DNA of 64,000 bases from the IMG/VR virus record IMGVR_UViG_3300032245_001520, positions 18,345 through 82,344 of that record, one strand, 5' to 3'. How positions within the stretch are numbered: the stretch's first letter is position 1; each line of letters opens with the position of its first letter. Source of the stretch: a virus. Below, in pieces: positions 1 through 64,000 of the stretch. Under the pieces are notes generated by a model, which saw only the letters and a list, made by a program, of their open reading frames with translations, was not told the origin of the DNA and made no database searches. The position numbers and the translations under genes are program-made.

Positions 1-128
1 CAGGCGACGACCGCAATCAACTGTCGGTCAGGGTGTGCCTTCTTAATGACTTGGGCGACGGCTGTAGCCAGAGTATTTTTCCCCAGCCCCCCTTGCACTT
101 GAAATACTACGTACTTGTTGTCTGACAT
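1..128 (-). CDS. Glycosyltransferase (GT9/heptosyltransferase-like), N-terminal fragment running off the window
   Basis: Hand translation from ATG at 128: MSDNKYVVFQVQGGLGKNTLATAVAQVIKKAHPDRQLIAVVA. The GGLG..L....V...K..HP pattern is typical of GT9-like N-termini. Confidence 0.6.
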   Translation of the reverse strand, partial: MSDNKYVVFQVQGGLGKNTLATAVAQVIKKAHPDRQLIAVVA

Positions 129-149
129 TGGTTTGAGTGCACTGAGTGT

Positions 150-177
150 ATTGTAGCGGTGGTGTGACAGTGTAAAC
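150..177 (-). promoter_or_regulatory. Class-2 promoter-like element GTTTAC-N16-TACAAT
   Basis: GTTTAC at 177-172 and TACAAT at 155-150, just upstream of the glycosyltransferase ATG; five similar elements occur elsewhere. Confidence 0.6.
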
Positions 178-2259
178 TCACGCGACAGTCACAATGATCA
201 TCGATGTACTGTTAGGGGGAGCAGTGGCAAAGGTTAGGGTACTTCCCGTGAAATTGTAATGAAGACCAGGCACCTGGGGAACCCCTCCAACAAACACAAG
301 AAGATTGTTCGCGGACGGTGAATATGGAACTCCACTAGAAGACATTCCAAACACAGTCGCAGTGCCATTGGGCGCGGGAGTCGTAGCGAGGAAGAGGAAG
401 GAGGGGTTGCCCGCAGCACCAGGTGCGCTGAGGATACCGTCTCCGTCGACGAACACCGTCGCGTTGTCCGGCCTCACGACGCCGACGGCAGTGGTCGTCG
501 CTGCGGTGATGCCGAGCGTCGGCGTGGTAACAGCGCCGGTCTTTGTCAAAGGTGCTGTGACCGAGACACTTTGCACTGCGGTACCAGTGGCAGCTGCTAT
601 GAGTTGACCCTGTGCGTTAACCGTAATGTTCGCGTTGGCATAAACACCAGGAGTTACGCCGCTGTTCGCCAACGAGATCGTGCCGGTGGACGTGATGGGT
701 CCGCCAGTCAGACCGGTGCCGGTGGCCACAGAGGTCACAGGTGTGTCACCGCTTGCCGCTGCTGTCAGACGACCTTGGGGGTCGACGGTGAACGACCCGT
801 ATGTGTAGTCACCAGCAGCGACTGCCGTATTCGCGAGAGAGACGGTGCCGACACTAATGATAGGACCGCCAGTCAGACCAGTGCCGGTGTTGACTCGGGT
901 GACGGTGCCCGTGCCGGTGCTAGCGCCATCGCATATCTGCGTGATGCGACCTTGCTGATCGACTGTTACGTCTGCATTGAGATAAGTGCCAGGGATGACT
1001 GTTGTGTCAGACAGGTAGACTGTGCCAACAGTTGTGATCGGACCACCCATGAGTCCGACGCCAGTGTCGATTTGAGTGACGGTGCCGTTGACTCCACACT
1101 GCGACCGCCATCCGACCTGACCGGTGACCTTATCGAGCAGGGTGAGGACCGACCCATTCTGGCCAGGGGCGATGCCCGGCGAGGTAGGGATTGGCCAGAT
1201 GTACGAGTTGTAGGAATATGGGTTGTTGGTGCGGACCACTTGGTCAGCACTAATGACGCCATCCGTTCCGATGCTAATGTTGGTGCCTGCCCGGACGCCA
1301 CCGAGGGTCGTGGCAGTCGGAGGGAGGAGACGGATCGTGCCGCTGGTCGTGATTAGATTGCCCGAGACCGGAGCGCCGAGTCCAGGACCCGCCTGAATGC
1401 TGGTGACGGTGCCGAGGTTGACGGACGACAACTCGCCCTGGGCAGTGATGTTGAGTCCGTTGCCGATGGAAACGGTGCCACGGGTGACTCGTGTGGCAGG
1501 GGCGACTGAGACGCCAGGGAATGTTTGGGTGGGCGAGAAGACGATGTCTCCTGCCATCGTACCACCTGCAAGAGGCAGTTTGGTGTTGGTGACAGCAAGA
1601 GCAGCGATGACTGAGTCTGCAACCGTCTTGACTGCCTTACTCGTCGCTGCTTGTGTCGAAGAACTGCTGTCGGTGGCGTCCGAGAGAGTTGTGAGACCGA
1701 ACGCACCGCCAGTCGTGGCGATCTTGTCGCGCAGGGTCAGAGGGGTGACAGCGAGACTGCCATTGTTGCCATCGACAACCTGCTGTGATGTGGCAAGTTG
1801 GATGACACCTCGACCACCAAGAGAGGCAGAGGGGACGTCGATCTGACCAGCATTGATCGTGAGCGACGGTCCGACACGGACGATACCCGCGATTGCGTTC
1901 GTGGCGACGTTGGCATTGAGGGTGACTGTTCCGCTGAGACCGCCACCGTTGAGTCCGGTGCCCGCGACGACCCCAGTGATGGTGCCGGTTCCGGGAGAGG
2001 CGACGGAGATGGTGCCATCGGGGGATATTTGGACATTCGCCCCCGCTTTAACTCCTCCGATTTGGCCAGCGAGAGGTGGCAGCAGACCGACAGTGCCTGT
2101 CGTTGCGATGGTGCCGCCAGACAAACCAGTGCCAAATGTGATCGAGGTGACAGTGCCGCCAGCGGTGGAGGCGACGTTGAGGTATCCTTCCTGGTCTACT
2201 GACAGTCCCGCACCCAACAGCAGGGTTCCTTGGGGCCAAGTTACGTTGAAAGCAGGCAT
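178..2259 (-). CDS. Tail fibre protein (G/T-rich repeats)
   Basis: Repeated GTVTxVxTGTGLTGGPITxxGTxSL and VDxQGRxT units, one fibre repeat (LSDATDSSSSTQAATSKAVK) and a C-terminal LLVFVGGVPQVPG module. Confidence 0.8.
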   Translation of the reverse strand: MPAFNVTWPQGTLLLGAGLSVDQEGYLNVASTAGGTVTSITFGTGLSGGTIATTGTVGLLPPLAGQIGGVKAGANVQISPDGTISVASPGTGTITGVVAGTGLNGGGLSGTVTLNANVATNAIAGIVRVGPSLTINAGQIDVPSASLGGRGVIQLATSQQVVDGNNGSLAVTPLTLRDKIATTGGAFGLTTLSDATDSSSSTQAATSKAVKTVADSVIAALAVTNTKLPLAGGTMAGDIVFSPTQTFPGVSVAPATRVTRGTVSIGNGLNITAQGELSSVNLGTVTSIQAGPGLGAPVSGNLITTSGTIRLLPPTATTLGGVRAGTNISIGTDGVISADQVVRTNNPYSYNSYIWPIPTSPGIAPGQNGSVLTLLDKVTGQVGWRSQCGVNGTVTQIDTGVGLMGGPITTVGTVYLSDTTVIPGTYLNADVTVDQQGRITQICDGASTGTGTVTRVNTGTGLTGGPIISVGTVSLANTAVAAGDYTYGSFTVDPQGRLTAAASGDTPVTSVATGTGLTGGPITSTGTISLANSGVTPGVYANANITVNAQGQLIAAATGTAVQSVSVTAPLTKTGAVTTPTLGITAATTTAVGVVRPDNATVFVDGDGILSAPGAAGNPSFLFLATTPAPNGTATVFGMSSSGVPYSPSANNLLVFVGGVPQVPGLHYNFTGSTLTFATAPPNSTSMIIVTVA

Positions 2260-2286
2260 TTACTGAGACGGCGACCTTCTTAAAGT

Positions 2287-2296
2287 GGTTTTACCC
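2287..2296 (-). promoter_or_regulatory. Putative late promoter GGGTAAAACC (representative of 21 copies)
   Basis: Copies start at 2287, 7510, 12527, 14851, 16618, 17019, 21063, 23371, 25238, 26399, 26658, 34126, 37152, 37890, 44264, 45829, 47649, 50233, 55622, 60389 and 63504. All are on the same strand and about 15-55 nt upstream of a start codon. Confidence 0.8.
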
Positions 2297-2321
2297 TCGT
2301 TCTTGTGGGGAGGACCCTTTG

Positions 2322-3440
2322 TCAGATCGTTACGTCACCCCAGACTCGCGCACCTGTAACGATTGTGACATTGACAATCCTGCCGTTCTTTTCGATAGCT
2401 GACCCTCCAGCGCCGCCACGCGCAAGTACCGCGCCAGCTACAAAGTTAGAGTTTTGGCAGTTCCCCCCTGAAGCACCCCAACCACCTCCGCCAGCGGCAC
2501 CCTGTTTTGTGCCTGTACCTGCGTATCCCGTGTTAGGCCCCGCGTTGTTCTGCTGTCCGCCGACACCGCCTGCATAAGCTGAACCTAGAATCACAAATTG
2601 ACCACCCCACGCGCCCGCACCTGCTGAGGAGTACAGAGATCCTACGGGGTTGATTAAGTTGTCGCCAGGCAGTATCGTACCCCCCATACCGCCGGAGTAC
2701 TTGCGGTTATCCGGTGTGTCTCCTTGAGGGGGACCGAAAGAAGGGGTGGGGGTAGGGATTGTTGTTACCGGGTTGGGACCTCCCCCGATGCCAAAACCTG
2801 CTCCGCCTCCTCCTCCGCCTGACGCGATGGAGACTAGACTAGTCTGCCCACTGGCAGCTCCACCTCCGCCACCTCCGCAAATGTACCCCGGTGTGCCATT
2901 GGTGACAGAGATATTTACACTGCACGGAACGTAGACGTTGGTTTCAAACCTCAACGCTGGCCCACCCCTGGCCCCGTTCCTGAAAAGAGGGTCGTTGCTC
3001 TGAGACCCGCCAGTACCCCCCTTGCCTAGGAGTGCTCCAGCCACGTCCATCACGAAAGAGTCTTTCCAGTAGGTGTTGTTGTAGGCTTGGCCTCCTGCAA
3101 TTGTGAGTGCGGCGGTGGTAGTGAACCTTGAGAATATGTAGGTAGAGCGGGGCACTGTAACAACGAAGGCAGTCCGGCCACGAATAATGGCCGCGCTGTT
3201 CATATCGAACGTATAGTTGGTTGTCTGGGTTTGACTTAACAGGTTCACGGATTTTGTAAATATCCAACTTGAACCTAACCACTGAGAAGCAGAGACTGAG
3301 GCGGAGTTTTGAGCAGGGAACTCCTCAAATAGCGCTAGAGAGATGGACTCAGGGGAACCCCAGTTGAAGTTGACGCGAGACATCCCTATTTCGTTGGCGA
3401 CGTCTAGAGCGGAGATTGGGCCGGTTGAGGGAAGTGCCAT
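2322..3440 (-). CDS. Glycine-rich tail-tip adhesin (T-even gp38-like architecture)
   Basis: N-terminal MALPSTGPISALDVANEIG and several GGGGG / GKGGxGG glycine-rich motifs; lies directly after a long fibre gene. Confidence 0.65.
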   Translation of the reverse strand: MALPSTGPISALDVANEIGMSRVNFNWGSPESISLALFEEFPAQNSASVSASQWLGSSWIFTKSVNLLSQTQTTNYTFDMNSAAIIRGRTAFVVTVPRSTYIFSRFTTTAALTIAGGQAYNNTYWKDSFVMDVAGALLGKGGTGGSQSNDPLFRNGARGGPALRFETNVYVPCSVNISVTNGTPGYICGGGGGGAASGQTSLVSIASGGGGGGAGFGIGGGPNPVTTIPTPTPSFGPPQGDTPDNRKYSGGMGGTILPGDNLINPVGSLYSSAGAGAWGGQFVILGSAYAGGVGGQQNNAGPNTGYAGTGTKQGAAGGGGWGASGGNCQNSNFVAGAVLARGGAGGSAIEKNGRIVNVTIVTGARVWGDVTI

Positions 3441-3448
3441 AGCTAGGG

Positions 3449-6400
3449 TCAGGGCAGGGTGGCGAAAGCAGTGATGTTTCCACGAACTTGAAGGTCGCCT
3501 GTGTTGGTGAGACGCATCAGAACGGAAGCGTTACCAACGAGTCTGAAGTCGAGGTTTGTACCGTTTTCGCGAATCCACCAGTTGCCGAACACACCGTCAA
3601 GTTTCCAGGCGACACCTGCAGCACCTGCGGACCCGAGAACGTAACCTGCTCCGCCATTGGAGAGGTTGCAGTCAATGATGCCAGCGCCAAACTGGACGGA
3701 CTTGTCTGTGTTACCCCGAATCCAGTAGTTGGTACCGTATCCGATGGCCATCTGACCGCTGGCAGTGGGGGAAGGTGCTTGGACGTTCGGTCCGATGAGA
3801 ACGTTGTTGCTTCCGGTAGTCAGGGTGCTGCCAGCGTTAAGACCGACTGCCACGTTACATCCGCCAGTGGTGGTAGCAAGTGCCGTTGCGCCGATGGCCA
3901 CGTTACCAGCAGCTCCTGTGCTTCCGCCGCACATCGAATTGTAACCCAGGGCAACGTTGAAGTTGCCGGGGGCGCCGACGGAGAGGGCGGCGTTGCCGAT
4001 CGCGACGTTACCGTTGGAGACTCCACCAGACTTCAGAGCCCCGTCCCCCAGTGCGGTGTTGTTGGAACCAGTCGTGACTTGGAATCCTGCACACTGGCCG
4101 ATGAGGGTGTTGAAATTAGCGACGGTAAGGCATTGGCCGGCGAATCCCCCAAGGGCAGTGTTGACTCCATTGATCGCTGAGGCTAGGGCACAGTTGCCAA
4201 CGGCCACGCTGTTGTTGAGACTTCCGCCAAGAACCGTCCCACTGAGGGCGCTGGCTCCGACCGCGACGACCCCGTTGGAAGTGGCAACACATTGCCCGGC
4301 AAGGGCGCCAACGGCGGTGTTTCTCTCTCCGTTGCTGGAGCGAAGAGTGCAGGTGCCGACCGAAGTGTTGTTCGAGACCAGAGCGCCGACGTTCTGAGCG
4401 CAGTAACCTACAGCGGTGTTGTTAAGGGAACCCGAACCACTGGAGAGGTTCTGAAGGGCGGCGAAACCAATACCCGTGTTGGATACTGAAGTAGAGTTGT
4501 TGTTCCCGGCGCACTGGCCGAGATAGGTCGGACCGCCAACGCATGTCTTGGCGAAGACCGTTCCGGCAACGACCGGAGTAGCGGCGGAGGTGGCTACCGA
4601 CCCCCAAGCTGTGCCGGTGCCTGTGCTCGTGAGTGCCTGACCTGATGTGCCGAGGTTACCAGCGGTGTCCCTCAGACCTTTGACGATCTGAACATTGAAA
4701 CCGGAGTCGCCCTTGATCCAGGTGCCAGAGGTGACCCAATCGTTGGACCCGATGACCAGTTGGAGGGATCCAGCAGCATCGTCGACTTGAGTGCAAGCAC
4801 CAATGACAACGTTGCCACAACCGGTCGTGACGTTGCGTCCGGAGGCATGACCTAAGAAGGTGTTATGGCGACCAGTCGTAAGAGTGAGACCAGATTGGCA
4901 ACCGACAGCAACGTTGCGACATGCCTGACCTGCACCGTTCAGAACAGGCAGAGCACAGAAACCAACGGCAACGTTGCCGGGGTCGTTAGCGGTCATGGCA
5001 GACAGTGAGAAACCGCCGATGGCCGTGTTCCCGGAAGAAGATGTGCTAACCTGAAGAGCAGATATTCCGATGGCAACGTTGTCCGACCCCCCGACCAAGA
5101 GGTTGCCGGCACAGTACCCGTTGACAGTGTTTCGCGTGCCGGTCCGCAAGGAACTCAGAGCATTCTGGCCGATAGCCGTGTTGAGGGTGCCGGTCGTTAC
5201 AGAGGCCAGGGCGCAGTTGCCAAACGCGGTGGTGCCGTTTGCCGCGTCACTCGTGCAACCAAAGACGATGCCTGCGACTGTCGGTGTGGCCGATGGGACC
5301 GACTGAGCACCGGCAGAGATGACGCCGGTCGGACTAACTGTGATGGTCGTGCCATCGACGCACACACCACCGAGGACGGTGGTCGTGGCGAAAGGAAGAA
5401 CGTAGGCACCAACCCCGTTGACCCAGGTGAGACCACCCGACCCATTGCGAGAAAGGTACTGGCCAGTCGCACCAGTGTTGCCGCCGGAGTCGAGAATGGT
5501 GTTGGCGAACTGGACCGCGCCAGTCGAGTTTCCACGGATCCAGGTAACGTTGTTGGAACCGATCGCGAGTTGCTGGTTGCCCGCAGGGAGAGTGACGTTT
5601 GTTTGGGGTCCAATGATGACGTTGCACGACCCGGAAGTTAGACCGTATCCGGCACAGAAACCGACGGCGACGTTGGTTGAACCTGTCGCAGACCCCGAAA
5701 CATCGCCAATAGCCAGGTAACCTAGGGTAGTGTTGTTACTTCCAACTCCCAGCCCTAGTCCGGAACAAGAACCCACAGTTGTGTTTCCGGACGAGTTTGA
5801 AGCGATCCCTGACCCGGAAGTGAACCCTAGGAAGGTGTTGTTGCATCCGCCCACGACAGATTCACCTGCGGACTCGCCTAGGGCAGTGTTGGAGGAACCA
5901 GTGGATCTACGCAGGGCGCACATTCCGACTGCGGTGTTGCGGGTTCCTGTCACCACGCTGCAGAGACTGTTGTAACCCACCGCAGTGTTGTTCGCGCCAG
6001 CGGCGAGACTTCCTAAGGCGTTGAATCCGACAGATGTCGCGAAGGAAGGAGCGTTGAGGGAGCACCCGTACACCAAACCGAAGTTGGTCGGAGTGGCAGG
6101 CGTAGCGACGGGAACGCTACCCCAAATGACCCCGTCTCCTGAGGATGCCAGCACTTGACCAGCGGTGCCAATAAGTCCGTTGCAGTCGATCAGACCAGCG
6201 CCGAGGGCCACGTTGCGGTTTTCATCTCCGCGAAGCCAGTAGTTGGGACCGCCTAAATCGCTGTTTCCGATGACCAGTTCGTTGCTAACTGTAGGAGAAC
6301 TGGTCTCCACACCGTATCCGATCAGAACATTACCACATCCGGCAGTGTTGTTCTGCCCTGCGTTTAAACCTAGAAAGATATTTCCGATCCCCTCGGTGAA

Positions 6401-6958
6401 CGAGAGTGCAGCCTCGGAACCAATCGCAATGTTTCCTCCTGAAACGCCTACGTTATTGCCCGACAGAGCATTGTAACCGATAGCGACGGACCGCTGCTCA
6501 TCTGTCTTGCTCCCCATTGCGAGGACGCCAATGGCAACGTTGTGGTCGCCCACCATCGGGGTGGCACCGCCACCTGAGTCAGCCCCCAGGAAGGTGTTCT
6601 CAAAGGGGCTGCCATTAGGGTCTGTATGAGCGAAAACGATGCCAGGCACGACTGTGCTGGCAAAAGGCGCTCCTGCGGGCTGCCAGTTTGCTCCGTCCCA
6701 AATAAGGGTATTTTTGGCATCGGGATTGTACCAAAGCTCGCCCAGTGCGTTGCCCGGTGACCCAGTTCCGGCAGTGTTAGGCGCATTGTCTCCAACGAAA
6801 GCAGCGCCGACTTTCTGCAGTGTGCCCGCAGCGTTCTTGAAGTACACACCGCTGTCGGCAGTGCTGTAGTTCAGTGCGAGTTCGCCGAATGACAAATCGG
6901 TGGAAAAAGGTCGTTTCCCGTTGACGGACGACTTCTTGAGAGTGATTGTGATGGCCAT
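3449..6958 (-). CDS. Long tail fibre with YadA-head-like NxAxGxxAL repeats
   Basis: Shared N-terminal LKKSSV..KRP..GELALN domain; four blocks of NTAVG/NVAIG repeats separated by ATP..AG.VFG linkers. Confidence 0.8.
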   Translation of the reverse strand: MAITITLKKSSVNGKRPFSTDLSFGELALNYSTADSGVYFKNAAGTLQKVGAAFVGDNAPNTAGTGSPGNALGELWYNPDAKNTLIWDGANWQPAGAPFASTVVPGIVFAHTDPNGSPFENTFLGADSGGGATPMVGDHNVAIGVLAMGSKTDEQRSVAIGYNALSGNNVGVSGGNIAIGSEAALSFTEGIGNIFLGLNAGQNNTAGCGNVLIGYGVETSSPTVSNELVIGNSDLGGPNYWLRGDENRNVALGAGLIDCNGLIGTAGQVLASSGDGVIWGSVPVATPATPTNFGLVYGCSLNAPSFATSVGFNALGSLAAGANNTAVGYNSLCSVVTGTRNTAVGMCALRRSTGSSNTALGESAGESVVGGCNNTFLGFTSGSGIASNSSGNTTVGSCSGLGLGVGSNNTTLGYLAIGDVSGSATGSTNVAVGFCAGYGLTSGSCNVIIGPQTNVTLPAGNQQLAIGSNNVTWIRGNSTGAVQFANTILDSGGNTGATGQYLSRNGSGGLTWVNGVGAYVLPFATTTVLGGVCVDGTTITVSPTGVISAGAQSVPSATPTVAGIVFGCTSDAANGTTAFGNCALASVTTGTLNTAIGQNALSSLRTGTRNTVNGYCAGNLLVGGSDNVAIGISALQVSTSSSGNTAIGGFSLSAMTANDPGNVAVGFCALPVLNGAGQACRNVAVGCQSGLTLTTGRHNTFLGHASGRNVTTGCGNVVIGACTQVDDAAGSLQLVIGSNDWVTSGTWIKGDSGFNVQIVKGLRDTAGNLGTSGQALTSTGTGTAWGSVATSAATPVVAGTVFAKTCVGGPTYLGQCAGNNNSTSVSNTGIGFAALQNLSSGSGSLNNTAVGYCAQNVGALVSNNTSVGTCTLRSSNGERNTAVGALAGQCVATSNGVVAVGASALSGTVLGGSLNNSVAVGNCALASAINGVNTALGGFAGQCLTVANFNTLIGQCAGFQVTTGSNNTALGDGALKSGGVSNGNVAIGNAALSVGAPGNFNVALGYNSMCGGSTGAAGNVAIGATALATTTGGCNVAVGLNAGSTLTTGSNNVLIGPNVQAPSPTASGQMAIGYGTNYWIRGNTDKSVQFGAGIIDCNLSNGGAGYVLGSAGAAGVAWKLDGVFGNWWIRENGTNLDFRLVGNASVLMRLTNTGDLQVRGNITAFATLP

Positions 6959-6996
6959 GTTCGCCTATAGAGACAGGAGGGACGTCGGGGGGACCA

Positions 6997-7458
6997 TTAA
7001 GAAATGGTGGCGGAAGAGGTTTGCACCCACTGCGTATTATACAGCACATAGAGCAAACCCGTGGCGGTATTAAACCACATGGTGCCGTTCACATAGTTCG
7101 CAGCATTGGGTGTGGTGTCTTGGGTTAGTGCCTGCGCATACTGGGGCATGGCAAACACGAAATTGCTACCATCAAACACTCGCAGTTTGGGTACAGTTTC
7201 CGAAGTGTCTAACCACAACTCACCCTTGGTGTTTCCAAGGTCTCCAGGAGCACTCGCTCCGGTGTTGGGGGCAGTGGTGCCAACAGAGCACGGTCCCACC
7301 TTGAAAAGTGTCGTACCAGTGTCATCTGCGAAGAATAACCCTGGTTGTCCGGCATTGGTGTTGATCGCTCCTTGACCCGGAAGAAGTAGAGCAGCGATGG
7401 GTCGTTTATTGAGAACGCTGCTCCTTAATAGCTGAACCGGGGTGACTTGTGTTGCCAT
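6997..7458 (-). CDS. Small fibre-associated protein (shared N-terminal domain plus short tail)
   Basis: LLRSSVLNKRP...PGLFF...KVGP...GELWLDT. Confidence 0.7.
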   Translation of the reverse strand: MATQVTPVQLLRSSVLNKRPIAALLLPGQGAINTNAGQPGLFFADDTGTTLFKVGPCSVGTTAPNTGASAPGDLGNTKGELWLDTSETVPKLRVFDGSNFVFAMPQYAQALTQDTTPNAANYVNGTMWFNTATGLLYVLYNTQWVQTSSATIS

Positions 7459-7528
7459 GAGTGACTAGACGTCGGGGGTAGACCCCTGTAGACCAGAGGT
7501 TGTGTAAGTGGTTTTACCCCGACCGTTG

Positions 7529-10500
7529 TCAATCCAGCAACCCTTCATCGATGACGTCGATACTACCGTCGCTTCTCTGCGTCACGCCATCTCCCGCCAG
7601 CAAAACATACTGAGTGACAAGACCTTCAGATTGTGTGGCAGCGCAAGCGATAAACTCGGCAGCAGTGACCACCCGGATGTTGCAAGTCGTCAGTGCCTGC
7701 GGCGGTTCTGAGAACTGAATGCCCAGGGTGCCCGTCGCAAGATTGGGAACGACTCGGTAGGAGATGGAGTTGGGATCCAGAGTGCTCGCCTTGGACGGAG
7801 TTTGCAGGACACCACCCAGGTTGACGAACAGGTTCTCCGCATTGACGATGGTCGCGTCAACTGGTTTGCCACCGATGATCAGATCAAAAGTGACCTTAAC
7901 CCCATTGAACTGCGGGGAGATATCGTCTAGATTCTGCACGTAGACCGAAGTTGCCTCGCGAGACCGGTACCCTGCGCCAGACAAGATGGCGCGATAGTCG
8001 TACGAGGTGCCCAGGGCAGGCGACTCGCCCAGATAGCTGAGTTGGGTGACCTTCGTGGTCGACACGAACACCTGCTGCACCTGGTACGAGGCATCTCCCT
8101 GAAAGTCACCAGTGGGAATCTGCCCGACACCACTGAGGAATGCGAACAGATCCTTGCTCTTGAGAGTGATCTCGGTCGGAGATAATGTGAACAGCGAAGT
8201 TGTGCCATCGATCTCTGGGATAGCGGACAGAGTCACAACCTCGAGTGTCGTCTCGTTGTCCTCCGATGTGACAACACGGATGTCGCAGATGGCGCCGATC
8301 GCAGGTGGCGATGTGAATAGGATCTTCGGTTGGACCACACCGTCTTGAATCACCAGACTGTAGGCAGTGCCAGGTTTCTGTACGACACCACCGAGGTTGA
8401 CGAACAGGTTTGACCCGTTCTCGAGCAACTGGGTGGAGGGCAGGTTGTACCCTTCCCGTTTCAGGTCAAACTCAACTTTCGTCCCATCAAACTCGCTCGA
8501 GATGTTGTCGGTGGAGTACACCAGAATAGGTGCAGGGTACTGAGTCGGTGATGGGGGCAGGTAGACCAGTCGGTTGGCAGGGTTGTTGCTGGGATTCTCG
8601 TTCTGATAGAAGTTGCCAGTGACTGCCTCGCGAACGGGACCGTACAGAACGGTGGATCCGTAGTCGTTGACACCGGCGACGACCAGGCGACCACCCCAGA
8701 CGGAGGTGGCGTAGTAGTCGAACAGCAACTTGCGCGAAATGTCGTTGGTCTGATACTTGAGGAGACCACGCGAGGGATTGTAGTATCCGCAGTACTGCCA
8801 GGTGTGAGTGTTGGACAGAACCTGAGATGGCTGGTTGAACTCAATCGGCCAGGGCGATGTGAAGGCGGCATAGCCATTGATGGGAGACAGTCGGATGCTC
8901 TCGATAGGCAGGACTCGATCGCCCCAGTACTGGGGTTGCAGGTAGGTTTTCATCAGTTCGGCACTGTATCCCATCACCTCGAAAAATCGGTACATCGTCG
9001 ACTTCGTGATGGACCAGAACGGGTCGTACACGGTCGGTTCCGGTGTGTTCGTCTCCTCGCACAGTGTGACAGTCGTGCCCTTTGGCCACTGCTCGGGTGT
9101 GAACGTTCCGTTGTCGGAGTTGAAGACGCCAGGGTTGTACTCGGGATAGTAGTTGCGGATGGCACGCACGTTGCTCGACACAACATTGACGATGCGCACA
9201 TACTCGGTGGTCGCCACATCCGGGTGAGAGAGTTGGGCGACGATCAGACCCTCTTTGGGGTCGCCGATGCCTAGGACGGAGAGGACGTCGAGTTCGATGA
9301 TCGCAGGGCGACCGCGAGTCGCACCGCTATCGCTGGGGAGAGACATCGCCTGATACGTCTGAACCGTGCGCGAGACAGTCAGAGTGGCAGTGGAGACGGG
9401 AGTCAGACGTCGCTTGTAGATGATGCCGAGACCGGATGACCCATCGTCACCGTCGTACACATTCTGAGCACCGAATTGGGTGATCGGAGGTGTGGCACCT
9501 CGCATGAATGTCAGATTCGGTTGCTGGGCGAGGTATCCGGTGTAAGTCGGGTAAAGAGTGGGTTGGACGTATCCGAGGTAGGAGTCGGTAATTGGTTCTT
9601 GTCGCAAGGTGACACTCGTTGTGACAAATGGCGAGTCGACCTTGTTCGGAGAGACCTTGGTGGGTCCGTTGAGAGTAGTGAAGTTGGTTTGGTAGTAGAG
9701 TGTGTTCCAGATGTTGTTCTCTGCCGCGAAGTAGTTGCGATTCTGATAGGTGAAGTACGAACCGGCAGCGGAGTTGAATGCAGTCTGCCCATTGGTGTTG
9801 AACCCCAACTCGGTAAAGTTGGCAGACTGGACCCAGGGGGCACTGCCGTCGACGAGTGTGGCGTAGACGTTGTACGTCGTGCTCTGCGTGGCGTCGGCGA
9901 CCTTGTTGTTGAAGTTGGCTGAGAGACCGGAGACTGTCGGTGAAGACCCGACCACCGAGAAAGTCTGAGAGACGCCACCGTTGATGCCAGGGTCAAACTG
10001 GTACCCTCGCTTGAGGGTGTTTGACAGGTTCTGACCTGTCTGGTTGAGTCGGAGGACGGAACCGTACTGGGGTGCGAGCGATGTCGGGTTGGTCGAGGAC
10101 ACGAAGAACCCGTAGGACCGTTGCTCCTGCGACCGAGGGTCGATAAACCGACGAATGTACGGAGTGTCAAAACCGGAGGTGTCGTTGGAGTACTGGTCGC
10201 CCATCGGAATGCGCGAGTCAGACAGTCGCAGACGGAGAACACCACCACCGTTGTAGGTCGGGTCGGAGAGGATGGCTGTGGGAGAACCGTCGGTGACGAA
10301 GAATCCCTGGTACGAGCAGTCAGGGTCGGCGATGTACAGAGCGCTGCCAGGGGCGAGAGAGAAGGGCAGGATGCTCTCGGGATTGAAGGGGTGGCTGAGC
10401 ACCACGAGTTGAACCGAGGAGTCGGTAGGGTCTTGAACCACCCGGACCACCTTGCTTCCCAAGTTGAGGATGCGTTTCTGCTCGTTCGACTTGACCTCTT

Positions 10501-12481
10501 CTTCGAGGAGGACAAGAGGGCGAGAGATGCCTGAGAGGAGGAACCCTCGGTCGTTAGCATTGGCGCCACCCAGTGTGCCGATGCCCGCGAAACCCTCGGA
10601 CTGAATAGCGACAGACCCGAAGTCGGTCTTGCTATTGGTGAGCGACAGAATGGCACCGTTCATAGCCCAGGCACCGACAGCAGCGCCGATGGTGTAACAT
10701 TCGCCTGCCTCGGTGAATGCGTTGGCACCACGCACTCGGAACCCGAAGTGGCGGAAGTCGTTGTCCAGATCGGTGATGCCAGTGCTCAGTCGCCCGTCGC
10801 CGACTCGCAGAGTCTCGTAGTAGTACCGGATGTTCGAGATGGAAGCACGGTTGAGTGTCTCGAGTTGGTACTCAGTCGGAACCTCGTACGGATAGGCATA
10901 CTCGGTGACCAAGGACTGACCCAGTGTTGAGAGAGACACCCAGTCTTGATCGGAGGTGGCGTACACCTCGTAGGCAGCAGGGTCGAGTTGTAGGGAGAAG
11001 GCAGTGCAGGTCTCGGTGATGGCGGATTTGAATCCGGAGACCAGATCGCCGTCGTTGTCTTCGAGGCACATGCCATAGCTCGATCGAAGACTCAGACGTG
11101 TCGCACGAGGCGAGGCGAATGCTGTCGAGTTGCTGCTGATGTTGTCAGGGAAAACACCGGTGGTCGGCGCCACGATCGTGGTCTCGCCAGGGAAGGACAC
11201 TCGGGTGTCGACGCGACCCGCAAACTCGGGGAATGCTTTCTGCACTTTGGTGTAGAAGTCGCGCAGTTCCTGCAGAGTGGCACTGGTGTGACCACGCAGT
11301 CGATGGTGAGAGTAGTTGTGCAGTTCGTACGATGTGCCGTCTGCCGGTTTGAAATACGGAAAAATGTTGCTAACTGCCAGTTTGGTGCCACTCAGATCGT
11401 TGATGCCGGGGGGCAACTGACTGAAGAGCACGTAGGTGGCTCCGGTGCTGTACGCAGACGAGGTGGGCGACAGACGGAAGGTGAACGAGTCGACGGGACT
11501 GGCGTAGTATGCGCCAGGGGGGAATGCGTCGGACCGAATGGTCGTGCTAGGGTACGACACCGATGTGAAGTCGTCCTCGCTCAAACCGTGGGGGCGACGA
11601 GACCGGAAGACTGCCTCGCCGTTGGCGTTTGCTGTGATGGAGACAACGTCGCGGGTCTCGACTTTGTCACAGTAGACGAAGTTGTCGAAGAAGCACCCGC
11701 CCGACCGTTTGAAGATCGATGTGATGGGTTGATTGCTGATCGCGGTGCTAGTGGTGGTCAGTGCGTAGGGGACCGGGTACGCAGGGTGGGTGTATTTCGG
11801 AACGTACGTCGGATGAATCGAACACTCTCTGGGATTGTCGCTGATGATCGAGATGCCAGCAGGGATAACGAGAGCACCGTCTGGAGTGTTGAACTCTTGC
11901 AACTGGTACTGTTGGACGTTTCCGTCTACCGATTGAGAAAAATCAACTGAGAAATCTTGGACGGTGTTACCGGGACCATTGACCACACAATTGCGGCCAC
12001 CAAGGAGAACAACCTGATAGGTGGCGTCAAACCATCCCTTCAGGAAGTTCTCAATGTATAATTTCGTGAGTTGGATGACAGCGCGATTGACTGTGACAAA
12101 CGGGATAGACTGTCCATCATTCTGAAGCGAGTCGGTAGCGTTTGGGTACTCAGGTCCGACGAAGACGGTGTATCCGCCGCTACCACCAAAGAAGGGCGAC
12201 GAGACTGCCTCCCACGTGTTCCTATCAGATCCAATACTAAGCGACTTGGTGTTGACGTCGTACCAGAGTTCGCCTTTTGCAGGGAGGGAGGTTGGTTCCG
12301 AAGGCGAATACGCAGTCGGGCCAATCTTGACGATGCTGCTGTCAGAGACTTGGAAAAATGCTCCAGGATCGACGCTATTTGTATTTAGCCCCAACTCTCC
12401 TGGCACCAAATTGGCCGGGGTGGGGCGTTTTCCGAGGATCGAGGATCGCTTGAAGACGATTTTTACAGCGTTGCTGGACAT
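7529..12481 (-). CDS. Large virion structural/tail appendage protein (1650 aa)
   Basis: Shared N-terminal domain, NDGQSIPFVTVNRA motif, C-terminal DxISxxFxG...LFVNLGGVxQxP repeats, terminal IDEG. Confidence 0.7.
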   Translation of the reverse strand: MSSNAVKIVFKRSSILGKRPTPANLVPGELGLNTNSVDPGAFFQVSDSSIVKIGPTAYSPSEPTSLPAKGELWYDVNTKSLSIGSDRNTWEAVSSPFFGGSGGYTVFVGPEYPNATDSLQNDGQSIPFVTVNRAVIQLTKLYIENFLKGWFDATYQVVLLGGRNCVVNGPGNTVQDFSVDFSQSVDGNVQQYQLQEFNTPDGALVIPAGISIISDNPRECSIHPTYVPKYTHPAYPVPYALTTTSTAISNQPITSIFKRSGGCFFDNFVYCDKVETRDVVSITANANGEAVFRSRRPHGLSEDDFTSVSYPSTTIRSDAFPPGAYYASPVDSFTFRLSPTSSAYSTGATYVLFSQLPPGINDLSGTKLAVSNIFPYFKPADGTSYELHNYSHHRLRGHTSATLQELRDFYTKVQKAFPEFAGRVDTRVSFPGETTIVAPTTGVFPDNISSNSTAFASPRATRLSLRSSYGMCLEDNDGDLVSGFKSAITETCTAFSLQLDPAAYEVYATSDQDWVSLSTLGQSLVTEYAYPYEVPTEYQLETLNRASISNIRYYYETLRVGDGRLSTGITDLDNDFRHFGFRVRGANAFTEAGECYTIGAAVGAWAMNGAILSLTNSKTDFGSVAIQSEGFAGIGTLGGANANDRGFLLSGISRPLVLLEEEVKSNEQKRILNLGSKVVRVVQDPTDSSVQLVVLSHPFNPESILPFSLAPGSALYIADPDCSYQGFFVTDGSPTAILSDPTYNGGGVLRLRLSDSRIPMGDQYSNDTSGFDTPYIRRFIDPRSQEQRSYGFFVSSTNPTSLAPQYGSVLRLNQTGQNLSNTLKRGYQFDPGINGGVSQTFSVVGSSPTVSGLSANFNNKVADATQSTTYNVYATLVDGSAPWVQSANFTELGFNTNGQTAFNSAAGSYFTYQNRNYFAAENNIWNTLYYQTNFTTLNGPTKVSPNKVDSPFVTTSVTLRQEPITDSYLGYVQPTLYPTYTGYLAQQPNLTFMRGATPPITQFGAQNVYDGDDGSSGLGIIYKRRLTPVSTATLTVSRTVQTYQAMSLPSDSGATRGRPAIIELDVLSVLGIGDPKEGLIVAQLSHPDVATTEYVRIVNVVSSNVRAIRNYYPEYNPGVFNSDNGTFTPEQWPKGTTVTLCEETNTPEPTVYDPFWSITKSTMYRFFEVMGYSAELMKTYLQPQYWGDRVLPIESIRLSPINGYAAFTSPWPIEFNQPSQVLSNTHTWQYCGYYNPSRGLLKYQTNDISRKLLFDYYATSVWGGRLVVAGVNDYGSTVLYGPVREAVTGNFYQNENPSNNPANRLVYLPPSPTQYPAPILVYSTDNISSEFDGTKVEFDLKREGYNLPSTQLLENGSNLFVNLGGVVQKPGTAYSLVIQDGVVQPKILFTSPPAIGAICDIRVVTSEDNETTLEVVTLSAIPEIDGTTSLFTLSPTEITLKSKDLFAFLSGVGQIPTGDFQGDASYQVQQVFVSTTKVTQLSYLGESPALGTSYDYRAILSGAGYRSREATSVYVQNLDDISPQFNGVKVTFDLIIGGKPVDATIVNAENLFVNLGGVLQTPSKASTLDPNSISYRVVPNLATGTLGIQFSEPPQALTTCNIRVVTAAEFIACAATQSEGLVTQYVLLAGDGVTQRSDGSIDVIDEGLLD

Positions 12482-12537
12482 GTGCTAACGAGCATAGGGA
12501 CCCAAGAGTAAAGACTCTGGCGCAAGGGTTTTACCCG

Positions 12538-12705
12538 CTACAGGTATGCAGCACCGATGACTGCATCGTCGCTCACATTCCCCCTTTCGCGCAGTGCGAT
12601 CGCGGCATCCAGGTACTTCATGGCAGCATCGTTCTCCTCACTTGAGGACCCGCGATTCTGTTTATACTTGTCGTACAAGGCGACATACTTTTCGTCGTCA
12701 TTCAT
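12538..12705 (-). CDS. Small helical protein (55 aa) coupled to the kinase gene; candidate immunity/inhibitor
   Basis: ATG immediately after the kinase stop (MNDDEKYVALYDKYK...); followed by a late motif for the next gene. Function is inferred. Confidence 0.55.
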   Translation of the reverse strand: MNDDEKYVALYDKYKQNRGSSSEENDAAMKYLDAAIALRERGNVSDDAVIGAAYL

Positions 12706-12706
12706 G

Positions 12707-14320
12707 TCAAATTCCTGCATAGAGAGTGTTGATGAGGTCCATAGCTTGCTCATCAGTTATTTTAGCGAACGCGCCTTTCGTGTAAACCTCTGGTTTTTTT
12801 CTAATACCACGGGTCATGATCTCGCCGATCTCGTCGTCAGAAAGACCCATCTCATTCCGCATTTTCGAAATCACGTCGCGTTTGTTCTCATTGACCTTAT
12901 AAAGGGCAGGTGCAACCGTTTCAAGGTCAGCGTAAGTTTTCTGACCTCTCATCACTTGATTCAGTTCCCCCAACCCTGGAACATCCCACCGTTTCACCTG
13001 CCAGTCCCCGTCACCCACGCTAGTGGAACCGCGAGGGGGTTGAAACGCACCGAGTGCCTCGGCGAGTGCAGCACGAGGGTTGTCGAGTGCGAGACCCAGA
13101 TCGACAATTTTGCCCTTGCCGTCTTTGCCAACCATCACGTTGTCAATGTGCATATCGTTGTGTTGAATGCCAGCACGATGCACATCGGCACGCGTCTCCC
13201 AGTAGATAGTTGAGTGTTGTTTACCAGTTGCGTGGTGTGAACCAGGGGTCTTATCGCCGAGGGGTTTCCCGTCGAGTGCCTCCATTGCGATGCGACCGGT
13301 GCGGACGTCGACGAAACTCTGCCTGTTATTGCCAGGACCATTGATCTCAGCACCGATGAGTTTCGGTCCGACACCTACCTCGCCCAGTTTCTTGATGATC
13401 GCTGCCTCCTCAGAGGAAACATCGCCTCGCTTGTGTGCGACGCCACCCTTGGTCTGAATTACGGTGCCGTACGCACCCTGACCGAGTTTCTTCGACCCCG
13501 ACCCCGTGCTCTCTTTCCAGTCGACGGTCTCGCCGATTTTGCGCACTTGGTCGATGCGTGGGAACGCTGAGTCAAAACTGCTTGCGCTGCTTCTTGCCAG
13601 TCGCGTTGCCATCGGAGCGGCGGATGCGTCGGCACCGGGTCCGTTGATGGCACGGTTGAGTCTCTCGTCGCCGTCGCCTTGCTGGTTTCTCAGGTCTCTG
13701 GCGGCGAACAGCAGTGCGGATAGATCACCTTTGAAATCCTCTCGAGTCATCCCCCCGTGCCCCATCGCCTCGTGCAACATGTCAAGGTGCTGTTGCTTGC
13801 GATTGGCAGCGTCAAGTTCCTGGCGCACCGGTCCGACGTTACCGCCGGGCGACCGAGGCATTTGGCGTGGTGCCTGCCAATCCACCTTCAGGTCGGACAT
13901 TTTGTCCGGTGCGTTTGCCTCCTCTTCGAGTCTCTTTTGCAGACCAGGAGTCAGAAACGGTTTGCGCGCGATACCTATAGGTTTCTTTTCCTCCTTCACA
14001 GCGTCAGTCATAGGTTTCCCCGCAGACCCCTTCGGTATCAACCCTGCTGCTTCCAACCGTCGCTTAAACTCCCTGCCCTTCTCGCCGGGGACCACGTTGC
14101 CCCCTCGCTCCGCTGCGATCTGACGGCGGATGTCTTTCGCTTTCTTCTCTGCTTCCCTGCCTCCAATGTGCTTGGCGACGGCAACCAGTTCTTTCGCCCT
14201 GACCTCCTCGCTCGCCTTTTCCAGGGCGCCACGGAGTGTCGTCGGCATGCTGACACGGCAGTATCGCGATTTCTCGATGCAAGTTCCACCGCAGGATTTT
14301 CCACTACCGCATTTTTTCAT
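12707..14320 (-). CDS. Protein kinase-like protein with N-terminal CxxGKSCGxxC motif
   Basis: Gly loop LGQGAYGTV, VAHK lysine, catalytic HNDMHIDN and DLG motifs; start chosen at MKKCGSGKSCGGTCIEKSRYC. Confidence 0.85.
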   Translation of the reverse strand: MKKCGSGKSCGGTCIEKSRYCRVSMPTTLRGALEKASEEVRAKELVAVAKHIGGREAEKKAKDIRRQIAAERGGNVVPGEKGREFKRRLEAAGLIPKGSAGKPMTDAVKEEKKPIGIARKPFLTPGLQKRLEEEANAPDKMSDLKVDWQAPRQMPRSPGGNVGPVRQELDAANRKQQHLDMLHEAMGHGGMTREDFKGDLSALLFAARDLRNQQGDGDERLNRAINGPGADASAAPMATRLARSSASSFDSAFPRIDQVRKIGETVDWKESTGSGSKKLGQGAYGTVIQTKGGVAHKRGDVSSEEAAIIKKLGEVGVGPKLIGAEINGPGNNRQSFVDVRTGRIAMEALDGKPLGDKTPGSHHATGKQHSTIYWETRADVHRAGIQHNDMHIDNVMVGKDGKGKIVDLGLALDNPRAALAEALGAFQPPRGSTSVGDGDWQVKRWDVPGLGELNQVMRGQKTYADLETVAPALYKVNENKRDVISKMRNEMGLSDDEIGEIMTRGIRKKPEVYTKGAFAKITDEQAMDLINTLYAGI

Positions 14321-14327
14321 GGGTGTC

Positions 14328-14825
14328 TCAACGATTTGCGCGACGCTCGGCGAAGTCACGAATGCGCGACTCCAGACTGGCGATCTTCTCGTCAAGGTTG
14401 ATGCTCTCCGAGTATCCCATCATGCCATCGTATTGATCAGTCTGGGCAGCACCCAGGTCATTGACCGCAGCAGCAGCGTCGATCCTGCTCTTCTCCTTCG
14501 TCAGTGCCGCCAGTTCTTTCAGTTGAGTCTGCAATGCCTGGAAATTGCCTTGGAGGCGAGACACGCGAATCTTTTCCTGCACTCGCTCAATTTGATCTTC
14601 GACAGCATATCCTTTCTGCTCCAGCGCAGACTGGCGCGACTGGCGTGAGGTAGGGTACAGTTCGTCGTATGCGTTTTCGACAACACTTGTATTTTGTGGC
14701 TCCATAACCGTGCCTCGGAAGTAGTCCGTGGGGTCATGGGTGAAATTCAGGGTTTCGTGCCCCCTTTCAGAATAGATGAGGTATGCGCTCTTCAGCGCCT
14801 CCTCAGAGATGGCATCTTTCCGCAT
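14328..14825 (-). CDS. Hypothetical coiled-coil protein, probably head-internal
   Basis: Start placed after the late motif at 14851; contains YSE and FAE motifs. Confidence 0.6.
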   Translation of the reverse strand: MRKDAISEEALKSAYLIYSERGHETLNFTHDPTDYFRGTVMEPQNTSVVENAYDELYPTSRQSRQSALEQKGYAVEDQIERVQEKIRVSRLQGNFQALQTQLKELAALTKEKSRIDAAAAVNDLGAAQTDQYDGMMGYSESINLDEKIASLESRIRDFAERRANR

Positions 14826-14861
14826 AGCCGGGAACAGAGGTTCGTTGACAGGTTTTACCCC

Positions 14862-14881
14862 TGCCATGTGTTCGATCGATC
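14862..14881. repeat. Palindrome-cluster repeat, short copy
   Basis: TGCCATGTGTTCGATCGATC, identical to 23418-23437. Confidence 0.75.
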
Positions 14882-15620
14882 ATGCTTGTTCGAGCACATC
14901 CTGTCCGATCTTGTTGATGATCTTCTGACGACCGCTACCCGTTTTCTCTTTCACCAGTTCTTTGCTTAGTTGCTTCACACCTTTCTGGGGAGCAGGTTGA
15001 ACCATCTTCGGCGAAGGTTTCTTAGAGATTTTCGGCATCTCCTTGTTTTCGCCGTAATCCTCCTCGGCACCCTGCACAAAGTCGCCGACCGCATTCATCC
15101 CCTCGTAGGCAGAGGAGATTTTGTAGGCAACCCACGGCGGCATGTTCTCGCTGCCATCGAGCATGCCGAGAACACTGTCAACGTTCTCTCGCAGAGACCG
15201 CAGTTGACTCATCAGCATGCGCCCATTATCCTCCTCTGAGTGCAGAGGATCCTCTTCCTCGCCCTCCTCAGCATAGTTTGGTGCCGCACGCATTGCCAGT
15301 GTGCCATTCTTGTTGCTCGCTTTCGCCAGCACGTCGGATCGGGGCATTCTTTGGGGCACACCCTCGCTCATCTGCGGATTCTTCAGGTCGCCCTTGCCGG
15401 GTTCTTTCGGTAGGTAGTTCGGAGTCATCTCAGCAGTGGCAACGTCACCCTCGCTGTGCTTGGAGTCCACAGGCGCACAGTTGGGTACCATGCGACCGCC
15501 TTTCTTTTTCATCCCAAACGCTTCGTAGTTCTTCCAACAAGCGTCCTTAAGAGACCTCGCAGTCCCCTCGCTGTACCCCATGGACAGCAGGCGATCCCAG
15601 TCGTAGTTCAAGATTTCCAT
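14880..15620 (-). CDS. Hypothetical protein, probably head-internal
   Basis: CWKNYEAFGMKKKGGRMVPNC and PWVAYKIS motifs recall small virion proteins of T4-like cyanophages; contains HSE, YAE and YGE motifs. Confidence 0.6.
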   Translation of the reverse strand: MEILNYDWDRLLSMGYSEGTARSLKDACWKNYEAFGMKKKGGRMVPNCAPVDSKHSEGDVATAEMTPNYLPKEPGKGDLKNPQMSEGVPQRMPRSDVLAKASNKNGTLAMRAAPNYAEEGEEEDPLHSEEDNGRMLMSQLRSLRENVDSVLGMLDGSENMPPWVAYKISSAYEGMNAVGDFVQGAEEDYGENKEMPKISKKPSPKMVQPAPQKGVKQLSKELVKEKTGSGRQKIINKIGQDVLEQA

Positions 15621-15886
15621 GGTGTCTCCGCGTGGCGCCAGATTGTAAACTCTTTGTCGAGGTCGTCGACTTTTTCGGACAGGCGAACGTGGTCCTCTCT
15701 GAGTGTGTATTTCAGGGGGAGGTCTGCACGCATGTCGTTGATGGACTTTTCCATCCGCTCCATGTGAATGATAATGGACTCAAAACGACCGTCTATCCTC
15801 CTGCCATTTTTGTCCAGGAAGTACCCGATACCGGTCACAGTCGTGAAGACAGATCCGATGATTCCGATAATTACATCAATGCCCAT
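15608..15886 (-). CDS. Small membrane protein (one TM helix plus coiled coil), holin-like candidate
   Basis: Hydrophobic N-terminus VIIGIIGSVFTTVTGIGYFL followed by a charged coil. Confidence 0.5.
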   Translation of the reverse strand: MGIDVIIGIIGSVFTTVTGIGYFLDKNGRRIDGRFESIIIHMERMEKSINDMRADLPLKYTLREDHVRLSEKVDDLDKEFTIWRHAETPWKS

Positions 15887-15888
15887 CT

Positions 15889-16596
15889 CTAACTCGGCAG
15901 TCCGGACTCACCTGCTGCCATGCGTTGTTTGACTGAGTCGGGAAGACCGGACTCCAGACCGTGTGCCTTAGCGATCTTGATGATGTTCGCCATCACTTGA
16001 CGGGGGTTCTTGGCACGACCAACTGAGGACCATGCCGCAGAGACGTCTTCGGCGGAGGAGATCGGGAAGGACATTTCTGGACCAGCAAAGGCACCCTTGG
16101 CAGCGCCACTCTGCAGTTCCTTGCGCTTTTCAGTGGACCACTCGCGGTACTCCTGATCCTTGCGCTTCTTGTCACGACAGGACGCACAGGAGCAGTCACA
16201 TCCGCAGTCCTCCTTAAAAGCGGGCAGGGGGGTGCTAAGCACCTCGGCGTCGAGTGACTCTTCCTCGGAGAAGTTGTACTGGACCCGCTTCATCTCCTTG
16301 AATGACTCCATCCGCGCCTTCTTGCGCGAGAAGATTTCTTTCATGGCAGAAGCACCGTCGCAGTGATCGCAATACTCGCGATTGACTGTTGACTCGTTCT
16401 TTTGACGACGTGCTGCGTTTGCCTGAAGGATGCTCTCATTGTGATGGGAGAGATTCCCGTGGATGTCGGGCGACCACTTTTTTCCTTCGCGGTTCCTCTC
16501 CATTAGGTCAGGGATGCCGATCGAGTTACTCGCATTTAACATCCCCCCTGCACCAGGGAGTGTCACCCCGCTGAAATCAAGACTACTTCCGTACAT
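15889..16596 (-). CDS. Hypothetical protein with Cys cluster and C-terminal FAGP..SFPI..EDV.AA domain (DUF6582-like)
   Basis: CGCDCSCASC segment; start after the late motif at 16618. Confidence 0.55.
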   Translation of the reverse strand: MYGSSLDFSGVTLPGAGGMLNASNSIGIPDLMERNREGKKWSPDIHGNLSHHNESILQANAARRQKNESTVNREYCDHCDGASAMKEIFSRKKARMESFKEMKRVQYNFSEEESLDAEVLSTPLPAFKEDCGCDCSCASCRDKKRKDQEYREWSTEKRKELQSGAAKGAFAGPEMSFPISSAEDVSAAWSSVGRAKNPRQVMANIIKIAKAHGLESGLPDSVKQRMAAGESGLPS

Positions 16597-16627
16597 ACGG
16601 GTCAATCGACGTTGAGGGGTTTTACCC

Positions 16628-16996
16628 TCAGTCTTCTTCGTCGGTGTCGTACTCGATCTCGTCGTCACCGATGGAACCGAGCAACTCATCGACGAGTGCG
16701 TCGAGTTCCTCGTCGGAGATCACGTCCGAGTCCAACTCATCGTCCTCAACGTTCTCAGAGTCGTAGTGGTCCTGGGGATTGAACGGTTGGTTCACGGGTT
16801 CTGGGTATCTGCCCGAGGGATAGCGCCATAAGCCCGTATGCGCTATCCAGGGGGAAGTGTTGGAGATTTCTCCGGTTGGAAGTCCTGTCTCCTTATGAAC
16901 ATCCAGGTCTTCGGGGGTTTGCATTTGGGCAGCGTAAGCGGAGCGGAACGCTTCAAGTGCCTCCGCCGAGTAGTCGCCACCGATTCGATTGGTCAT
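16628..16996 (-). CDS. Acidic hypothetical protein
   Basis: D/E-rich C-terminus; start after the motif at 17019. Confidence 0.55.
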   Translation of the reverse strand: MTNRIGGDYSAEALEAFRSAYAAQMQTPEDLDVHKETGLPTGEISNTSPWIAHTGLWRYPSGRYPEPVNQPFNPQDHYDSENVEDDELDSDVISDEELDALVDELLGSIGDDEIEYDTDEED

Positions 16997-17022
16997 GTTT
17001 GATCGAGTTGTTCTGAATGTTT

Positions 17023-17673
17023 TTACCCCCTCCACTTGCGTCCGTTTTTCCACTCTGCCCCCGGGCTGTCCACCTGGTTTCTAATTTCCCCCTCTTTATT
17101 TACCCAGTACTTCCTGCCTTTCAGGGTGTCGCTTATTTTACGTCGCTTTTCATCGTTATACTTTTTTCCTTTCAACGATTCACTAATTTTTCTTCGGGTT
17201 TCCTCACTACGTTTTCGACCGGTGTGCAGCTTGATTAACTTTTGCCGGGTTTCCTCACTAAGCCTTCGTCCCACCAGGGATGAACTAATTTTTTGTCGAG
17301 TAGCTTCGCTTACCTTTTTCCCAAACCTGTGATTTTTCTCTCCTGTGAATGCTTCTTTAAGGGCTATACGGGTTTCTTCGCTAAGTGTTTTTCCCGTGGT
17401 ATCGAACTTTGTGCTGGTTTGTTTCGCCCTATTGGCAAATTGAGGATTTCGTCCCACATCGTAAAATTCGTGCAAAGTAATTTCATCTGCAATCGCCTCT
17501 TCTCTTGTCTTGTAATCGCTTCTCAAAATAATTTTTTGTGCGGGTTTGAAGTTCTTGTCCGAGTAAGACCCGAAGTATGCCGTGTCTTCTTCAGGTAAGC
17601 AGTCACATGACCGGCTGCCTATGTATCCGCGACCCCAATTCTCGAAAGAGTAGTAAACGTAGTGGTTTCTCAT
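17023..17673 (-). CDS. Free-standing GIY-YIG-type homing endonuclease with NUMOD3 repeats
   Basis: YVY...YIG N-terminus; repeated SEETRxKIS / NHRFGK units; AT-rich relative to flanks. Confidence 0.85.
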   Translation of the reverse strand: MRNHYVYYSFENWGRGYIGSRSCDCLPEEDTAYFGSYSDKNFKPAQKIILRSDYKTREEAIADEITLHEFYDVGRNPQFANRAKQTSTKFDTTGKTLSEETRIALKEAFTGEKNHRFGKKVSEATRQKISSSLVGRRLSEETRQKLIKLHTGRKRSEETRRKISESLKGKKYNDEKRRKISDTLKGRKYWVNKEGEIRNQVDSPGAEWKNGRKWRG

Positions 17674-17679
17674 GCGATC

Positions 17680-18168
17680 TCACCTTTTTTCTATTTTACC
17701 GTCGGTGCGCTGAAGTAAACGCGAGTTCCCGGTCAGTCTGGCCTCGTGTTTTTTGCCCTCCACCTTCACCTCCGCTTTCATTTTTGCCTCACTTAGCATA
17801 TCTTTCTTCCTCTCCTCCAGAGTCGGTTCTGACTCTTTCTCAGGTTCGAGTGCGGTGGCATGCTCCTTCAACTTCGCCTTCACCTCGTTTTTCACAATGC
17901 CCTCCTCAAACATTTTCTTTCCCTTTTCTTCGGGTGTTTGTTCCACGTTTTCCGGCACGACCTTTCCACTCTCGTCGATTTTATGCCCCTTGGGTGCCTC
18001 TTTCTTGATTGCTTCGGGGGTGCTGAGGGAGGACAAACGATCTAGAATCTTGGCGTGGTCCTCGCCTAGCTTAAATCGGCAGACTGCGGATGCCTTAACA
18101 GACATAGGACCGCAGGGCATCTTGTGAAGTGTCAGCAAGTCCGAGAGTGAGGGTTTTTCTTTTGTCAT
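17680..18168 (-). CDS. Lys/Glu-rich hypothetical protein
   Basis: ORF translationally coupled to the upstream gene; contains KMPCGPM...CRF. Confidence 0.55.
   Translation of the reverse strand: MTKEKPSLSDLLTLHKMPCGPMSVKASAVCRFKLGEDHAKILDRLSSLSTPEAIKKEAPKGHKIDESGKVVPENVEQTPEEKGKKMFEEGIVKNEVKAKLKEHATALEPEKESEPTLEERKKDMLSEAKMKAEVKVEGKKHEARLTGNSRLLQRTDGKIEKR
17693..17720 (-). promoter_or_regulatory. Class-2 promoter-like element GTTTAC-N16-TAAAAT for the GIY-YIG gene
   Basis: Exact 16-nt spacer; 20 nt upstream of the ATG at 17673. Confidence 0.65.
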
Positions 18169-18169
18169 G

Positions 18170-18502
18170 TCATGCTCCAGTACGTTGTGGCATCCAACCA
18201 TCGTTATGCGGTGCGTAGTGAACACCTTTCTTCTTCTCTTTCCGGGGGTTCGAGTCCTTTCGGTTCTCCTCTCGCATCGATGCGATCATCGTGTCTCGCA
18301 TGTTTCTGAGGTGGTCGCGTGGCACTGTGCAATGATCTGAGTCACGGTAAGATCTGTAATGTCGACAAACCTCAGACGGGTCGTCACTGCGGGCCATCAT
18401 CTCCCATATTCCCAATGCCTGCGAGTCATTGAGGATGCCCGGTTTGAGACCGGACTGAATCTCGTCCCTTGGAGGGCGATTGAATCGGGTGTCTTTGCGC
18501 AT
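18170..18502 (-). CDS. Hypothetical protein
   Basis: 110 aa ORF tiling with its neighbours. Confidence 0.55.
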   Translation of the reverse strand: MRKDTRFNRPPRDEIQSGLKPGILNDSQALGIWEMMARSDDPSEVCRHYRSYRDSDHCTVPRDHLRNMRDTMIASMREENRKDSNPRKEKKKGVHYAPHNDGWMPQRTGA

Positions 18503-18526
18503 TTGGATCGGGTGATGATGTGGGGT

Positions 18527-20224
18527 CTAGAGGGATAAAATATCTACTAGCACATTTTCACGTATGTCTTTTATCATACTCGAGATAGCCGCTCTGGATC
18601 CGGTTTCCGCGCTCATCTCCAAATCCCTAATTTTTGTACCTTTCCACTCTTTCTCGTTTAGGTTCAAAAGTTCTCGCTGTGCTCTTCCAAGCAATGCTCC
18701 AAGTTTTTTCAATCCTTCCGTGTCTCCCTTAGCCTCCAACTCAGCAACTTTGTCTGCAATTTTCTTTCCAGCAGGGTTACCTCCTGCCGAAGTTGGCCCC
18801 CCGTACCAGTACCACGGCTGGGCGGCGCGGGCCATAGTTCCTTCTTTGGCTGACTGCATACCGATAGCAACAGTACGAGCAGACCCTTCAGTCCAAAAGG
18901 AGATTATTTTACCTAGTAGTTTTGATTTCTTGTCAGACGGAAGCCCTGACTCCTCTATCATCTTAATGGCATCAGTTGGTTTGACAGATTTGTCAAGAAG
19001 TTTATTTTCCAGATCTGCTTTTGTTCCTCCGCTAGCTTCCCTCAGGGAGTGAAGTTCTTTCCCCCGAGGGGTCAGCTGCCCTCGATTGTCGAAAGTTACC
19101 TGTTCTCGCTTTTTCGAAGTTTGCTTTCCTGTGGGACTCACGTAGAAGTAGCCTTCAGGGTTGCTTACGTCAAAGTAGTCGGGACTTCCTTCGGACTTAC
19201 CCCTGTTGAGTCTGGACTTGGTTAGACCGTAATTGTACCCTTGCTCGGAAAACCTCCCTCCATGGGAAGCAGGTATGATGTGTTCCAGGTCAGCCTCCAG
19301 TAAAGGCAGTTTTTCACCCGTGTATATGTCTCTCCACCCCGACTCCAATCCTATTCGGACTATCAACTCAGCCCTCCCCCTTTGTTGTTCAACGCTGGCC
19401 TTTTGAACTGGACCGAAAGAAACGGGAATCACGTCAGATTTAGACCCTGGAGGGAAGTGACCACCTTCTGCAACTGACCCCGCTTTCCCCAGGAACGTTC
19501 TTGCTTCAGCGGGCATGAAAGCCAGAGCCAGTTTAACCTCCGCATCAGATACTTTATTCACTCGGTACCCTTCGGCGACTTCTCTCAGAGAATCTCTCAT
19601 TTGCTCTGCGGTCTTGATTTTGCCACTCAGCATGCCCTCGTAAGCCCTGGTCGCCGCTTTTATTCTACCCTGTAGTTTGAAGATGCCCTCCACTTCTTTT
19701 TCTGAAACAGCTGCTCCGGGGTTTTTTACCCCAAACGCCGTTTCTAGCACTCCGTCGACAGTTCTGTTAAAGACTTTCTCTCTCTCTTTGGGGTCCGGGT
19801 AAGCCCTTTCCAGCTCAGAGTAAGCTTCTGTTAGTTCTTTAGCTCTTTTTCTGATGTCCTGCTTTTGAGACTCACCCTTTAACTCTGTGTCCCACTCGGA
19901 CTTTCCAGATTTATCGCTCCCCCCAATTCTCAACTCCCTACTTTGATCTTTAATGTCCTCCAAACCTGAATACTTCTTGAATACTTTTTCTGCGTCTTCA
20001 GGTGTGATGCTACCCTGTTTCACTCGCTCTCGCAAGTGGTCTCTGACTTTGGACAGTGCTTTTTGCACTTCCGGGTCCGGGAAAATTACAAGACAGTCGT
20101 CATCGCGAAAAACACAAGCTGCCCCGCAAGACTTACCTTTTTTGCATACGTCCTTGCTCTCGGCGAAGGAAACCGCCAACCGATTGGACAAGGCGTCGAG
20201 AAGTAGTTGGCGGCGGCAGGTCAT
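18527..20224 (-). CDS. HNH-nuclease-domain protein with N-terminal CxxGKSCGxxC motif
   Basis: N-terminal SFAE-SKDVCKKGKSCGAACVFRDDDC; HNH core DIYTGE...DLEHIIP.SHGG...NY.L...LNRGK; body visibly more AT-rich than the flanks. Confidence 0.75.
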   Translation of the reverse strand: MTCRRQLLLDALSNRLAVSFAESKDVCKKGKSCGAACVFRDDDCLVIFPDPEVQKALSKVRDHLRERVKQGSITPEDAEKVFKKYSGLEDIKDQSRELRIGGSDKSGKSEWDTELKGESQKQDIRKRAKELTEAYSELERAYPDPKEREKVFNRTVDGVLETAFGVKNPGAAVSEKEVEGIFKLQGRIKAATRAYEGMLSGKIKTAEQMRDSLREVAEGYRVNKVSDAEVKLALAFMPAEARTFLGKAGSVAEGGHFPPGSKSDVIPVSFGPVQKASVEQQRGRAELIVRIGLESGWRDIYTGEKLPLLEADLEHIIPASHGGRFSEQGYNYGLTKSRLNRGKSEGSPDYFDVSNPEGYFYVSPTGKQTSKKREQVTFDNRGQLTPRGKELHSLREASGGTKADLENKLLDKSVKPTDAIKMIEESGLPSDKKSKLLGKIISFWTEGSARTVAIGMQSAKEGTMARAAQPWYWYGGPTSAGGNPAGKKIADKVAELEAKGDTEGLKKLGALLGRAQRELLNLNEKEWKGTKIRDLEMSAETGSRAAISSMIKDIRENVLVDILSL

Positions 20225-21039
20225 CAGTCTTCGTATGCTTCTAGGATGTCGGCGATAATGCCGTTGCGGACAATGTCAGATCGGTCAAACTGTATGCGAC
20301 CTACCCCCTTGATGTTGGCCAATCGGTGGTAGGAGTCCAGAAGTCCGCTGTTACGCGAGAAAACCTCCAGGTCAACTTGGCGAGTGTCCCCTGTGATAAC
20401 CACTTTGGCATCCTCACCTACGCGACTGATGACAGTCTTGACATTTTCCGGCATTGAGTTTTGTGCCTCGTCGAAAATGATGAGACAGTTAGAGAATGAT
20501 CTTCCCCGCAAGTCTTCCAACATCATCGGTTCGACAATCTTCTTGGACACCAAGTACTCGGAGGCCCCGTAGGACCTTGTCATGACCGCCAAGTTGTCAA
20601 ACACAGGACCAACCAAGGGAGCCATTTTTTCCTCCATGGTCCCGGGAAGAGCGCCTCTACCCCTCTGATGAGCACACCCTACATCACTTCTAACATAGTA
20701 AACTTTGTCAAGATTACCGCTAGCTATTTCACTCAAGCCCCACCAAAGGGCCACTAGAGTTTTACCAACCCCTGAAGGGCCAATTGCGATGGTCACCGTA
20801 TTTTTATTCAAGGAAGTCCAAAGATCTTCCTGATGGCCGGTTTTAGGGAGGAACGGGAGAACGTCCATGCCACGAGAATAGGACTTCTCGAGCGACTGTG
20901 TGGCTTCGGCACGACGCTTTGTGCGCTTTGTCTTCGAACTTAACATGGGAGTGATTAGGCAGACGGTGGGTAACTGAAACTCTTTGCTGCTTAGAAGGAT
21001 TACATCCGACTCACCCCCTTGACACGTGTTCTGAAACAT
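20224..21039 (-). CDS. phoH: PhoH family ATPase
   Basis: GPSGVGKT Walker A, GALPG..EKMAP, LRGRSF, IFDEAQN, TGD..QVDL and DIVRN motifs. The start may instead be 20946. Confidence 0.95.
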   Translation of the reverse strand: MFQNTCQGGESDVILLSSKEFQLPTVCLITPMLSSKTKRTKRRAEATQSLEKSYSRGMDVLPFLPKTGHQEDLWTSLNKNTVTIAIGPSGVGKTLVALWWGLSEIASGNLDKVYYVRSDVGCAHQRGRGALPGTMEEKMAPLVGPVFDNLAVMTRSYGASEYLVSKKIVEPMMLEDLRGRSFSNCLIIFDEAQNSMPENVKTVISRVGEDAKVVITGDTRQVDLEVFSRNSGLLDSYHRLANIKGVGRIQFDRSDIVRNGIIADILEAYED

Positions 21040-21072
21040 TGGGGTCTGCTCCAGGGTTAGGTGGTTTTACCC

Positions 21073-21264
21073 TCAATGCCAACGCTCCGTAAAGTCCGAC
21101 CATCCACCTTTGCCACCGCAGAACTCGGTGAACTTCTTTTGGTTGGGGTTCTCTTTATTTGCTTTTGTCAGGTACTTGTCCGATGCAGGGTCCGTGATAA
21201 GGACTTTGGTGCCGAAGTCTTCCTGCATAATAGCAGGGACTTTGTCTACCGGTGAAATAGCCAT
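21073..21264 (-). CDS. Small hypothetical protein
   Basis: MAISPVDKVP...KFTEFCGGKGGWSDFTERWH; sits between terL and a late motif. Confidence 0.5.
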   Translation of the reverse strand: MAISPVDKVPAIMQEDFGTKVLITDPASDKYLTKANKENPNQKKFTEFCGGKGGWSDFTERWH

Positions 21265-21312
21265 TGTGATCTGTCTTGTGAGGGACAGCAACTTTTCGTG
21301 AGGTTGCGAATC

Positions 21313-23070
21313 TCAGTCGTCGTAACCGATGCGACCCCGCCCGCCACCCCGACGCAGTCCGAATGATTGAGATCGGTCGTCATCTGACGCAGAGTCATAG
21401 TCAACGCTATTGTATCGCGCTTCCCCGAAAGGTAAACTTCTGCTCAGTCCTCGAGATGTTTGGGTGAACAGAGTGCTGTCCTTAAGACCCTCGCGTCGCA
21501 AATCTCCCAGGTAACGTTTATTTTGAATAATCGCCTCCTGCAGACCCCTGTCGACGACGTCCATCGACATTGCATAGTATGTGAGTGCCCATGTGAATGA
21601 GTCCACGTCATCGTCATGTTTGACATACGGGAAGGTGGTTAGGTTTTTGACGAACTTTTGAGTCCAGTAATCGTCAAGGAAGAATACACGCCCGCTCTCA
21701 AGATACGGAGTGACCGCCTGCAGACGGGTAGACTTCGACTTGAGGGGTTTCATCTCTACAACGGGGATCTTCCCCTCCTTCTTCAGCACCTGGATCAGCG
21801 ATTGACCGCTTGCTGCCTTCTCTATGCACAGCAGTTTTGCCTTGTAGAATGAATATGCTTGTTTTACCGCTTCAATCAAATCGGGGAAACCCCACCTCCC
21901 GGTGATGATCTCGCGTATGTAAATCTTGGTCGGGTCCTTCAGACAGATCGACGCCACACAGAGTGCCGACTCGTCTGACATCTCCCTCTCCTGGAAGGCA
22001 GTATCGCAGGCGATCCAAGTGACATCGTACGATGGCGGTTCCTCGTCCTCACCAATGACCCGCACCCAGGAGTTTTTAACAATCTGACCCTCAGACGCTT
22101 TGGGGACTCCCTGATATAAGGCGGCAAATTTAAATGAACCCATGATTTTCCGCTGCGACTCCAGCATCGGTACAGAGAATGTCGGGTTGCTCGGCCAGTG
22201 CGACTCGCCTACCTTCCGCTCCAGGGGATCATTGTGGGGTTCCTCGCAGAGTCCGGCAATGTTGATCCACCGCCACCGGAAGTCGTCTTTGTCGGGGTGT
22301 CCGACCTCGTCCGGATCGTAGACACCGTCGCCCTGAATCAGCACACCGTGAAGATCCTTCTCGTGGAATCTCGTGGCGATGATCAACTGGCAGTAGTGAT
22401 TTGTTCTTCGAGTCGATGCTTGCTCACTCCACCAACTTTCCAAATTGTCCAGTGCCTGTTTCGAGTCAGACGATTTCAGCGGATCGTCGATGACCATCGC
22501 ACCGACACCGGGCGAGTCCATATCCGTCGTCCCTGCTGTGAATCCAGTCAGCACCCCACCCACCGACGTCGCAAGGATGTACCCGCCGCCATTCATGTCG
22601 TACTTAGAGTCGGGGGAGAATCCCAACCACTCGGGGAATATTTTCTTGAACGTCGGTGTCTTCAGCATCCCCACCACCTCGCGGTGGAACTTGAATGACA
22701 GCGACGCACCATACGATGCGATAACATGCTGTGTCTTCTGATCGCGTCCGAGCAACCACGCCAGGAACATCGTCGCCAGCATCGACTTGCCAGATCGCGG
22801 AGGGCAGGAGACGATCAGTCGCCGATTCCTCCGGGTGGCCAGATCTTCGAATGCCGACGCAATGATCTCATGGAAATCGGATACTTGAAGGTCGCCTGCC
22901 TTCATCAGGTCGCAGAATGCCAGAAAGCAGTCTCGTGCTGCCTTGTGCTTGTACTCTTGAATGATGCTCCGAGGCGCCTCCAGCAGAGTCAACTCTCGAA
23001 GTCCCTTCTGATACTGGCGCCACGAGGAATGCTGCTCCAGCTGGCTGACCCGTGTTATTGGCGGTCTCAT
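21313..23070 (-). CDS. terL: Terminase large subunit
   Basis: Walker A PPRSGKS, Walker B VIDDPLK, nuclease residues ACDTA, IEKAASG and HDDDVDS. Confidence 0.95.
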   Translation of the reverse strand: MRPPITRVSQLEQHSSWRQYQKGLRELTLLEAPRSIIQEYKHKAARDCFLAFCDLMKAGDLQVSDFHEIIASAFEDLATRRNRRLIVSCPPRSGKSMLATMFLAWLLGRDQKTQHVIASYGASLSFKFHREVVGMLKTPTFKKIFPEWLGFSPDSKYDMNGGGYILATSVGGVLTGFTAGTTDMDSPGVGAMVIDDPLKSSDSKQALDNLESWWSEQASTRRTNHYCQLIIATRFHEKDLHGVLIQGDGVYDPDEVGHPDKDDFRWRWINIAGLCEEPHNDPLERKVGESHWPSNPTFSVPMLESQRKIMGSFKFAALYQGVPKASEGQIVKNSWVRVIGEDEEPPSYDVTWIACDTAFQEREMSDESALCVASICLKDPTKIYIREIITGRWGFPDLIEAVKQAYSFYKAKLLCIEKAASGQSLIQVLKKEGKIPVVEMKPLKSKSTRLQAVTPYLESGRVFFLDDYWTQKFVKNLTTFPYVKHDDDVDSFTWALTYYAMSMDVVDRGLQEAIIQNKRYLGDLRREGLKDSTLFTQTSRGLSRSLPFGEARYNSVDYDSASDDDRSQSFGLRRGGGRGRIGYDD

Positions 23071-23348
23071 TTCCCGTCAGTCAGGCGACTCAGAAGTTCG
23101 TCCACTTTTCCGGTGTACTCCTTCGCCAGACTTGCCTCATCCTTCGACTCCTTATCGCTGAGCGAGACAATATCAGACACAATGTCGCGATGTGTCTTGA
23201 CGGCACTGTTGAAGATGTTGACGAGGTCGCGCACGGAGCACTCAGTCATTTGGTCCTGGATGTACCCCAACGCGTCATTCGCAACCTTCAGTGCTTCTGC
23301 AGCGAGATATTCCTTCTGCTGAAGAATATCCTCGTGTTTTTTGCTCAT
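23067..23348 (-). CDS. Putative terminase small subunit
   Basis: Helical 93 aa ORF overlapping the terL start (ATGA), preceded by a late motif. Positional inference only. Confidence 0.5.
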   Translation of the reverse strand: MSKKHEDILQQKEYLAAEALKVANDALGYIQDQMTECSVRDLVNIFNSAVKTHRDIVSDIVSLSDKESKDEASLAKEYTGKVDELLSRLTDGK

Positions 23349-23380
23349 GGGGGTGTGCCCTCTGTTGAGTGGTTTTACCC

Positions 23381-23462
23381 TGCCAGGTGTTCGATCGATG
23401 TGCCATGTGCGCACATGTGCCATGTGTTCGATCGATCGATGCATCGATGACATGCCAGGCAC
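23381..23462. repeat. Palindrome cluster (CGATCG/ATCGAT/ATGCAT/TGCGCA/ACATGT)
   Basis: Intergenic; 26-nt core ATGTGTTCGATCGATCGATGCATCGA at 23422-23447 is identical to 47685-47710. Confidence 0.8.
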
Positions 23463-23618
23463 TCAGAACCTTCGACGACAGGAGGAGCACCCTCGCGTCG
23501 CTGCCTGCTGCCCATGCCCCTTGTACTGGTGAATCTGCCGAAGGATTCTCGCTGCCAGTGCGTGATTATTTGTAGAAACTGCGTGTTGGTACTGTTTCCA
23601 TAACTCTTGAATACCCAC
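23463..23618 (-). CDS. Small hypothetical protein ending GCSSCRRRF
   Basis: GTG start overlaps the upstream stop codon. Confidence 0.45.
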   Translation of the reverse strand: MGIQELWKQYQHAVSTNNHALAARILRQIHQYKGHGQQAATRGCSSCRRRF

Positions 23619-24841
23619 TAGCAAATCCCCACACCAGGGCCACCACCACCGGGACCGACACCGGAACCGGAGCAGGGGAGGCAACCCAGTCGCCACAGCG
23701 AGTTGACCGAAGCAAACTCGAAGGTGTCCTCCAGTAACCACCCACGACCCTGAGGTGATTGACCAACGAAGTAGAACCGACCGGAAGACGTTTGGATGAA
23801 CGTCTCCGTCATCACACCGACAAGTGTGCCACCGTCGATGGGTCGCTTCGGTGCTTCCGGATTCAGAGGGTCTGTGTACAGGTTCTGAACACCGCCAGTC
23901 ACCACAGCAAAGTCGCCAGTCTTCATGCCACTAAAGAACACCGCATCCAGTTGCTTCCGGTCGCCACTGATCGACTTGTTCCACAGTTCGAGTGCGTATC
24001 GCGCCAGTTTCTTCTTCGTCGTGCAGTACAGCACCTCGCGGATCGGTTGCTTCGTCACCGAGTCCCAGATGGTCACCACCAGGTGTCCGTCCGGAGTGTA
24101 CGAGTTGTTGCTGAGCAGATAGATTGGTTGATTGAGCGGGTCCTCGATGAAGACGCAATCAGGGTCGCATACGAACACCCAGTCACCAGATTGAGTTAGC
24201 TCGTCGCTCCACCGGATGCCGAAGCACTTGTCGTAGTCCTCGTCCGGTTTGCGGTCGCAAGGGTAGGAGGGAACGTAAATGTCGCCAGTCGCCTCGTCGA
24301 CCACCCCACCAAGGGGCAGTCGCGTCTCGACACCGAGACCGGGAAATAGCTGCGAGCAGTTGCCCCGCGCCACGCAAGGGTCAAGAGCGACGTATGGTAG
24401 GGTCGCCTGAGTGGTCAGGACATATTCTTGCGTGTAGCAGTATTGAGAGTTTTCACTGAGTCCTGTGAATCTCTCAGATTGACAAGTAAAAGATTCCAGT
24501 ACCTCAACTCCCGCATTGCCCGGCACCCCACCGTTGAGGGTTAAGAAAGCACCGGCAAGAAGTTGAGTGGCGAAATCATGCCCAGACGAGGACAGGTAGT
24601 TCTGCGTTGAAAAATTGCACTCAAACGACATTTGACGAGTGTAAACTAATGGAACTCTATTCATGACGGAATCAGTGCTCCCTGTGTACCTGACAACGAT
24701 ATTGTTGGTCCCCTGGACTACCCCTTCTTTTTCAATGGCATCCGCAAGGCGTAAAACATTAACGCTCAGAGGAATCAAAGGTGATGCAATTAAGGCATCG
24801 CAGATGTACTGCTCTATGCGCGAGATGGTATCGAGTCTCAT
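23618..24841 (-). CDS. Mu gp37-like tail terminator/head-tail protein with C-terminal extension
   Basis: N-terminal IEQYICDAL...NIVVRYTGS...LL......L.G..P pattern. Confidence 0.5.
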   Translation of the reverse strand: MRLDTISRIEQYICDALIASPLIPLSVNVLRLADAIEKEGVVQGTNNIVVRYTGSTDSVMNRVPLVYTRQMSFECNFSTQNYLSSSGHDFATQLLAGAFLTLNGGVPGNAGVEVLESFTCQSERFTGLSENSQYCYTQEYVLTTQATLPYVALDPCVARGNCSQLFPGLGVETRLPLGGVVDEATGDIYVPSYPCDRKPDEDYDKCFGIRWSDELTQSGDWVFVCDPDCVFIEDPLNQPIYLLSNNSYTPDGHLVVTIWDSVTKQPIREVLYCTTKKKLARYALELWNKSISGDRKQLDAVFFSGMKTGDFAVVTGGVQNLYTDPLNPEAPKRPIDGGTLVGVMTETFIQTSSGRFYFVGQSPQGRGWLLEDTFEFASVNSLWRLGCLPCSGSGVGPGGGGPGVGIC

Positions 24842-24842
24842 T

Positions 24843-25205
24843 TCAACCCACGAATTGCGTTGTGGAACCGTCGGTATTGGTAAAGGTGATAACCTGCACT
24901 CGAGGTTGTGGATCCGCAACCGGCGCAGGGACCGCAGGTTTCCACTCGATGCCCACCCAAACCTTCAACATCTGCTCCTCCATATCGAACCATAACTCTC
25001 CCAATGTTGGACTCGCCACCGAATCTTCGGGAAGAGAGACATGCGCCGGACCGGACTTGACCAGGTTACCCGTGTGATCCTTGAAAAACAACCCTGGCGT
25101 CGAAGCATGATAGTTAACGACGATCTCGCCTGTCGACAGATTGCTCGGAGAGGGGCGACGATGGGCGACGTTTGACCGTTTAAGACGAAGAGTGGGGGTC
25201 GCCAT
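24843..25205 (-). CDS. Small protein consisting almost only of the shared N-terminal fibre domain
   Basis: LKRSNVAHRRP..GEIVVN..PGLFFKD..KSGP..GELWFD. Confidence 0.7.
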   Translation of the reverse strand: MATPTLRLKRSNVAHRRPSPSNLSTGEIVVNYHASTPGLFFKDHTGNLVKSGPAHVSLPEDSVASPTLGELWFDMEEQMLKVWVGIEWKPAVPAPVADPQPRVQVITFTNTDGSTTQFVG

Positions 25206-25257
25206 ATCTACGGTAGTGGTTCAGGGTGACTTGAAAGTGTTTTACCCTGCATACGGG

Positions 25258-25279
25258 AAAAGGGACCCCGAAAGGTCCC
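25258..25279 (-). terminator. Intrinsic terminator
   Basis: GGGACC-TTTCG-GGGTCCC hairpin followed by TTTT, downstream of the 25301 gene. Confidence 0.65.
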
Positions 25280-25300
25280 CCGTATCGCCTGTATCAGAGA

Positions 25301-26347
25301 TCAGAACGTTCCAAAATCCGCCGATGTGGTCACCAGCACGCCATCAACGATGTCAAGACCATCGCCGATGGTGATCTCGCCGAAGTTTCCAGCGACTTCA
25401 GCACCGAGGATGCTCTTCTGGGTTGCCTGTTGGATCTTGGCATAGGTGACGCCATTGTCAGCGATGCTGATTTCGCGGTTGGCACTGATGTCGCCACCAC
25501 CTTGCAGACCACCGCTGGTGGAGATGGTGGTTGTCTTGACGGCATACAGGACATCCGTGATTGCCTGGGTGACGGAACCGGGGGTTCCCAGCATCAGCCA
25601 TTGGCCCTGTGCCGAGGCGATCAGAGAGACAGCGACGTGCTCAGTGATCGAACCGGAGAGGTTCAGAATGGCGTAGTTTGGGTCGCTCTGCAGCAGACCA
25701 TAGGCATCAGCGATGACAACGACGTCGCCTGCCTCGGGAACGGTACTGTAGCCAGCACCTTCGGAGAAAGCAGCGACGTTGGCGAAGCCCCGAACGTTGG
25801 CCAGGTTGGTGGGAACGTTGGCCCAAACAGGCGCACCTTCGACTAGTTTGAGAAACTGGCCATCAGTGCCAGCGGGCAGGGCATCTTGCTTGGTCGCAAC
25901 ACTCTGAGCCAGGGCATCTAGTGCTTCCTGAACTGTGGTTGCAGACAGCTCATAGGTGTCGACGTAGGAAACCTGAGAGGCAGCCTGGTCGTCAGCACTC
26001 TGGTCTACCCAGACGGTCGCGGTGCCATTCCAGCTGAGGACTTGGCCAGCGGTGCCAGCAGCGGCAGGTTTGTCGATTTTGTCGGAGAGACCAGCGAGCG
26101 CATCGGAGGCGTCGCTCTGAGCAGAGGCAATCGCGGCGTAGTCATTCAGACTGACAGCAAACCATCCCTCCAAAGGGGTGGAGGCAGCGGTTTGAGTGCC
26201 GTCAATAGCGGTATAGAAGGAGGTGCCATCGCCGACGAAGAGGATCTTGTCAGCGAAGTTGAAAGCGATTTCACCAGCTTTCAGCGACGCGGGAGCGTTG
26301 CCGGCAGTGGTACTGCGGAGAAACTGAAGATGCTTAGGCAGTGTCAT
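25301..26347 (-). CDS. Tail fibre/adaptor protein
   Basis: FLRS..GNAP..LKAGEIAFN..DKILFVGDG N-terminus; ends ADFGTF. Confidence 0.7.
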   Translation of the reverse strand: MTLPKHLQFLRSTTAGNAPASLKAGEIAFNFADKILFVGDGTSFYTAIDGTQTAASTPLEGWFAVSLNDYAAIASAQSDASDALAGLSDKIDKPAAAGTAGQVLSWNGTATVWVDQSADDQAASQVSYVDTYELSATTVQEALDALAQSVATKQDALPAGTDGQFLKLVEGAPVWANVPTNLANVRGFANVAAFSEGAGYSTVPEAGDVVVIADAYGLLQSDPNYAILNLSGSITEHVAVSLIASAQGQWLMLGTPGSVTQAITDVLYAVKTTTISTSGGLQGGGDISANREISIADNGVTYAKIQQATQKSILGAEVAGNFGEITIGDGLDIVDGVLVTTSADFGTF

Positions 26348-26409
26348 TTTTGAAACTCAAGGGGATATCGTTGGTTCACTTGCGCAATCGCGCTAATCGG
26401 TTTTACCCG

Positions 26410-26643
26410 TCAGAAAACACCGTAGTCCAAGTTACCATCAAGACCGTCCCCTGCGATCACAAGTTCGCCATCTCGCACAAAAATGTTCGCACCTGAGTTG
26501 AGCATACCCGCACTGGTCTGTATACCAAACTGCTCTGCCTCCAGGATGTCGGGAGTGCGAAAAGGATCGTTGGGGATCTCTTCCGTCGGGTCGAACGGTT
26601 CCGCAGCGTTTATGTTCTTGCGTTGCCTCGGAATCATGCCCAT
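26410..26643 (-). CDS. Small fibre adaptor
   Basis: FDPTEEIPNDPF motif; ends LDYGVF; has its own late motif. Confidence 0.55.
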   Translation of the reverse strand: MGMIPRQRKNINAAEPFDPTEEIPNDPFRTPDILEAEQFGIQTSAGMLNSGANIFVRDGELVIAGDGLDGNLDYGVF

Positions 26644-26670
26644 GACGCTGTCTGGGGGATTTTACCCGGT

Positions 26671-26868
26671 TCACTCACCTAAGACACCGCAGTCTATGTC
26701 ACCAACAAGGCCTCTAGCTTCGATTGCTGTTGTCTCGCCTTCGACAATCAGAGCGCCGCTGGGCATCATTTTGTCACCAGACTGGATCAAAAACTCTTCG
26801 TTGTCGTTGACAAAGGGTTCGTTGGGGACTGGCTGGTTAGGGTTGAAGGATGGGGTGTTGATGGCCAT
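26671..26868 (-). CDS. Small fibre adaptor
   Basis: FNPNQPVPNEPF motif; ends IDCGVLGE. Confidence 0.55.
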   Translation of the reverse strand: MAINTPSFNPNQPVPNEPFVNDNEEFLIQSGDKMMPSGALIVEGETTAIEARGLVGDIDCGVLGE

Positions 26869-26870
26869 GG

Positions 26871-28031
26871 TTAGATGCTCGCGTGAAGGGAGTTGGCAAT
26901 GTTGAGCAAGGTTTGGTCGGGTGGGAGGTCGGCAGGATCACCGATCCACCAGGCAACGGTGACGATGGGGGAAGACCAGTTATTTGCGGCGGAAGCAGGG
27001 GCGGCTCCGCCGATAAACTGAGACCCGTTGACGTACCCTGTGGAAGTGGTGACCACCCCGTTCGTCAGAGTGGCTGCACCGTTGATTGAGGAACGTGTTG
27101 CTTGCCCCGGACCCCGGTCGATGAACAGGTAGGTGTTTTTACCGAGGGTTGTCGTGTTTATAGTCTGTTCCCCGAAGCTTCGGGTGATTCCGTTGTCGAC
27201 GTAGAAGGTGGTGCCGTTTCGTGTGAATGACAGGTTCTTTCCGCTCACAAATGTGGCGTTACTTGCAAACTCGTACACCCTACCACTTGCAGGGGAGGTT
27301 GCTGCGTTGAACTGAAAGATGAACCAACAAGCAGTACCTGTTTGGGGGGAGCCAGTCTGAGAGGCAACGTTGGTGAACTTTCGGACGGCTTGATCTGTTC
27401 CCGACGTCGGCCCCATTAGCTGGCCACAGTAACGCAGGGTGGGTGCGGGGACGGTGCCTCCGATGATGTCACAAGTCGCCTGAACGCTAAGACCGCTCGC
27501 CTGGTCATACCAACGTTGTAGGCTCACGTAAGTAGACCCGGTTAGGGGTGCGTAGTTCGCCATTGTCCAGTTGTTCGCCGAAGCGTTGTCAGTGACGTTG
27601 CGGCATTGAAACCACGCAGGGGTTGTCCACCCGGATGTCATCTGCCCTAGCATCGGCGTGTAGGAGCTTGTCACCTGCTGCTTCATCGAGTAGATGTGAA
27701 CCCCAGTCAGACTCGGCAGAAGGTCGAACGGCAGCGGCGGATTCATGTCGACGGCGTTAAACCATGAGTACCCGTAAGTGTTCAACTGTTGGAGATTGGT
27801 ATCGTACCACATCTCGCCAGGGGAGTTTCCTGCAGATCCCGCCGGGGTGGAGTTTGGTACGGTGGTCCCGACCTCGACAGGGCCCACTTTGCTAATGTCG
27901 CCACTAGAGCTTTTGAAGAAAATGCCGCCGCTTGTGGGGTTGAAATTTAGTCCCAGCTCGCCGCTTAGCAGGTCTCCAGGTTGGGGGCGTTTGTTTGCGG
28001 TGCCTGAGCGCTTGAGCAGAAAAGTTGACAT
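26871..28031 (-). CDS. Putative receptor-binding paralogue 7 of 7
   Basis: Shared N-terminal domain, PFDL..HIYS, C-terminal TVAWWIG. Confidence 0.7.
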   Translation of the reverse strand: MSTFLLKRSGTANKRPQPGDLLSGELGLNFNPTSGGIFFKSSSGDISKVGPVEVGTTVPNSTPAGSAGNSPGEMWYDTNLQQLNTYGYSWFNAVDMNPPLPFDLLPSLTGVHIYSMKQQVTSSYTPMLGQMTSGWTTPAWFQCRNVTDNASANNWTMANYAPLTGSTYVSLQRWYDQASGLSVQATCDIIGGTVPAPTLRYCGQLMGPTSGTDQAVRKFTNVASQTGSPQTGTACWFIFQFNAATSPASGRVYEFASNATFVSGKNLSFTRNGTTFYVDNGITRSFGEQTINTTTLGKNTYLFIDRGPGQATRSSINGAATLTNGVVTTSTGYVNGSQFIGGAAPASAANNWSSPIVTVAWWIGDPADLPPDQTLLNIANSLHASI

Positions 28032-28032
28032 G

Positions 28033-29199
28033 TCAGATGCTCACGTGAAGGGTGTCGGCGATTGCCTTGATTTGTGCGGCTGTTGGGCAGTTGACAGTGG
28101 TGCCGATCCAGTACGCACAGGTCACGATGCCGTTGTTCCACTCTCTGTTGGCCTGCCGTGTACTGCCAGCACCGCCGACCCCCAACCCCTGACTGCCCAC
28201 GGTGTATACGCCGGTGAAAGACGTTCCCGTCTGGAGTGCTCCCCCATTGAGCGAGTACGAGACGGCGGTGCCAGTGTCATGGACCATGATCGTGTTCTTT
28301 CCGCCCACAGCGCCGTTCAAAGCTAAATTCGTGAAAACATTTCCATAGGACCGGTCAAACCTGATATTCTGCGTTGTGCCAACCCGAAGAAGTGAGAAAG
28401 ACCCAGTGCCGAAAGTTCCAGAAGATGAGGCGCCTTCGAACAACGGTGGATTGCCCACCGGACTGCTCGGGTCCGCAGAGTTAAACTGAACGATGCACCA
28501 GAACGCAGCCCCAGTCTCGGTCGCTGAGACCAGGTTGGGCGCGTCGTAGAACGCTCGGGACAATGCATCGTTGGAAGGTTTGAACCCAATGAGTTGCCCT
28601 ACTTGGCCAAGAGGGACAGCGCTGGAGTTCGCATAAATCTGCGCCCCACCCGTGCTGACGAGAGTGCGAGAAGCCACCTGGTCATACAGACGAAAGGCAT
28701 CCACCCAAGAACCCGACTCCTGATAGTTTCTGAGCCAACTGTTCTGAATGTTGTTGACGGAACTTGAAGGAATAGGATTAATGTTGCTGCTATCGATCTG
28801 CTGCTTGACGCCCATTGTGTATGGAGTGGCCGTGTCAGAGAACTGCGGCCCAACAAGCCACTTGACTCCGTAAACGTGAAGGGGGCGACCGGCTGTTGGC
28901 AGAGTCGAGAAGAAGTCCTGAGCGAAGGAGTTTGTCGTGGCAGCCCACCCTGTACCGTTGTACACTCTGAGAGTGTTCATCGTGGTGTCGAGCCACGTCT
29001 CTCCTCTACAGGCATCCGCAGGAGCCACGGCGGCGACCTGTGCAGGGCCAACTTTCCTCAGATTGCTGCTGGAGTCCCGGTAGAACAGACCCAAACTACT
29101 GTCGTTGTTGTTGAGGACGAGCTCCCCCGCATAAAGACCCCCTACGAAAGGTCTGGCGTTTGCTGTTGACGATCTTTTAATCAGGAAAGAGATGCTCAT
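28033..29199 (-). CDS. Putative receptor-binding paralogue 6 of 7
   Basis: Start MSISFLIKRSS; HVYG; C-terminal TCAYWIG. Confidence 0.7.
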   Translation of the reverse strand: MSISFLIKRSSTANARPFVGGLYAGELVLNNNDSSLGLFYRDSSSNLRKVGPAQVAAVAPADACRGETWLDTTMNTLRVYNGTGWAATTNSFAQDFFSTLPTAGRPLHVYGVKWLVGPQFSDTATPYTMGVKQQIDSSNINPIPSSSVNNIQNSWLRNYQESGSWVDAFRLYDQVASRTLVSTGGAQIYANSSAVPLGQVGQLIGFKPSNDALSRAFYDAPNLVSATETGAAFWCIVQFNSADPSSPVGNPPLFEGASSSGTFGTGSFSLLRVGTTQNIRFDRSYGNVFTNLALNGAVGGKNTIMVHDTGTAVSYSLNGGALQTGTSFTGVYTVGSQGLGVGGAGSTRQANREWNNGIVTCAYWIGTTVNCPTAAQIKAIADTLHVSI

Positions 29200-30458
29200 T
29201 ATGTGCTCACCGTTGCGTGAAGGAGTGTTGCCGCGTTTCGCACTGCGGTTTGTGACGCGATGTTGGCAGGGGTGCCGACCCAAGCAGCTAGTGCGGTGTA
29301 CGCGTTGCTGTTCCCGAAGTTGCTAGAAGCATTGGCAACGACCGATTGTCCCCCTAGCCAGGCGTAATTGAGACTGTAAGCTCCGCCTTGACTAACGGTT
29401 GTCACAGTTGGCGTGGTCCAAGCACCGCCGTTGTACGAGTACTGAATAAGTCCTCCGGCAGTTCCGCTGTCCCAGAACGCGAAAGTCGAGACCTGACCTG
29501 TCATGTTAGGCACCGCACAGTCGTACTGGGTTCGAGTATTTCCAGCCCCGATAAGACGGGACAGACGGACAATCGTGGTGGAGGGTACCCAGGCACCTAT
29601 GCCACCTCCTGTCCATCCGCCGTTAGTCCCCCCGAACTCAAAAACTTGGGGGCCCGACGCGGCACCCGCATTGTACACAAACTGCACGATCCACCACCCG
29701 GCGTTGCCAGTCGTGTAACCAGTTGCAGTCCGAGCGTCACGGAACTTGCGGTTAGAGTTCGAGGTGACGGAGATGAGACCGTACATGTTACCGACTTTCA
29801 CGGGAGGGAGGGGGAACCCTTTATCTGCAAACTCCGGATTCCCGTTGGCAATGGCCCCTCCAGACAGAGTCCTACCAGACACCTGGTCGATAATCATCGG
29901 AACTTGAATGATGCCGTCAGAGTCGTACAGGTAGGTGCCCATTGTCTTTTGATTGGACTCCACCCAGTTCAGTGCCCTGACGGGTTCAGCGCTGTTGCCA
30001 ATGCTACTAGCAGCAGTCAGAAAATTCCACCCGTTGCCGCTGGCGCGCCGATCGCTGTAGAGGTCGATGAGACCCCAGACATGCGAGGGGGGTGCGGCTG
30101 CCCCACCTGCTGTGGTCAGCCCGTCAAAGGGAAGAACTGTTCTACTTGCGGCTTGACGAAGCCAAGCGCTGCCGTCATACGCATACAGAGAAGGAAAGGG
30201 CAACCCGGATCCCAACGGGTTCGGCTGCAACCAAGTCTCTCCTAGGCTATTACCGGAGGATCCAGGGGGGTTGAGGTTAGGCTGGTCTATGGATGTCTGA
30301 GTTGGCCCTATTTTTCCTACAGATCCGGAACTTGTAAGAGTGTAGATTCCCCCGTTGAGTCTGTTCTCGTTCAGGGCGAGTTCTCCTGACTGTAGTTGGG
30401 CAGGACTTGGCCTCTTTTCTATAGTGCTGCTGCGCTTGAGTAGGATTGAGACTGCCAT
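29199..30458 (-). CDS. Putative receptor-binding paralogue 5 of 7
   Basis: LLKRSS..KRP..GELALN; PFD..HVWG; C-terminal AAWVG. Confidence 0.7.
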   Translation of the reverse strand: MAVSILLKRSSTIEKRPSPAQLQSGELALNENRLNGGIYTLTSSGSVGKIGPTQTSIDQPNLNPPGSSGNSLGETWLQPNPLGSGLPFPSLYAYDGSAWLRQAASRTVLPFDGLTTAGGAAAPPSHVWGLIDLYSDRRASGNGWNFLTAASSIGNSAEPVRALNWVESNQKTMGTYLYDSDGIIQVPMIIDQVSGRTLSGGAIANGNPEFADKGFPLPPVKVGNMYGLISVTSNSNRKFRDARTATGYTTGNAGWWIVQFVYNAGAASGPQVFEFGGTNGGWTGGGIGAWVPSTTIVRLSRLIGAGNTRTQYDCAVPNMTGQVSTFAFWDSGTAGGLIQYSYNGGAWTTPTVTTVSQGGAYSLNYAWLGGQSVVANASSNFGNSNAYTALAAWVGTPANIASQTAVRNAATLLHATVST

Positions 30459-30460
30459 AG

Positions 30461-31639
30461 TTACGACACCCAGAGCTGGTCAGAAATTTGCTTGAGGAGT
30501 GCGTTCGTTGGCATATCGACCGGGGCTCCGACCCACCAGGCCACAGTGGCGATGGGAGCGTTCCACTGCTGGGGGACAAAACTGGTGCCGGTCACAATGG
30601 GACCGCCGACGGCGAAGCAGCCGTTCTGGTATCCAGTGTTGAAAGAGAGAGGTCCATTCGTAAGTGCGCCCCCGTTCACCGAGTACTGGATGTTGGTTCC
30701 GGGCCCACGGTCGCAGTAGAGGATGACGTTCTTGTTCCCAGTGGAGTATGCGATTTGCAGGTCGACGCTGGTTCCGTTGCATCTCGCGAACACGGTGTTG
30801 TTTGCACCGTTGCGAATGATCTGTAAGCTCTTCCCTCCCACGAAGTTGTTGATCGCAGGCCCGAACTCGCAGATATACCCGTTGTTCGGCACTCTACCCG
30901 CTTCGCCGCTGAACACGGCCATTACCCAGCAGGCGTTGCCGTCCTGCCTGGTGACTGTCGTGCCGTCGAGCATCACACGACCCTGATAGTCAGTCAGCGC
31001 AGTCGGAGCGTAGGCACCACCGCAGTCGCCACCGTACAAAGAGTAGAGTACAGGAGGCCCGTCTGTCTCAGTTGTGTCTCCCTGGAGATGGCGAGTGCCG
31101 ACCTGGTCGTACCAGCGAGTCATCGTGGCGTACCAACTGCCGGTGTTGGCACTGTTGTTGCTGGTCCAGATGAGGGCATTCGTCCAAGGTTTACTTGTCC
31201 ACAGAGGTACCGGAATCAGATTCCTGTCACCGAGTTGCGTATCGAAACTGAACGCGAGAGGGCTGCTAGTGTTAGTAAGTTGTTTCTGCGTCGAGTAAAT
31301 GTGGACTCCGGTCGTGCTCGGCAGCAGGTCGAACGGCAGCGCTGGGTTCATGGGCACGCCGACCCACCCATTGGCTCCAGTGAAAGTCTTGAGCGAGTTC
31401 TGTGTCGTGTCGAGCCACATCTCGCCTAGGGAGTTGCCAGCGAAGCCAGCAGGTGTGGCATTCGGCGCAGTCGTGCCAACGTGCACCGGGCCAGCTTTCG
31501 ACAGGGCACCACCAGCGTCCTTGAAGAAGATGCCGGGGGATGCTGTGTTGGTGTTGAGCGCTAGTTCGCCGTCAGCGAGGAGGGCGGGATCGGGTCGTTT
31601 GTTGGCGACTGCGCTGCGTTTCAGGAAAAAGTTTGCCAT
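30461..31639 (-). CDS. Putative receptor-binding paralogue 4 of 7
   Basis: MANFFLKRSAVANKRP; PFDLLP..HIYS; TVAWWVG. Confidence 0.7.
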   Translation of the reverse strand: MANFFLKRSAVANKRPDPALLADGELALNTNTASPGIFFKDAGGALSKAGPVHVGTTAPNATPAGFAGNSLGEMWLDTTQNSLKTFTGANGWVGVPMNPALPFDLLPSTTGVHIYSTQKQLTNTSSPLAFSFDTQLGDRNLIPVPLWTSKPWTNALIWTSNNSANTGSWYATMTRWYDQVGTRHLQGDTTETDGPPVLYSLYGGDCGGAYAPTALTDYQGRVMLDGTTVTRQDGNACWVMAVFSGEAGRVPNNGYICEFGPAINNFVGGKSLQIIRNGANNTVFARCNGTSVDLQIAYSTGNKNVILYCDRGPGTNIQYSVNGGALTNGPLSFNTGYQNGCFAVGGPIVTGTSFVPQQWNAPIATVAWWVGAPVDMPTNALLKQISDQLWVS

Positions 31640-31644
31640 AGTTA

Positions 31645-32832
31645 TCAAATCAGGGCATGCATCTGAGACGCCAAAGATTGCATAGTCGCTGCCGTCGGAC
31701 AGTTGGCTGTGGTACCAACCCAGTAAGCGGCTGTGCAGAGAGCACAGTTCAAGTTTCGCGAGTTAGGCTGATAATCAGCGCCACCAATGTTCACGCCACC
31801 GTTGCCAATGATGTAATCTTGGTTTCTTGAGGTGTTGCCAGCCACAAGTGCGGAACCGTTGATGCTCATTTGAACGTTACCCGTGCCGTTGTCGTAGTAG
31901 AGAAGTGTGTTTTTGGCGTACTGCGTCGTGTCACAAACGATGTTGTTGTTGAACATGTACGGGTCGGTGCCATCCACTCGCCTGGCGATAAGCAGGTTGC
32001 TTCCTGTTCCCCTCTGAATGGTGACAGACCCGTTTCCGTAAGTGTTTTCTGAGGACCACAGCTCCATGACGATTTGGCCGTTGTTGGTGTTGGGGGCAGA
32101 AAGATTGAACTGAAGGATGCACCAGAACGCTGGCCCCTGCTCAGTCGCCTGAGGAATGGTCGACTGGAGATCTTTCCAGTACCGAGTGGCATTGTCCGCA
32201 TTGGAGGGCACTGGACCCCACAGGTTTCCAACGAGCGGTGTCCCCGTGATTCCGGCAGCGGGCCAGTACCAGGGAACGTTGCCGACCAGAGTGCGGTTGC
32301 CGGTTTGATCGAAAAATCGTTGACACGTGGAGTCGCTTTCGCCATTGACGATGGTGGCGGGCCAACTGTTCTGAATGGTGTTGTTAGTCGACGCTGGAAC
32401 GTAAACCTGCTGGTTCGGCGCGTTCGCCGTCTGGATGCAGCATGTGAACCCCGACCCGACCTTCGCTGTGGACGAAATCGAAACCCACTGCCGGGTGCTC
32501 CAGACATGAAGAGGAGTCTGCACCCCTGAGAGAGACCCGAGCACTCTGCTGCTGGTGCCAGGTGCGGCGGCACGGTACCACGAGGAAGCACCACGAACGT
32601 TCAGCCAGGGACCAGTCGTGTCGAGCCAGGTGGAACCGACTGTCGGGTTGACCGGGGCAGCCACAGACTGCGTGGCCGGACCCACTTTGACTAAGGACCC
32701 AGCGGAGTCCTTCAGGAAGATTCCGGGGGAGGATGCATTGTTATTGATATTGAGCTCGCCTTCGGCCAGATTGCCGACTGTCGGCTGGGCGTTGGCCGTT
32801 GAACTTCTTCGAAACAAGAATGAGACTGCCAT
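31645..32832 (-). CDS. Putative receptor-binding paralogue 3 of 7
   Basis: FRRSSTANAQP..GELNIN; HVWS; TAAYWVG. Confidence 0.7.
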   Translation of the reverse strand: MAVSFLFRRSSTANAQPTVGNLAEGELNINNNASSPGIFLKDSAGSLVKVGPATQSVAAPVNPTVGSTWLDTTGPWLNVRGASSWYRAAAPGTSSRVLGSLSGVQTPLHVWSTRQWVSISSTAKVGSGFTCCIQTANAPNQQVYVPASTNNTIQNSWPATIVNGESDSTCQRFFDQTGNRTLVGNVPWYWPAAGITGTPLVGNLWGPVPSNADNATRYWKDLQSTIPQATEQGPAFWCILQFNLSAPNTNNGQIVMELWSSENTYGNGSVTIQRGTGSNLLIARRVDGTDPYMFNNNIVCDTTQYAKNTLLYYDNGTGNVQMSINGSALVAGNTSRNQDYIIGNGGVNIGGADYQPNSRNLNCALCTAAYWVGTTANCPTAATMQSLASQMHALI

Positions 32833-32835
32833 GAT

Positions 32836-34077
32836 TTACACCGATGCGTGAAGAGAAACGGCAGCGGCCAACAGCGATGCCTGTGTGGGCATACCTGCGT
32901 TATTGCCAACGTAGTAAACGCAAGCGGAGATGGGGTTGGCGTTGCCGAAGTTGTTGGCAGCGATTGCGTCTCCGGAGTTCCTTCTTCCTAAGAACATTCT
33001 GGAGTCAGTGTAGTTCGAGTTGGAGGAAACACCGGACTCCAGGAAGGCTGTCCACGCACCACCGTTGAAGGAGTAACGAAGGACTGTGCCGTCGTCGTAG
33101 ACTGCGAAGGTGTTCTTGTTGTTGTCGCCGGTGTTGAAGGCCAGGGCAGCGGTGGTGCGAATGCTCGTGGCTCCGGAGATGCCCCTGTAATAGGTGATGT
33201 TACCGGCCCCCCTGTTAACGTCGATAGCGACGGAGGCATTCCCCCACGCGCCGTCCGTTTGTGTGAAGGTCATGAAACGACGACCATTCTCAGTGGCGCC
33301 GTTCAGACCAAACTGGCAAGTTATCCAGAAGTTCGTTCCAGTGGTTCCCCCACCGACAGCGTCTATCCACCCGCGAGAGATGTTGTCAGTGTAGCAGCAA
33401 GGGGCGAAGAGGGAACCGACTCTCCACCAGTTGCCGCTGCCTACCACGTTGACAGTGGCGCCGCCGAATCCAAAGATGGCGCCACTGTTGAGTGCTGAGA
33501 TAAGAGTCCGCTGCCGAGTCACCTGGTCGATGAGTTGGTAGCAGTGGCAGTAGTCCTCGACTGCGTTAAGGTTGTAGGTCGTCAGGTTGCAAGCAGCTGC
33601 GGATCCACCGCCACCACCGGCAAAGTTGCAACCGGGGTTGGTGGTGGCGTTCGACGTCATGAACGTGAACGGTAGCTGACCGACGACGGGGTCAGTGTAA
33701 AGGTTGTTCATCCCCCAGGCGTGCTTAGGACTCACCTTGGTTCCCGATGCATTGACAAGGTTATCGAACGGGAGAGTCTGGTTCAAGTCGGGAAATGTCG
33801 ACCAAGCTCCGGTACTTACATTGAGCTTAGGCGCAGAGCCGGTCTGCAACCAAAACTCTCCGACCGTTGTTCCAGAGGATCCAACCGGATTTCCGTTGGG
33901 CGTGTTTGATGATACTTGAGCAGGTCCCAACTTCGAGATGGTGGTCCCGTTACTGTTCTTCAGGAACAGGCCGGGTGCCACTGCTGCGGTGTTAAGGGCA
34001 AGCTCTCCGAAGTCTATTTGAGTCGTGTCGGGACGTTTGTTCGCGACTGCCGACCGTTTTAACAAAAAATTGGCCAT
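32836..34077 (-). CDS. Putative receptor-binding paralogue 2 of 7
   Basis: MANFLLKRSAVANKRP; PFD..HAWG; ACVYYVG. Confidence 0.7.
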   Translation of the reverse strand: MANFLLKRSAVANKRPDTTQIDFGELALNTAAVAPGLFLKNSNGTTISKLGPAQVSSNTPNGNPVGSSGTTVGEFWLQTGSAPKLNVSTGAWSTFPDLNQTLPFDNLVNASGTKVSPKHAWGMNNLYTDPVVGQLPFTFMTSNATTNPGCNFAGGGGGSAAACNLTTYNLNAVEDYCHCYQLIDQVTRQRTLISALNSGAIFGFGGATVNVVGSGNWWRVGSLFAPCCYTDNISRGWIDAVGGGTTGTNFWITCQFGLNGATENGRRFMTFTQTDGAWGNASVAIDVNRGAGNITYYRGISGATSIRTTAALAFNTGDNNKNTFAVYDDGTVLRYSFNGGAWTAFLESGVSSNSNYTDSRMFLGRRNSGDAIAANNFGNANPISACVYYVGNNAGMPTQASLLAAAVSLHASV

Positions 34078-34141
34078 GAGGATAAGGGTCCCCCCAAATA
34101 ATCAGCCGAAGCTGTTTCTCTCAAGGGTTTTACCCTCGCCT

Positions 34142-35317
34142 TCAGGTCTGAGCGTCAAGTTGCTCCGCCATCGCAACGAGTGCTGCCCAAGTCGGAGAGT
34201 TGAACCGGCTGCCAACCCAGTAGGCAACGGTGATAATCGGGTTGTTCACTCCCCAATTCTTGGCGTTGTCCACCGTTGCTGGACCGCCGATAGTGATGTT
34301 GCCAATGCTGTAGTCGCCAGCGAGGTTGACGAAACCGCTGTCGGTCACACCGTTTATCCACGCTTTGACAGGGTCGGTGCCGTTCCCAGGGTCGTGGACG
34401 AGCAGCGTGTTCTTGGATCCCAAACCGGGGTTCACCGTAAGAGCGTCGGTGTAAGGGAGTGTAGAGAGTGGCCCATTTCGGTAAAACTTGACGGTGTTCG
34501 TGGAACCCTCTCTCTTGATGTGCACTGACCCGTTCGTCGGTGTGAAACCCGGACCTGTGAACTCCAGAAGGTACCCGTCCGGAACGACATTCCAAGCACC
34601 AAATTGAACAACGCACCAAAATGCTCGACCGATTCCAATCACGTCCGGCGTCCGGGCAGTCCTAAAGGGAGAGTTCCGAAGCGTAGAGAACTGGGGTCCA
34701 TAGCTGATACCCACTGAAGCGGGTACTTGGCCAGCCACAAAGACACCGCCCTCGCCGACCAGGGTCCGCAATTCCTCGGTCTGCGAAAACCACTTCGTCA
34801 TAGAGGTGGAGGTGGAACCTGCATCGATGGCCAGCAGGTAGTTGTTTGTTTTGTTGGGGTCGGTGAAGGGTGGCAGAGTCTGCAGGGAATCAGGGTACTG
34901 CGACGCCACGAAAGCGCCAACATTGTAAGACGAGGGGTTGGTGTTCACCTGCCTCATCGACCACGAGCAGATTGGTTGGCAAGCACCCTGCAGAGGGAAA
35001 CTAACAGTGGAGGGTGTAAACTGAGACTGTGCCCATCCGCCGCCAGTGTAAATCTTGAAAGTGTTGTCTCGTGTGTCGTACCACATTTCACCGAGGGAGT
35101 TCCCCGAGAAACCCCCTAGTGGCGGAGTCTGGTTTGGTGCAGTGCTGCTGACTTGAACCGGACCAACTTTGACCAGACCGGTGCCAGAGGCAGTCTTGAA
35201 GAACACCCCTGGATACAAATCGGCATCGTTGACTGCTACCTCACCGAAGGCAAGGGCGCCGGGTTGTGGTCGTTTATGCTCTGTTGACGACCTTTTCAGC
35301 GTGATTGTCAAGGCCAT
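34142..35317 (-). CDS. Putative receptor-binding paralogue 1 of 7
   Basis: LKRSSTEHKRP..GEVAVN; CSWS; TVAYWVG. Confidence 0.7.
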   Translation of the reverse strand: MALTITLKRSSTEHKRPQPGALAFGEVAVNDADLYPGVFFKTASGTGLVKVGPVQVSSTAPNQTPPLGGFSGNSLGEMWYDTRDNTFKIYTGGGWAQSQFTPSTVSFPLQGACQPICSWSMRQVNTNPSSYNVGAFVASQYPDSLQTLPPFTDPNKTNNYLLAIDAGSTSTSMTKWFSQTEELRTLVGEGGVFVAGQVPASVGISYGPQFSTLRNSPFRTARTPDVIGIGRAFWCVVQFGAWNVVPDGYLLEFTGPGFTPTNGSVHIKREGSTNTVKFYRNGPLSTLPYTDALTVNPGLGSKNTLLVHDPGNGTDPVKAWINGVTDSGFVNLAGDYSIGNITIGGPATVDNAKNWGVNNPIITVAYWVGSRFNSPTWAALVAMAEQLDAQT

Positions 35318-35325
35318 GGTCGTCC

Positions 35326-37137
35326 TCAGAAGCTGCCGCCGTCAACAGTTCCCGTGTACCTGAGTTGGTTCCCAGCAGGGTTGACTTCGAGCATTTGACC
35401 GGCAGTTCCGATGGGGAGAACACCTGGTCCTGGCCCAGTGGTGAGACCCTGGAGGATAGTGCCTGGCTGGGCATACTCACTCTGACCCACCTCATTGAGA
35501 ACGGTGCTCAAGAAGTCGTACGTAATCGCAGTGGTCGGACCAACGGGGTCAAGGACGTCGTCCGCGATAAACACCGGACCCCTTTGGGTGGCGCTGGTTG
35601 GAATGCCGAGAAGAGTTTGGGGGGAGACGACTAAGGAAGCCTCTGACCCCGCATTGACTTGCTCCTGTGTGGCGTATCGGGCGAGTCCGGACAGACTGGT
35701 GCTTGCGATTCTGCCGTTTAACGTGGACGGCGTAACAACCTTGAAGTCATTCTCACCAATGTTGACCTCCAACTGAGTCGCCAACAGAGCCAGACCCGGA
35801 CTGAACTCGCTTGCCTCCAGAGAGGACAGACCGAGAGGCGTCACAGCGATAGTATCGTCCGTGCCCGCCTGAGTCTCCCCAGGTTCTGCGAGGCGCACGA
35901 TGCCCTTGACAGTGGTGCTGGCATCGGGTACCGAGGATGAACCGATGGGAATGTACTCCCAAGCAGTGCCACTGCACACATACCAGTCGCCAGGGTTGAC
36001 CGTGTCAGGTGTGCCACCGGGGGGAGTGTAGACTCCAGCAGTGTCGACCACCACGAAGTAGCTGGTAAGACCAGCAGCGGCAGCAGGCAGGTCAGCACCG
36101 ACAGTGAAACCTTTGGCAGCACCTGCGGTGGTCACCGTGCTCACTTTGCCGGTGTTACCGTTCAGTGTCCCTGCGAGTGTGAGTCCGCCACTGATAGACA
36201 GGTTGTTGATTTGAGTTTGGAGAGCAGCGCCAGCACTCGCAGTCAGAGCAATGGTGTCATCATTGAGAGCCAGAGAGTCTGTCAGTGCGACAACACCAGG
36301 AGTGCCGATGGCGCCATCTGCGACACTGATGATTGAGTTGCTATCAACGTTAATGTTCTGGCCGACCTGAAGTATGCCTGCCTGGCCAACAGAACCGGAG
36401 TTGACGCTGACGATACCAGCGGTGGCCGTCAGACCCGTGCCAGGTTGCATGACACCAACCGTGGTCGCAGAAGCGATGGCGACGCCGATGATGGCGTTGG
36501 TCGTGCCGATGACGCTGATGGATCCGGATCCCGCGATCGTCTCCACTCCACCCGGACTGGGGAGAACCCACCGGACGCCAGTGGCAGAGGCAGGGTCAGC
36601 AGTCAGTACTGTTCCTGGCCCACCGATGGCAACGTTGACTGGAACGCCAGCGCCGGAAGCAGCCAGGATGGCGCCTTTCGCCGGATAGGCACCCGTGAGG
36701 ACGGGCGGAGTGGCGTAAAGAGTGGGAGGAGCGTTGAGGCGACCGAAGGCATCGAAGGAGACACGACGAACATAGTCGTAGCTAGCAGCGGCGATACCAA
36801 CGGTTGCGAGACCGATCGTGCCTGTGTCGATGATGCCAGTCGCGGGGTTGGTGACAATACCGACGCCTGCCGTGACCTCGGAGACACCGCCACCACCACC
36901 ACCACCACCAGTGACGTTCAGGTAGTTACCAGAAACTGCGAGACCTGACCCAACAATCAACAGACCTGTGGGCGTGTTGAGACCGAATGTTGGCGGCCAG
37001 TAGAATGGCGAGTTGGGGATGGGGATTAGGAAACTTGGGGGATTAGGCAGCGACATGAGGTCTCCGAAGGCAGGGATATCTGTGGCGCAAAAGCGAGTTG
37101 TGAAAAAGTTGAGGACCCCTGTAGAAACAGGGGCCAC
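35326..37137 (-). CDS. Tail fibre protein
   Basis: ASTTVKGIVRLA...AVTP fibre repeats; IPNSPF motif near the N-terminus; ends VDGGSF. Confidence 0.8.
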   Translation of the reverse strand: MAPVSTGVLNFFTTRFCATDIPAFGDLMSLPNPPSFLIPIPNSPFYWPPTFGLNTPTGLLIVGSGLAVSGNYLNVTGGGGGGGGVSEVTAGVGIVTNPATGIIDTGTIGLATVGIAAASYDYVRRVSFDAFGRLNAPPTLYATPPVLTGAYPAKGAILAASGAGVPVNVAIGGPGTVLTADPASATGVRWVLPSPGGVETIAGSGSISVIGTTNAIIGVAIASATTVGVMQPGTGLTATAGIVSVNSGSVGQAGILQVGQNINVDSNSIISVADGAIGTPGVVALTDSLALNDDTIALTASAGAALQTQINNLSISGGLTLAGTLNGNTGKVSTVTTAGAAKGFTVGADLPAAAAGLTSYFVVVDTAGVYTPPGGTPDTVNPGDWYVCSGTAWEYIPIGSSSVPDASTTVKGIVRLAEPGETQAGTDDTIAVTPLGLSSLEASEFSPGLALLATQLEVNIGENDFKVVTPSTLNGRIASTSLSGLARYATQEQVNAGSEASLVVSPQTLLGIPTSATQRGPVFIADDVLDPVGPTTAITYDFLSTVLNEVGQSEYAQPGTILQGLTTGPGPGVLPIGTAGQMLEVNPAGNQLRYTGTVDGGSF

Positions 37138-37155
37138 GTTTATCGTTGTGTGGTT

Positions 37156-37869
37156 TTACCCTACCCTGACTCGATTTTCTTTGCCGTGGGGAAGGCCACG
37201 TGATTTTTGTTTGAGGGTGAGACTCCCGGCGCTGAGTGCACCCAATTCAGGGTGAAGAGGGTCTTCCCACTTTTGGGCAGCCACTTGTTTTCCTCTTTCT
37301 CGGCGTTCTTCTGTTGGGATGCCGCAGATGCCAACTCCGAGCTCTTTAGATCGGGCCCCACCTTTCGCCGCTCCCTTTAGACCGCACCTGCGTTGATAAT
37401 CGGGGTCTTCGGCTATTCTTTTAGCGATAGCAGCGCGACCCCCCCTAGCAAGTCCTTCCTTGGTTCTTTTTGCCGCGTTCTTTTTGTTTCGTTCGCTCAA
37501 ATAAACGGGGTCGTCTGAGTACATGCCCTTTTTCTCAGCCATAAGTTTAGCAGTGCTCCTCCTTCCATTCTCCCTGGCAACCTTTAATGAGACGCCCGTT
37601 CCAGAACACCCCTCATTGAGACAACAAGGGTTGTTAAGATCGGGACGAATTAAACGGTCTTCTACCAAGTTAGCCTGTTTCCATCCTTCATCAGAGTAAG
37701 GGAAACACTCTAGCACTTGCTTTTCAGCGTCGTAAAAATCCCAGGCCCACTTGTTTGTGCTAGGGGATCCCCAGTACTTTTCGTCGAAGACCCTTTCCTT
37801 GTGGACACCCCAGTAGAAGTATGAGGTGCCCGGAAAGGTGATTTTGTAAGTGTAGATGCGCGGTTTCAC
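37156..37869 (-). CDS. Free-standing GIY-YIG-like homing endonuclease
   Basis: IYTYKITF...YYWG/YWGS...E..LI...CLN N-terminus; basic GG.RSKELGVG module; AT-rich. Confidence 0.7.
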   Translation of the reverse strand: MKPRIYTYKITFPGTSYFYWGVHKERVFDEKYWGSPSTNKWAWDFYDAEKQVLECFPYSDEGWKQANLVEDRLIRPDLNNPCCLNEGCSGTGVSLKVARENGRRSTAKLMAEKKGMYSDDPVYLSERNKKNAAKRTKEGLARGGRAAIAKRIAEDPDYQRRCGLKGAAKGGARSKELGVGICGIPTEERRERGKQVAAQKWEDPLHPELGALSAGSLTLKQKSRGLPHGKENRVRVG

Positions 37870-37915
37870 AGTGTTGGTGCAACTGCAGTTGTTTTACCCT
37901 TCAGTAGGGGCCAGC

Positions 37916-40900
37916 CTAAAATCCACCGGCGTCGAAGCTGACAACCGTTTTTAGCTGACCCGTGCTCAGGTCAACCACAACTCCCAACTGATTCGCAGCA
38001 GTCACAGTCGAGGTTGTCTGCAGCGGAGTGGAGAACAGGTTTCCTGTCAGAGTTCCACCAGACTTGGGCAGCGCCGCAGCAGCCAGATCGTAAGCAACCT
38101 TGACCGAGTTGGGTGTCGCAGCCGTTGTGGCAGAGGTTGAGGCAACGGAGTTGGTGAGTTGCAGCACACCGACTTCGGAGGTTGATCCCGTCGAGACACT
38201 GACGATAACGTTCGCCGGGTCTGTGGAGTTCACAGTGACAGGAGCGACGCCAGCCACTGTGTCAACGGTTCCCCCACCGCCACCGCCACCTGCGGTCCAA
38301 GTGAGCGGTGAGCCAGGACCGTTGGAGGTTAGGACCTGACCGGCAGCACCGACGCCTGAGGGCAGAGTGATCGGACCGGCAAGAGACAGTGAGCTGACTG
38401 TGCTCAGCAGGTCGATAGAACCGAAGCGAGCCGGTGTATCAATCAGAGCGCCTTCCAGCAGCGAGTTAGCCTTGTCGAACGTGGAGTCGTCAAGAATGAA
38501 ACTACCATTGAGGTTGAGGCGAGCAGCAGCGCCGGAGGGAGTGTAGAACTGGCTATTGCGCAGGAACGCAGTGGTTCCGAGAGCACTCGTAACGGCAGCG
38601 TTAGTCTCGCCAGTGGCAAACACGTTGCTCGTGTCGATAACAGTTGTCCCCAGGGTGAGAGTGACAGCACCGACGACAGGGCAACCGCTGGCAGAGAAGA
38701 CACCAGCAGCGTTGTTGATAGTAACAGGACCGATGCGACTATCGTCAACGTTGAAATAACCTGCACCCGTGATGTTCAGGGAGGACAGATTGGCCTCGAC
38801 ATCGAAGAACTGAGAGTAGCCATTGCCTGACTTGGTAAAGACGACGCCAGTATTGAGTGTGCACTCGTCAAGGTAAACTCCGCCAGCACCGCTGTGAGTG
38901 ATGTTGCCAAAGAACAGAACACCCGAGACGCGAACGCTGGAGGAGGCACCCGTGAAGGCGACTGTGCCGTTGATGGTGGCACCGGAGCGGTTGGCACCCA
39001 CGATGTCCAGGTTGAGGTCCGTAGCACCGATGGTCAGGTTCTCGGTGTAGGTGCCCTGGTGAAGCACAATGCGCTCGCCAGTGTTGCCAGCGGCGGTGAG
39101 AGCACGACCGATGGTCAGGAACGGTTGCTCTTCCGAACCAGTGCCGTTGGTGTCGTCACCGCCCACCGGGTCAACGTTCCACTCTTTGCTGTACTTGTGG
39201 AAGTTGGCACCGGAAGTGCGAGTGTAGCTAATGGGGTCGGTGCCGATAGTGTTGACGGTGGTGTACTGGGCGTAGGAAGTGCCACCATTGGTCGTTCCGT
39301 TGGAGACGAAGTACAGTGCGCCGTTGGGCAACTCGGCCGTAGAGTCAGCGTTGCTCGCACGGGTCAGCAGGGTTGTAGTCGTCCAGACGTAGACGCCGTT
39401 CTGGAAAGCGGAGGCCTGGTTCTTAACTAGAACTCGGTCGGTAGCACCAGTGCGAGCAACACCGTCGATGGTTGCCAGAGCAGTCCCAAGTGTCAGTGTG
39501 GCGCCGACGCCAGCAGTGCCGTTGTTGTAAGTGACGACCCCTGGAATGGCGACTGTGGTGGCGACTCGGACAGCGTCCTGAGGGCGAAGACCGCCAGAGA
39601 TCTGGTCGACGTAGAACTTCGAGGTCGGCGACTCGGGGGACGAGGGGATAGGGTTGCTGCCGTTGAGGAAGATCTCGCCGGAGAAGGTGCCACCCGAGAT
39701 GGGCATCGCAGCAGCAGCCAGGTCGTAGGCAGCCTTGACAGCGGTGTCGGTGGCGGCGACTGTGGAAGTCGCAGTGTTGGTGGCGTCGGAGAGTTGAACC
39801 GACCCTTTGACCAGCAGGGTACCGTCCTTGGTGTTGACGACGTTGTATCCACTAGGTTCACCTTCCAGCCAGTAGTAGGAGATGCCAGTGTCGAGAGCGA
39901 CGTAAAGCGTCTCAGGAACACCTAGCGCAGGGAAGGAACCGAAGTTGGCAAACTGGGCCACCCCACCAGCGGGGGCGTCACCCGGAGTGATCCACTCGAG
40001 AGCGGAACCAGTGGAACTGAGGACTTGACCCGCAGCACCGACGGTGCCCAGTCCGTCCAGAATGCCCGCACCCGGTTTGATATTCATCGCGCTGTCGCCC
40101 GTCAGCCAGGAAGCTGTGGAGTTAGGGGCGATGACGAGTTGACAGTTGGCAGTGGCGTCTGTAACAGCAGCACCGAAACCTACGGCCACGTTGTAGTTGC
40201 CGCTGGTGGCGTTGCCAGAGCAGGCACCCAGAGCGACGTTGCCGATGCCAGTGGTCAGAGCGTTGTTGGCGCTGAAACCGACGCCGGTATTAGGGTTCTC
40301 GCCATCCTCTGTGCTAGCGAAGACGACCCCCAGAGCAGTCGGAGTGGCAGTGTTGACGCCAACAATAGGATCAGCGGGGTTCTCGTTGTCAATCGTGATG
40401 GGCAGAGTGCCGGAAACGGACTGAACTCCGTCAGCAGCGTTCGTGATCCACTCAATGGCAGTGCCAGTGGAACTCAGGACTTGACCCGCAGTACCGAGGT
40501 TGCCGGCTGTGTCGCGAAGACCAGCACCGGGTTGGATGTGCTTGCTAGAGTCGCCCGTCAACCAGTTCTGACCGACGGCAAACGACAGTGCCATTTGGCA
40601 GTCGCCGTCTCCGACAGTGGCCTCGTATCCGAGCAGCAAGTTGCGGGAGCCGGTCTGGAGATCTTCACCAGCGTGAGCGCCAATAGCTGTGTTTCCACTG
40701 CCATTCACATCAAGAAGAGCATTGCCACCGATGGCAACGTTATCGCTTGACGCACCCGCCGCGAAAGCCATGGCGAAACTGCCGATGGCCAGGTTAGAGT
40801 TGCCAGTGGTGAGGGAGCAAGCAGTGCCATCACCGATGGCGACGTTCCTGCACCCCGTCGTGATAGCAGCGAGAGGAGCACAACCGATGGCAACGTTGTC

Positions 40901-43756
40901 TGCGCCGGTCAGTGTCGCAAACATCCCTGTTCCCAGGGCGACGTTGTTCTTGACTGTCTCTGTGCAACCTAGGACGAGACCGGCGACAGAGGGGGTAGCA
41001 TTGGGGGCACTGTAAGGTGTGACCCATTGAAGACCAGTAGCACAAGCACTGTTGGCACTGAGCACTTGGTTGTTGGTGCCGATCGAAAGAGCAGAGTAGG
41101 CAGAGGCACCCGTGGCAGCGAGGAGATCACCTTTGGTTGCGTAGGCACTCTTGGGGACCGCATCGCCAGCGAGAGTGTTTGCGTCATCTGCCAGGTCGTA
41201 GGCACTCTTAACGGCGGTGGAACTGGCTGCAGTGACCGAGGAAGTTGTGGAAACGCTGTCGCTGATGCCCTCAATCGTGCCACCCTCACCATTGTTGAAT
41301 GTGACCGACTCGCCTGTTGCGATGTTGACAGTCAGTGCATTTAGCTGCCCTGCCATCGTTCCACCGGCAAGTGCCAGGTAGGCAGCGGAAAGGGTGGCGG
41401 GAGTGACTGCCTTGGTGGCGTCGGTGCCAGCATCCACTTCGCCTTGAGTAGCGAGTTGAATGACACCGGGGAAGGTTGTGGAGGCGTAGCCTGGCTGATA
41501 ACCAACGTCCAGGAATTGCCAAACAGCACCATCGGAGAGGAACCAGTCACCGACGTGGGTCAGCGTAGGTGTGCCACCCGTGGGGGTCATGGTGCCGTTG
41601 ACAGTCACGATGACGAAGAACTCGGCGTTGCCAGCGGCAGCGGCAGGGAGGGCAGCGCCAGGGACGAACGGGGGGACGAGCGCGGCACCGGCACCGGTGA
41701 CCGTGACCAGCAACCCTGTGGAACCATCAATGGTGCCTGCCAGGGTCAGGTTGCTGGTAATGACCAGGTTGTCGATCTGATCCTGCAGCGCTTTACCTTG
41801 AGCAGCGGTCAGTGCCTCAGTCGTCGAGGTCGAAGTTACGGTGTTGACGAGTTGAACGACACCCGATTGCGAGGTCGAGGACGATTTGACACTGATGGTG
41901 CCAGAGGACACATCGATGTTGGTGCCCACTTGCACAACACCTTTGGCAGATGTGGTGGCATCTTGAATACCTGCGACGGGGAAGGTCTGACTCGCGTTGA
42001 AAGCGATATCGCCAGACATCGTACCACCTGCCTTGGGCAGGGCAGCATTTGCCAGGTCGTAGGCAGTCTTGACTGCGTTGGCAGTCGCTGCTTGAGCAGT
42101 GCTCGTGGAGTTGGTCGTGTCGTTGAGTTGAACAACACCCTTAGCGCCAGTCGTGGCGTCGGCGACGCTGATGACACCGTTCTCGACGTCGATGTTCGTT
42201 CCAACCTGAACGACACCTTTCTGAGCATCTGTCGCGTCCTGAATGCCAGCGACGGGGAATGTCTGACCGGAGTTGAATACGATGTCGCCGGTCATCGTGC
42301 CGCCTGCTTTCGGCAGAGCGTTATCAGCGGTGGTCTGAGCAGCACCAGCAGCGTCGTATGCCGACTTGACTGCACTCGGAGTGGCGGCGAGCGCGTCGGA
42401 GGTAGAGTCAGTGGCGTTGCTCAGACGGACCACGCCTTTCTGCAACAGGGTGCCGTCCTGAATATCGCCAACGGGAAGCGTCTGGTCTTCCGCGAAGGTG
42501 ATGACCCCAGTCATCGTACCACCAGAGAGGGGCAGAGCGGCGTTGGCCAGGTCGTAAGCAGTCTTGACGGAACTGGGAGTCGCTGCTTTGGTTGTGTCCG
42601 TACTGGTGACGGACGTCTCAAGGACGACGATGCCAGCAGTGGTGGTAGTCGCAGTGGGTTGCGTGCCGGCGAAGACGATGTCGCCGGTCATCGTGCCACC
42701 TGCCTTGGGTAGAGCAGCGTCGGCGGTTGCCTGGGCAGCGGCAGCGTCAGCCAGCGCCTGGGTGGCGTCGCCCTGGGCAGCGGCAGCGTCAGCCAGCGCC
42801 TGGGTGGCATCGCCCTGAGCAGTGTTGGCAGTTTCTTGTGCCTGAGTGGCGTCGAGAGCGGCAGAGTTGGCAGTGTTCTGAGCGGCCAATGCGTCGGCGA
42901 GTGCCTGAGTGGCATCGGTGCCAGCGGTGACTGCAACGTCGTAGGCAGACTTAACTGCGCTTGCTGTGGCAGCGAGAGTCGTGCTGGTGGAGTTGGTCGC
43001 GGCGCTCAGTTGGACAGCGCCCGCGACTGAGGTGGAAGCAGCGTTGATTCCGACGACCGGGTTAACAGGGTCGGTGTTGTTGACAGTGATGGGCGAGGTG
43101 CCAGACACGCTGTCTACGGAACCACCCCCGCCACCACCACCTGTGACCCAGGCAGTCGCGCCAGTGCCAGGGTCGGTCAGTGCCAGGACCTGGTTGATGG
43201 TGCCAGCGACGAGCGGAGAGGAGACTTTGGTGCCTGCAAACTGGTAAGTAATCTTGACTGCGTTGGCTGTGGCAGCGACGAGAGCAGAGTTGTCGGTGGT
43301 TGAGTCGCTGAGGCGCAAAACACCAGACTGAGTGGTGCTGCCAGTGCGGACAGAGACAACAGGATTGGCAGGATCGGTGTTGTTGACAGTGATGGCATTG
43401 CCAACGGGGGCAGTGACGCTGTCTACGGACCCACCGCCACCGCCACCGCCGCTACCCCACACGAGGCGATTTTGAGCGGCATTCCAGGTCGGGACCTGAC
43501 CGTTAGTCGGGGATCCGCCGTAGTAATTGGGTGAGATGAGGAAGGGGTTGTTGCTGGCAGCGGTGAGGGGGAACGAGAACCACCCTTGACCAGCGACGCC
43601 GGGGTTGGAGGTGCCGGTGAAGTCTGTCTTGAAGTTGCTGCCGTTGCCGATGTAAATGATCTTGTCTGCCATGTTATAGCAGACTTGCCCCGGTTGGAGA
43701 GCGAGAGGTTGCTCACCGGGGGTGAAAGAGCGTAGATTTAGGACTTGTACGGACAT
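37916..43756 (-). CDS. Giant tail fibre protein (1946 aa)
   Basis: Many KGVVQLxxxTxSTSxxxAATxxAVKxAYDLAxAALPKAGGTMTG fibre repeats, NxAxG repeats, a DRVLVKNQ..NGVY module and a beta-helix-like region; ends FDAGGF. Confidence 0.85.
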   Translation of the reverse strand: MSVQVLNLRSFTPGEQPLALQPGQVCYNMADKIIYIGNGSNFKTDFTGTSNPGVAGQGWFSFPLTAASNNPFLISPNYYGGSPTNGQVPTWNAAQNRLVWGSGGGGGGGSVDSVTAPVGNAITVNNTDPANPVVSVRTGSTTQSGVLRLSDSTTDNSALVAATANAVKITYQFAGTKVSSPLVAGTINQVLALTDPGTGATAWVTGGGGGGGSVDSVSGTSPITVNNTDPVNPVVGINAASTSVAGAVQLSAATNSTSTTLAATASAVKSAYDVAVTAGTDATQALADALAAQNTANSAALDATQAQETANTAQGDATQALADAAAAQGDATQALADAAAAQATADAALPKAGGTMTGDIVFAGTQPTATTTTAGIVVLETSVTSTDTTKAATPSSVKTAYDLANAALPLSGGTMTGVITFAEDQTLPVGDIQDGTLLQKGVVRLSNATDSTSDALAATPSAVKSAYDAAGAAQTTADNALPKAGGTMTGDIVFNSGQTFPVAGIQDATDAQKGVVQVGTNIDVENGVISVADATTGAKGVVQLNDTTNSTSTAQAATANAVKTAYDLANAALPKAGGTMSGDIAFNASQTFPVAGIQDATTSAKGVVQVGTNIDVSSGTISVKSSSTSQSGVVQLVNTVTSTSTTEALTAAQGKALQDQIDNLVITSNLTLAGTIDGSTGLLVTVTGAGAALVPPFVPGAALPAAAAGNAEFFVIVTVNGTMTPTGGTPTLTHVGDWFLSDGAVWQFLDVGYQPGYASTTFPGVIQLATQGEVDAGTDATKAVTPATLSAAYLALAGGTMAGQLNALTVNIATGESVTFNNGEGGTIEGISDSVSTTSSVTAASSTAVKSAYDLADDANTLAGDAVPKSAYATKGDLLAATGASAYSALSIGTNNQVLSANSACATGLQWVTPYSAPNATPSVAGLVLGCTETVKNNVALGTGMFATLTGADNVAIGCAPLAAITTGCRNVAIGDGTACSLTTGNSNLAIGSFAMAFAAGASSDNVAIGGNALLDVNGSGNTAIGAHAGEDLQTGSRNLLLGYEATVGDGDCQMALSFAVGQNWLTGDSSKHIQPGAGLRDTAGNLGTAGQVLSSTGTAIEWITNAADGVQSVSGTLPITIDNENPADPIVGVNTATPTALGVVFASTEDGENPNTGVGFSANNALTTGIGNVALGACSGNATSGNYNVAVGFGAAVTDATANCQLVIAPNSTASWLTGDSAMNIKPGAGILDGLGTVGAAGQVLSSTGSALEWITPGDAPAGGVAQFANFGSFPALGVPETLYVALDTGISYYWLEGEPSGYNVVNTKDGTLLVKGSVQLSDATNTATSTVAATDTAVKAAYDLAAAAMPISGGTFSGEIFLNGSNPIPSSPESPTSKFYVDQISGGLRPQDAVRVATTVAIPGVVTYNNGTAGVGATLTLGTALATIDGVARTGATDRVLVKNQASAFQNGVYVWTTTTLLTRASNADSTAELPNGALYFVSNGTTNGGTSYAQYTTVNTIGTDPISYTRTSGANFHKYSKEWNVDPVGGDDTNGTGSEEQPFLTIGRALTAAGNTGERIVLHQGTYTENLTIGATDLNLDIVGANRSGATINGTVAFTGASSSVRVSGVLFFGNITHSGAGGVYLDECTLNTGVVFTKSGNGYSQFFDVEANLSSLNITGAGYFNVDDSRIGPVTINNAAGVFSASGCPVVGAVTLTLGTTVIDTSNVFATGETNAAVTSALGTTAFLRNSQFYTPSGAAARLNLNGSFILDDSTFDKANSLLEGALIDTPARFGSIDLLSTVSSLSLAGPITLPSGVGAAGQVLTSNGPGSPLTWTAGGGGGGGTVDTVAGVAPVTVNSTDPANVIVSVSTGSTSEVGVLQLTNSVASTSATTAATPNSVKVAYDLAAAALPKSGGTLTGNLFSTPLQTTSTVTAANQLGVVVDLSTGQLKTVVSFDAGGF
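42730..42813. repeat. 42-nt tandem duplication within the fibre gene
   Basis: Two units with one mismatch, encoding DATQALADAAAAQG. Confidence 0.85.
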
Positions 43757-43766
43757 GGTGAGAACT

Positions 43767-44240
43767 TCAGGAAAGGGTACCGCAATCGATGAGAGAGATT
43801 TCAGAAGCGTCGTTTATTGTTACTCCTGCGCCGGAGCGGACGTAACCGTTGTCTTTCAGGTACGCCGTAACGGTACCGTTTACCCACCCGACAGTGACGA
43901 ACGCTGCCGGATTGTTCGGAACTTCTGCTTGAAGGTAAATCGGTCCTTCAAACACCCCGCCATTTTGGTCGATGCTGTCGGTGGGATAGGGGACAACTGC
44001 CACCCACTGTGAACTGTTTAAGTCTTTGTAGTAGATGTTTAGGTTACTCGTGACTGTAGAGTACCACAGAGAACCATTGATCGGGTTTGCCGGAGGGGAC
44101 GCCGACACGAACACAGGTGCGGAAGTGGGGGTCGTAACCTGGGTAGCAACCCATGATGTTCCATTCCACTTGAAAGTTCTGCCTGTGTTAGAATATACCT
44201 GCCCTAGAGCAGGATTTGGAGGAAACGTCAGTGCTGCCAT
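43767..44240 (-). CDS. Small fibre-associated protein
   Basis: FPPNPALGQVY...WNGTSW and PINGSLWY motifs; ends IDCGTLS. Confidence 0.65.
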   Translation of the reverse strand: MAALTFPPNPALGQVYSNTGRTFKWNGTSWVATQVTTPTSAPVFVSASPPANPINGSLWYSTVTSNLNIYYKDLNSSQWVAVVPYPTDSIDQNGGVFEGPIYLQAEVPNNPAAFVTVGWVNGTVTAYLKDNGYVRSGAGVTINDASEISLIDCGTLS

Positions 44241-44300
44241 TCGCCCTGGAGACTTCTTTGAGAGGTTTTACCCTTTCTTGTTGCGACCCTGCGGTAAACC

Positions 44301-45380
44301 TCAGGGGAAGGTATTTTCTTGACCCCAGTTGATGCCACCCGCGTCTGTCGGGTATGTGATTAACGGGGTTCCTCCCGTCAAATCCTGAGCATTTGCAGTG
44401 GTTAACCAGTTCGGGAACGTGTTATTTTGACCTACCGAACCGAATCCTGCCCTGTAGTCGGGTGTCAGATCCCCCGCAGTGTCGGTTGAAAAACCTGAAA
44501 AACCCTTACCACTCACACTATTGTAACGTTGCGGTGTCCGCCACGAACGCATGATACCTTCGGGAGTGTCAATCGCTGAGATGCCTGCCCCTGCTCGCGC
44601 AGCAGTCATCTTCATCTCTGCGTCGAGAGTCTTGAGCGCTACTTCGTAGTCCTTGTAGACGTCATCGCGACGACGCACCGTGTCGAGGTAGTACCGAGCG
44701 ATGATCATCGCAGTGCGACGACGACTGCTGGTGATTAAAAGTTTCCCAGATTTACCTGACTGCTCAATATAGCTGTCAATTAGCGCATTCGCGTCCTCAA
44801 TCGCCAGTCGCAGTTTTGCCACGTTGACGGTCGTCGCCGATGCATCATCAATGTTCGTGAGTTGGACCGCTTCCTTAAGACCGTACGCCATGATAAAGTC
44901 GTCCGGCGAGGCACTGCGAGGGTCAGACTTGCCGGGGGTGGCGACACCCGACCGGTTGTAATAGGGGTACCCCACCCCGGATACGGTCGCCCCGAGGTTA
45001 GAGTTGGCACGGGTGTTGTCGGTCTTCTCGTCAGGCGCTAGTTGATTGCGACCAGGGATTCTATAAAATGCCCTGACAGCATTGCGCTTGCGAACGACGT
45101 CGTTGGCAGTCGGCGGAACCGGACCCCGGAGGCACTGTTTCAGATCGAGTGGCGGTTCGTAGGACACGAAAATCTCGTCCCACGGCGACAGAAACGTTTC
45201 CAAACCGAGAGTCAGCATCGTGTCCGATGAGTACACCATCGTCGACACAGTGTGCTGACCATAGCACACAGTGAAACTCGACAGGGGCACCACGACTGTT
45301 GTGTCGAGGGGTGCGTCGAACCAGAGTATGACTGTGCCAGGGGTTGGCACTGTGACTTCTTTGATACCAGGGATTGCCAT
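44301..45380 (-). CDS. Mu gp36-like (DUF1320) head-tail adaptor with N-terminal Ig-like extension
   Basis: YGLKEAVQLT...AIEDANALIDSY...IARYYL...DYE.ALK.L. Confidence 0.7.
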   Translation of the reverse strand: MAIPGIKEVTVPTPGTVILWFDAPLDTTVVVPLSSFTVCYGQHTVSTMVYSSDTMLTLGLETFLSPWDEIFVSYEPPLDLKQCLRGPVPPTANDVVRKRNAVRAFYRIPGRNQLAPDEKTDNTRANSNLGATVSGVGYPYYNRSGVATPGKSDPRSASPDDFIMAYGLKEAVQLTNIDDASATTVNVAKLRLAIEDANALIDSYIEQSGKSGKLLITSSRRRTAMIIARYYLDTVRRRDDVYKDYEVALKTLDAEMKMTAARAGAGISAIDTPEGIMRSWRTPQRYNSVSGKGFSGFSTDTAGDLTPDYRAGFGSVGQNNTFPNWLTTANAQDLTGGTPLITYPTDAGGINWGQENTFP

Positions 45381-45384
45381 AACT

Positions 45385-45807
45385 TCAGGTGTACAGATAG
45401 TCGACTGGGGAGTTGGTTAGCGGAACGAATCTCTCCGAGACCCAGAATGCGTAGGCGCTCTTGTCTACTCGAAATGTGTATCCCTTCCGCACACTGTACA
45501 GGCACTGGGTGATATAGTTGGACGCCACTCTCAGAGGCATCTCATCTCGCCAGTTTACAGACCAGTCATCAATCGTGATCAAGTTGCCCACGATGGTGTA
45601 GTCAATCTGCCCCACAATATGTCCCCCTCGCTGCTCAAAGTTGGCGTAAGGCGGATTACTGTAGTCAAACGTCTGAGAAGTCCGGGTGTACAACTCGCCA
45701 TCCCACTTGACTTGCACATAGCGATGCTGCTCTGGCGGGTTGTCCAGATACAAGAAGTCCTGGCAGATCCACTCTGGATTCGCGATACCAGGGCGACGTA
45801 TTGCCAT
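45385..45807 (-). CDS. Hypothetical protein
   Basis: 140 aa ORF after the late motif at 45829. Confidence 0.6.
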   Translation of the reverse strand: MAIRRPGIANPEWICQDFLYLDNPPEQHRYVQVKWDGELYTRTSQTFDYSNPPYANFEQRGGHIVGQIDYTIVGNLITIDDWSVNWRDEMPLRVASNYITQCLYSVRKGYTFRVDKSAYAFWVSERFVPLTNSPVDYLYT

Positions 45808-45840
45808 GCTCCTCGGGACCTTTGAGTGGGTTTTACCCCG

Positions 45841-46197
45841 TCAGTACGCAGCGAGCACCATGTGGTTGCCCGAGATTGTCCTGATGACTTTCGGTCGGAA
45901 CGTGATACCCTCGACGACGATCGGTTTGTCAAACGTCGCAGTCTGGTTGAATCTCACTGTCTGAAGAAACACCCCTGGCGGGTGAACCTCGAACCCATCT
46001 GTGGTAAACCGACTCTCACCCAGAGTAAACTCCTCGCCTGCTGAAACCTTTTGTGTAGCGTACAATGACTGATAAACGGTGAGGTCTTGGACGACACCGA
46101 GCGACTGGTAGAAGACTGGTGCCATCGGGTTTGTGGCACTCTGTCCAAATCCGGGAACGTTGACGAATCCGGGGTCGTAATCCTGAACGAAGGTCAT
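45841..46197 (-). CDS. Hypothetical baseplate-associated protein
   Basis: Overlaps the stop of the spike gene. Confidence 0.55.
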   Translation of the reverse strand: MTFVQDYDPGFVNVPGFGQSATNPMAPVFYQSLGVVQDLTVYQSLYATQKVSAGEEFTLGESRFTTDGFEVHPPGVFLQTVRFNQTATFDKPIVVEGITFRPKVIRTISGNHMVLAAY

Positions 46198-47378
46198 GGT
46201 TTGGGTGGGCGAGGGAGCGAGGATAGGACAGTCTTGATGAACGCCTGCGGGTTCAGTATCTTGGCGAGCAGTCCTTTGGTGCTCTGCGGGATAAACGAGG
46301 CGATGGTGCTCTGCGAGTTGGTGCTGACGTACTGCGTCGGATCTTCAACACTCAGACCTTTTGTGATCGCAGCGAGCAGTTCCTTCTGAGCAGTCTTGAG
46401 CGCCTGACCGGCGAAGTTAAGACCTGGCACGGACGACGTCGCTGCTGAGATGTTCGGTGCGTACGAGGTGGTGAACGACCCTGCCACGTTGTCGGTGTAT
46501 CCGGTCTCTCGAACGAATGACAGTGCTGTGATCTGATCGAGCAGAGCAGGTTCGATGGTCGGCAGAGGTTTGGCGTCGCTCATGGGTGCGGGCGACCAGG
46601 CAGCATCGGCACCCCAAGGGTTGCCACGAGGGGCAGTGCCATACGCAGTCGGTTTGCTCATCTCCTGGTGACTGGTGACGAACACGTGGTCCCAACTCGA
46701 TGCTGCTTGAGCAGGCGACGGTCGGTTGCCCGAGGAGTCGACTTGACCGGTGACGTCGTTCGCCCCTGCGTGTCCGTGGGCAAGGTCGGAGTGGCGGACC
46801 CAGGTGTACTTGCCGTCGCGTCGGAGACAGACGCACACCCAGTCGGAGTTCATGGGTCCTCCCTCCTCGACGACCATACACCCGAGGTTGTTGGCACTCG
46901 GGGGTGGAAGTTTGCCTGCTTCGTACACAGGAAGGCGAGTCATGCTGCTGTTGTTCGGTATGACCATCTCTTTCGCTTTATCCGCCACGAGAAGTTGTGG
47001 ATCGTACACCACGTCCTGCAGCATGGCGTATTGATACTGACCAGAAGAAGCGACAATGTTGACTCTCTTGCCTACGAGTCCGGCAGGTTGACGACCCTCA
47101 AATGCAGGGGAAACGTCAATCCAGTGCGACTGATCAGGTTCCTCTCCTACTCGCCGTTCTGCGTACTGCCCGCCCCCGGTTAGTTGTGGAATGTCGGGAT
47201 TGAAGTCATCGAATATCACCTTGACGCGACCCTGGTTCTTGGGGTCCTCCACAGAAACAACAGTTCCCCTAAGTGTGCCTCGAGGTAACCCCGCAAATCG
47301 CGACGTTGCCTCGTACGCTTCCATCGCTGCCGCCAGATTTTGAACTAGCGGAATAGTTTTCAGCAGAGGGTTGGTCAT
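46194..47378 (-). CDS. Baseplate central spike/hub (gp5/Vgr-type OB fold)
   Basis: GTVVSVEDPKNQGRVKV OB-fold signature; HxH motif (HGH). Confidence 0.7.
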   Translation of the reverse strand: MTNPLLKTIPLVQNLAAAMEAYEATSRFAGLPRGTLRGTVVSVEDPKNQGRVKVIFDDFNPDIPQLTGGGQYAERRVGEEPDQSHWIDVSPAFEGRQPAGLVGKRVNIVASSGQYQYAMLQDVVYDPQLLVADKAKEMVIPNNSSMTRLPVYEAGKLPPPSANNLGCMVVEEGGPMNSDWVCVCLRRDGKYTWVRHSDLAHGHAGANDVTGQVDSSGNRPSPAQAASSWDHVFVTSHQEMSKPTAYGTAPRGNPWGADAAWSPAPMSDAKPLPTIEPALLDQITALSFVRETGYTDNVAGSFTTSYAPNISAATSSVPGLNFAGQALKTAQKELLAAITKGLSVEDPTQYVSTNSQSTIASFIPQSTKGLLAKILNPQAFIKTVLSSLPRPPKP

Positions 47379-47629
47379 TATTCTTTGAACTCAGAGAAAC
47401 GAGGCACATTGCGTGGCGTCCGTGTCTGCTTCGCCTCGAACACGGGGAACACGCGAGTCAGTGCGGGTGCGGGTGCTTCCTCTGGTGGGGGTGCTGGCTT
47501 GGGGTCCGGTTCCACCTTCGACTCCGGCACAGAGGGCACCTCCTCAACCACGACTGGCAATGCGTCAGTCTCTGTCTCTGCGACTTCCTCAGTCGATGTG
47601 AATCCTAGTGTCTTGCGTCGTGTCGTCAT
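47378..47629 (-). CDS. Small Pro/Glu-rich protein
   Basis: MTTRRKT start after the late motif at 47649; ends RFSEFKE. Confidence 0.5.
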   Translation of the reverse strand: MTTRRKTLGFTSTEEVAETETDALPVVVEEVPSVPESKVEPDPKPAPPPEEAPAPALTRVFPVFEAKQTRTPRNVPRFSEFKE

Positions 47630-47667
47630 TGTGTGGTTCTCTCTTCGTGGTTTTACCCGTGGGTTAT

Positions 47668-47726
47668 GGCATGTGCTGCGATCGATGTGTTCGATCGATC
47701 GATGCATCGAGCACATGTGCTGCGAT
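47668..47726. repeat. Palindrome cluster
   Basis: Shares a 26-nt core with 23422-23447; flanked by repeated ATGTGCTGCGATC. Confidence 0.8.
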
Positions 47727-50207
47727 CTATCGAGGCAACAAGTACCCTGTCCTTCCTTGCGAAACAGGGTAACGCCAAGCGATCTCCTGCAAAGGATCAA
47801 AGAACCCATCCTCTGCGGCACTCAGATCAGCAATGAAATACGCATACCCAACCTTGAAATGATTGGCATCGACAGTGTATGTCTCGATAGCATTCTCGCA
47901 TGTCGGCGGATATTTGTATATGCTGGCATCCCAGATCGGTGCGGTCATCGGTTCTGCTGCGCCATCTTCCAGATCAGACACCAAGAACCCCGAGAGCATC
48001 GTGCACGGTCCAGAACGCAGGTACATCCCTTCCCAGTCGCCATATCCCTCGCCCAGTTTCGCGGTGGTGTCTGCTCTTCGGTTGTGCAGGGGGTCGTAGT
48101 CAGTCAGAGTCGCCTCAGCAAACTCGTCAAACGGCAAATCAACAGTCGGGTAAGTGTTCGCGTTGGCGTAGTCGTCGGTGGTAGCAAACCCGTAGGCAAT
48201 GTTCGAGTACAGGTACGGTTCTGCGTAGATATATTCCAGGTTGACAGTGTCCAAACCAAAAAGTACAACCTCCTCGTAAACCTCGGGCACCGACTCTGGG
48301 GAGGGGCACCGCATAAACTCGGGTTCAATCGTCGATCCCCAGTAACCAAAGTCCTGGCAGATGAGGTTGACCTTCTGCCACACCTCGTCGTTCCTGCCGT
48401 AGGTGGGCGGGAGGCGAACAAAGTACCTCTCCCAATTATCCGGTCCTGGACCTGTGTTCAGGTCGGCACGGAGGGGGTTGGCGTAGGTGTCTTGCGCCAG
48501 GTGTTGCACTGTGTTGACCACCTGCAGATCCTGCGCCTTCCACAGTCGCAGAGGAGTCTCGCAGTCGTAAACGTTGGGACTGGCGTAGAGTGCCAAACCA
48601 CCGTACACCAGGTCTGAGACGTTGTGGATGTACTGCTGGGTGACAGTGTCAGAGATGGAGATGGTCGGCAGGTTGCTGAGAGCAGACTGCGTCCTCGCAA
48701 CAATCTCAAACTCGTATGTCCCTGTGCTAGGCGACTCGGTGTAGGTGACACGGTAGTCGTCGGTCTGCACAGAGACGCCACTGGTCAGACGGACTCCGTC
48801 GCAGTAGAAGTACAGGACTCCGAGGTTGACCGTGGGGTCGGGTGCCGCCAGGGGGTCGTTCGTGTTGACAGACACCCAGGTGTCGTCGTACCGGATGGAA
48901 GCAGCACGAGTTGCCTCGTCGGGGTTCCCCCAGTCCCACCACATGGAACCTTGGGGGTACTCGGTGTCGGGAAACAGACGGGTGGCGGCGATGAACCGGA
49001 GCAAGTTGAACGTGGGGGTGACACCGTCGTCAGGAGGGATACGATAGTCAACCTCCACCCAGTTCGAGCAGGTGGCGTTCTGATAGTACCAGACTGCGAG
49101 AACACCAGTCTCGTTGTTCCACCATATATCTCCCTGCTGCGGGTTGCCGGGTGGCTGTGAGTATATCGGCACTCGTTGATAGTAAACGTAGTCCAGCAGG
49201 TCGTTGAACGACAGCGACCGCACAACAGGTTGCAGGAGAACAGATCGTGCCTCGTCAAATCCGTGGACACTCAGCGAGTCAAACGCGAGATTGAATGGCA
49301 GGGCACCACCTTTGTTGGACCAGGCACCGAGGAAGTTTTGTAGGACGTTTCGGGTGTTCCAGTCAGTGGGATCCACCCACGGTTGTACTTTGACCTCGAG
49401 CGTCTTGGATACCTGTGTGCTTGTATCAGAGTAGTCCCACACCAGGGTCGCTGTCAGACCTACTTGGTCATGCGACAGGTTGGCGGGGACGTCTAGGTAC
49501 CACGATTCCCGCACAACGTCCCACACAGGTTGCACTGTGGTGACCGAGTCGGAGCAGAGGAGGTAAACGGGGACGTTGAACCAATACCGCGATCCTGCCA
49601 TCAGAATGGGGAATGCGTACGGGAGTGTGTTGCCGGTGTCCCACCCAGGGTACAGCACCAGACTGTCGCCGGAAACACCGACACGGAAAATGGCGTCGCC
49701 AGCGATGCCGATGGTCGGTCGATAGAAGGGTGCCGGTCGCACCGATGGCACGTCGACCTTGATCTGACCTGTCGCGGAGAAGTCGGACAGGAACTGGTCA
49801 GTGAGTGGCAGAATCAATCGAAGAGTCGGACCATCGTCGATAATGTCTTCGATCGCATACTCATAGTCACCGAGGACAACAGTCTGCCCAGGTTGCAGTC
49901 GTGTGTCTCGCTCGACAATTACGGAAGACTCCCAGTTTCTGATTTCAAGGACGCGAGGGATAACGTACGAGTTGTAGACACCGAGAGTGCCACCCTGAAG
50001 TTGGCGTTTCTGATCCGGTGAATTAGGCAGATTCCCCCAGTAATTTGGACCGTTGAAACCCAGCAATTGCGCCAACCAGTCTAACTGCCCGTCTACGCGA
50101 CTTTCAACGAGAGCAACCTGCTCTGCCTGGGTTGTGCTCAGATAATCGGAAGTCTGACGACGGAGTTCCCACTGTTTGGTGTTGAATTCCGCAGTGTACG
50201 TCGTCAT
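47727..50207 (-). CDS. Baseplate wedge/structural protein
   Basis: LDWLAQLLG motif (P2 gpI-like) near the N-terminus; located in the baseplate cluster. Confidence 0.5.
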   Translation of the reverse strand: MTTYTAEFNTKQWELRRQTSDYLSTTQAEQVALVESRVDGQLDWLAQLLGFNGPNYWGNLPNSPDQKRQLQGGTLGVYNSYVIPRVLEIRNWESSVIVERDTRLQPGQTVVLGDYEYAIEDIIDDGPTLRLILPLTDQFLSDFSATGQIKVDVPSVRPAPFYRPTIGIAGDAIFRVGVSGDSLVLYPGWDTGNTLPYAFPILMAGSRYWFNVPVYLLCSDSVTTVQPVWDVVRESWYLDVPANLSHDQVGLTATLVWDYSDTSTQVSKTLEVKVQPWVDPTDWNTRNVLQNFLGAWSNKGGALPFNLAFDSLSVHGFDEARSVLLQPVVRSLSFNDLLDYVYYQRVPIYSQPPGNPQQGDIWWNNETGVLAVWYYQNATCSNWVEVDYRIPPDDGVTPTFNLLRFIAATRLFPDTEYPQGSMWWDWGNPDEATRAASIRYDDTWVSVNTNDPLAAPDPTVNLGVLYFYCDGVRLTSGVSVQTDDYRVTYTESPSTGTYEFEIVARTQSALSNLPTISISDTVTQQYIHNVSDLVYGGLALYASPNVYDCETPLRLWKAQDLQVVNTVQHLAQDTYANPLRADLNTGPGPDNWERYFVRLPPTYGRNDEVWQKVNLICQDFGYWGSTIEPEFMRCPSPESVPEVYEEVVLFGLDTVNLEYIYAEPYLYSNIAYGFATTDDYANANTYPTVDLPFDEFAEATLTDYDPLHNRRADTTAKLGEGYGDWEGMYLRSGPCTMLSGFLVSDLEDGAAEPMTAPIWDASIYKYPPTCENAIETYTVDANHFKVGYAYFIADLSAAEDGFFDPLQEIAWRYPVSQGRTGYLLPR

Positions 50208-50236
50208 GCCCTGTTGGTCACACCTTTTCAGTGGTT

Positions 50237-50935
50237 TTACCCTGAGACTTTAACCCTCAGAGACGTGTCAATACCTCGCGCATTTTGCCAACGAGAAAGA
50301 GCACCGGCGTTGGAAATGTGCCCTGTGACAAGGCACATCCACTTTTGAGAAGAGGTGGTTTTGCCACCTTTTGTGCCACCTTTCGCTTGCATACCGGGGG
50401 CATGTGCACCAACACCCAACCCTGCTGCTTTTGTGCCACCTTTCGATTGCATGCCAGGGGCATGGAAACCAGCACCCAACTCTGCTGCTGTTTTACCACC
50501 TTTCGACCGCACGCCAGGGGCATGGATGCCAACACCCAACTCTGCTGATTTTGCGCCACCTTTCCTTCCGTCCTCCTTCATTTGCTCTGCGGACCTGCCA
50601 TGAACACCAACACCCAACTCTGCTGATTTTTTGCCAGCACCACTCGAATGCAGGGTTGAGTATTTGTCATAAATGTCCCACAGTTCGAACCATCCAGACA
50701 CAAATGGACCTTCTGTTAGGAACTGTTTGGCATCCCCTGAGAAGAAACAACACTGCTCATATTCCTTGCTCTGCCACAATCCCTGCACTTGATGATGGTC
50801 GTGCAACATCGAGATTGTTGTTTCTCCTTTACCGTTGGGCGCAGGATAATGAGCATCCTCCCACTTCGCCCCCGGAATGAATCCTGCCTCCTCGTAGAAC
50901 TCAAGGCATTCTTTGACGTAGTCGTGTTGGTTCAT
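50237..50935 (-). CDS. Free-standing endonuclease-like protein (divergent HNH) with 20-aa tandem repeats
   Basis: WEDAHYP.P...HDHHQVQG; three or more KGGxxxAELGxGxHAPG repeats (60-nt units, about 50371-50550); C-terminal W.CL.TG..S.AGAL. Confidence 0.6.
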   Translation of the reverse strand: MNQHDYVKECLEFYEEAGFIPGAKWEDAHYPAPNGKGETTISMLHDHHQVQGLWQSKEYEQCCFFSGDAKQFLTEGPFVSGWFELWDIYDKYSTLHSSGAGKKSAELGVGVHGRSAEQMKEDGRKGGAKSAELGVGIHAPGVRSKGGKTAAELGAGFHAPGMQSKGGTKAAGLGVGAHAPGMQAKGGTKGGKTTSSQKWMCLVTGHISNAGALSRWQNARGIDTSLRVKVSG

Positions 50936-50956
50936 ATACTCCAGGTCTTTGAATCT

Positions 50957-50984
50957 ATTTTAGGTTGGACTCCGAAGGGTAAAC
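50957..50984 (-). promoter_or_regulatory. Class-2 promoter-like element GTTTAC-N16-TAAAAT
   Basis: Exact 16-nt spacer; upstream of GGAG and the ATG at 50935. Confidence 0.65.
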
Positions 50985-50985
50985 C

Positions 50986-52191
50986 TCAACCTGCTGCGAG
51001 TTCGATGTTCAGTCTCGCCTCTTCATGTCGCATACTTTCAGTTGGAGACATCCACAATGTTGGGTACCCCTTGACTTGTTCGTAAAGGTCAATTAGGTCC
51101 TCGTCGAAGGGCAGGGTGATCCAGTTCGCTACCGGCTGATAATCCCTATGCGTCAAATATCTGGCATCCTCCACCCGTGTGATCTGGTAATCATTGTCAA
51201 TCTCAACGACTGCCAACTGCGCCAAAGTCAGTTCTTTAGGTACCGTATTCTCAGGGTAGATGACGAGTGTTGCACTAGGAATGGGGTTGTCGGGTTGTTT
51301 GAGCAGGGTGATTGTGCCCGAGACGGTCAGGGAGGACACTGACACGGATAAGTCAGAAAATGAGACGTTCCACCCAGTGTTGAACACCGGGGACATGTTG
51401 AACGCGAAGTACGGACCGGAGGTGTCTCGCGAGACGGCGGTGGTACTCGCGACGACCAACTCGCCGTCAACAACATACGACAAAGTGGCGGTCCCTGAAA
51501 CAGCAGATGTTGAGGGGCACCGCAAGGTAACATTGGAATATGCGGATCCCAGTTCGCTCTCCCACTGTAGGAATGCGGAGGTCGGTTGTGCGTACGCAGG
51601 CAGAAGGGTGTCGTTGTTTGCCCAGAACAGTGGGGAGGTGTTGACGAATGCGTTGACAGGCACATAGCGCCATCCGACGACTCCGTCGGTGCTCGATGTG
51701 ATGCTCAGGGGTGTACCAGACAGACTGAAATCCTCGACGGTGTACGTCGCCTGGAAGGGTGCGTCATCGAAGAGCAAAGAGTATGCGACAAGGTAGCGAC
51801 CTGACACCAGACCGACATTCTCGACGTTGACCAGTGCGGGATAGACAGTGGTTCGACCTTTTCTCCAGACAATGACACCACCCTGAATGACCAGGTCGGT
51901 ACGTGTTGTTGAGGAAGTGACCTCAAGGGAACCCGTGCCAATTGTGGGCACACCCCAGGGTGTAAAGACGTACCCGATGGTGCCATCGGCATCGAAGTCA
52001 ATTCTATAAGTTTGTGATACCGACGGAAGTCTGTGATATACTGGTCTGCCCCCTGGCACCCACTGCGTCGGTCTGACCTCGAGGTTGTTGGCAGCGATAT
52101 ACTGCTCTGAGAGGGTCTGCGTATTTACGGTGGAGACTGTCGTCTGAATGGGTTGGACGCCACCGTTAGTTGGTGTGAGGAGTTGCGCCAT
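50986..52191 (-). CDS. Baseplate/structural protein
   Basis: ATG overlaps the stop of the baseplate J gene. Confidence 0.55.
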   Translation of the reverse strand: MAQLLTPTNGGVQPIQTTVSTVNTQTLSEQYIAANNLEVRPTQWVPGGRPVYHRLPSVSQTYRIDFDADGTIGYVFTPWGVPTIGTGSLEVTSSTTRTDLVIQGGVIVWRKGRTTVYPALVNVENVGLVSGRYLVAYSLLFDDAPFQATYTVEDFSLSGTPLSITSSTDGVVGWRYVPVNAFVNTSPLFWANNDTLLPAYAQPTSAFLQWESELGSAYSNVTLRCPSTSAVSGTATLSYVVDGELVVASTTAVSRDTSGPYFAFNMSPVFNTGWNVSFSDLSVSVSSLTVSGTITLLKQPDNPIPSATLVIYPENTVPKELTLAQLAVVEIDNDYQITRVEDARYLTHRDYQPVANWITLPFDEDLIDLYEQVKGYPTLWMSPTESMRHEEARLNIELAAG

Positions 52192-55022
52192 CAGAGTCTC
52201 ATTGTGCCATCGCGATATTGCGGTGGCGAATACGGATACGAAGTGCCTGTGTACCACGACAACTGGGGCACGATTTCAAGAGTCGAGGCATTCTCCCAGA
52301 CGTACAGTTGCTGTCGCTGGTTATTGGTGAACCGTCCGCTATTCTTGGGTACGACAGTGATGCTGGCGACCCCGAGTTTGATAGCAGAGACATCGCGTCC
52401 GAGTTGAGACAAGATGGGTTCTTCGCACACATACTTGTTGACATATCGCAGCAGATTTCCTGCGTACTCCTGAATCCTGGCAGTGTTCGCCACTGTGGTT
52501 CCGGTCCAATCGACGATAGTGGGGGTCGGAGTGAACGCACGCATGACTCGGTACAGGTTCTTGCCGTCTTCAGAGAGGATAGTGTCCTCTGCGTATTCGG
52601 TATACGCCGGGTCAAAGTATGGAACATACTGCGAGTACTCGAACGCAGGGTCCAGCAACTCTGGGGCACTCGCAGAGGGCACAAAGACCCCTGACTGAGT
52701 GTAGATGTAAAAGGCGAACAGGGGAGTGACGTTCGTGGTCGCAGTGTACGACAGCACACGCGAACCTTGTCTGAAGAAGGTTCGGTCGCCAGCGAAGAAG
52801 GTAAACATGCGCACCGGCATTCTCCCAGTCCCCGCAGTCAGGAATGACGCCAGTTCGACCCTCTGCTCGGAGGTTGTCGCAAGAGGAATAATGAGTCCCT
52901 CGTTAACAAGGTCCTGCGACCTCGTGCTGTTGGGGGTGAAGTACGTCGCAGCGATGAAGTACTCGGGCACAGCAAGATGGTCAGCGCGGTACTCCAAATA
53001 CGTGCCGACGGGGAACCGGGGACTGTACTTGTACACAGACAGTCCGTTGTCTGCGTTCTCGACGACGATCTCTTTAACGATGCCCTGCTCAACGAGAGTG
53101 TCGAAATACGCACTGACTGTCAGAGTGTCCGGGTTGTATGTGAAGTCGGAGACGACATAGGCATACTTGACGACTGCCCCGTCGAGCACGTCGACGTAGT
53201 AGTAGTACGGGTCAACCTCTGCCGTCGGTCCCGACCCGACCTGCGGAGTGAAGACCCACGTGCCTGCAGTGTACGAGTCGCCCGAGGTCAGTTCTGCAGG
53301 TGTAACGGGTGACCCGACTTTCGCTTCGCTTTGCGCCCCTGCCAGACTGTTCGTCGACGGGGCGAGTGTGAAGTTGGCAGAGGTGACCCACACCAGAGTT
53401 CCCGGTCGCTGAGTTACAGAAACTGTCGACGGTTGAGCAGGGACAAATTCCTCCGGTGCGTAGTCGTACTGAACTATCTGAGGGTTAAAAGTGCCGTCAG
53501 GGTCGTTAGATTGGTACGTCGACCCGACAGACCACGGAGTGTAAGTGGTCGCCGCTGAGACCCTGCCAGTGGCGATAAGTTGGGGCACCTCGGTCGGTGT
53601 GCTGATGACCAGGTTGGACAGGACCACGTGCAGTTGGTTGTCGCCACCGTTCGCAGAGGACCAGTAAACGACGTCTCCCTGCAGGAACTGACCGGGAGTC
53701 AACAGTTTTATCTGACGCAGTTGCAGGTTGCCATAAATAACCTGGTCGGTCTTCGCAGCAGAGTACGGGGTGAACGACTGCAGAACAGGGTAGAACACGT
53801 CGCTCGGTGTCGTTGTGACGACCAGTCCGTTCTGTTGGTACAGGTACTCGCTCGGGGCGAAGCTGTAGACTTGCGTGTACGTGGCAGCACCTGGTTCCAG
53901 TAGCGCTGGCGTATTGTACGCAGACGAAGACGTAATATGAGGGTCGATGAAACGCACAGTCGCGTCAAACGTCGAGTAGAAGGCAGCATCGGCATCGCTG
54001 ACTGTGGGGTCGACGGTAACTGGAAACACGTTGCCGGGTCTCAGCACCTCGAAAAGTCGGTCACGGAAGTTGAGGGACGAGTCCTTGAGGTTGCCACCGA
54101 AAGGTCCGTTGGCATCGACCTCCACGGTCAGGTCGTATTGCACCTGACTCAGAGTCATAGGGTACAAGTGTGCCTGATTCTCGACTGGCACGGAGAAGTT
54201 GACGACCGTCTGACCCCTCTCGAGTTGGTCCTGCGTCAGTTCTTGCCCGTTGGGACCAAGCACGAAGAACGACACTTGGCCGTTGGGCAGAAGGTAGTCG
54301 CGAAGGTAGTTGTAGGTGCCCTGGTTGGGTCGGTTCGGTTGGACCGAGGTGTAAGTGCCGTCGCCGTAGAAGTCAAGGAAGAACCCACGCCAGTCCTCTG
54401 CACTGACAGGGTTGCGACGGCGAATAAGGGAGAAGAAGCGACTCTGAACCTGATCGAACGTCTCAACATCGCTGCCACCGACCGCAGGTTGGGGGTTGGT
54501 CGCTGTCAGTCCGGGAACGTTGACTGCACCTGTGACAACGATGGTGTTCGCTGCGCAGTTGTACTGTGACCCGACGAACTGCGACGAGACTGTGACCTGA
54601 GCAGTGGTCTGACCCGCAGGGATGACTTCCTGCTGCGAGGTGATGAACGAGATGGAGGTGCCACCAGTCAGGTTCTGGTTGGTCGAGAACGTGGTGCCAA
54701 CGGGGAGAACTGTGTCGGTGTCGCTGGGGGGAATAGTGACGGTGAGGCGAGCAGTCGAAGCAGTCCCTAGACGGCGCATCGCGCCCAGGAAGGGACCAAT
54801 CCACTCAACCAGGATCTTTTGTGGTAACTGGTTTGCCCAGAAGAGAAACTCTCCCTGCGAGAAACTGAGACCCTCCAGTAATGCCGCAAGGGGATTTCCC
54901 GAGGAGAAATCGTTGAGAGTCTGATTGGATGCTTCGTATACCCTTTGAGATGCCTGTTGAACGAGTTGTGCCTCGTTGCGAGGGTCAATGCTTACAGATG
55001 GCAGAGGCGCATATCGTGTCAT
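52191..55022 (-). CDS. Baseplate J-like wedge protein with long C-terminal extension
   Basis: NDFSSGNPLAALLE, AVGGSDVET...R...IRRRNPVSAEDW motifs. Confidence 0.85.
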   Translation of the reverse strand: MTRYAPLPSVSIDPRNEAQLVQQASQRVYEASNQTLNDFSSGNPLAALLEGLSFSQGEFLFWANQLPQKILVEWIGPFLGAMRRLGTASTARLTVTIPPSDTDTVLPVGTTFSTNQNLTGGTSISFITSQQEVIPAGQTTAQVTVSSQFVGSQYNCAANTIVVTGAVNVPGLTATNPQPAVGGSDVETFDQVQSRFFSLIRRRNPVSAEDWRGFFLDFYGDGTYTSVQPNRPNQGTYNYLRDYLLPNGQVSFFVLGPNGQELTQDQLERGQTVVNFSVPVENQAHLYPMTLSQVQYDLTVEVDANGPFGGNLKDSSLNFRDRLFEVLRPGNVFPVTVDPTVSDADAAFYSTFDATVRFIDPHITSSSAYNTPALLEPGAATYTQVYSFAPSEYLYQQNGLVVTTTPSDVFYPVLQSFTPYSAAKTDQVIYGNLQLRQIKLLTPGQFLQGDVVYWSSANGGDNQLHVVLSNLVISTPTEVPQLIATGRVSAATTYTPWSVGSTYQSNDPDGTFNPQIVQYDYAPEEFVPAQPSTVSVTQRPGTLVWVTSANFTLAPSTNSLAGAQSEAKVGSPVTPAELTSGDSYTAGTWVFTPQVGSGPTAEVDPYYYYVDVLDGAVVKYAYVVSDFTYNPDTLTVSAYFDTLVEQGIVKEIVVENADNGLSVYKYSPRFPVGTYLEYRADHLAVPEYFIAATYFTPNSTRSQDLVNEGLIIPLATTSEQRVELASFLTAGTGRMPVRMFTFFAGDRTFFRQGSRVLSYTATTNVTPLFAFYIYTQSGVFVPSASAPELLDPAFEYSQYVPYFDPAYTEYAEDTILSEDGKNLYRVMRAFTPTPTIVDWTGTTVANTARIQEYAGNLLRYVNKYVCEEPILSQLGRDVSAIKLGVASITVVPKNSGRFTNNQRQQLYVWENASTLEIVPQLSWYTGTSYPYSPPQYRDGTMRL

Positions 55023-55030
55023 TTTCTACC

Positions 55031-55594
55031 TCAGTTTGGGCAGATGATCGTGTTACCGCCAGTACCTACAGAATAGTTATTGCACGCAGGATTGGTTGCA
55101 GAGTAGTAGACTCCGTTGTCAACCTCCAGACCCTCAGCGATTGCTGTCACCTGGTCTGCGAGGATTGCTTTCGTGATGATATCTGAGTTGCTCAGCGAGG
55201 CGAACTTCTGCGCAGTTGAGGGTGCAGGTGTCCCACCTGCGTAGAGATACTTGGCGTTGGTTGTGTAGTTCTGAGGGGCATTCGCACCGTTGCTGTTGCT
55301 GGGGTTACCCAGCACGTTAGGGTCGTACCCGAAGTTGAATACCCCCGTGACAACCTTAGTGCCAGTGATCGGGGTGCCACTGATATACAGACCACTGATG
55401 GCCAGCGAAGGTTGGTCCGTTCCCAGGGTGATGTACCGAGAGTCAAGACCGTTGGATCCCCCTGTGACCAGGGAGTTGAGACCCAGAGGGTCATAGTGAT
55501 GGTCTAAATCCTGCCCATCGAAGTAGATCTGTTGAAAACCGTTAAGGAACTGGGAAGTGACTATCACTCCACTAGAGAAAGTTGTCTTTGTCAT
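55031..55594 (-). CDS. Tail/baseplate-associated protein
   Basis: TTFSSGVIVTSQFLN N-terminus typical of fibre-attachment proteins; VDNGVY near the C-terminus. Confidence 0.55.
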   Translation of the reverse strand: MTKTTFSSGVIVTSQFLNGFQQIYFDGQDLDHHYDPLGLNSLVTGGSNGLDSRYITLGTDQPSLAISGLYISGTPITGTKVVTGVFNFGYDPNVLGNPSNSNGANAPQNYTTNAKYLYAGGTPAPSTAQKFASLSNSDIITKAILADQVTAIAEGLEVDNGVYYSATNPACNNYSVGTGGNTIICPN

Positions 55595-55637
55595 GCACCA
55601 CACGGTCGCCGTTCTTGAGAGGGTTTTACCCTCAGCC

Positions 55638-55823
55638 TCAATCGTTGATGACTAACTCCCAGTGCGGGTCGCTCCGCAGGTTGATCCAGGTGCAGTACTT
55701 GCCGTTGTCAGAAACAACAAACACCTTGTCTACGAGTCTCTGCTCCACTCTGACCACAGGGTTGTTGCCCATGGTATTTGTCAGACGGTTCTTCGCCTTG
55801 GCGGAAAGAGGCAGGACACGCAT
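55638..55823 (-). CDS. Small hypothetical protein (moron-like)
   Basis: PLSAKAKNRL.N.M...VEQ...DPHW; has its own class-2 promoter-like element. Confidence 0.55.
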   Translation of the reverse strand: MRVLPLSAKAKNRLTNTMGNNPVVRVEQRLVDKVFVVSDNGKYCTWINLRSDPHWELVIND

Positions 55824-55825
55824 AC

Positions 55826-55855
55826 AAAAAGACCCCAGAGGGTAACTCTGAGGTC
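55826..55855 (-). terminator. Intrinsic terminator after the tail tube gene
   Basis: GACCTCAGAG-TTACC-CTCTGGGGTC stem followed by TTTTT. Confidence 0.75.
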
Positions 55856-55884
55856 AGTATAGCAGGTTGAGAGAAGAAGTAAAC
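55856..55884 (-). promoter_or_regulatory. Class-2 promoter-like element GTTTAC-N17-TATACT
   Basis: The -10 hexamer abuts the 5' arm of the terminator. Confidence 0.55.
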
Positions 55885-55897
55885 CCTGACGCAAAGG

Positions 55898-56341
55898 TCA
55901 GGATCTCTCCCAGTACGCGACGTTAAACGTAACTTGAATCTCCTGCACGTTTCCGCTTTCTCGATCCACATCGGCAGTGTTGATCGATACGAACTGGCAC
56001 TCGTAGCAAATGTAAGCACCGCCAGCAGGAGCAGAACCCCGACCACTGCAATCACGGGGGGTGACTGTGATGGTGATGGGGTTGCAGTTGTACTCCAGCC
56101 AGAAGGTCTCCAGTGCCTTGAAGATGGTAGGATCGTAGGGAGCAGTCAGATCAACATTGTCCGCCTTGCGAGGGCCAACAACGTGGAAAATGCGGTTCCC
56201 TGTTCCGTTAGCGTAGTCGCTGCTATCTGAGGAATCCTTGATCCCTCCGAATTTGGTGAAGACAGCAGTAAAGGTGGGACCGTTCAGTGCGGTGAACGAC
56301 ACCTCGTACTGGCTCTTAGTTAAAGGGCGCAGAATAGCCAT
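55898..56341 (-). CDS. Probable tail tube protein
   Basis: 147 aa; F..FGGI...Y..G......GP....V.L..PYDP...ITIT...Y.C......DVDRESGNV.EI.V.F pattern; followed by a terminator. Confidence 0.65.
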   Translation of the reverse strand: MAILRPLTKSQYEVSFTALNGPTFTAVFTKFGGIKDSSDSSDYANGTGNRIFHVVGPRKADNVDLTAPYDPTIFKALETFWLEYNCNPITITVTPRDCSGRGSAPAGGAYICYECQFVSINTADVDRESGNVQEIQVTFNVAYWERS

Positions 56342-56365
56342 GGTAAGAACCTCCGAGTAAAGGGC

Positions 56366-59218
56366 TCAAACGCCCAGGATGTTCGTAACCATCGCTCCGG
56401 AACCGATCAGGTTGGTGGCACCGAGGCCGACCAGGTTGACCACACGCTCGACGGTGATCTCAGCACGAACCACACGACGCTCACGCACATAGTACTCAGG
56501 ACGCACGGCAGGGGTGCCGGTGAGTTGATCAATTATGTTATCGCCAGTGTGTTTATCACTGACTTCTGCATGTTTCTATGCAGTTCAGACTATATCTTCT
56601 TCCCTGAACTCCTTTATAAACCTCTGAAGAGTTTTTGATCTGTAACCATTTTTCTTAGTGCCGAGACCGAGTAACTGCCCGAGAAGGATATCTCCAGGTT
56701 TATTGTTATCGTTCCAGACTTTCCGTATCTCAGACTTTCTGCTCTCCAAATCTTTGTTAGAGTTGGGATGAGAAGACCCCCTGGGTGTATTTGGGGATTC
56801 TAGTCTTGCCTTTGAGATGTTTGAACGTCTCTCGGGAGTTTGCGGTACCCCTTTCAGGGAATCAGCGATACGGGAGTTATGTGATTCAGTCCTAACATAG
56901 TTTTCTCGGAGGTATTCGTAAACTCTTCCCCCTCCCGAAGAACTCATTCTGAAAACTGCGTACCACAGACCTTCGTGGTCTGGGAACATTTTATTCAGGA
57001 GTCGGTGAAGGATGAAGTGTTGCCTAAGAGTCGGATAACAGAGGTTGTCTGGATCCGTTTTGCTACCGCCGAGACATTTAGAAACTATGTGATGCTCTTC
57101 TGTCTTATGGGAGTTTGGACGAGTTTTAGGGCACTGGTTGATAATTTTCCAATACCACCTCTCGTACTTGTTACGATAGTAACATTCAGGGAGTGGGGCA
57201 CTCGTGGATGGGTTATTGTTGTCGAGACTCACCATCTAGTCGTTGAACCTTTTTACTGCAAACATTATAGCAATGTTTCGACGCAGTAAACTTGGCTGCT
57301 GATTGCCTTGTGTTCGGATTACCGAACCGTCAGGGTTCCCAGCAATTCACCCCATTGACTCGCGGATCAGGCGAGTAATCTGACGTTACCGTCAGACCAC
57401 GCATTCAACTCGTTTGAAAGAAACGATGTTATTAGCATACGTGTAAGCGAACGCAGGAGTGGCAGCGTTGGCGCCACCAGCAGGCATCACGGAGTCGCTG
57501 GGGCCGTTCGGGCTGTAGAACAGCAGGAGGCCATTCTCAGGGAACACGGGCAGCAGTTCACCGGACTCGGCCAGATAACGACCTTCGGCAACACGCAGAC
57601 CACGCTCGAGACCGAAGTAGCGAGCGAGCATGTCGGTGTCGATGCTGTCAGCGGTGGTGTACTTGATGCGCTCAAGGATCGCGCTGTTGGTCAGCAGCTC
57701 ATCGAACACAGCGGTACCGACCACCATCGAGTTGGGGCGGATGCCGATCTGGTTAGCGACGGCACGCTTCAGAGACAGGACGTCTTGGATCGGGTTGGAG
57801 GTCAGGGCAGACCAGGCAGCGGGGCTGGCGGCCGAACCGTAGGCAGTCTTGAAGGCAGCCCAGTCAACGAAACCGAGGCCGGTCTGGGTGCCAGCGCCAG
57901 CGGTGGGTTCGTAAGGATTGTAACCGGCAGTCACGGTCACGGCTTGCGAGACGGTGTACTCGTAAGCATTCATCAAGCGGGACATGGCGTTGCGAGTTTC
58001 AATCGCACGCAGGTCAACCTGGGCGGGACCTTCGCCAGCGTTCTCGATGGTTTCTTCGGGGAGTTCCCACGCAACCACTTCTTGCTCAAGAGCATAAGGC
58101 TCCGAGTCAAAGCGGCTCTGGACGTAGGGGATGTTGGTGCCATAAGCACGACGGAAGTCGTTGATAGCAAACTGCTCCTTCCCAAAGCGAAGGATTCGTC
58201 CAGCCCTTGTGGGCGTGTCAACGACGGGCGCGATAAAGTTGGCGATATTAGTCGCCGGAAGCATGAAACCTTGTGCAAGCGTAGTCAAAATTGGATCTAC
58301 GCCCGCATAGGTTTGCGAGAGCACTTTGTTATCGTAACGACTCTTTATTCGTTACTTCTCATACTTTCGTGTGAGGTCAGACTATATCATCATCTCGGAT
58401 TTTTCCCTCGTTCCCACCCTTCCCCGGGGTGTTTTTCTGAACGAGTTCTGATCACTACTCCATCCACGATCTTCCAGTACCACTTCAGACGAGAGATAGA
58501 CTCACTTGTCTTTTTCCTGGACTCTTCGGATTGTGTAGATCCTTCTCTGGAGCAACGGTCTCTAAGTGTGGGGTCGTTTATCCACGCTTGTTTCATGGAC
58601 TCACTCAGGTTCTCTCTATGCTCCTCTGTTTTCTCTTTCCCTGATAGCGCCTTGGAGATTTTGTCCCCCCAGGTTACTTCTCTTCTCCGGTTGGATTCAG
58701 CAATGAGCTTTGACTTCTCTTCGCAACTTTGAATGTATGCCAGAGACTTGTAAACTCGAGACCCCTTGGATCCGCACATAATGGCAGCGCACTGTGCCAG
58801 TTTTGTTTCATTTGGATAGGATTTGTGAAGCAGTAGATGCAGTAAAGCGTGCTCTCTGCGGGTCACTAGAACCACATTTCCCTCCACGTAACTTCCGCCA
58901 AGGCACCCCGGCAGAATTCTGTGCTTTTCAAGGCGATCTCTTTTTTGCTTCTTCCTGTGTAAAGATAAGAGAAAATTGCAGAGTCGAAGGTATCGGTTGA
59001 AGTAATGATCGTTCCGAGAGTCGGGCACTCGTGGCAAGGTTATTCTTGGGTCAGTCACTTGCTAGTCGTTGAACCTTTTCACTGCACTCATCATAGCTGA
59101 TGAGACCCGCAGTAAACTTGGCTGCTGATTTCCCTCGACTTTACGTTAGGGGTTCCCAGCAATTCACCCGATTTTCCACTCAAAATCACTTCTGAGGGGA
59201 ACCGAATCGATTCATCAT
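56366..59218 (-). CDS. Major capsid protein, three exons: join(59218-59210, 58321-57439, 56529-56366), 351 aa
   Basis: Splicing gives an in-frame 1056 nt CDS reading MMN|LSQTYAGVDPILTTLAQG...AYT-Y-QLTGTPAVRPEYY...NILGV. The sequence fits a capsid E-like protein (RPNSMVVG..VF..L), and the gene follows protease and decoration genes. Confidence 0.9.
56585..57235 (-). CDS. Intron-encoded HNH homing endonuclease
   Basis: EEHHIVSKCLGG...NL..PTLRQHFILHRLL; stop codon lies within GATATAGTCTGA. Confidence 0.88.
   Translation of the reverse strand: MVSLDNNNPSTSAPLPECYYRNKYERWYWKIINQCPKTRPNSHKTEEHHIVSKCLGGSKTDPDNLCYPTLRQHFILHRLLNKMFPDHEGLWYAVFRMSSSGGGRVYEYLRENYVRTESHNSRIADSLKGVPQTPERRSNISKARLESPNTPRGSSHPNSNKDLESRKSEIRKVWNDNNKPGDILLGQLLGLGTKKNGYRSKTLQRFIKEFREEDIV
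57264..57291 (-). promoter_or_regulatory. Class-2 promoter-like element GTTTAC-N16-TATAAT inside intron 2
   Basis: Perfect -10 hexamer, about 30 nt upstream of the endonuclease ATG. Confidence 0.65.
58390..59058 (-). CDS. Intron-encoded HNH homing endonuclease with NUMOD3-like repeats
   Basis: EKHRILPGCLGGSY..GNVVLVTRREHALLHLLL; KISKALSG, SEESRKK. Confidence 0.88.
   Translation of the reverse strand: MTDPRITLPRVPDSRNDHYFNRYLRLCNFLLSLHRKKQKRDRLEKHRILPGCLGGSYVEGNVVLVTRREHALLHLLLHKSYPNETKLAQCAAIMCGSKGSRVYKSLAYIQSCEEKSKLIAESNRRREVTWGDKISKALSGKEKTEEHRENLSESMKQAWINDPTLRDRCSREGSTQSEESRKKTSESISRLKWYWKIVDGVVIRTRSEKHPGEGWERGKNPR
59090..59117 (-). promoter_or_regulatory. Class-2 promoter-like element GTTTAC-N16-TATGAT inside intron 1
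   Basis: Same position in the ribozyme as the element in intron 2. Confidence 0.6.
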
Positions 59219-59320
59219 GGGATTGTTCTCCTAAGGAGAGAGTTGACTTCAAAGGCTGCCGAGCAGCCCCTTGGTCTTACGCCTGAGAACAGGCAGCCAA
59301 GAGGCGAGCAAGGCGATCAA

Positions 59321-59797
59321 TCAGTTGAACGCAACCAGCACGAGGGCGCGACCACCGATGCTGATGATTTCGCGAATCAGCGGGGTGGTGCCGTCGAGGG
59401 TCACATCCACGCCGCTCTTGGCAGCTTGGCCGAGTTCGTTGATCTTGAGCTGAGTGTCGAGGTCTGCGGGAGCCACGAACAGGTCGGTGGGGTCCACTTC
59501 GAGCAGCAGCAGGCCGCTGGTGGCGACAGTCAGCTGGCGAGCGGTGTAAGGCTGAGCCAGGGCGGTGGGCATGTAGGCCTGGTTGACACCGACGATCTTG
59601 TTCACACCAGCAGGGGCAGTGAAAGCGTCGGGGGCAGCGGCGTAGTTCTGACCAGCGAATTTGGCGTAGGCGACAGCGCGAAGCTCGCCCACTTCCACGA
59701 CACCGACGTCGCCGTCTTGGTTGTCTGCGGGGGCTTCGAAAGTTTCCGCATAACGGATATACTGACGGCCATAAATTGGAGCAGAGTTGGTCGACAT
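59321..59797 (-). CDS. Capsid decoration/cement protein
   Basis: 158 aa gene immediately before the MCP; IVGVNQ...LTVATSGLLLLE pattern. Confidence 0.65.
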   Translation of the reverse strand: MSTNSAPIYGRQYIRYAETFEAPADNQDGDVGVVEVGELRAVAYAKFAGQNYAAAPDAFTAPAGVNKIVGVNQAYMPTALAQPYTARQLTVATSGLLLLEVDPTDLFVAPADLDTQLKINELGQAAKSGVDVTLDGTTPLIREIISIGGRALVLVAFN

Positions 59798-59824
59798 GTT
59801 ATTGTCTCCAGAAATAGTGGGACT

Positions 59825-60367
59825 TCAATGCCTCGCCAGGATATGGCGAGAAAGGTTGTTGGAAGAGACTGTCAGTTCGCAGTGAGGGCACTGCTTGAAT
59901 GACCTGTTGATCTTTCCATGAGGTAGTTTCCCGCTAACGTAACCCTCGCCGGGGCACGTGTGAGACCTTTTGTTGTTTAGTCCGTTGTTCCAGTAGGGCA
60001 TTTTGCCGGTGGACTGTCCACCTTTGGCTTTGCCCTCTGTGCTTTGTTTTGACCCGTTGAGTCGGGACTGATTTGACCGCTCTTCGAACGGTCGCGAGTT
60101 GTAGTTTTGGATGTTTTGAATAGCAGCTGGCAGGAACTTATCGCTTAGCTCTTGACCCTGCTTGCAGGCTTCTTGCCTTGCCTGCTCCACTGTCCAGTCC
60201 CCTGAGAGCAGATTTGCAGCGCAACAGTCATAGTAGTCGCCAGTTTCTTTGTACCGCAGACGGTGAAGAAACGAGTGCATCGCCCTGTTAACACGGACAA
60301 GATTGGCGGGATCGTCAGTGCCCCCTGCGTGAGTGGGGAGTAGGTGGTGTTTGTGCCAGGTGATCAT
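59825..60367 (-). CDS. Free-standing HNH homing endonuclease
   Basis: HKHHLLPTHAGGTDDPANLVRVNRAMHSFLH; C-terminal CPHC...RH zinc-finger-like motif. Confidence 0.85.
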   Translation of the reverse strand: MITWHKHHLLPTHAGGTDDPANLVRVNRAMHSFLHRLRYKETGDYYDCCAANLLSGDWTVEQARQEACKQGQELSDKFLPAAIQNIQNYNSRPFEERSNQSRLNGSKQSTEGKAKGGQSTGKMPYWNNGLNNKRSHTCPGEGYVSGKLPHGKINRSFKQCPHCELTVSSNNLSRHILARH

Positions 60368-60406
60368 CAAGTTGGTTTCTCTTTGAAGGGTTTTACCCTT
60401 CCCCCC

Positions 60407-61066
60407 TCACCGGTACTCAATGCGACAGCGACAGTAGTCGTAGCACTGACACTGGCGGTCCGGCATAGGTAGGGTTCCGATGGGTTGCCACCCTGCGTTT
60501 CCGTAGGTTGTGCAGTCTGGGCAGACTCTGCCATCGACAAGGGGCACCCGACGCATTTCTTTGTATCCCTGCTCCTCCTTCCGGTAGTAGTCGCCTAGGT
60601 TAAAGAAGGAGTAAGCAGGGTTGGCGATGTATCGAATGACACGAGTGAGCAATCCTGGCCAACTGGACATGCCCTCCTCAGCAAACTCGGTAGTCGTGTC
60701 GCCCTGTCGCAGGGACCCAGACTCGATCGCTTGCTTCGTCTCGTTCAAGAATGTTGTCAGGGGTGGGAGCATATCTCCGACGACCGTGGGCCATGCTTTT
60801 TCCATCTTCGCCTTGGGGTTTTGGTTTTCGGTGGCAAGATAGACAGCAGCAAGAGCGGCAGTTATGGTTTTGTCCACCATCGTCCGCTCGTACTCCTCAA
60901 ATCGCATCTGACGGTCACGAAGACCCTTGACCACTGCCTTTGACTCTTTCGCCATCTGCTCTTCGAGACGGTCCAGAGTCTTGTACTTTGTGGCCAGAGA
61001 CTTCGCTTGATCGAAGTAGTCTCCCCTCCGCTTCGTGGCGATGCCAACTAGAGAGAGGAGATCCAC
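60407..61066 (-). CDS. Minor head protein (MuF/SPP1 gp7-like C-terminus)
   Basis: C-terminal VCPDC...P.P...CQC...CRC.I.Y. Confidence 0.55.
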   Translation of the reverse strand: MDLLSLVGIATKRRGDYFDQAKSLATKYKTLDRLEEQMAKESKAVVKGLRDRQMRFEEYERTMVDKTITAALAAVYLATENQNPKAKMEKAWPTVVGDMLPPLTTFLNETKQAIESGSLRQGDTTTEFAEEGMSSWPGLLTRVIRYIANPAYSFFNLGDYYRKEEQGYKEMRRVPLVDGRVCPDCTTYGNAGWQPIGTLPMPDRQCQCYDYCRCRIEYR

Positions 61067-61074
61067 AACTCACC

Positions 61075-63483
61075 TCAGGAGAACATGGTCTTCTTGAGTG
61101 CTTCCACGTAGTCGCTTGCCTCGCCCTTTGCCACCATCTGCAGAGCAGCAGTGTGGGGGTCAAGGTCCTGCTCGGAGTACTGGAAGGTGCCACCGGGGAC
61201 GTACTCGCCGTAGGAGACCATCGGGGGCAACTTGCTCAGGAGACCCAGCAGTTTGGTGGCGGCAGTCTCACCCTCGCTGAACTCAACCGTGCCAAACTCG
61301 AGACCCTCGCAGTAGTTCCGCAACTCGCTCTGGGGCATGACACCGTCGGTCAGGCGACCATCTTCGTAGAGAGCCTCGACGAACGACGAAATTTGATCGC
61401 GACGAGCGCTGATTTTGGCCTCGCGGTACTCGTTCTTGATTCGGTCGTTTTCCGCCTTCAGTGCTTCCAACTCGTTGAGCATCTGAACCATGAGGTCAGC
61501 CTCAGAGAAGTCGTCCTCACCGTCATCCTCAGACTCGTCGTAGGTGGACCCGAATCCAGTCTTCGTGTAGGGGTTCTTCTTCTCGCCGTGCTCCTCGGAG
61601 AACACACCACCAGATCGCTTGGTCTTCTGGTTGGGGCCACCCTGGTAGTCGCCCAGTTCTCCTTCTCCGTCGCGGACGTCTTCGGAGTAGGCACCACTGG
61701 GGCCGGTGTGCTCAGCTGCTTCGTCTACTTGATCAAACTCACCGGGAGTCAGCTGGGGTTTGGTGCTCTTCTTCTCGCCACGGGGCACCTCGGCGAACGA
61801 ACCGTCGGGTCCGACCACCTCGGCAGGGCCACCCTCGAACTGACCGGGCTCCAGCTGTCCCTTGCGGAACTTGGCTTTGCCCTGTTGGAAGTCGCCGTCA
61901 GCGTCGTCGTCCTCGGCGTGGGCGGTCACACCCAATTCGGAAGTCTCTTCAGCAGCGATAGGTTCCTTGAAGTTTTGCGCCACCTTGGGGGCAGTCCGAC
62001 CGTCGCTGCTCTTCTTGCGAAGAACACGCATGTCGTGGTCGTCCATAACGTTCTCAGTGTTGACAGCGAACACTGTGTTGTCAGGAGACTCCTCTGTCTC
62101 GGTGGGGAACTTGGTTGGACCACCGGCGCGACCGGCAGCACCGTTGGCAGTCTTGGGTGCGTTCACACCGTAGCTCTTGGCATCGGTGTCGTACTGGTCG
62201 TTGTTCATGGTGCGCTCCTCGGCTTCGCTCTGACCGGCCCAGCGAGACTCGCCGACAGCACCCTTGCTGCCATCTTTGGCAGTGCGCTTGCGGTCCACTT
62301 CCTGCTCACCATTTTTGGCAGTGTTCAGACGGTCCTCGTCCTGCTCAGAACTGCGGGCAGTGTGCATGCGATCTTCGCCGACAGCACCTTTACCCTCTTC
62401 GCCGAGAGTCATGCGCTTGGCGTAGGAGTCGGAGTCTGAACGGGCAGTGTCCATGCGGTCCTCTTCCATGGACTGGCCCTCGGGGTGTGTGCCGAAGTGG
62501 ACCTTACCGCCTGAGGAGGTCTTTTGACTCACCTCAGCGTGCTCGTCAGCGAAGGGGTTGCCACCCTCTTCTTTGTGGCCTTTGGCCTTGGCCTTCATCT
62601 TCTCGGCGTTAGCCTTGAAGGCAGCGGGCATCTCGCCGTGTTGCTCGTCGTAGACGTTTTCCACGATCTGCATAACTTGGCCGTTAGCGCCGTTGGTGCG
62701 CTTCCGGCTGATTTTTCCTTTGTCTTCCATGAAATGTTCCTCCGGAAACTGGTCTTCAAGGTTTGCGATTTGCTGAGTGTTCTCAGTGAAGTGTTGGTTG
62801 GTTCCCTGCTTGTCGTTTCCTCCGTCAGCGGGGGCGTCCGCCTCAGTGGCGGGGGTGGCGTCGGCGCCAGCGTTGTTTGTGTCCGTCTGTTTTTGGTTTG
62901 CTGTCTCCTCCTCCAGGTCCTGAACAGCAGAGGAGACATCCTTGCGGACCTCGTCCAACTTCTCTTTCAGCATTTCGAGGGGACTCTTCTCGACGATCAT
63001 GGTAGGACCGAGTTCGTCGTCGAAGATTTTGTCGAGGGTGAGCGCGACCGCGAAGTCGAACACTCCGGACTCCTCGTTGAAGTTAAAGGGTTCGAGCCCT
63101 TTGACGGCTGGAGGAGATGCACCCAGCAGTGCCAGGTGGCGGGCAGACCATTTCCCCCGATGGGGGTTGATCTGTGACTCGGGACTGTAGAAAGAGATGG
63201 AAACCTTGCGGTAGTGCCCATCCTTGACCAGGTCCTTCGCCACGTCGGTGAACTCCACCTCCGCGTAGAGGTTTTCGCCCTGGCGTTCAAATCCCTTGAT
63301 CCAACCGTAAGAAGGCAGACTGTCGTTGTCGCCCTGATGTCCCAGCACTAATGGAGCAGTGTGGGTGTCCGGGTCGTAGGTGTTTACGACCTCGTCCAAC
63401 TCCTTCGGGGAGAACTTTCGGGTGGCACCCTGAGCAGAGGTTTGCTCACCTGCCTTGAAGACATGTACTTTTTTCGTGAACAT
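61075..63483 (-). CDS. Prohead protease fused to a long acidic scaffold (Mu gpI-like)
   Basis: APLVLGH, YGWIK, YRKVSISFY, HLALLGASPPAVKGL in the N-terminal ~135 aa; acidic repetitive C-terminal region. Confidence 0.88.
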   Translation of the reverse strand: MFTKKVHVFKAGEQTSAQGATRKFSPKELDEVVNTYDPDTHTAPLVLGHQGDNDSLPSYGWIKGFERQGENLYAEVEFTDVAKDLVKDGHYRKVSISFYSPESQINPHRGKWSARHLALLGASPPAVKGLEPFNFNEESGVFDFAVALTLDKIFDDELGPTMIVEKSPLEMLKEKLDEVRKDVSSAVQDLEEETANQKQTDTNNAGADATPATEADAPADGGNDKQGTNQHFTENTQQIANLEDQFPEEHFMEDKGKISRKRTNGANGQVMQIVENVYDEQHGEMPAAFKANAEKMKAKAKGHKEEGGNPFADEHAEVSQKTSSGGKVHFGTHPEGQSMEEDRMDTARSDSDSYAKRMTLGEEGKGAVGEDRMHTARSSEQDEDRLNTAKNGEQEVDRKRTAKDGSKGAVGESRWAGQSEAEERTMNNDQYDTDAKSYGVNAPKTANGAAGRAGGPTKFPTETEESPDNTVFAVNTENVMDDHDMRVLRKKSSDGRTAPKVAQNFKEPIAAEETSELGVTAHAEDDDADGDFQQGKAKFRKGQLEPGQFEGGPAEVVGPDGSFAEVPRGEKKSTKPQLTPGEFDQVDEAAEHTGPSGAYSEDVRDGEGELGDYQGGPNQKTKRSGGVFSEEHGEKKNPYTKTGFGSTYDESEDDGEDDFSEADLMVQMLNELEALKAENDRIKNEYREAKISARRDQISSFVEALYEDGRLTDGVMPQSELRNYCEGLEFGTVEFSEGETAATKLLGLLSKLPPMVSYGEYVPGGTFQYSEQDLDPHTAALQMVAKGEASDYVEALKKTMFS

Positions 63484-63507
63484 TATCAAGAAAGTCCGTG
63501 AGTGGTT

Positions 63508-64000
63508 TTACCCTTGTTCACCTTGCTCCTCCGTTGTTGTGTCAAAGGGTTCGGGTTCCTCGCCCTGGGGGTTTGACCCCAGGTCACTCTCGGGGTCGGT
63601 GCCGAAGATGGACTCGTACATGTCGCCGGTCTCAGCAGGGTTTCCGGTCTCCACTCCCCCATCACCACCCTGCGGTGCCGTCTCCTCTGTCTTCTCCTGC
63701 AGGTCGACACGGAAGTGCCTGGTTATCCACTCCTTCGTCGGTGTGAACCCAGACTGAATCAGCAAAGAGACATCGGGCATTGTGAGAGACGACTCCTCGA
63801 TCCTAAACTCGCGTGTCAGTCGCGGCGCCGCAACATCGATACCAAAGTTAAGGTCGACGATCCATCGCACCAGAGTGCGAGTCAGAGTCTGAGAGACCAG
63901 TTCAGAAAGTTCGGATGCCTTGACGACTCGCACCGTGTTCGCAACCTGGGAGGAGGCACGCGATCCTGCCTCTGCCTGCCCTGCCTCGTTCTCGCCGCAG
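63508..64000 (-). CDS. Portal protein (Mu gp29/DUF935-like), C-terminal part; runs off the window
   Basis: Frame is open to the window edge: CGENEAGQAEAGSRASSQVANTVR...TLTRTLVRWIVDLNFG. Confidence 0.8.
   Translation of the reverse strand, partial: CGENEAGQAEAGSRASSQVANTVRVVKASELSELVSQTLTRTLVRWIVDLNFGIDVAAPRLTREFRIEESSLTMPDVSLLIQSGFTPTKEWITRHFRVDLQEKTEETAPQGGDGGVETGNPAETGDMYESIFGTDPESDLGSNPQGEEPEPFDTTTEEQGEQG

Follow-up and report, generated by a model that had tools for sequence, protein, structure and literature searches.

How the many fibre proteins of a cyanophage-like phage are joined to one another is the question raised by its tail-fibre genes. The genes lie in a window of 64,000 nt, which covers positions 18,345-82,344 of an 82,344-bp contig (record IMGVR_UViG_3300032245_001520). 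The original prediction held that 13 of the proteins begin with a related domain, that eight carry a D-x-G peptide at or near the C-terminus, and that the peptide docks into the domain to give branched, combinatorial fibres. The present analysis indicated that the fibre proteins are likely to be joined head to tail by a joint of the T4 gp36-gp37 type, which is multiplied here. The genes, named by their first coordinate, are listed in Table 1.

Table 1. Fibre genes of the window and their end modules (positions in the window).
Positions	Strand	Length (aa)	Type	N-domain	Peptide	Remarks
43767..44240	-	157	plug protein, peptide-only		IDCGTLS (class-Q type)	directly upstream of 37916
37916..43756	-	1946	extender fibre	divergent class Q (P-G-Q)	FDAGGF (class-E type)	9 Phage_fiber_2 stretches (Pfam, E 1.8e-72); N-domain profile 34.0 bits
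35326..37056	-	about 576	peptide-only fibre		VDGGSF	probable start 37056 (M28)
34142..35317	-	391	tip paralogue 1, domain-only	class E		putative C-terminal lectin-like jelly roll (modelled)
32836..34077	-	413	tip paralogue 2, domain-only	class E
31645..32832	-	395	tip paralogue 3, domain-only	class E
30461..31639	-	392 from ATG	tip paralogue 4, domain-only	class E		probable start 31639
29199..30458	-	419	tip paralogue 5, domain-only	class E
28033..29199	-	388 from ATG	tip paralogue 6, domain-only	class E		probable start 29199
26871..28031	-	386	tip paralogue 7, domain-only	class E		N-terminus matches phrog_356
26671..26868	-	65	adaptor, peptide-only		IDCGVLGE (class-Q type)	N-terminal anchor module before the plug
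26410..26643	-	77	adaptor, peptide-only		LDYGVF (class-E type)	N-terminal anchor module before the plug; directly upstream of 25301
25301..26347	-	348	extender	divergent	ADFGTF	profile 44.9 bits; sub-threshold Mtd_N match
24843..25205	-	120	cap, domain-only	class E		directly downstream of 25301
7529..12481	-	1650	extender	class E	IDEGLLD (class-Q type)
6997..7458	-	153	domain-only protein	class Q (P-G-Q)		directly downstream of 7529
3449..6958	-	1169	domain-only fibre or spike	class E
55031..55603	-	190	not counted as a plug		VDNGVY (internal)	adjoins baseplate genes

Start Domain of the Fibre Proteins

The predicted start domain was borne out in 13 proteins by alignment (about 95 residues, mean column identity 38%) and by a contig-wide profile search. 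The residues M1, S10, P17, G25, N30, and W76 were invariant across the 13 genes. The profile was searched against 676 ORFs (at least 40 aa, six frames) of the whole contig and returned exactly the same 13 proteins, always at the N-terminus, a count that is partly circular because all 13 had been built into the profile. The search shows that further copies are absent from the contig. The domain consists of two modules. The first, of about 55 residues, is specific, and the second is a generic fibre hairpin (P-N...G-E-x-W-x-D...L..Y.G..W), which also matches within other fibre proteins and has a second copy in gene 6997 (residues 112-146).

Five domain proteins were tested in a PHROG search, and three of them matched phrog_356 (minor tail protein) over profile positions of about 3-98, namely 6997 (E 2.7e-16), 26871 (E 5e-11), and 24843 (E 1.9e-5). 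In the same search, 34142 had no match, and 25301 matched families annotated 'long tail fiber distal subunit', at their N-termini, and not phrog_356. The domain family amounted to 7,527 representative clusters.

T4 gp37 (residues 5-60) matched the domain profile with 39.0 bits (E 4.3e-9 at Z=100,000), and hhalign gave a probability of 97.9% and an E of 6.3e-13 over 53 columns. The likeness to the attachment domain of Bordetella phage Mtd-type proteins, which had been predicted, proved weak. The best window score against Pfam Mtd_N (PF18454) was 21.5 bits (25301), below the cut-off of 26.3 bits; BPP-1 Mtd, run as the positive control, reached 61.4 bits. Gene 7529 reached 15.2 bits on a different stretch from that of 25301, and Mtd_N found nothing in the other 6 of the 8 window N-termini tested or in the N-terminus of T4 gp37. 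Moreover, the domain profile missed BPP-1 Mtd in hmmsearch at E up to 1000, and hhalign gave 0.1% with a single-sequence, hence weak, template. By sequence comparison, T4 gp37 is the closer known relative of the domain.

C-Terminal Peptides and Sorting of the Genes

Seven proteins of the contig ended in hydrophobic-D-x-G-x-[F/L], with 0-2 residues beyond the motif. The pattern D-x-G-x-[FLYIVMW] was present in the last 9 residues of 7/520 ORFs (at least 50 aa, six frames, whole contig). All seven were long minus-strand fibre genes, and the plus-strand ORFs gave 0/277. Seven of the eight predicted peptides were thus terminal, whereas the eighth is doubtful: the VDNGVY of 55031 sits 27 residues before the C-terminus, and for that reason this gene was left out of the plug count.

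Motif and profile searches of the contig gave the same sorting as the prediction, with four peptide-only genes, three genes with both modules, and ten domain-only genes. The bodies preceding the peptide were mutually unrelated (mean column identity of the alignment 18%, with the motif Gly alone invariant), which fits a portable docking tag. Of the seven proteins with a peptide, four had no Pfam match, and in none did Pfam match the C-terminal part. In addition, the N-terminus of 43767 was of an F-P-x-x-P...G-Q-x-Y type common to fibre genes upstream of the window.

Five of the seven peptide genes in the window were directly followed by a domain gene (43767 by 37916, 35326 by 34142, 26410 by 25301, 25301 by 24843, and 7529 by 6997), and 8 of the 13 domain genes had no peptide gene directly upstream. 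With 13 domains against seven peptides, at least six domains are without a dedicated partner.

Adjacency in Other Viral Loci

The comparison set consisted of 80 metagenomic IMG/VR loci, retrieved by their likeness to the window phage's own domain. A pair was defined as a gene with the N-terminal domain and the gene at most 200 nt upstream, which gave 46 non-redundant pairs. The co-occurrence expected in related viruses was found, with peptide genes directly upstream of domain genes. The upstream gene ended in [D/N]-x-G-x-hydrophobic in 30/46 pairs, compared with 44/779 other non-redundant genes (Fisher p 3e-23), and in the strict D-x-G-x-hydrophobic in 21/46 compared with 30/779 (Fisher p 1e-15), values that overstate independence since the loci were found by likeness to the window phage's domain and are mutually related. 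Six scrambled motifs each occurred in 0/46 upstream genes. The motif ended exactly at the C-terminus in 20 of the 30 motif-bearing upstream genes, and even the loose motif was absent from 16/46. Furthermore, 17 of the 46 domain proteins also ended in a peptide, and collinear chains (peptide-only, both, both, domain-only) were present in loci L020, L032, L022, L011, and L013. The sorting into anchor, extender, and tip recurs in this form in other viral contigs.

Among cultured phages, gp047 of the siphovirus S-CBS4 ends in IDCGTY, and the next gene, gp048, begins with the domain. Two cultured relatives, S-CBWM1 and S-TIM5, have the domain and no peptide upstream of it. In S-TIM5, gp133, which precedes the domain protein gp132, ends in VDALEY without the motif, indicating that the domain can attach by other means.

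These exceptions would be expected if the motif were a structural end-cap or a folding or assembly signal of trimeric beta-rich fibres (a truncated last repeat unit or a chaperone handle), with the adjacency arising from the clustering of fibre genes and the N-domain attaching independently to the baseplate or to shafts. This explanation is improbable. The strict motif at the end of 30 of the other genes agrees with it, as do the 510-513-aa proteins ending in INGGTY in one group of loci, which carry D-G-G-x-Y twice inside their last 60 residues, so that the motif can belong to a repeat. However, the background genes came from the same fibre-rich loci, and the excess upstream of the domain was still about 12-fold.

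Two Pairing Classes

The co-variation of peptide and domain was followed in 34 adjacent pairs, which were split by the residue after the conserved domain Gly. When this residue was E (19 pairs), an acidic x in the peptide and residues past the motif were each found in 0/19. Without E (15 pairs, mostly Q), the counts were 11/15 and 12/15, respectively. The Fisher values were 5e-6 for the acidic x and 8e-7 for the trailing residues, each class resting on perhaps 4-5 independent lineages by our estimate. That the motif co-varies with a residue in the domain of the next gene counts against an end-cap. There seem to be two classes of joint, which probably do not mix. From the pairs we infer a specificity rule, by which G-E domains would accept peptides whose last residue is the aromatic one and whose x is not acidic, and G-Q domains would accept peptides mostly with an acidic x or Cys, and/or with 1-2 extra residues.

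Complex Model of the Joint

Three copies of the N-terminal 95 aa of 34142 were folded with three copies of the C-terminal 60 aa of 35326. The score of this 3+3 fold was 0.91, and that of the best of three controls was 0.00. The score mark was reached by 58/80 solved complexes and 2/110 mismatched pairs, a calibration on single-chain pairs that is only rough for the 3+3 fold, with its own alignments and six chains, and the score is the model's own confidence. At least 93% of contacts were common to the runs, and the partner pLDDT was at least 88. The modelled interface contained residues 1-10, 15, 17-18, 21, 23, 28, and 69 of the domain and residues 53-60, 36-39, and 44 of the peptide segment, with the last 8 peptide residues on the first 10 domain residues. 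That exactly the last 8 residues were placed on the domain, with the controls at 0.00, also speaks against an end-cap. The class-defining residue (domain position 26) was not among the residues named at the interface. In the PDB set searched, no chain matched T4 gp36, the N-terminus of gp37, or the domain profile, so the model is unlikely to have passed by reproducing a solved joint. The fold supports binding of peptide to domain, short of demonstrating it.

The C-terminal domain of the seven tandem tips may be a lectin-like jelly roll of the concanavalin-A-like or CBM40 type, as modelled. In the model of 34142, the mean pLDDT was 60.7, with values of 70-87 only over about residues 230-390. 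The best Foldseek matches were CBM40, pentraxin, and LG domains (E 7e-6, TM by target 0.5-0.58, identity 14-17%).

Proposed Joint and Its Meaning

The docking of the C-terminal peptide on the N-domain, as first proposed, is supported by the gp36/gp37 homology, the adjacency, the co-variation, and the 3+3 fold; physical binding, strand geometry, and the plug-domain partners in the virion are what we infer from them. The resident trimer would end in hydrophobic-[D/N]-x-G-x-[F/Y/L], and the incoming trimer would begin with the gp37-N-like domain of about 55 residues. The last 8 residues of each resident chain would form a strand alongside the L-K-R-S strand, which is made up of the first 10 or so residues of the incoming chains. 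Because each peptide touches two chains in the model, three plus three strands would close a coaxial joint. The four peptide-only proteins may serve as anchors or adaptors, three of which (35326, 26671, and 26410) have another N-terminal module in common. The three proteins with both modules would be extenders, and the ten domain-only proteins would be ends, seven of them being tandem paralogues. Branched fibres are not favoured, since the model stacks three chains on three along one axis, with no branch point seen, and such a joint would give linear chains.

A pairing fixed one-to-one by gene order is likewise improbable. In that view the motif pairs would be old fission sites, at which a long fibre gene was split and the two ends still match, and the surplus domains, including the seven paralogues, would be placed on the virion through other contacts and not as alternative tips. 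Gene order does mirror chain order in several contigs and in the five window pairs, and the modelled coaxial joint resembles a continuous fibre. Against this view, the profile hits in the 80 loci included no protein with peptide and domain fused (internal hits were of the generic second half only), and the peptide-carrying bodies are unrelated. In the best 150 of the 7,527 clusters, moreover, the proteins that begin with the domain range from 120 to 1510 aa, which favours a mobile module over local fission. Fission would still imply docking and differs on interchangeability alone.

Under the docking joint, tips may compete for stalks, as there are more domains than peptides, and the kit of 13 domains and seven peptides probably lets the phage mount many different host-binding tips. 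It is possible, though rather doubtful, that the joint amounts to an assembly code readable from sequence, with two or more orthogonal classes and combinatorial use, in which four class-E peptides serve eleven class-E domains and the same stalks are contested by all seven lectin-like tips. If so, different receptor-binding tips would be mixed on a single virion or within a burst. Moreover, fibre architecture, and tips gained by duplication or transfer, would be predictable from the termini across thousands of phages.

Comparison with Known Systems

The closest cultured relative was Synechococcus phage S-CBWM1 (large terminase 55.1% identical), which shares the gene order of terminase, PhoH, kinase, giant fibre protein, small domain protein, and a fibre protein of about 1200 aa. 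Its 1573-aa protein is syntenic and homologous with 7529 but has no plug. In the 100,000 of its 139,069 bases examined, there were two domain proteins, neither of which followed a peptide-ending gene, and no seven-gene tip array.

The anchor-branch systems of Klebsiella KP32-type phages and CBA120 combine a T4 gp10-like branching domain with a conserved N-terminal peptide on a second protein. As in the window, several receptor-binding proteins are joined to one another by a short conserved peptide paired with a small domain. However, those systems have the peptide at the N-terminal end of the incoming protein, whereas in the window the peptide is the resident C-terminus and the domain is on the incoming protein. 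Those systems branch, whereas the window joint was modelled as coaxial, and the Pfam search of the window fibre proteins gave no gp10-like domain. BPP-1 is like the window in that the fibre protein bbp9, encoded directly upstream of mtd, ends in A-D-L-G-G-I-A. The N-terminal beta-prism of BPP-1 Mtd has been described as a trimeric module presumed to attach the receptor-binding protein to the tail fibre (PMC10743442).

The T4 long tail fibre is like the window in both partners: the gp37 N-terminus is homologous to the window domain, and gp36 has the same kind of terminal peptide (...QDFGYY), with gene 36 directly upstream of gene 37. According to reviews, both joint partners are trimers; trimeric gp36 binds gp37 in its N-terminal region (PMC3004832), through contact of the gp36 C-terminal end with the N-terminal end of gp37 (PMC9603124). 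This precedent is a real junction, which again counts against an end-cap. The joint was not described as a sequence motif in the literature searched. The bodies of the window proteins were not homologous to gp36 or gp37, for Pfam and PHROG gave other fibre families or nothing, and the end modules alone were shared. Neither the 65- and 77-aa adaptors nor the seven tandem, putatively lectin-like tips have a counterpart in T4. A single joint of this type is present in T4, whereas the window phage has 13 domains and seven peptides in two apparent classes.

Inventory of the Domain and the Peptide

The 13 fibre proteins named in the original prediction were aligned (A1), and the domain profile was searched against the 676 ORFs of the whole contig. 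Exactly these 13 proteins were recovered, each with its match at the N-terminus, confirming that they have a common domain. The first part of the domain is specific (the first ~55 residues, L-K-R-S…K-R-P…L…G-E-L-A-x-N…G-x-F-F-K). The second part (G-E-x-W-x-D…L…Y-x-G…W) is a fibre hairpin of generic type; it was also matched within C-terminal stretches of unrelated fibre proteins across many loci and was repeated in the window protein 6997 (genes are named by their window start coordinates).

The peptide hydrophobic-D-x-G-x-[F/L], followed by 0-2 residues, ended seven of 520 contig ORFs; on the other strand, a terminal D-x-G peptide was found in none of 277 ORFs. Eight such peptides had been proposed. 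Seven of them held, and the eighth, in gene 55031, was ruled out as a plug, with its motif 27 residues from the end of the protein. The sorting of the genes into peptide-only, peptide-plus-domain and domain-only proteins was borne out by the profile and end-motif searches of the contig ORFs. The search found no fused peptide-plus-domain "Rosetta stone" protein, the internal profile matches covering only the generic second half. The N-terminal domain and the C-terminal peptide are a real observation. Its striking aspect is the scale: 13 domains, seven peptides, seven tips and mini-adaptors, together with a hint of two orthogonal classes.

Relation to the T4 Gp36–Gp37 Junction

In PHROG, gene 25301, which has both domain and peptide, matched the N-terminal parts of families annotated "long tail fiber distal subunit", and the T4 fibre genes were therefore compared. 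The N-terminus of T4 gp37 corresponded to the window domain in the profile search (39.0 bits, E 4.3e-9 at Z = 100,000) and in hhalign (97.9%). The gene directly before gp37 encodes gp36, which ends in …Q-D-F-G-Y-Y. According to one review, trimeric gp36 is bound to the N-terminal region of gp37 (PMC3004832); another has the gp36 C-terminus binding to the gp37 N-terminus (PMC9603124). Furthermore, a section of a 2026 preprint (10.64898/2026.03.06.709160) gives the distal rod as (gp36)3-(gp37)3, with predicted models fitted at low resolution. Because of the gp37 homology, the gp36 end and the review statements on binding, plug and socket are the two sides of the known T4 junction. The PDB copy searched by sequence contained no chain for gp36, the gp37 N-terminus or the domain profile, and no atomic structure of the junction. 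The literature searched, openly accessible main texts, covered the T4 junction and a presumed role for the prism of Mtd, the receptor-binding protein of Bordetella phage BPP-1; it gave no account of a terminal peptide motif or of the sequence logic of the joint.

The domain had originally been likened to the N-terminal attachment domain of Mtd. Against the Pfam profile Mtd_N, the BPP-1 Mtd reference scored 61.4, whereas 25301 reached 21.5 bits, below the cut-off of 26.3. Gene 7529 scored 15.2 bits on a different stretch, and the other six window N-termini tested had no match. In addition, the family profile did not match BPP-1 Mtd in the profile search or in hhalign. Apart from the one sub-threshold match of 25301, a link of the domain to Mtd was not supported. 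A distant relationship is possible, because bbp9, the fibre gene directly upstream of mtd, ends in A-D-L-G-G-I-A, and the Mtd prism is presumed, in a passage of PMC10743442, to be attached to the fibre.

Co-occurrence in Other Phages

A five-sequence domain alignment recovered 80 IMG/VR loci, in which a simple greedy ORF caller gave 1,571 genes, the calls being crude. The profile found 99 genes with the N-terminal domain, 93 of which had an upstream gene within 200 nt; merging near-identical pairs left 46. In these loci, which were picked by likeness to the window phage and are mutually related, peptide genes co-occurred with domain genes. The D-x-G-x-hydrophobic end was present in 21/46 upstream genes versus 30/779 of the remaining non-redundant genes in these loci (Fisher p 1e-15), and the [D/N]-x-G-x-hydrophobic end in 30/46 versus 44/779 (Fisher p 3e-23). 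Six scrambled motif patterns occurred in 0/46 upstream genes. The motif was the exact C-terminal end in 20 of the 30 motif-bearing upstream genes and was absent upstream in 16 of the 46 pairs. The peptide-bearing bodies were unrelated to one another (A4).

The peptide end was also present on 17/46 domain proteins. Gene-order chains running from peptide-only through two proteins with both elements to domain-only were found in L020, L032, L022, L011 and L013, and 57-aa peptide-only genes, similar to the 65- and 77-aa proteins of the window, preceded domain genes in L012, L013, L021, L027 and L029. In seven loci (L061, L066, L070, L074, L079, L043 and L046), proteins of 510-513 aa upstream of domain genes ended in I-N-G-G-T-Y and had two extra D-G-G-x-Y units in the last 60 residues. 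Because of these further units, the terminal peptide may be a truncated repeat unit, completed by the first strand of the next protein.

The domain profile matched 7,527 representative clusters of a 1.84-billion-protein library at E 1e-3, 1,700 at 1e-10 and 88 at 1e-30. Among the best 150 of the 7,527, the domain started within the first seven residues in all, the proteins were 120-1510 aa long, and the loose motif ended 10.

Modelled Joint and Possible Pairing Classes

The modelled joint combined residues 1-95 of 34142, the first of the seven tandem tips (A3, 58 rows), with the C-terminal 60 residues of 35326, the peptide-only fibre directly upstream (A4, 37 rows), each in three copies. The complex scored 0.91 (runs 0.91, 0.92 and 0.90), compared with 0.00 for the best of three controls. 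The calibration mark was reached by 58/80 solved complexes and 2/110 mismatched pairs and is only rough here, since the input was six chains with custom alignments. At least 93% of contacts were common to the runs, with a partner pLDDT of at least 88. At the predicted interface, the eight C-terminal residues of the peptide, together with its residues 36-39 and 44, faced domain residues 1-10, 15, 17-18, 21, 23, 28 and 69. In the listed contacts, the residue numbers of domain (3-9) and peptide (53-59) ascended jointly. With each peptide also meeting two domain chains, the model can be read as interleaved parallel strands, three plus three. This prediction favours, but does not prove, binding between 34142 and 35326. 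Taken with the known-joint homology, synteny and co-variation, docking of the peptide into the domain, as first proposed, is well supported, partly on modelling. Branched fibres were rejected as an outcome of this joint, which would yield linear chains instead.

Co-variation was examined in 34 adjacent pairs, of which the loci supplied 29 and the window five. In the 19 pairs with E after the conserved Gly (domain position 26), neither an acidic x nor residues after the motif occurred. In the 15 pairs without E (mostly Q), x was acidic in 11 and residues followed the motif in 12. Fisher's test gave 5e-6 for acidic x and 8e-7 for residues after the motif, although the true support is weaker because only ~4-5 independent lineages per class were judged to be present. 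Position 26 was absent from the residues listed for the modelled interface. In the window, class Q comprised two domains (6997, 37916) and three peptides (7529, 26671, 43767), and class E eleven domains and four peptides (25301, 26410, 35326, 37916). These results are a hint of two orthogonal joint classes.

Putative Adaptors and Tips, and Gene Setting

The peptide-only proteins 35326, 26671 and 26410 had in common an N-terminal module of ~50 residues with 14 invariant columns (A6; M..N.PSF.P..PIPN.PF...E.FGIQT..GML.SGA), which may be a second docking element fixing the anchors to the baseplate or another fibre. The 65- and 77-aa proteins (26671 and 26410) contained little besides this module and the peptide, and look like adaptors that make another site into a plug. 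The seven tandem paralogues were domain-only, with 28-35% identity to 34142 (A5). The tip model of 34142 was weak (mean pLDDT 60.7; 70-87 over approximately residues 230-390; low confidence in the first 220), its usable part being the C-terminal jelly roll. Foldseek matched this predicted domain to jelly rolls of the CBM40, pentraxin and LG types (E 7e-6, TM by target 0.5-0.58), which would fit sugar binding by the tips, as a lead only.

All long genes of the window, which spans bases 18,345-82,344 of one 82,344-bp contig, were on the minus strand. They encode a large terminase, a head maturation protease, a major head protein, a tail-tube-like protein, a baseplate wedge protein and a very large fibre gene set. 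The terminase had 55.1% identity to that of Synechococcus phage S-CBWM1, the nearest cultured phage in the collection searched, and near the giant fibre gene 7529 the two phages have matching gene orders. When 20 kb were compared with cultured phages by megablast, the matches were of 50 nt only and did not identify the phage. Further features are listed in the table. The adjoining GP38-matching gene suggests that a gp38-type adhesin caps fibre 3449, and the two recurrent N-termini upstream of the window may be additional joint types.

Further features of the window and the contig
Feature	Coordinates	Observation
GP38-like gene	window 2322-3440	372 aa; Pfam GP38 (phage tail fibre adhesin), 33 bits, cut-off 25; directly downstream of domain-only fibre 3449
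Second hairpin of 6997	window 7016-7123	residues 112-146 of 153
Homing-endonuclease-like ORFs	window 17023-17673, 37156-37869, 50237-50935	amid structural genes; labels from sequence reading only; 37156 lies between anchor 35326 and extender 37916
Anchor module	window 26413-26868, 36877-37056	common to 35326 (from M28), 26671, 26410
HNH-like ORFs	window 56585-57235, 58390-59058	on either side of major head gene
Major head gene	window 57392-58324	
50-nt stretch	window 59117-59167 (in region 56366-59218)	94-96% identity to sequences of Bacillus and Staphylococcus phages; an annotated group I intron overlies one of the matches
Fibre-like genes	contig 4446-17527	upstream of window; ~9 more, with neither domain nor peptide
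N-terminus type 1	contig 4446-17527	M-x-L-x-R-A-Q-L..G-d-s-T; three genes, two ending A-L-P-A-L-P
N-terminus type 2	contig 4446-17527	F-P-x-x-P-x-x-G-Q-x-Y...W-x-W; three genes, also window gene 43767

Significance and Comparison with Known Systems

The assembly of multi-protein tail fibres is understood in very few phages. If a C-terminal [D/N]-x-G-x-aromatic peptide and the gp37-N-like domain form a general joint, the order of fibre parts could be deduced from the genome, uncultured many-fibre phages such as the window phage with its 13 domains could be interpreted, and rules for gaining new receptor-binding tips would become testable. Moreover, two classes would explain how several chains are assembled per cell without cross-wiring.

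Among cultured phages, tblastn with the domain found only eight records, from S-CBS4, S-CBWM1 and the S-TIM5 group, a number too small to serve as a survey. Gp133 of S-TIM5, upstream of the domain gene, ends in VDALEY, unlike the peptide, and S-CBWM1 had two domains and no upstream peptide in the 100,000 of 139,069 bases covered. In BPP-1, the end of the upstream gene matched the peptide only loosely. In contrast, gp047 of S-CBS4 ends in IDCGTY and is followed by the domain protein gp048, and in T4 the upstream gene carries the peptide.
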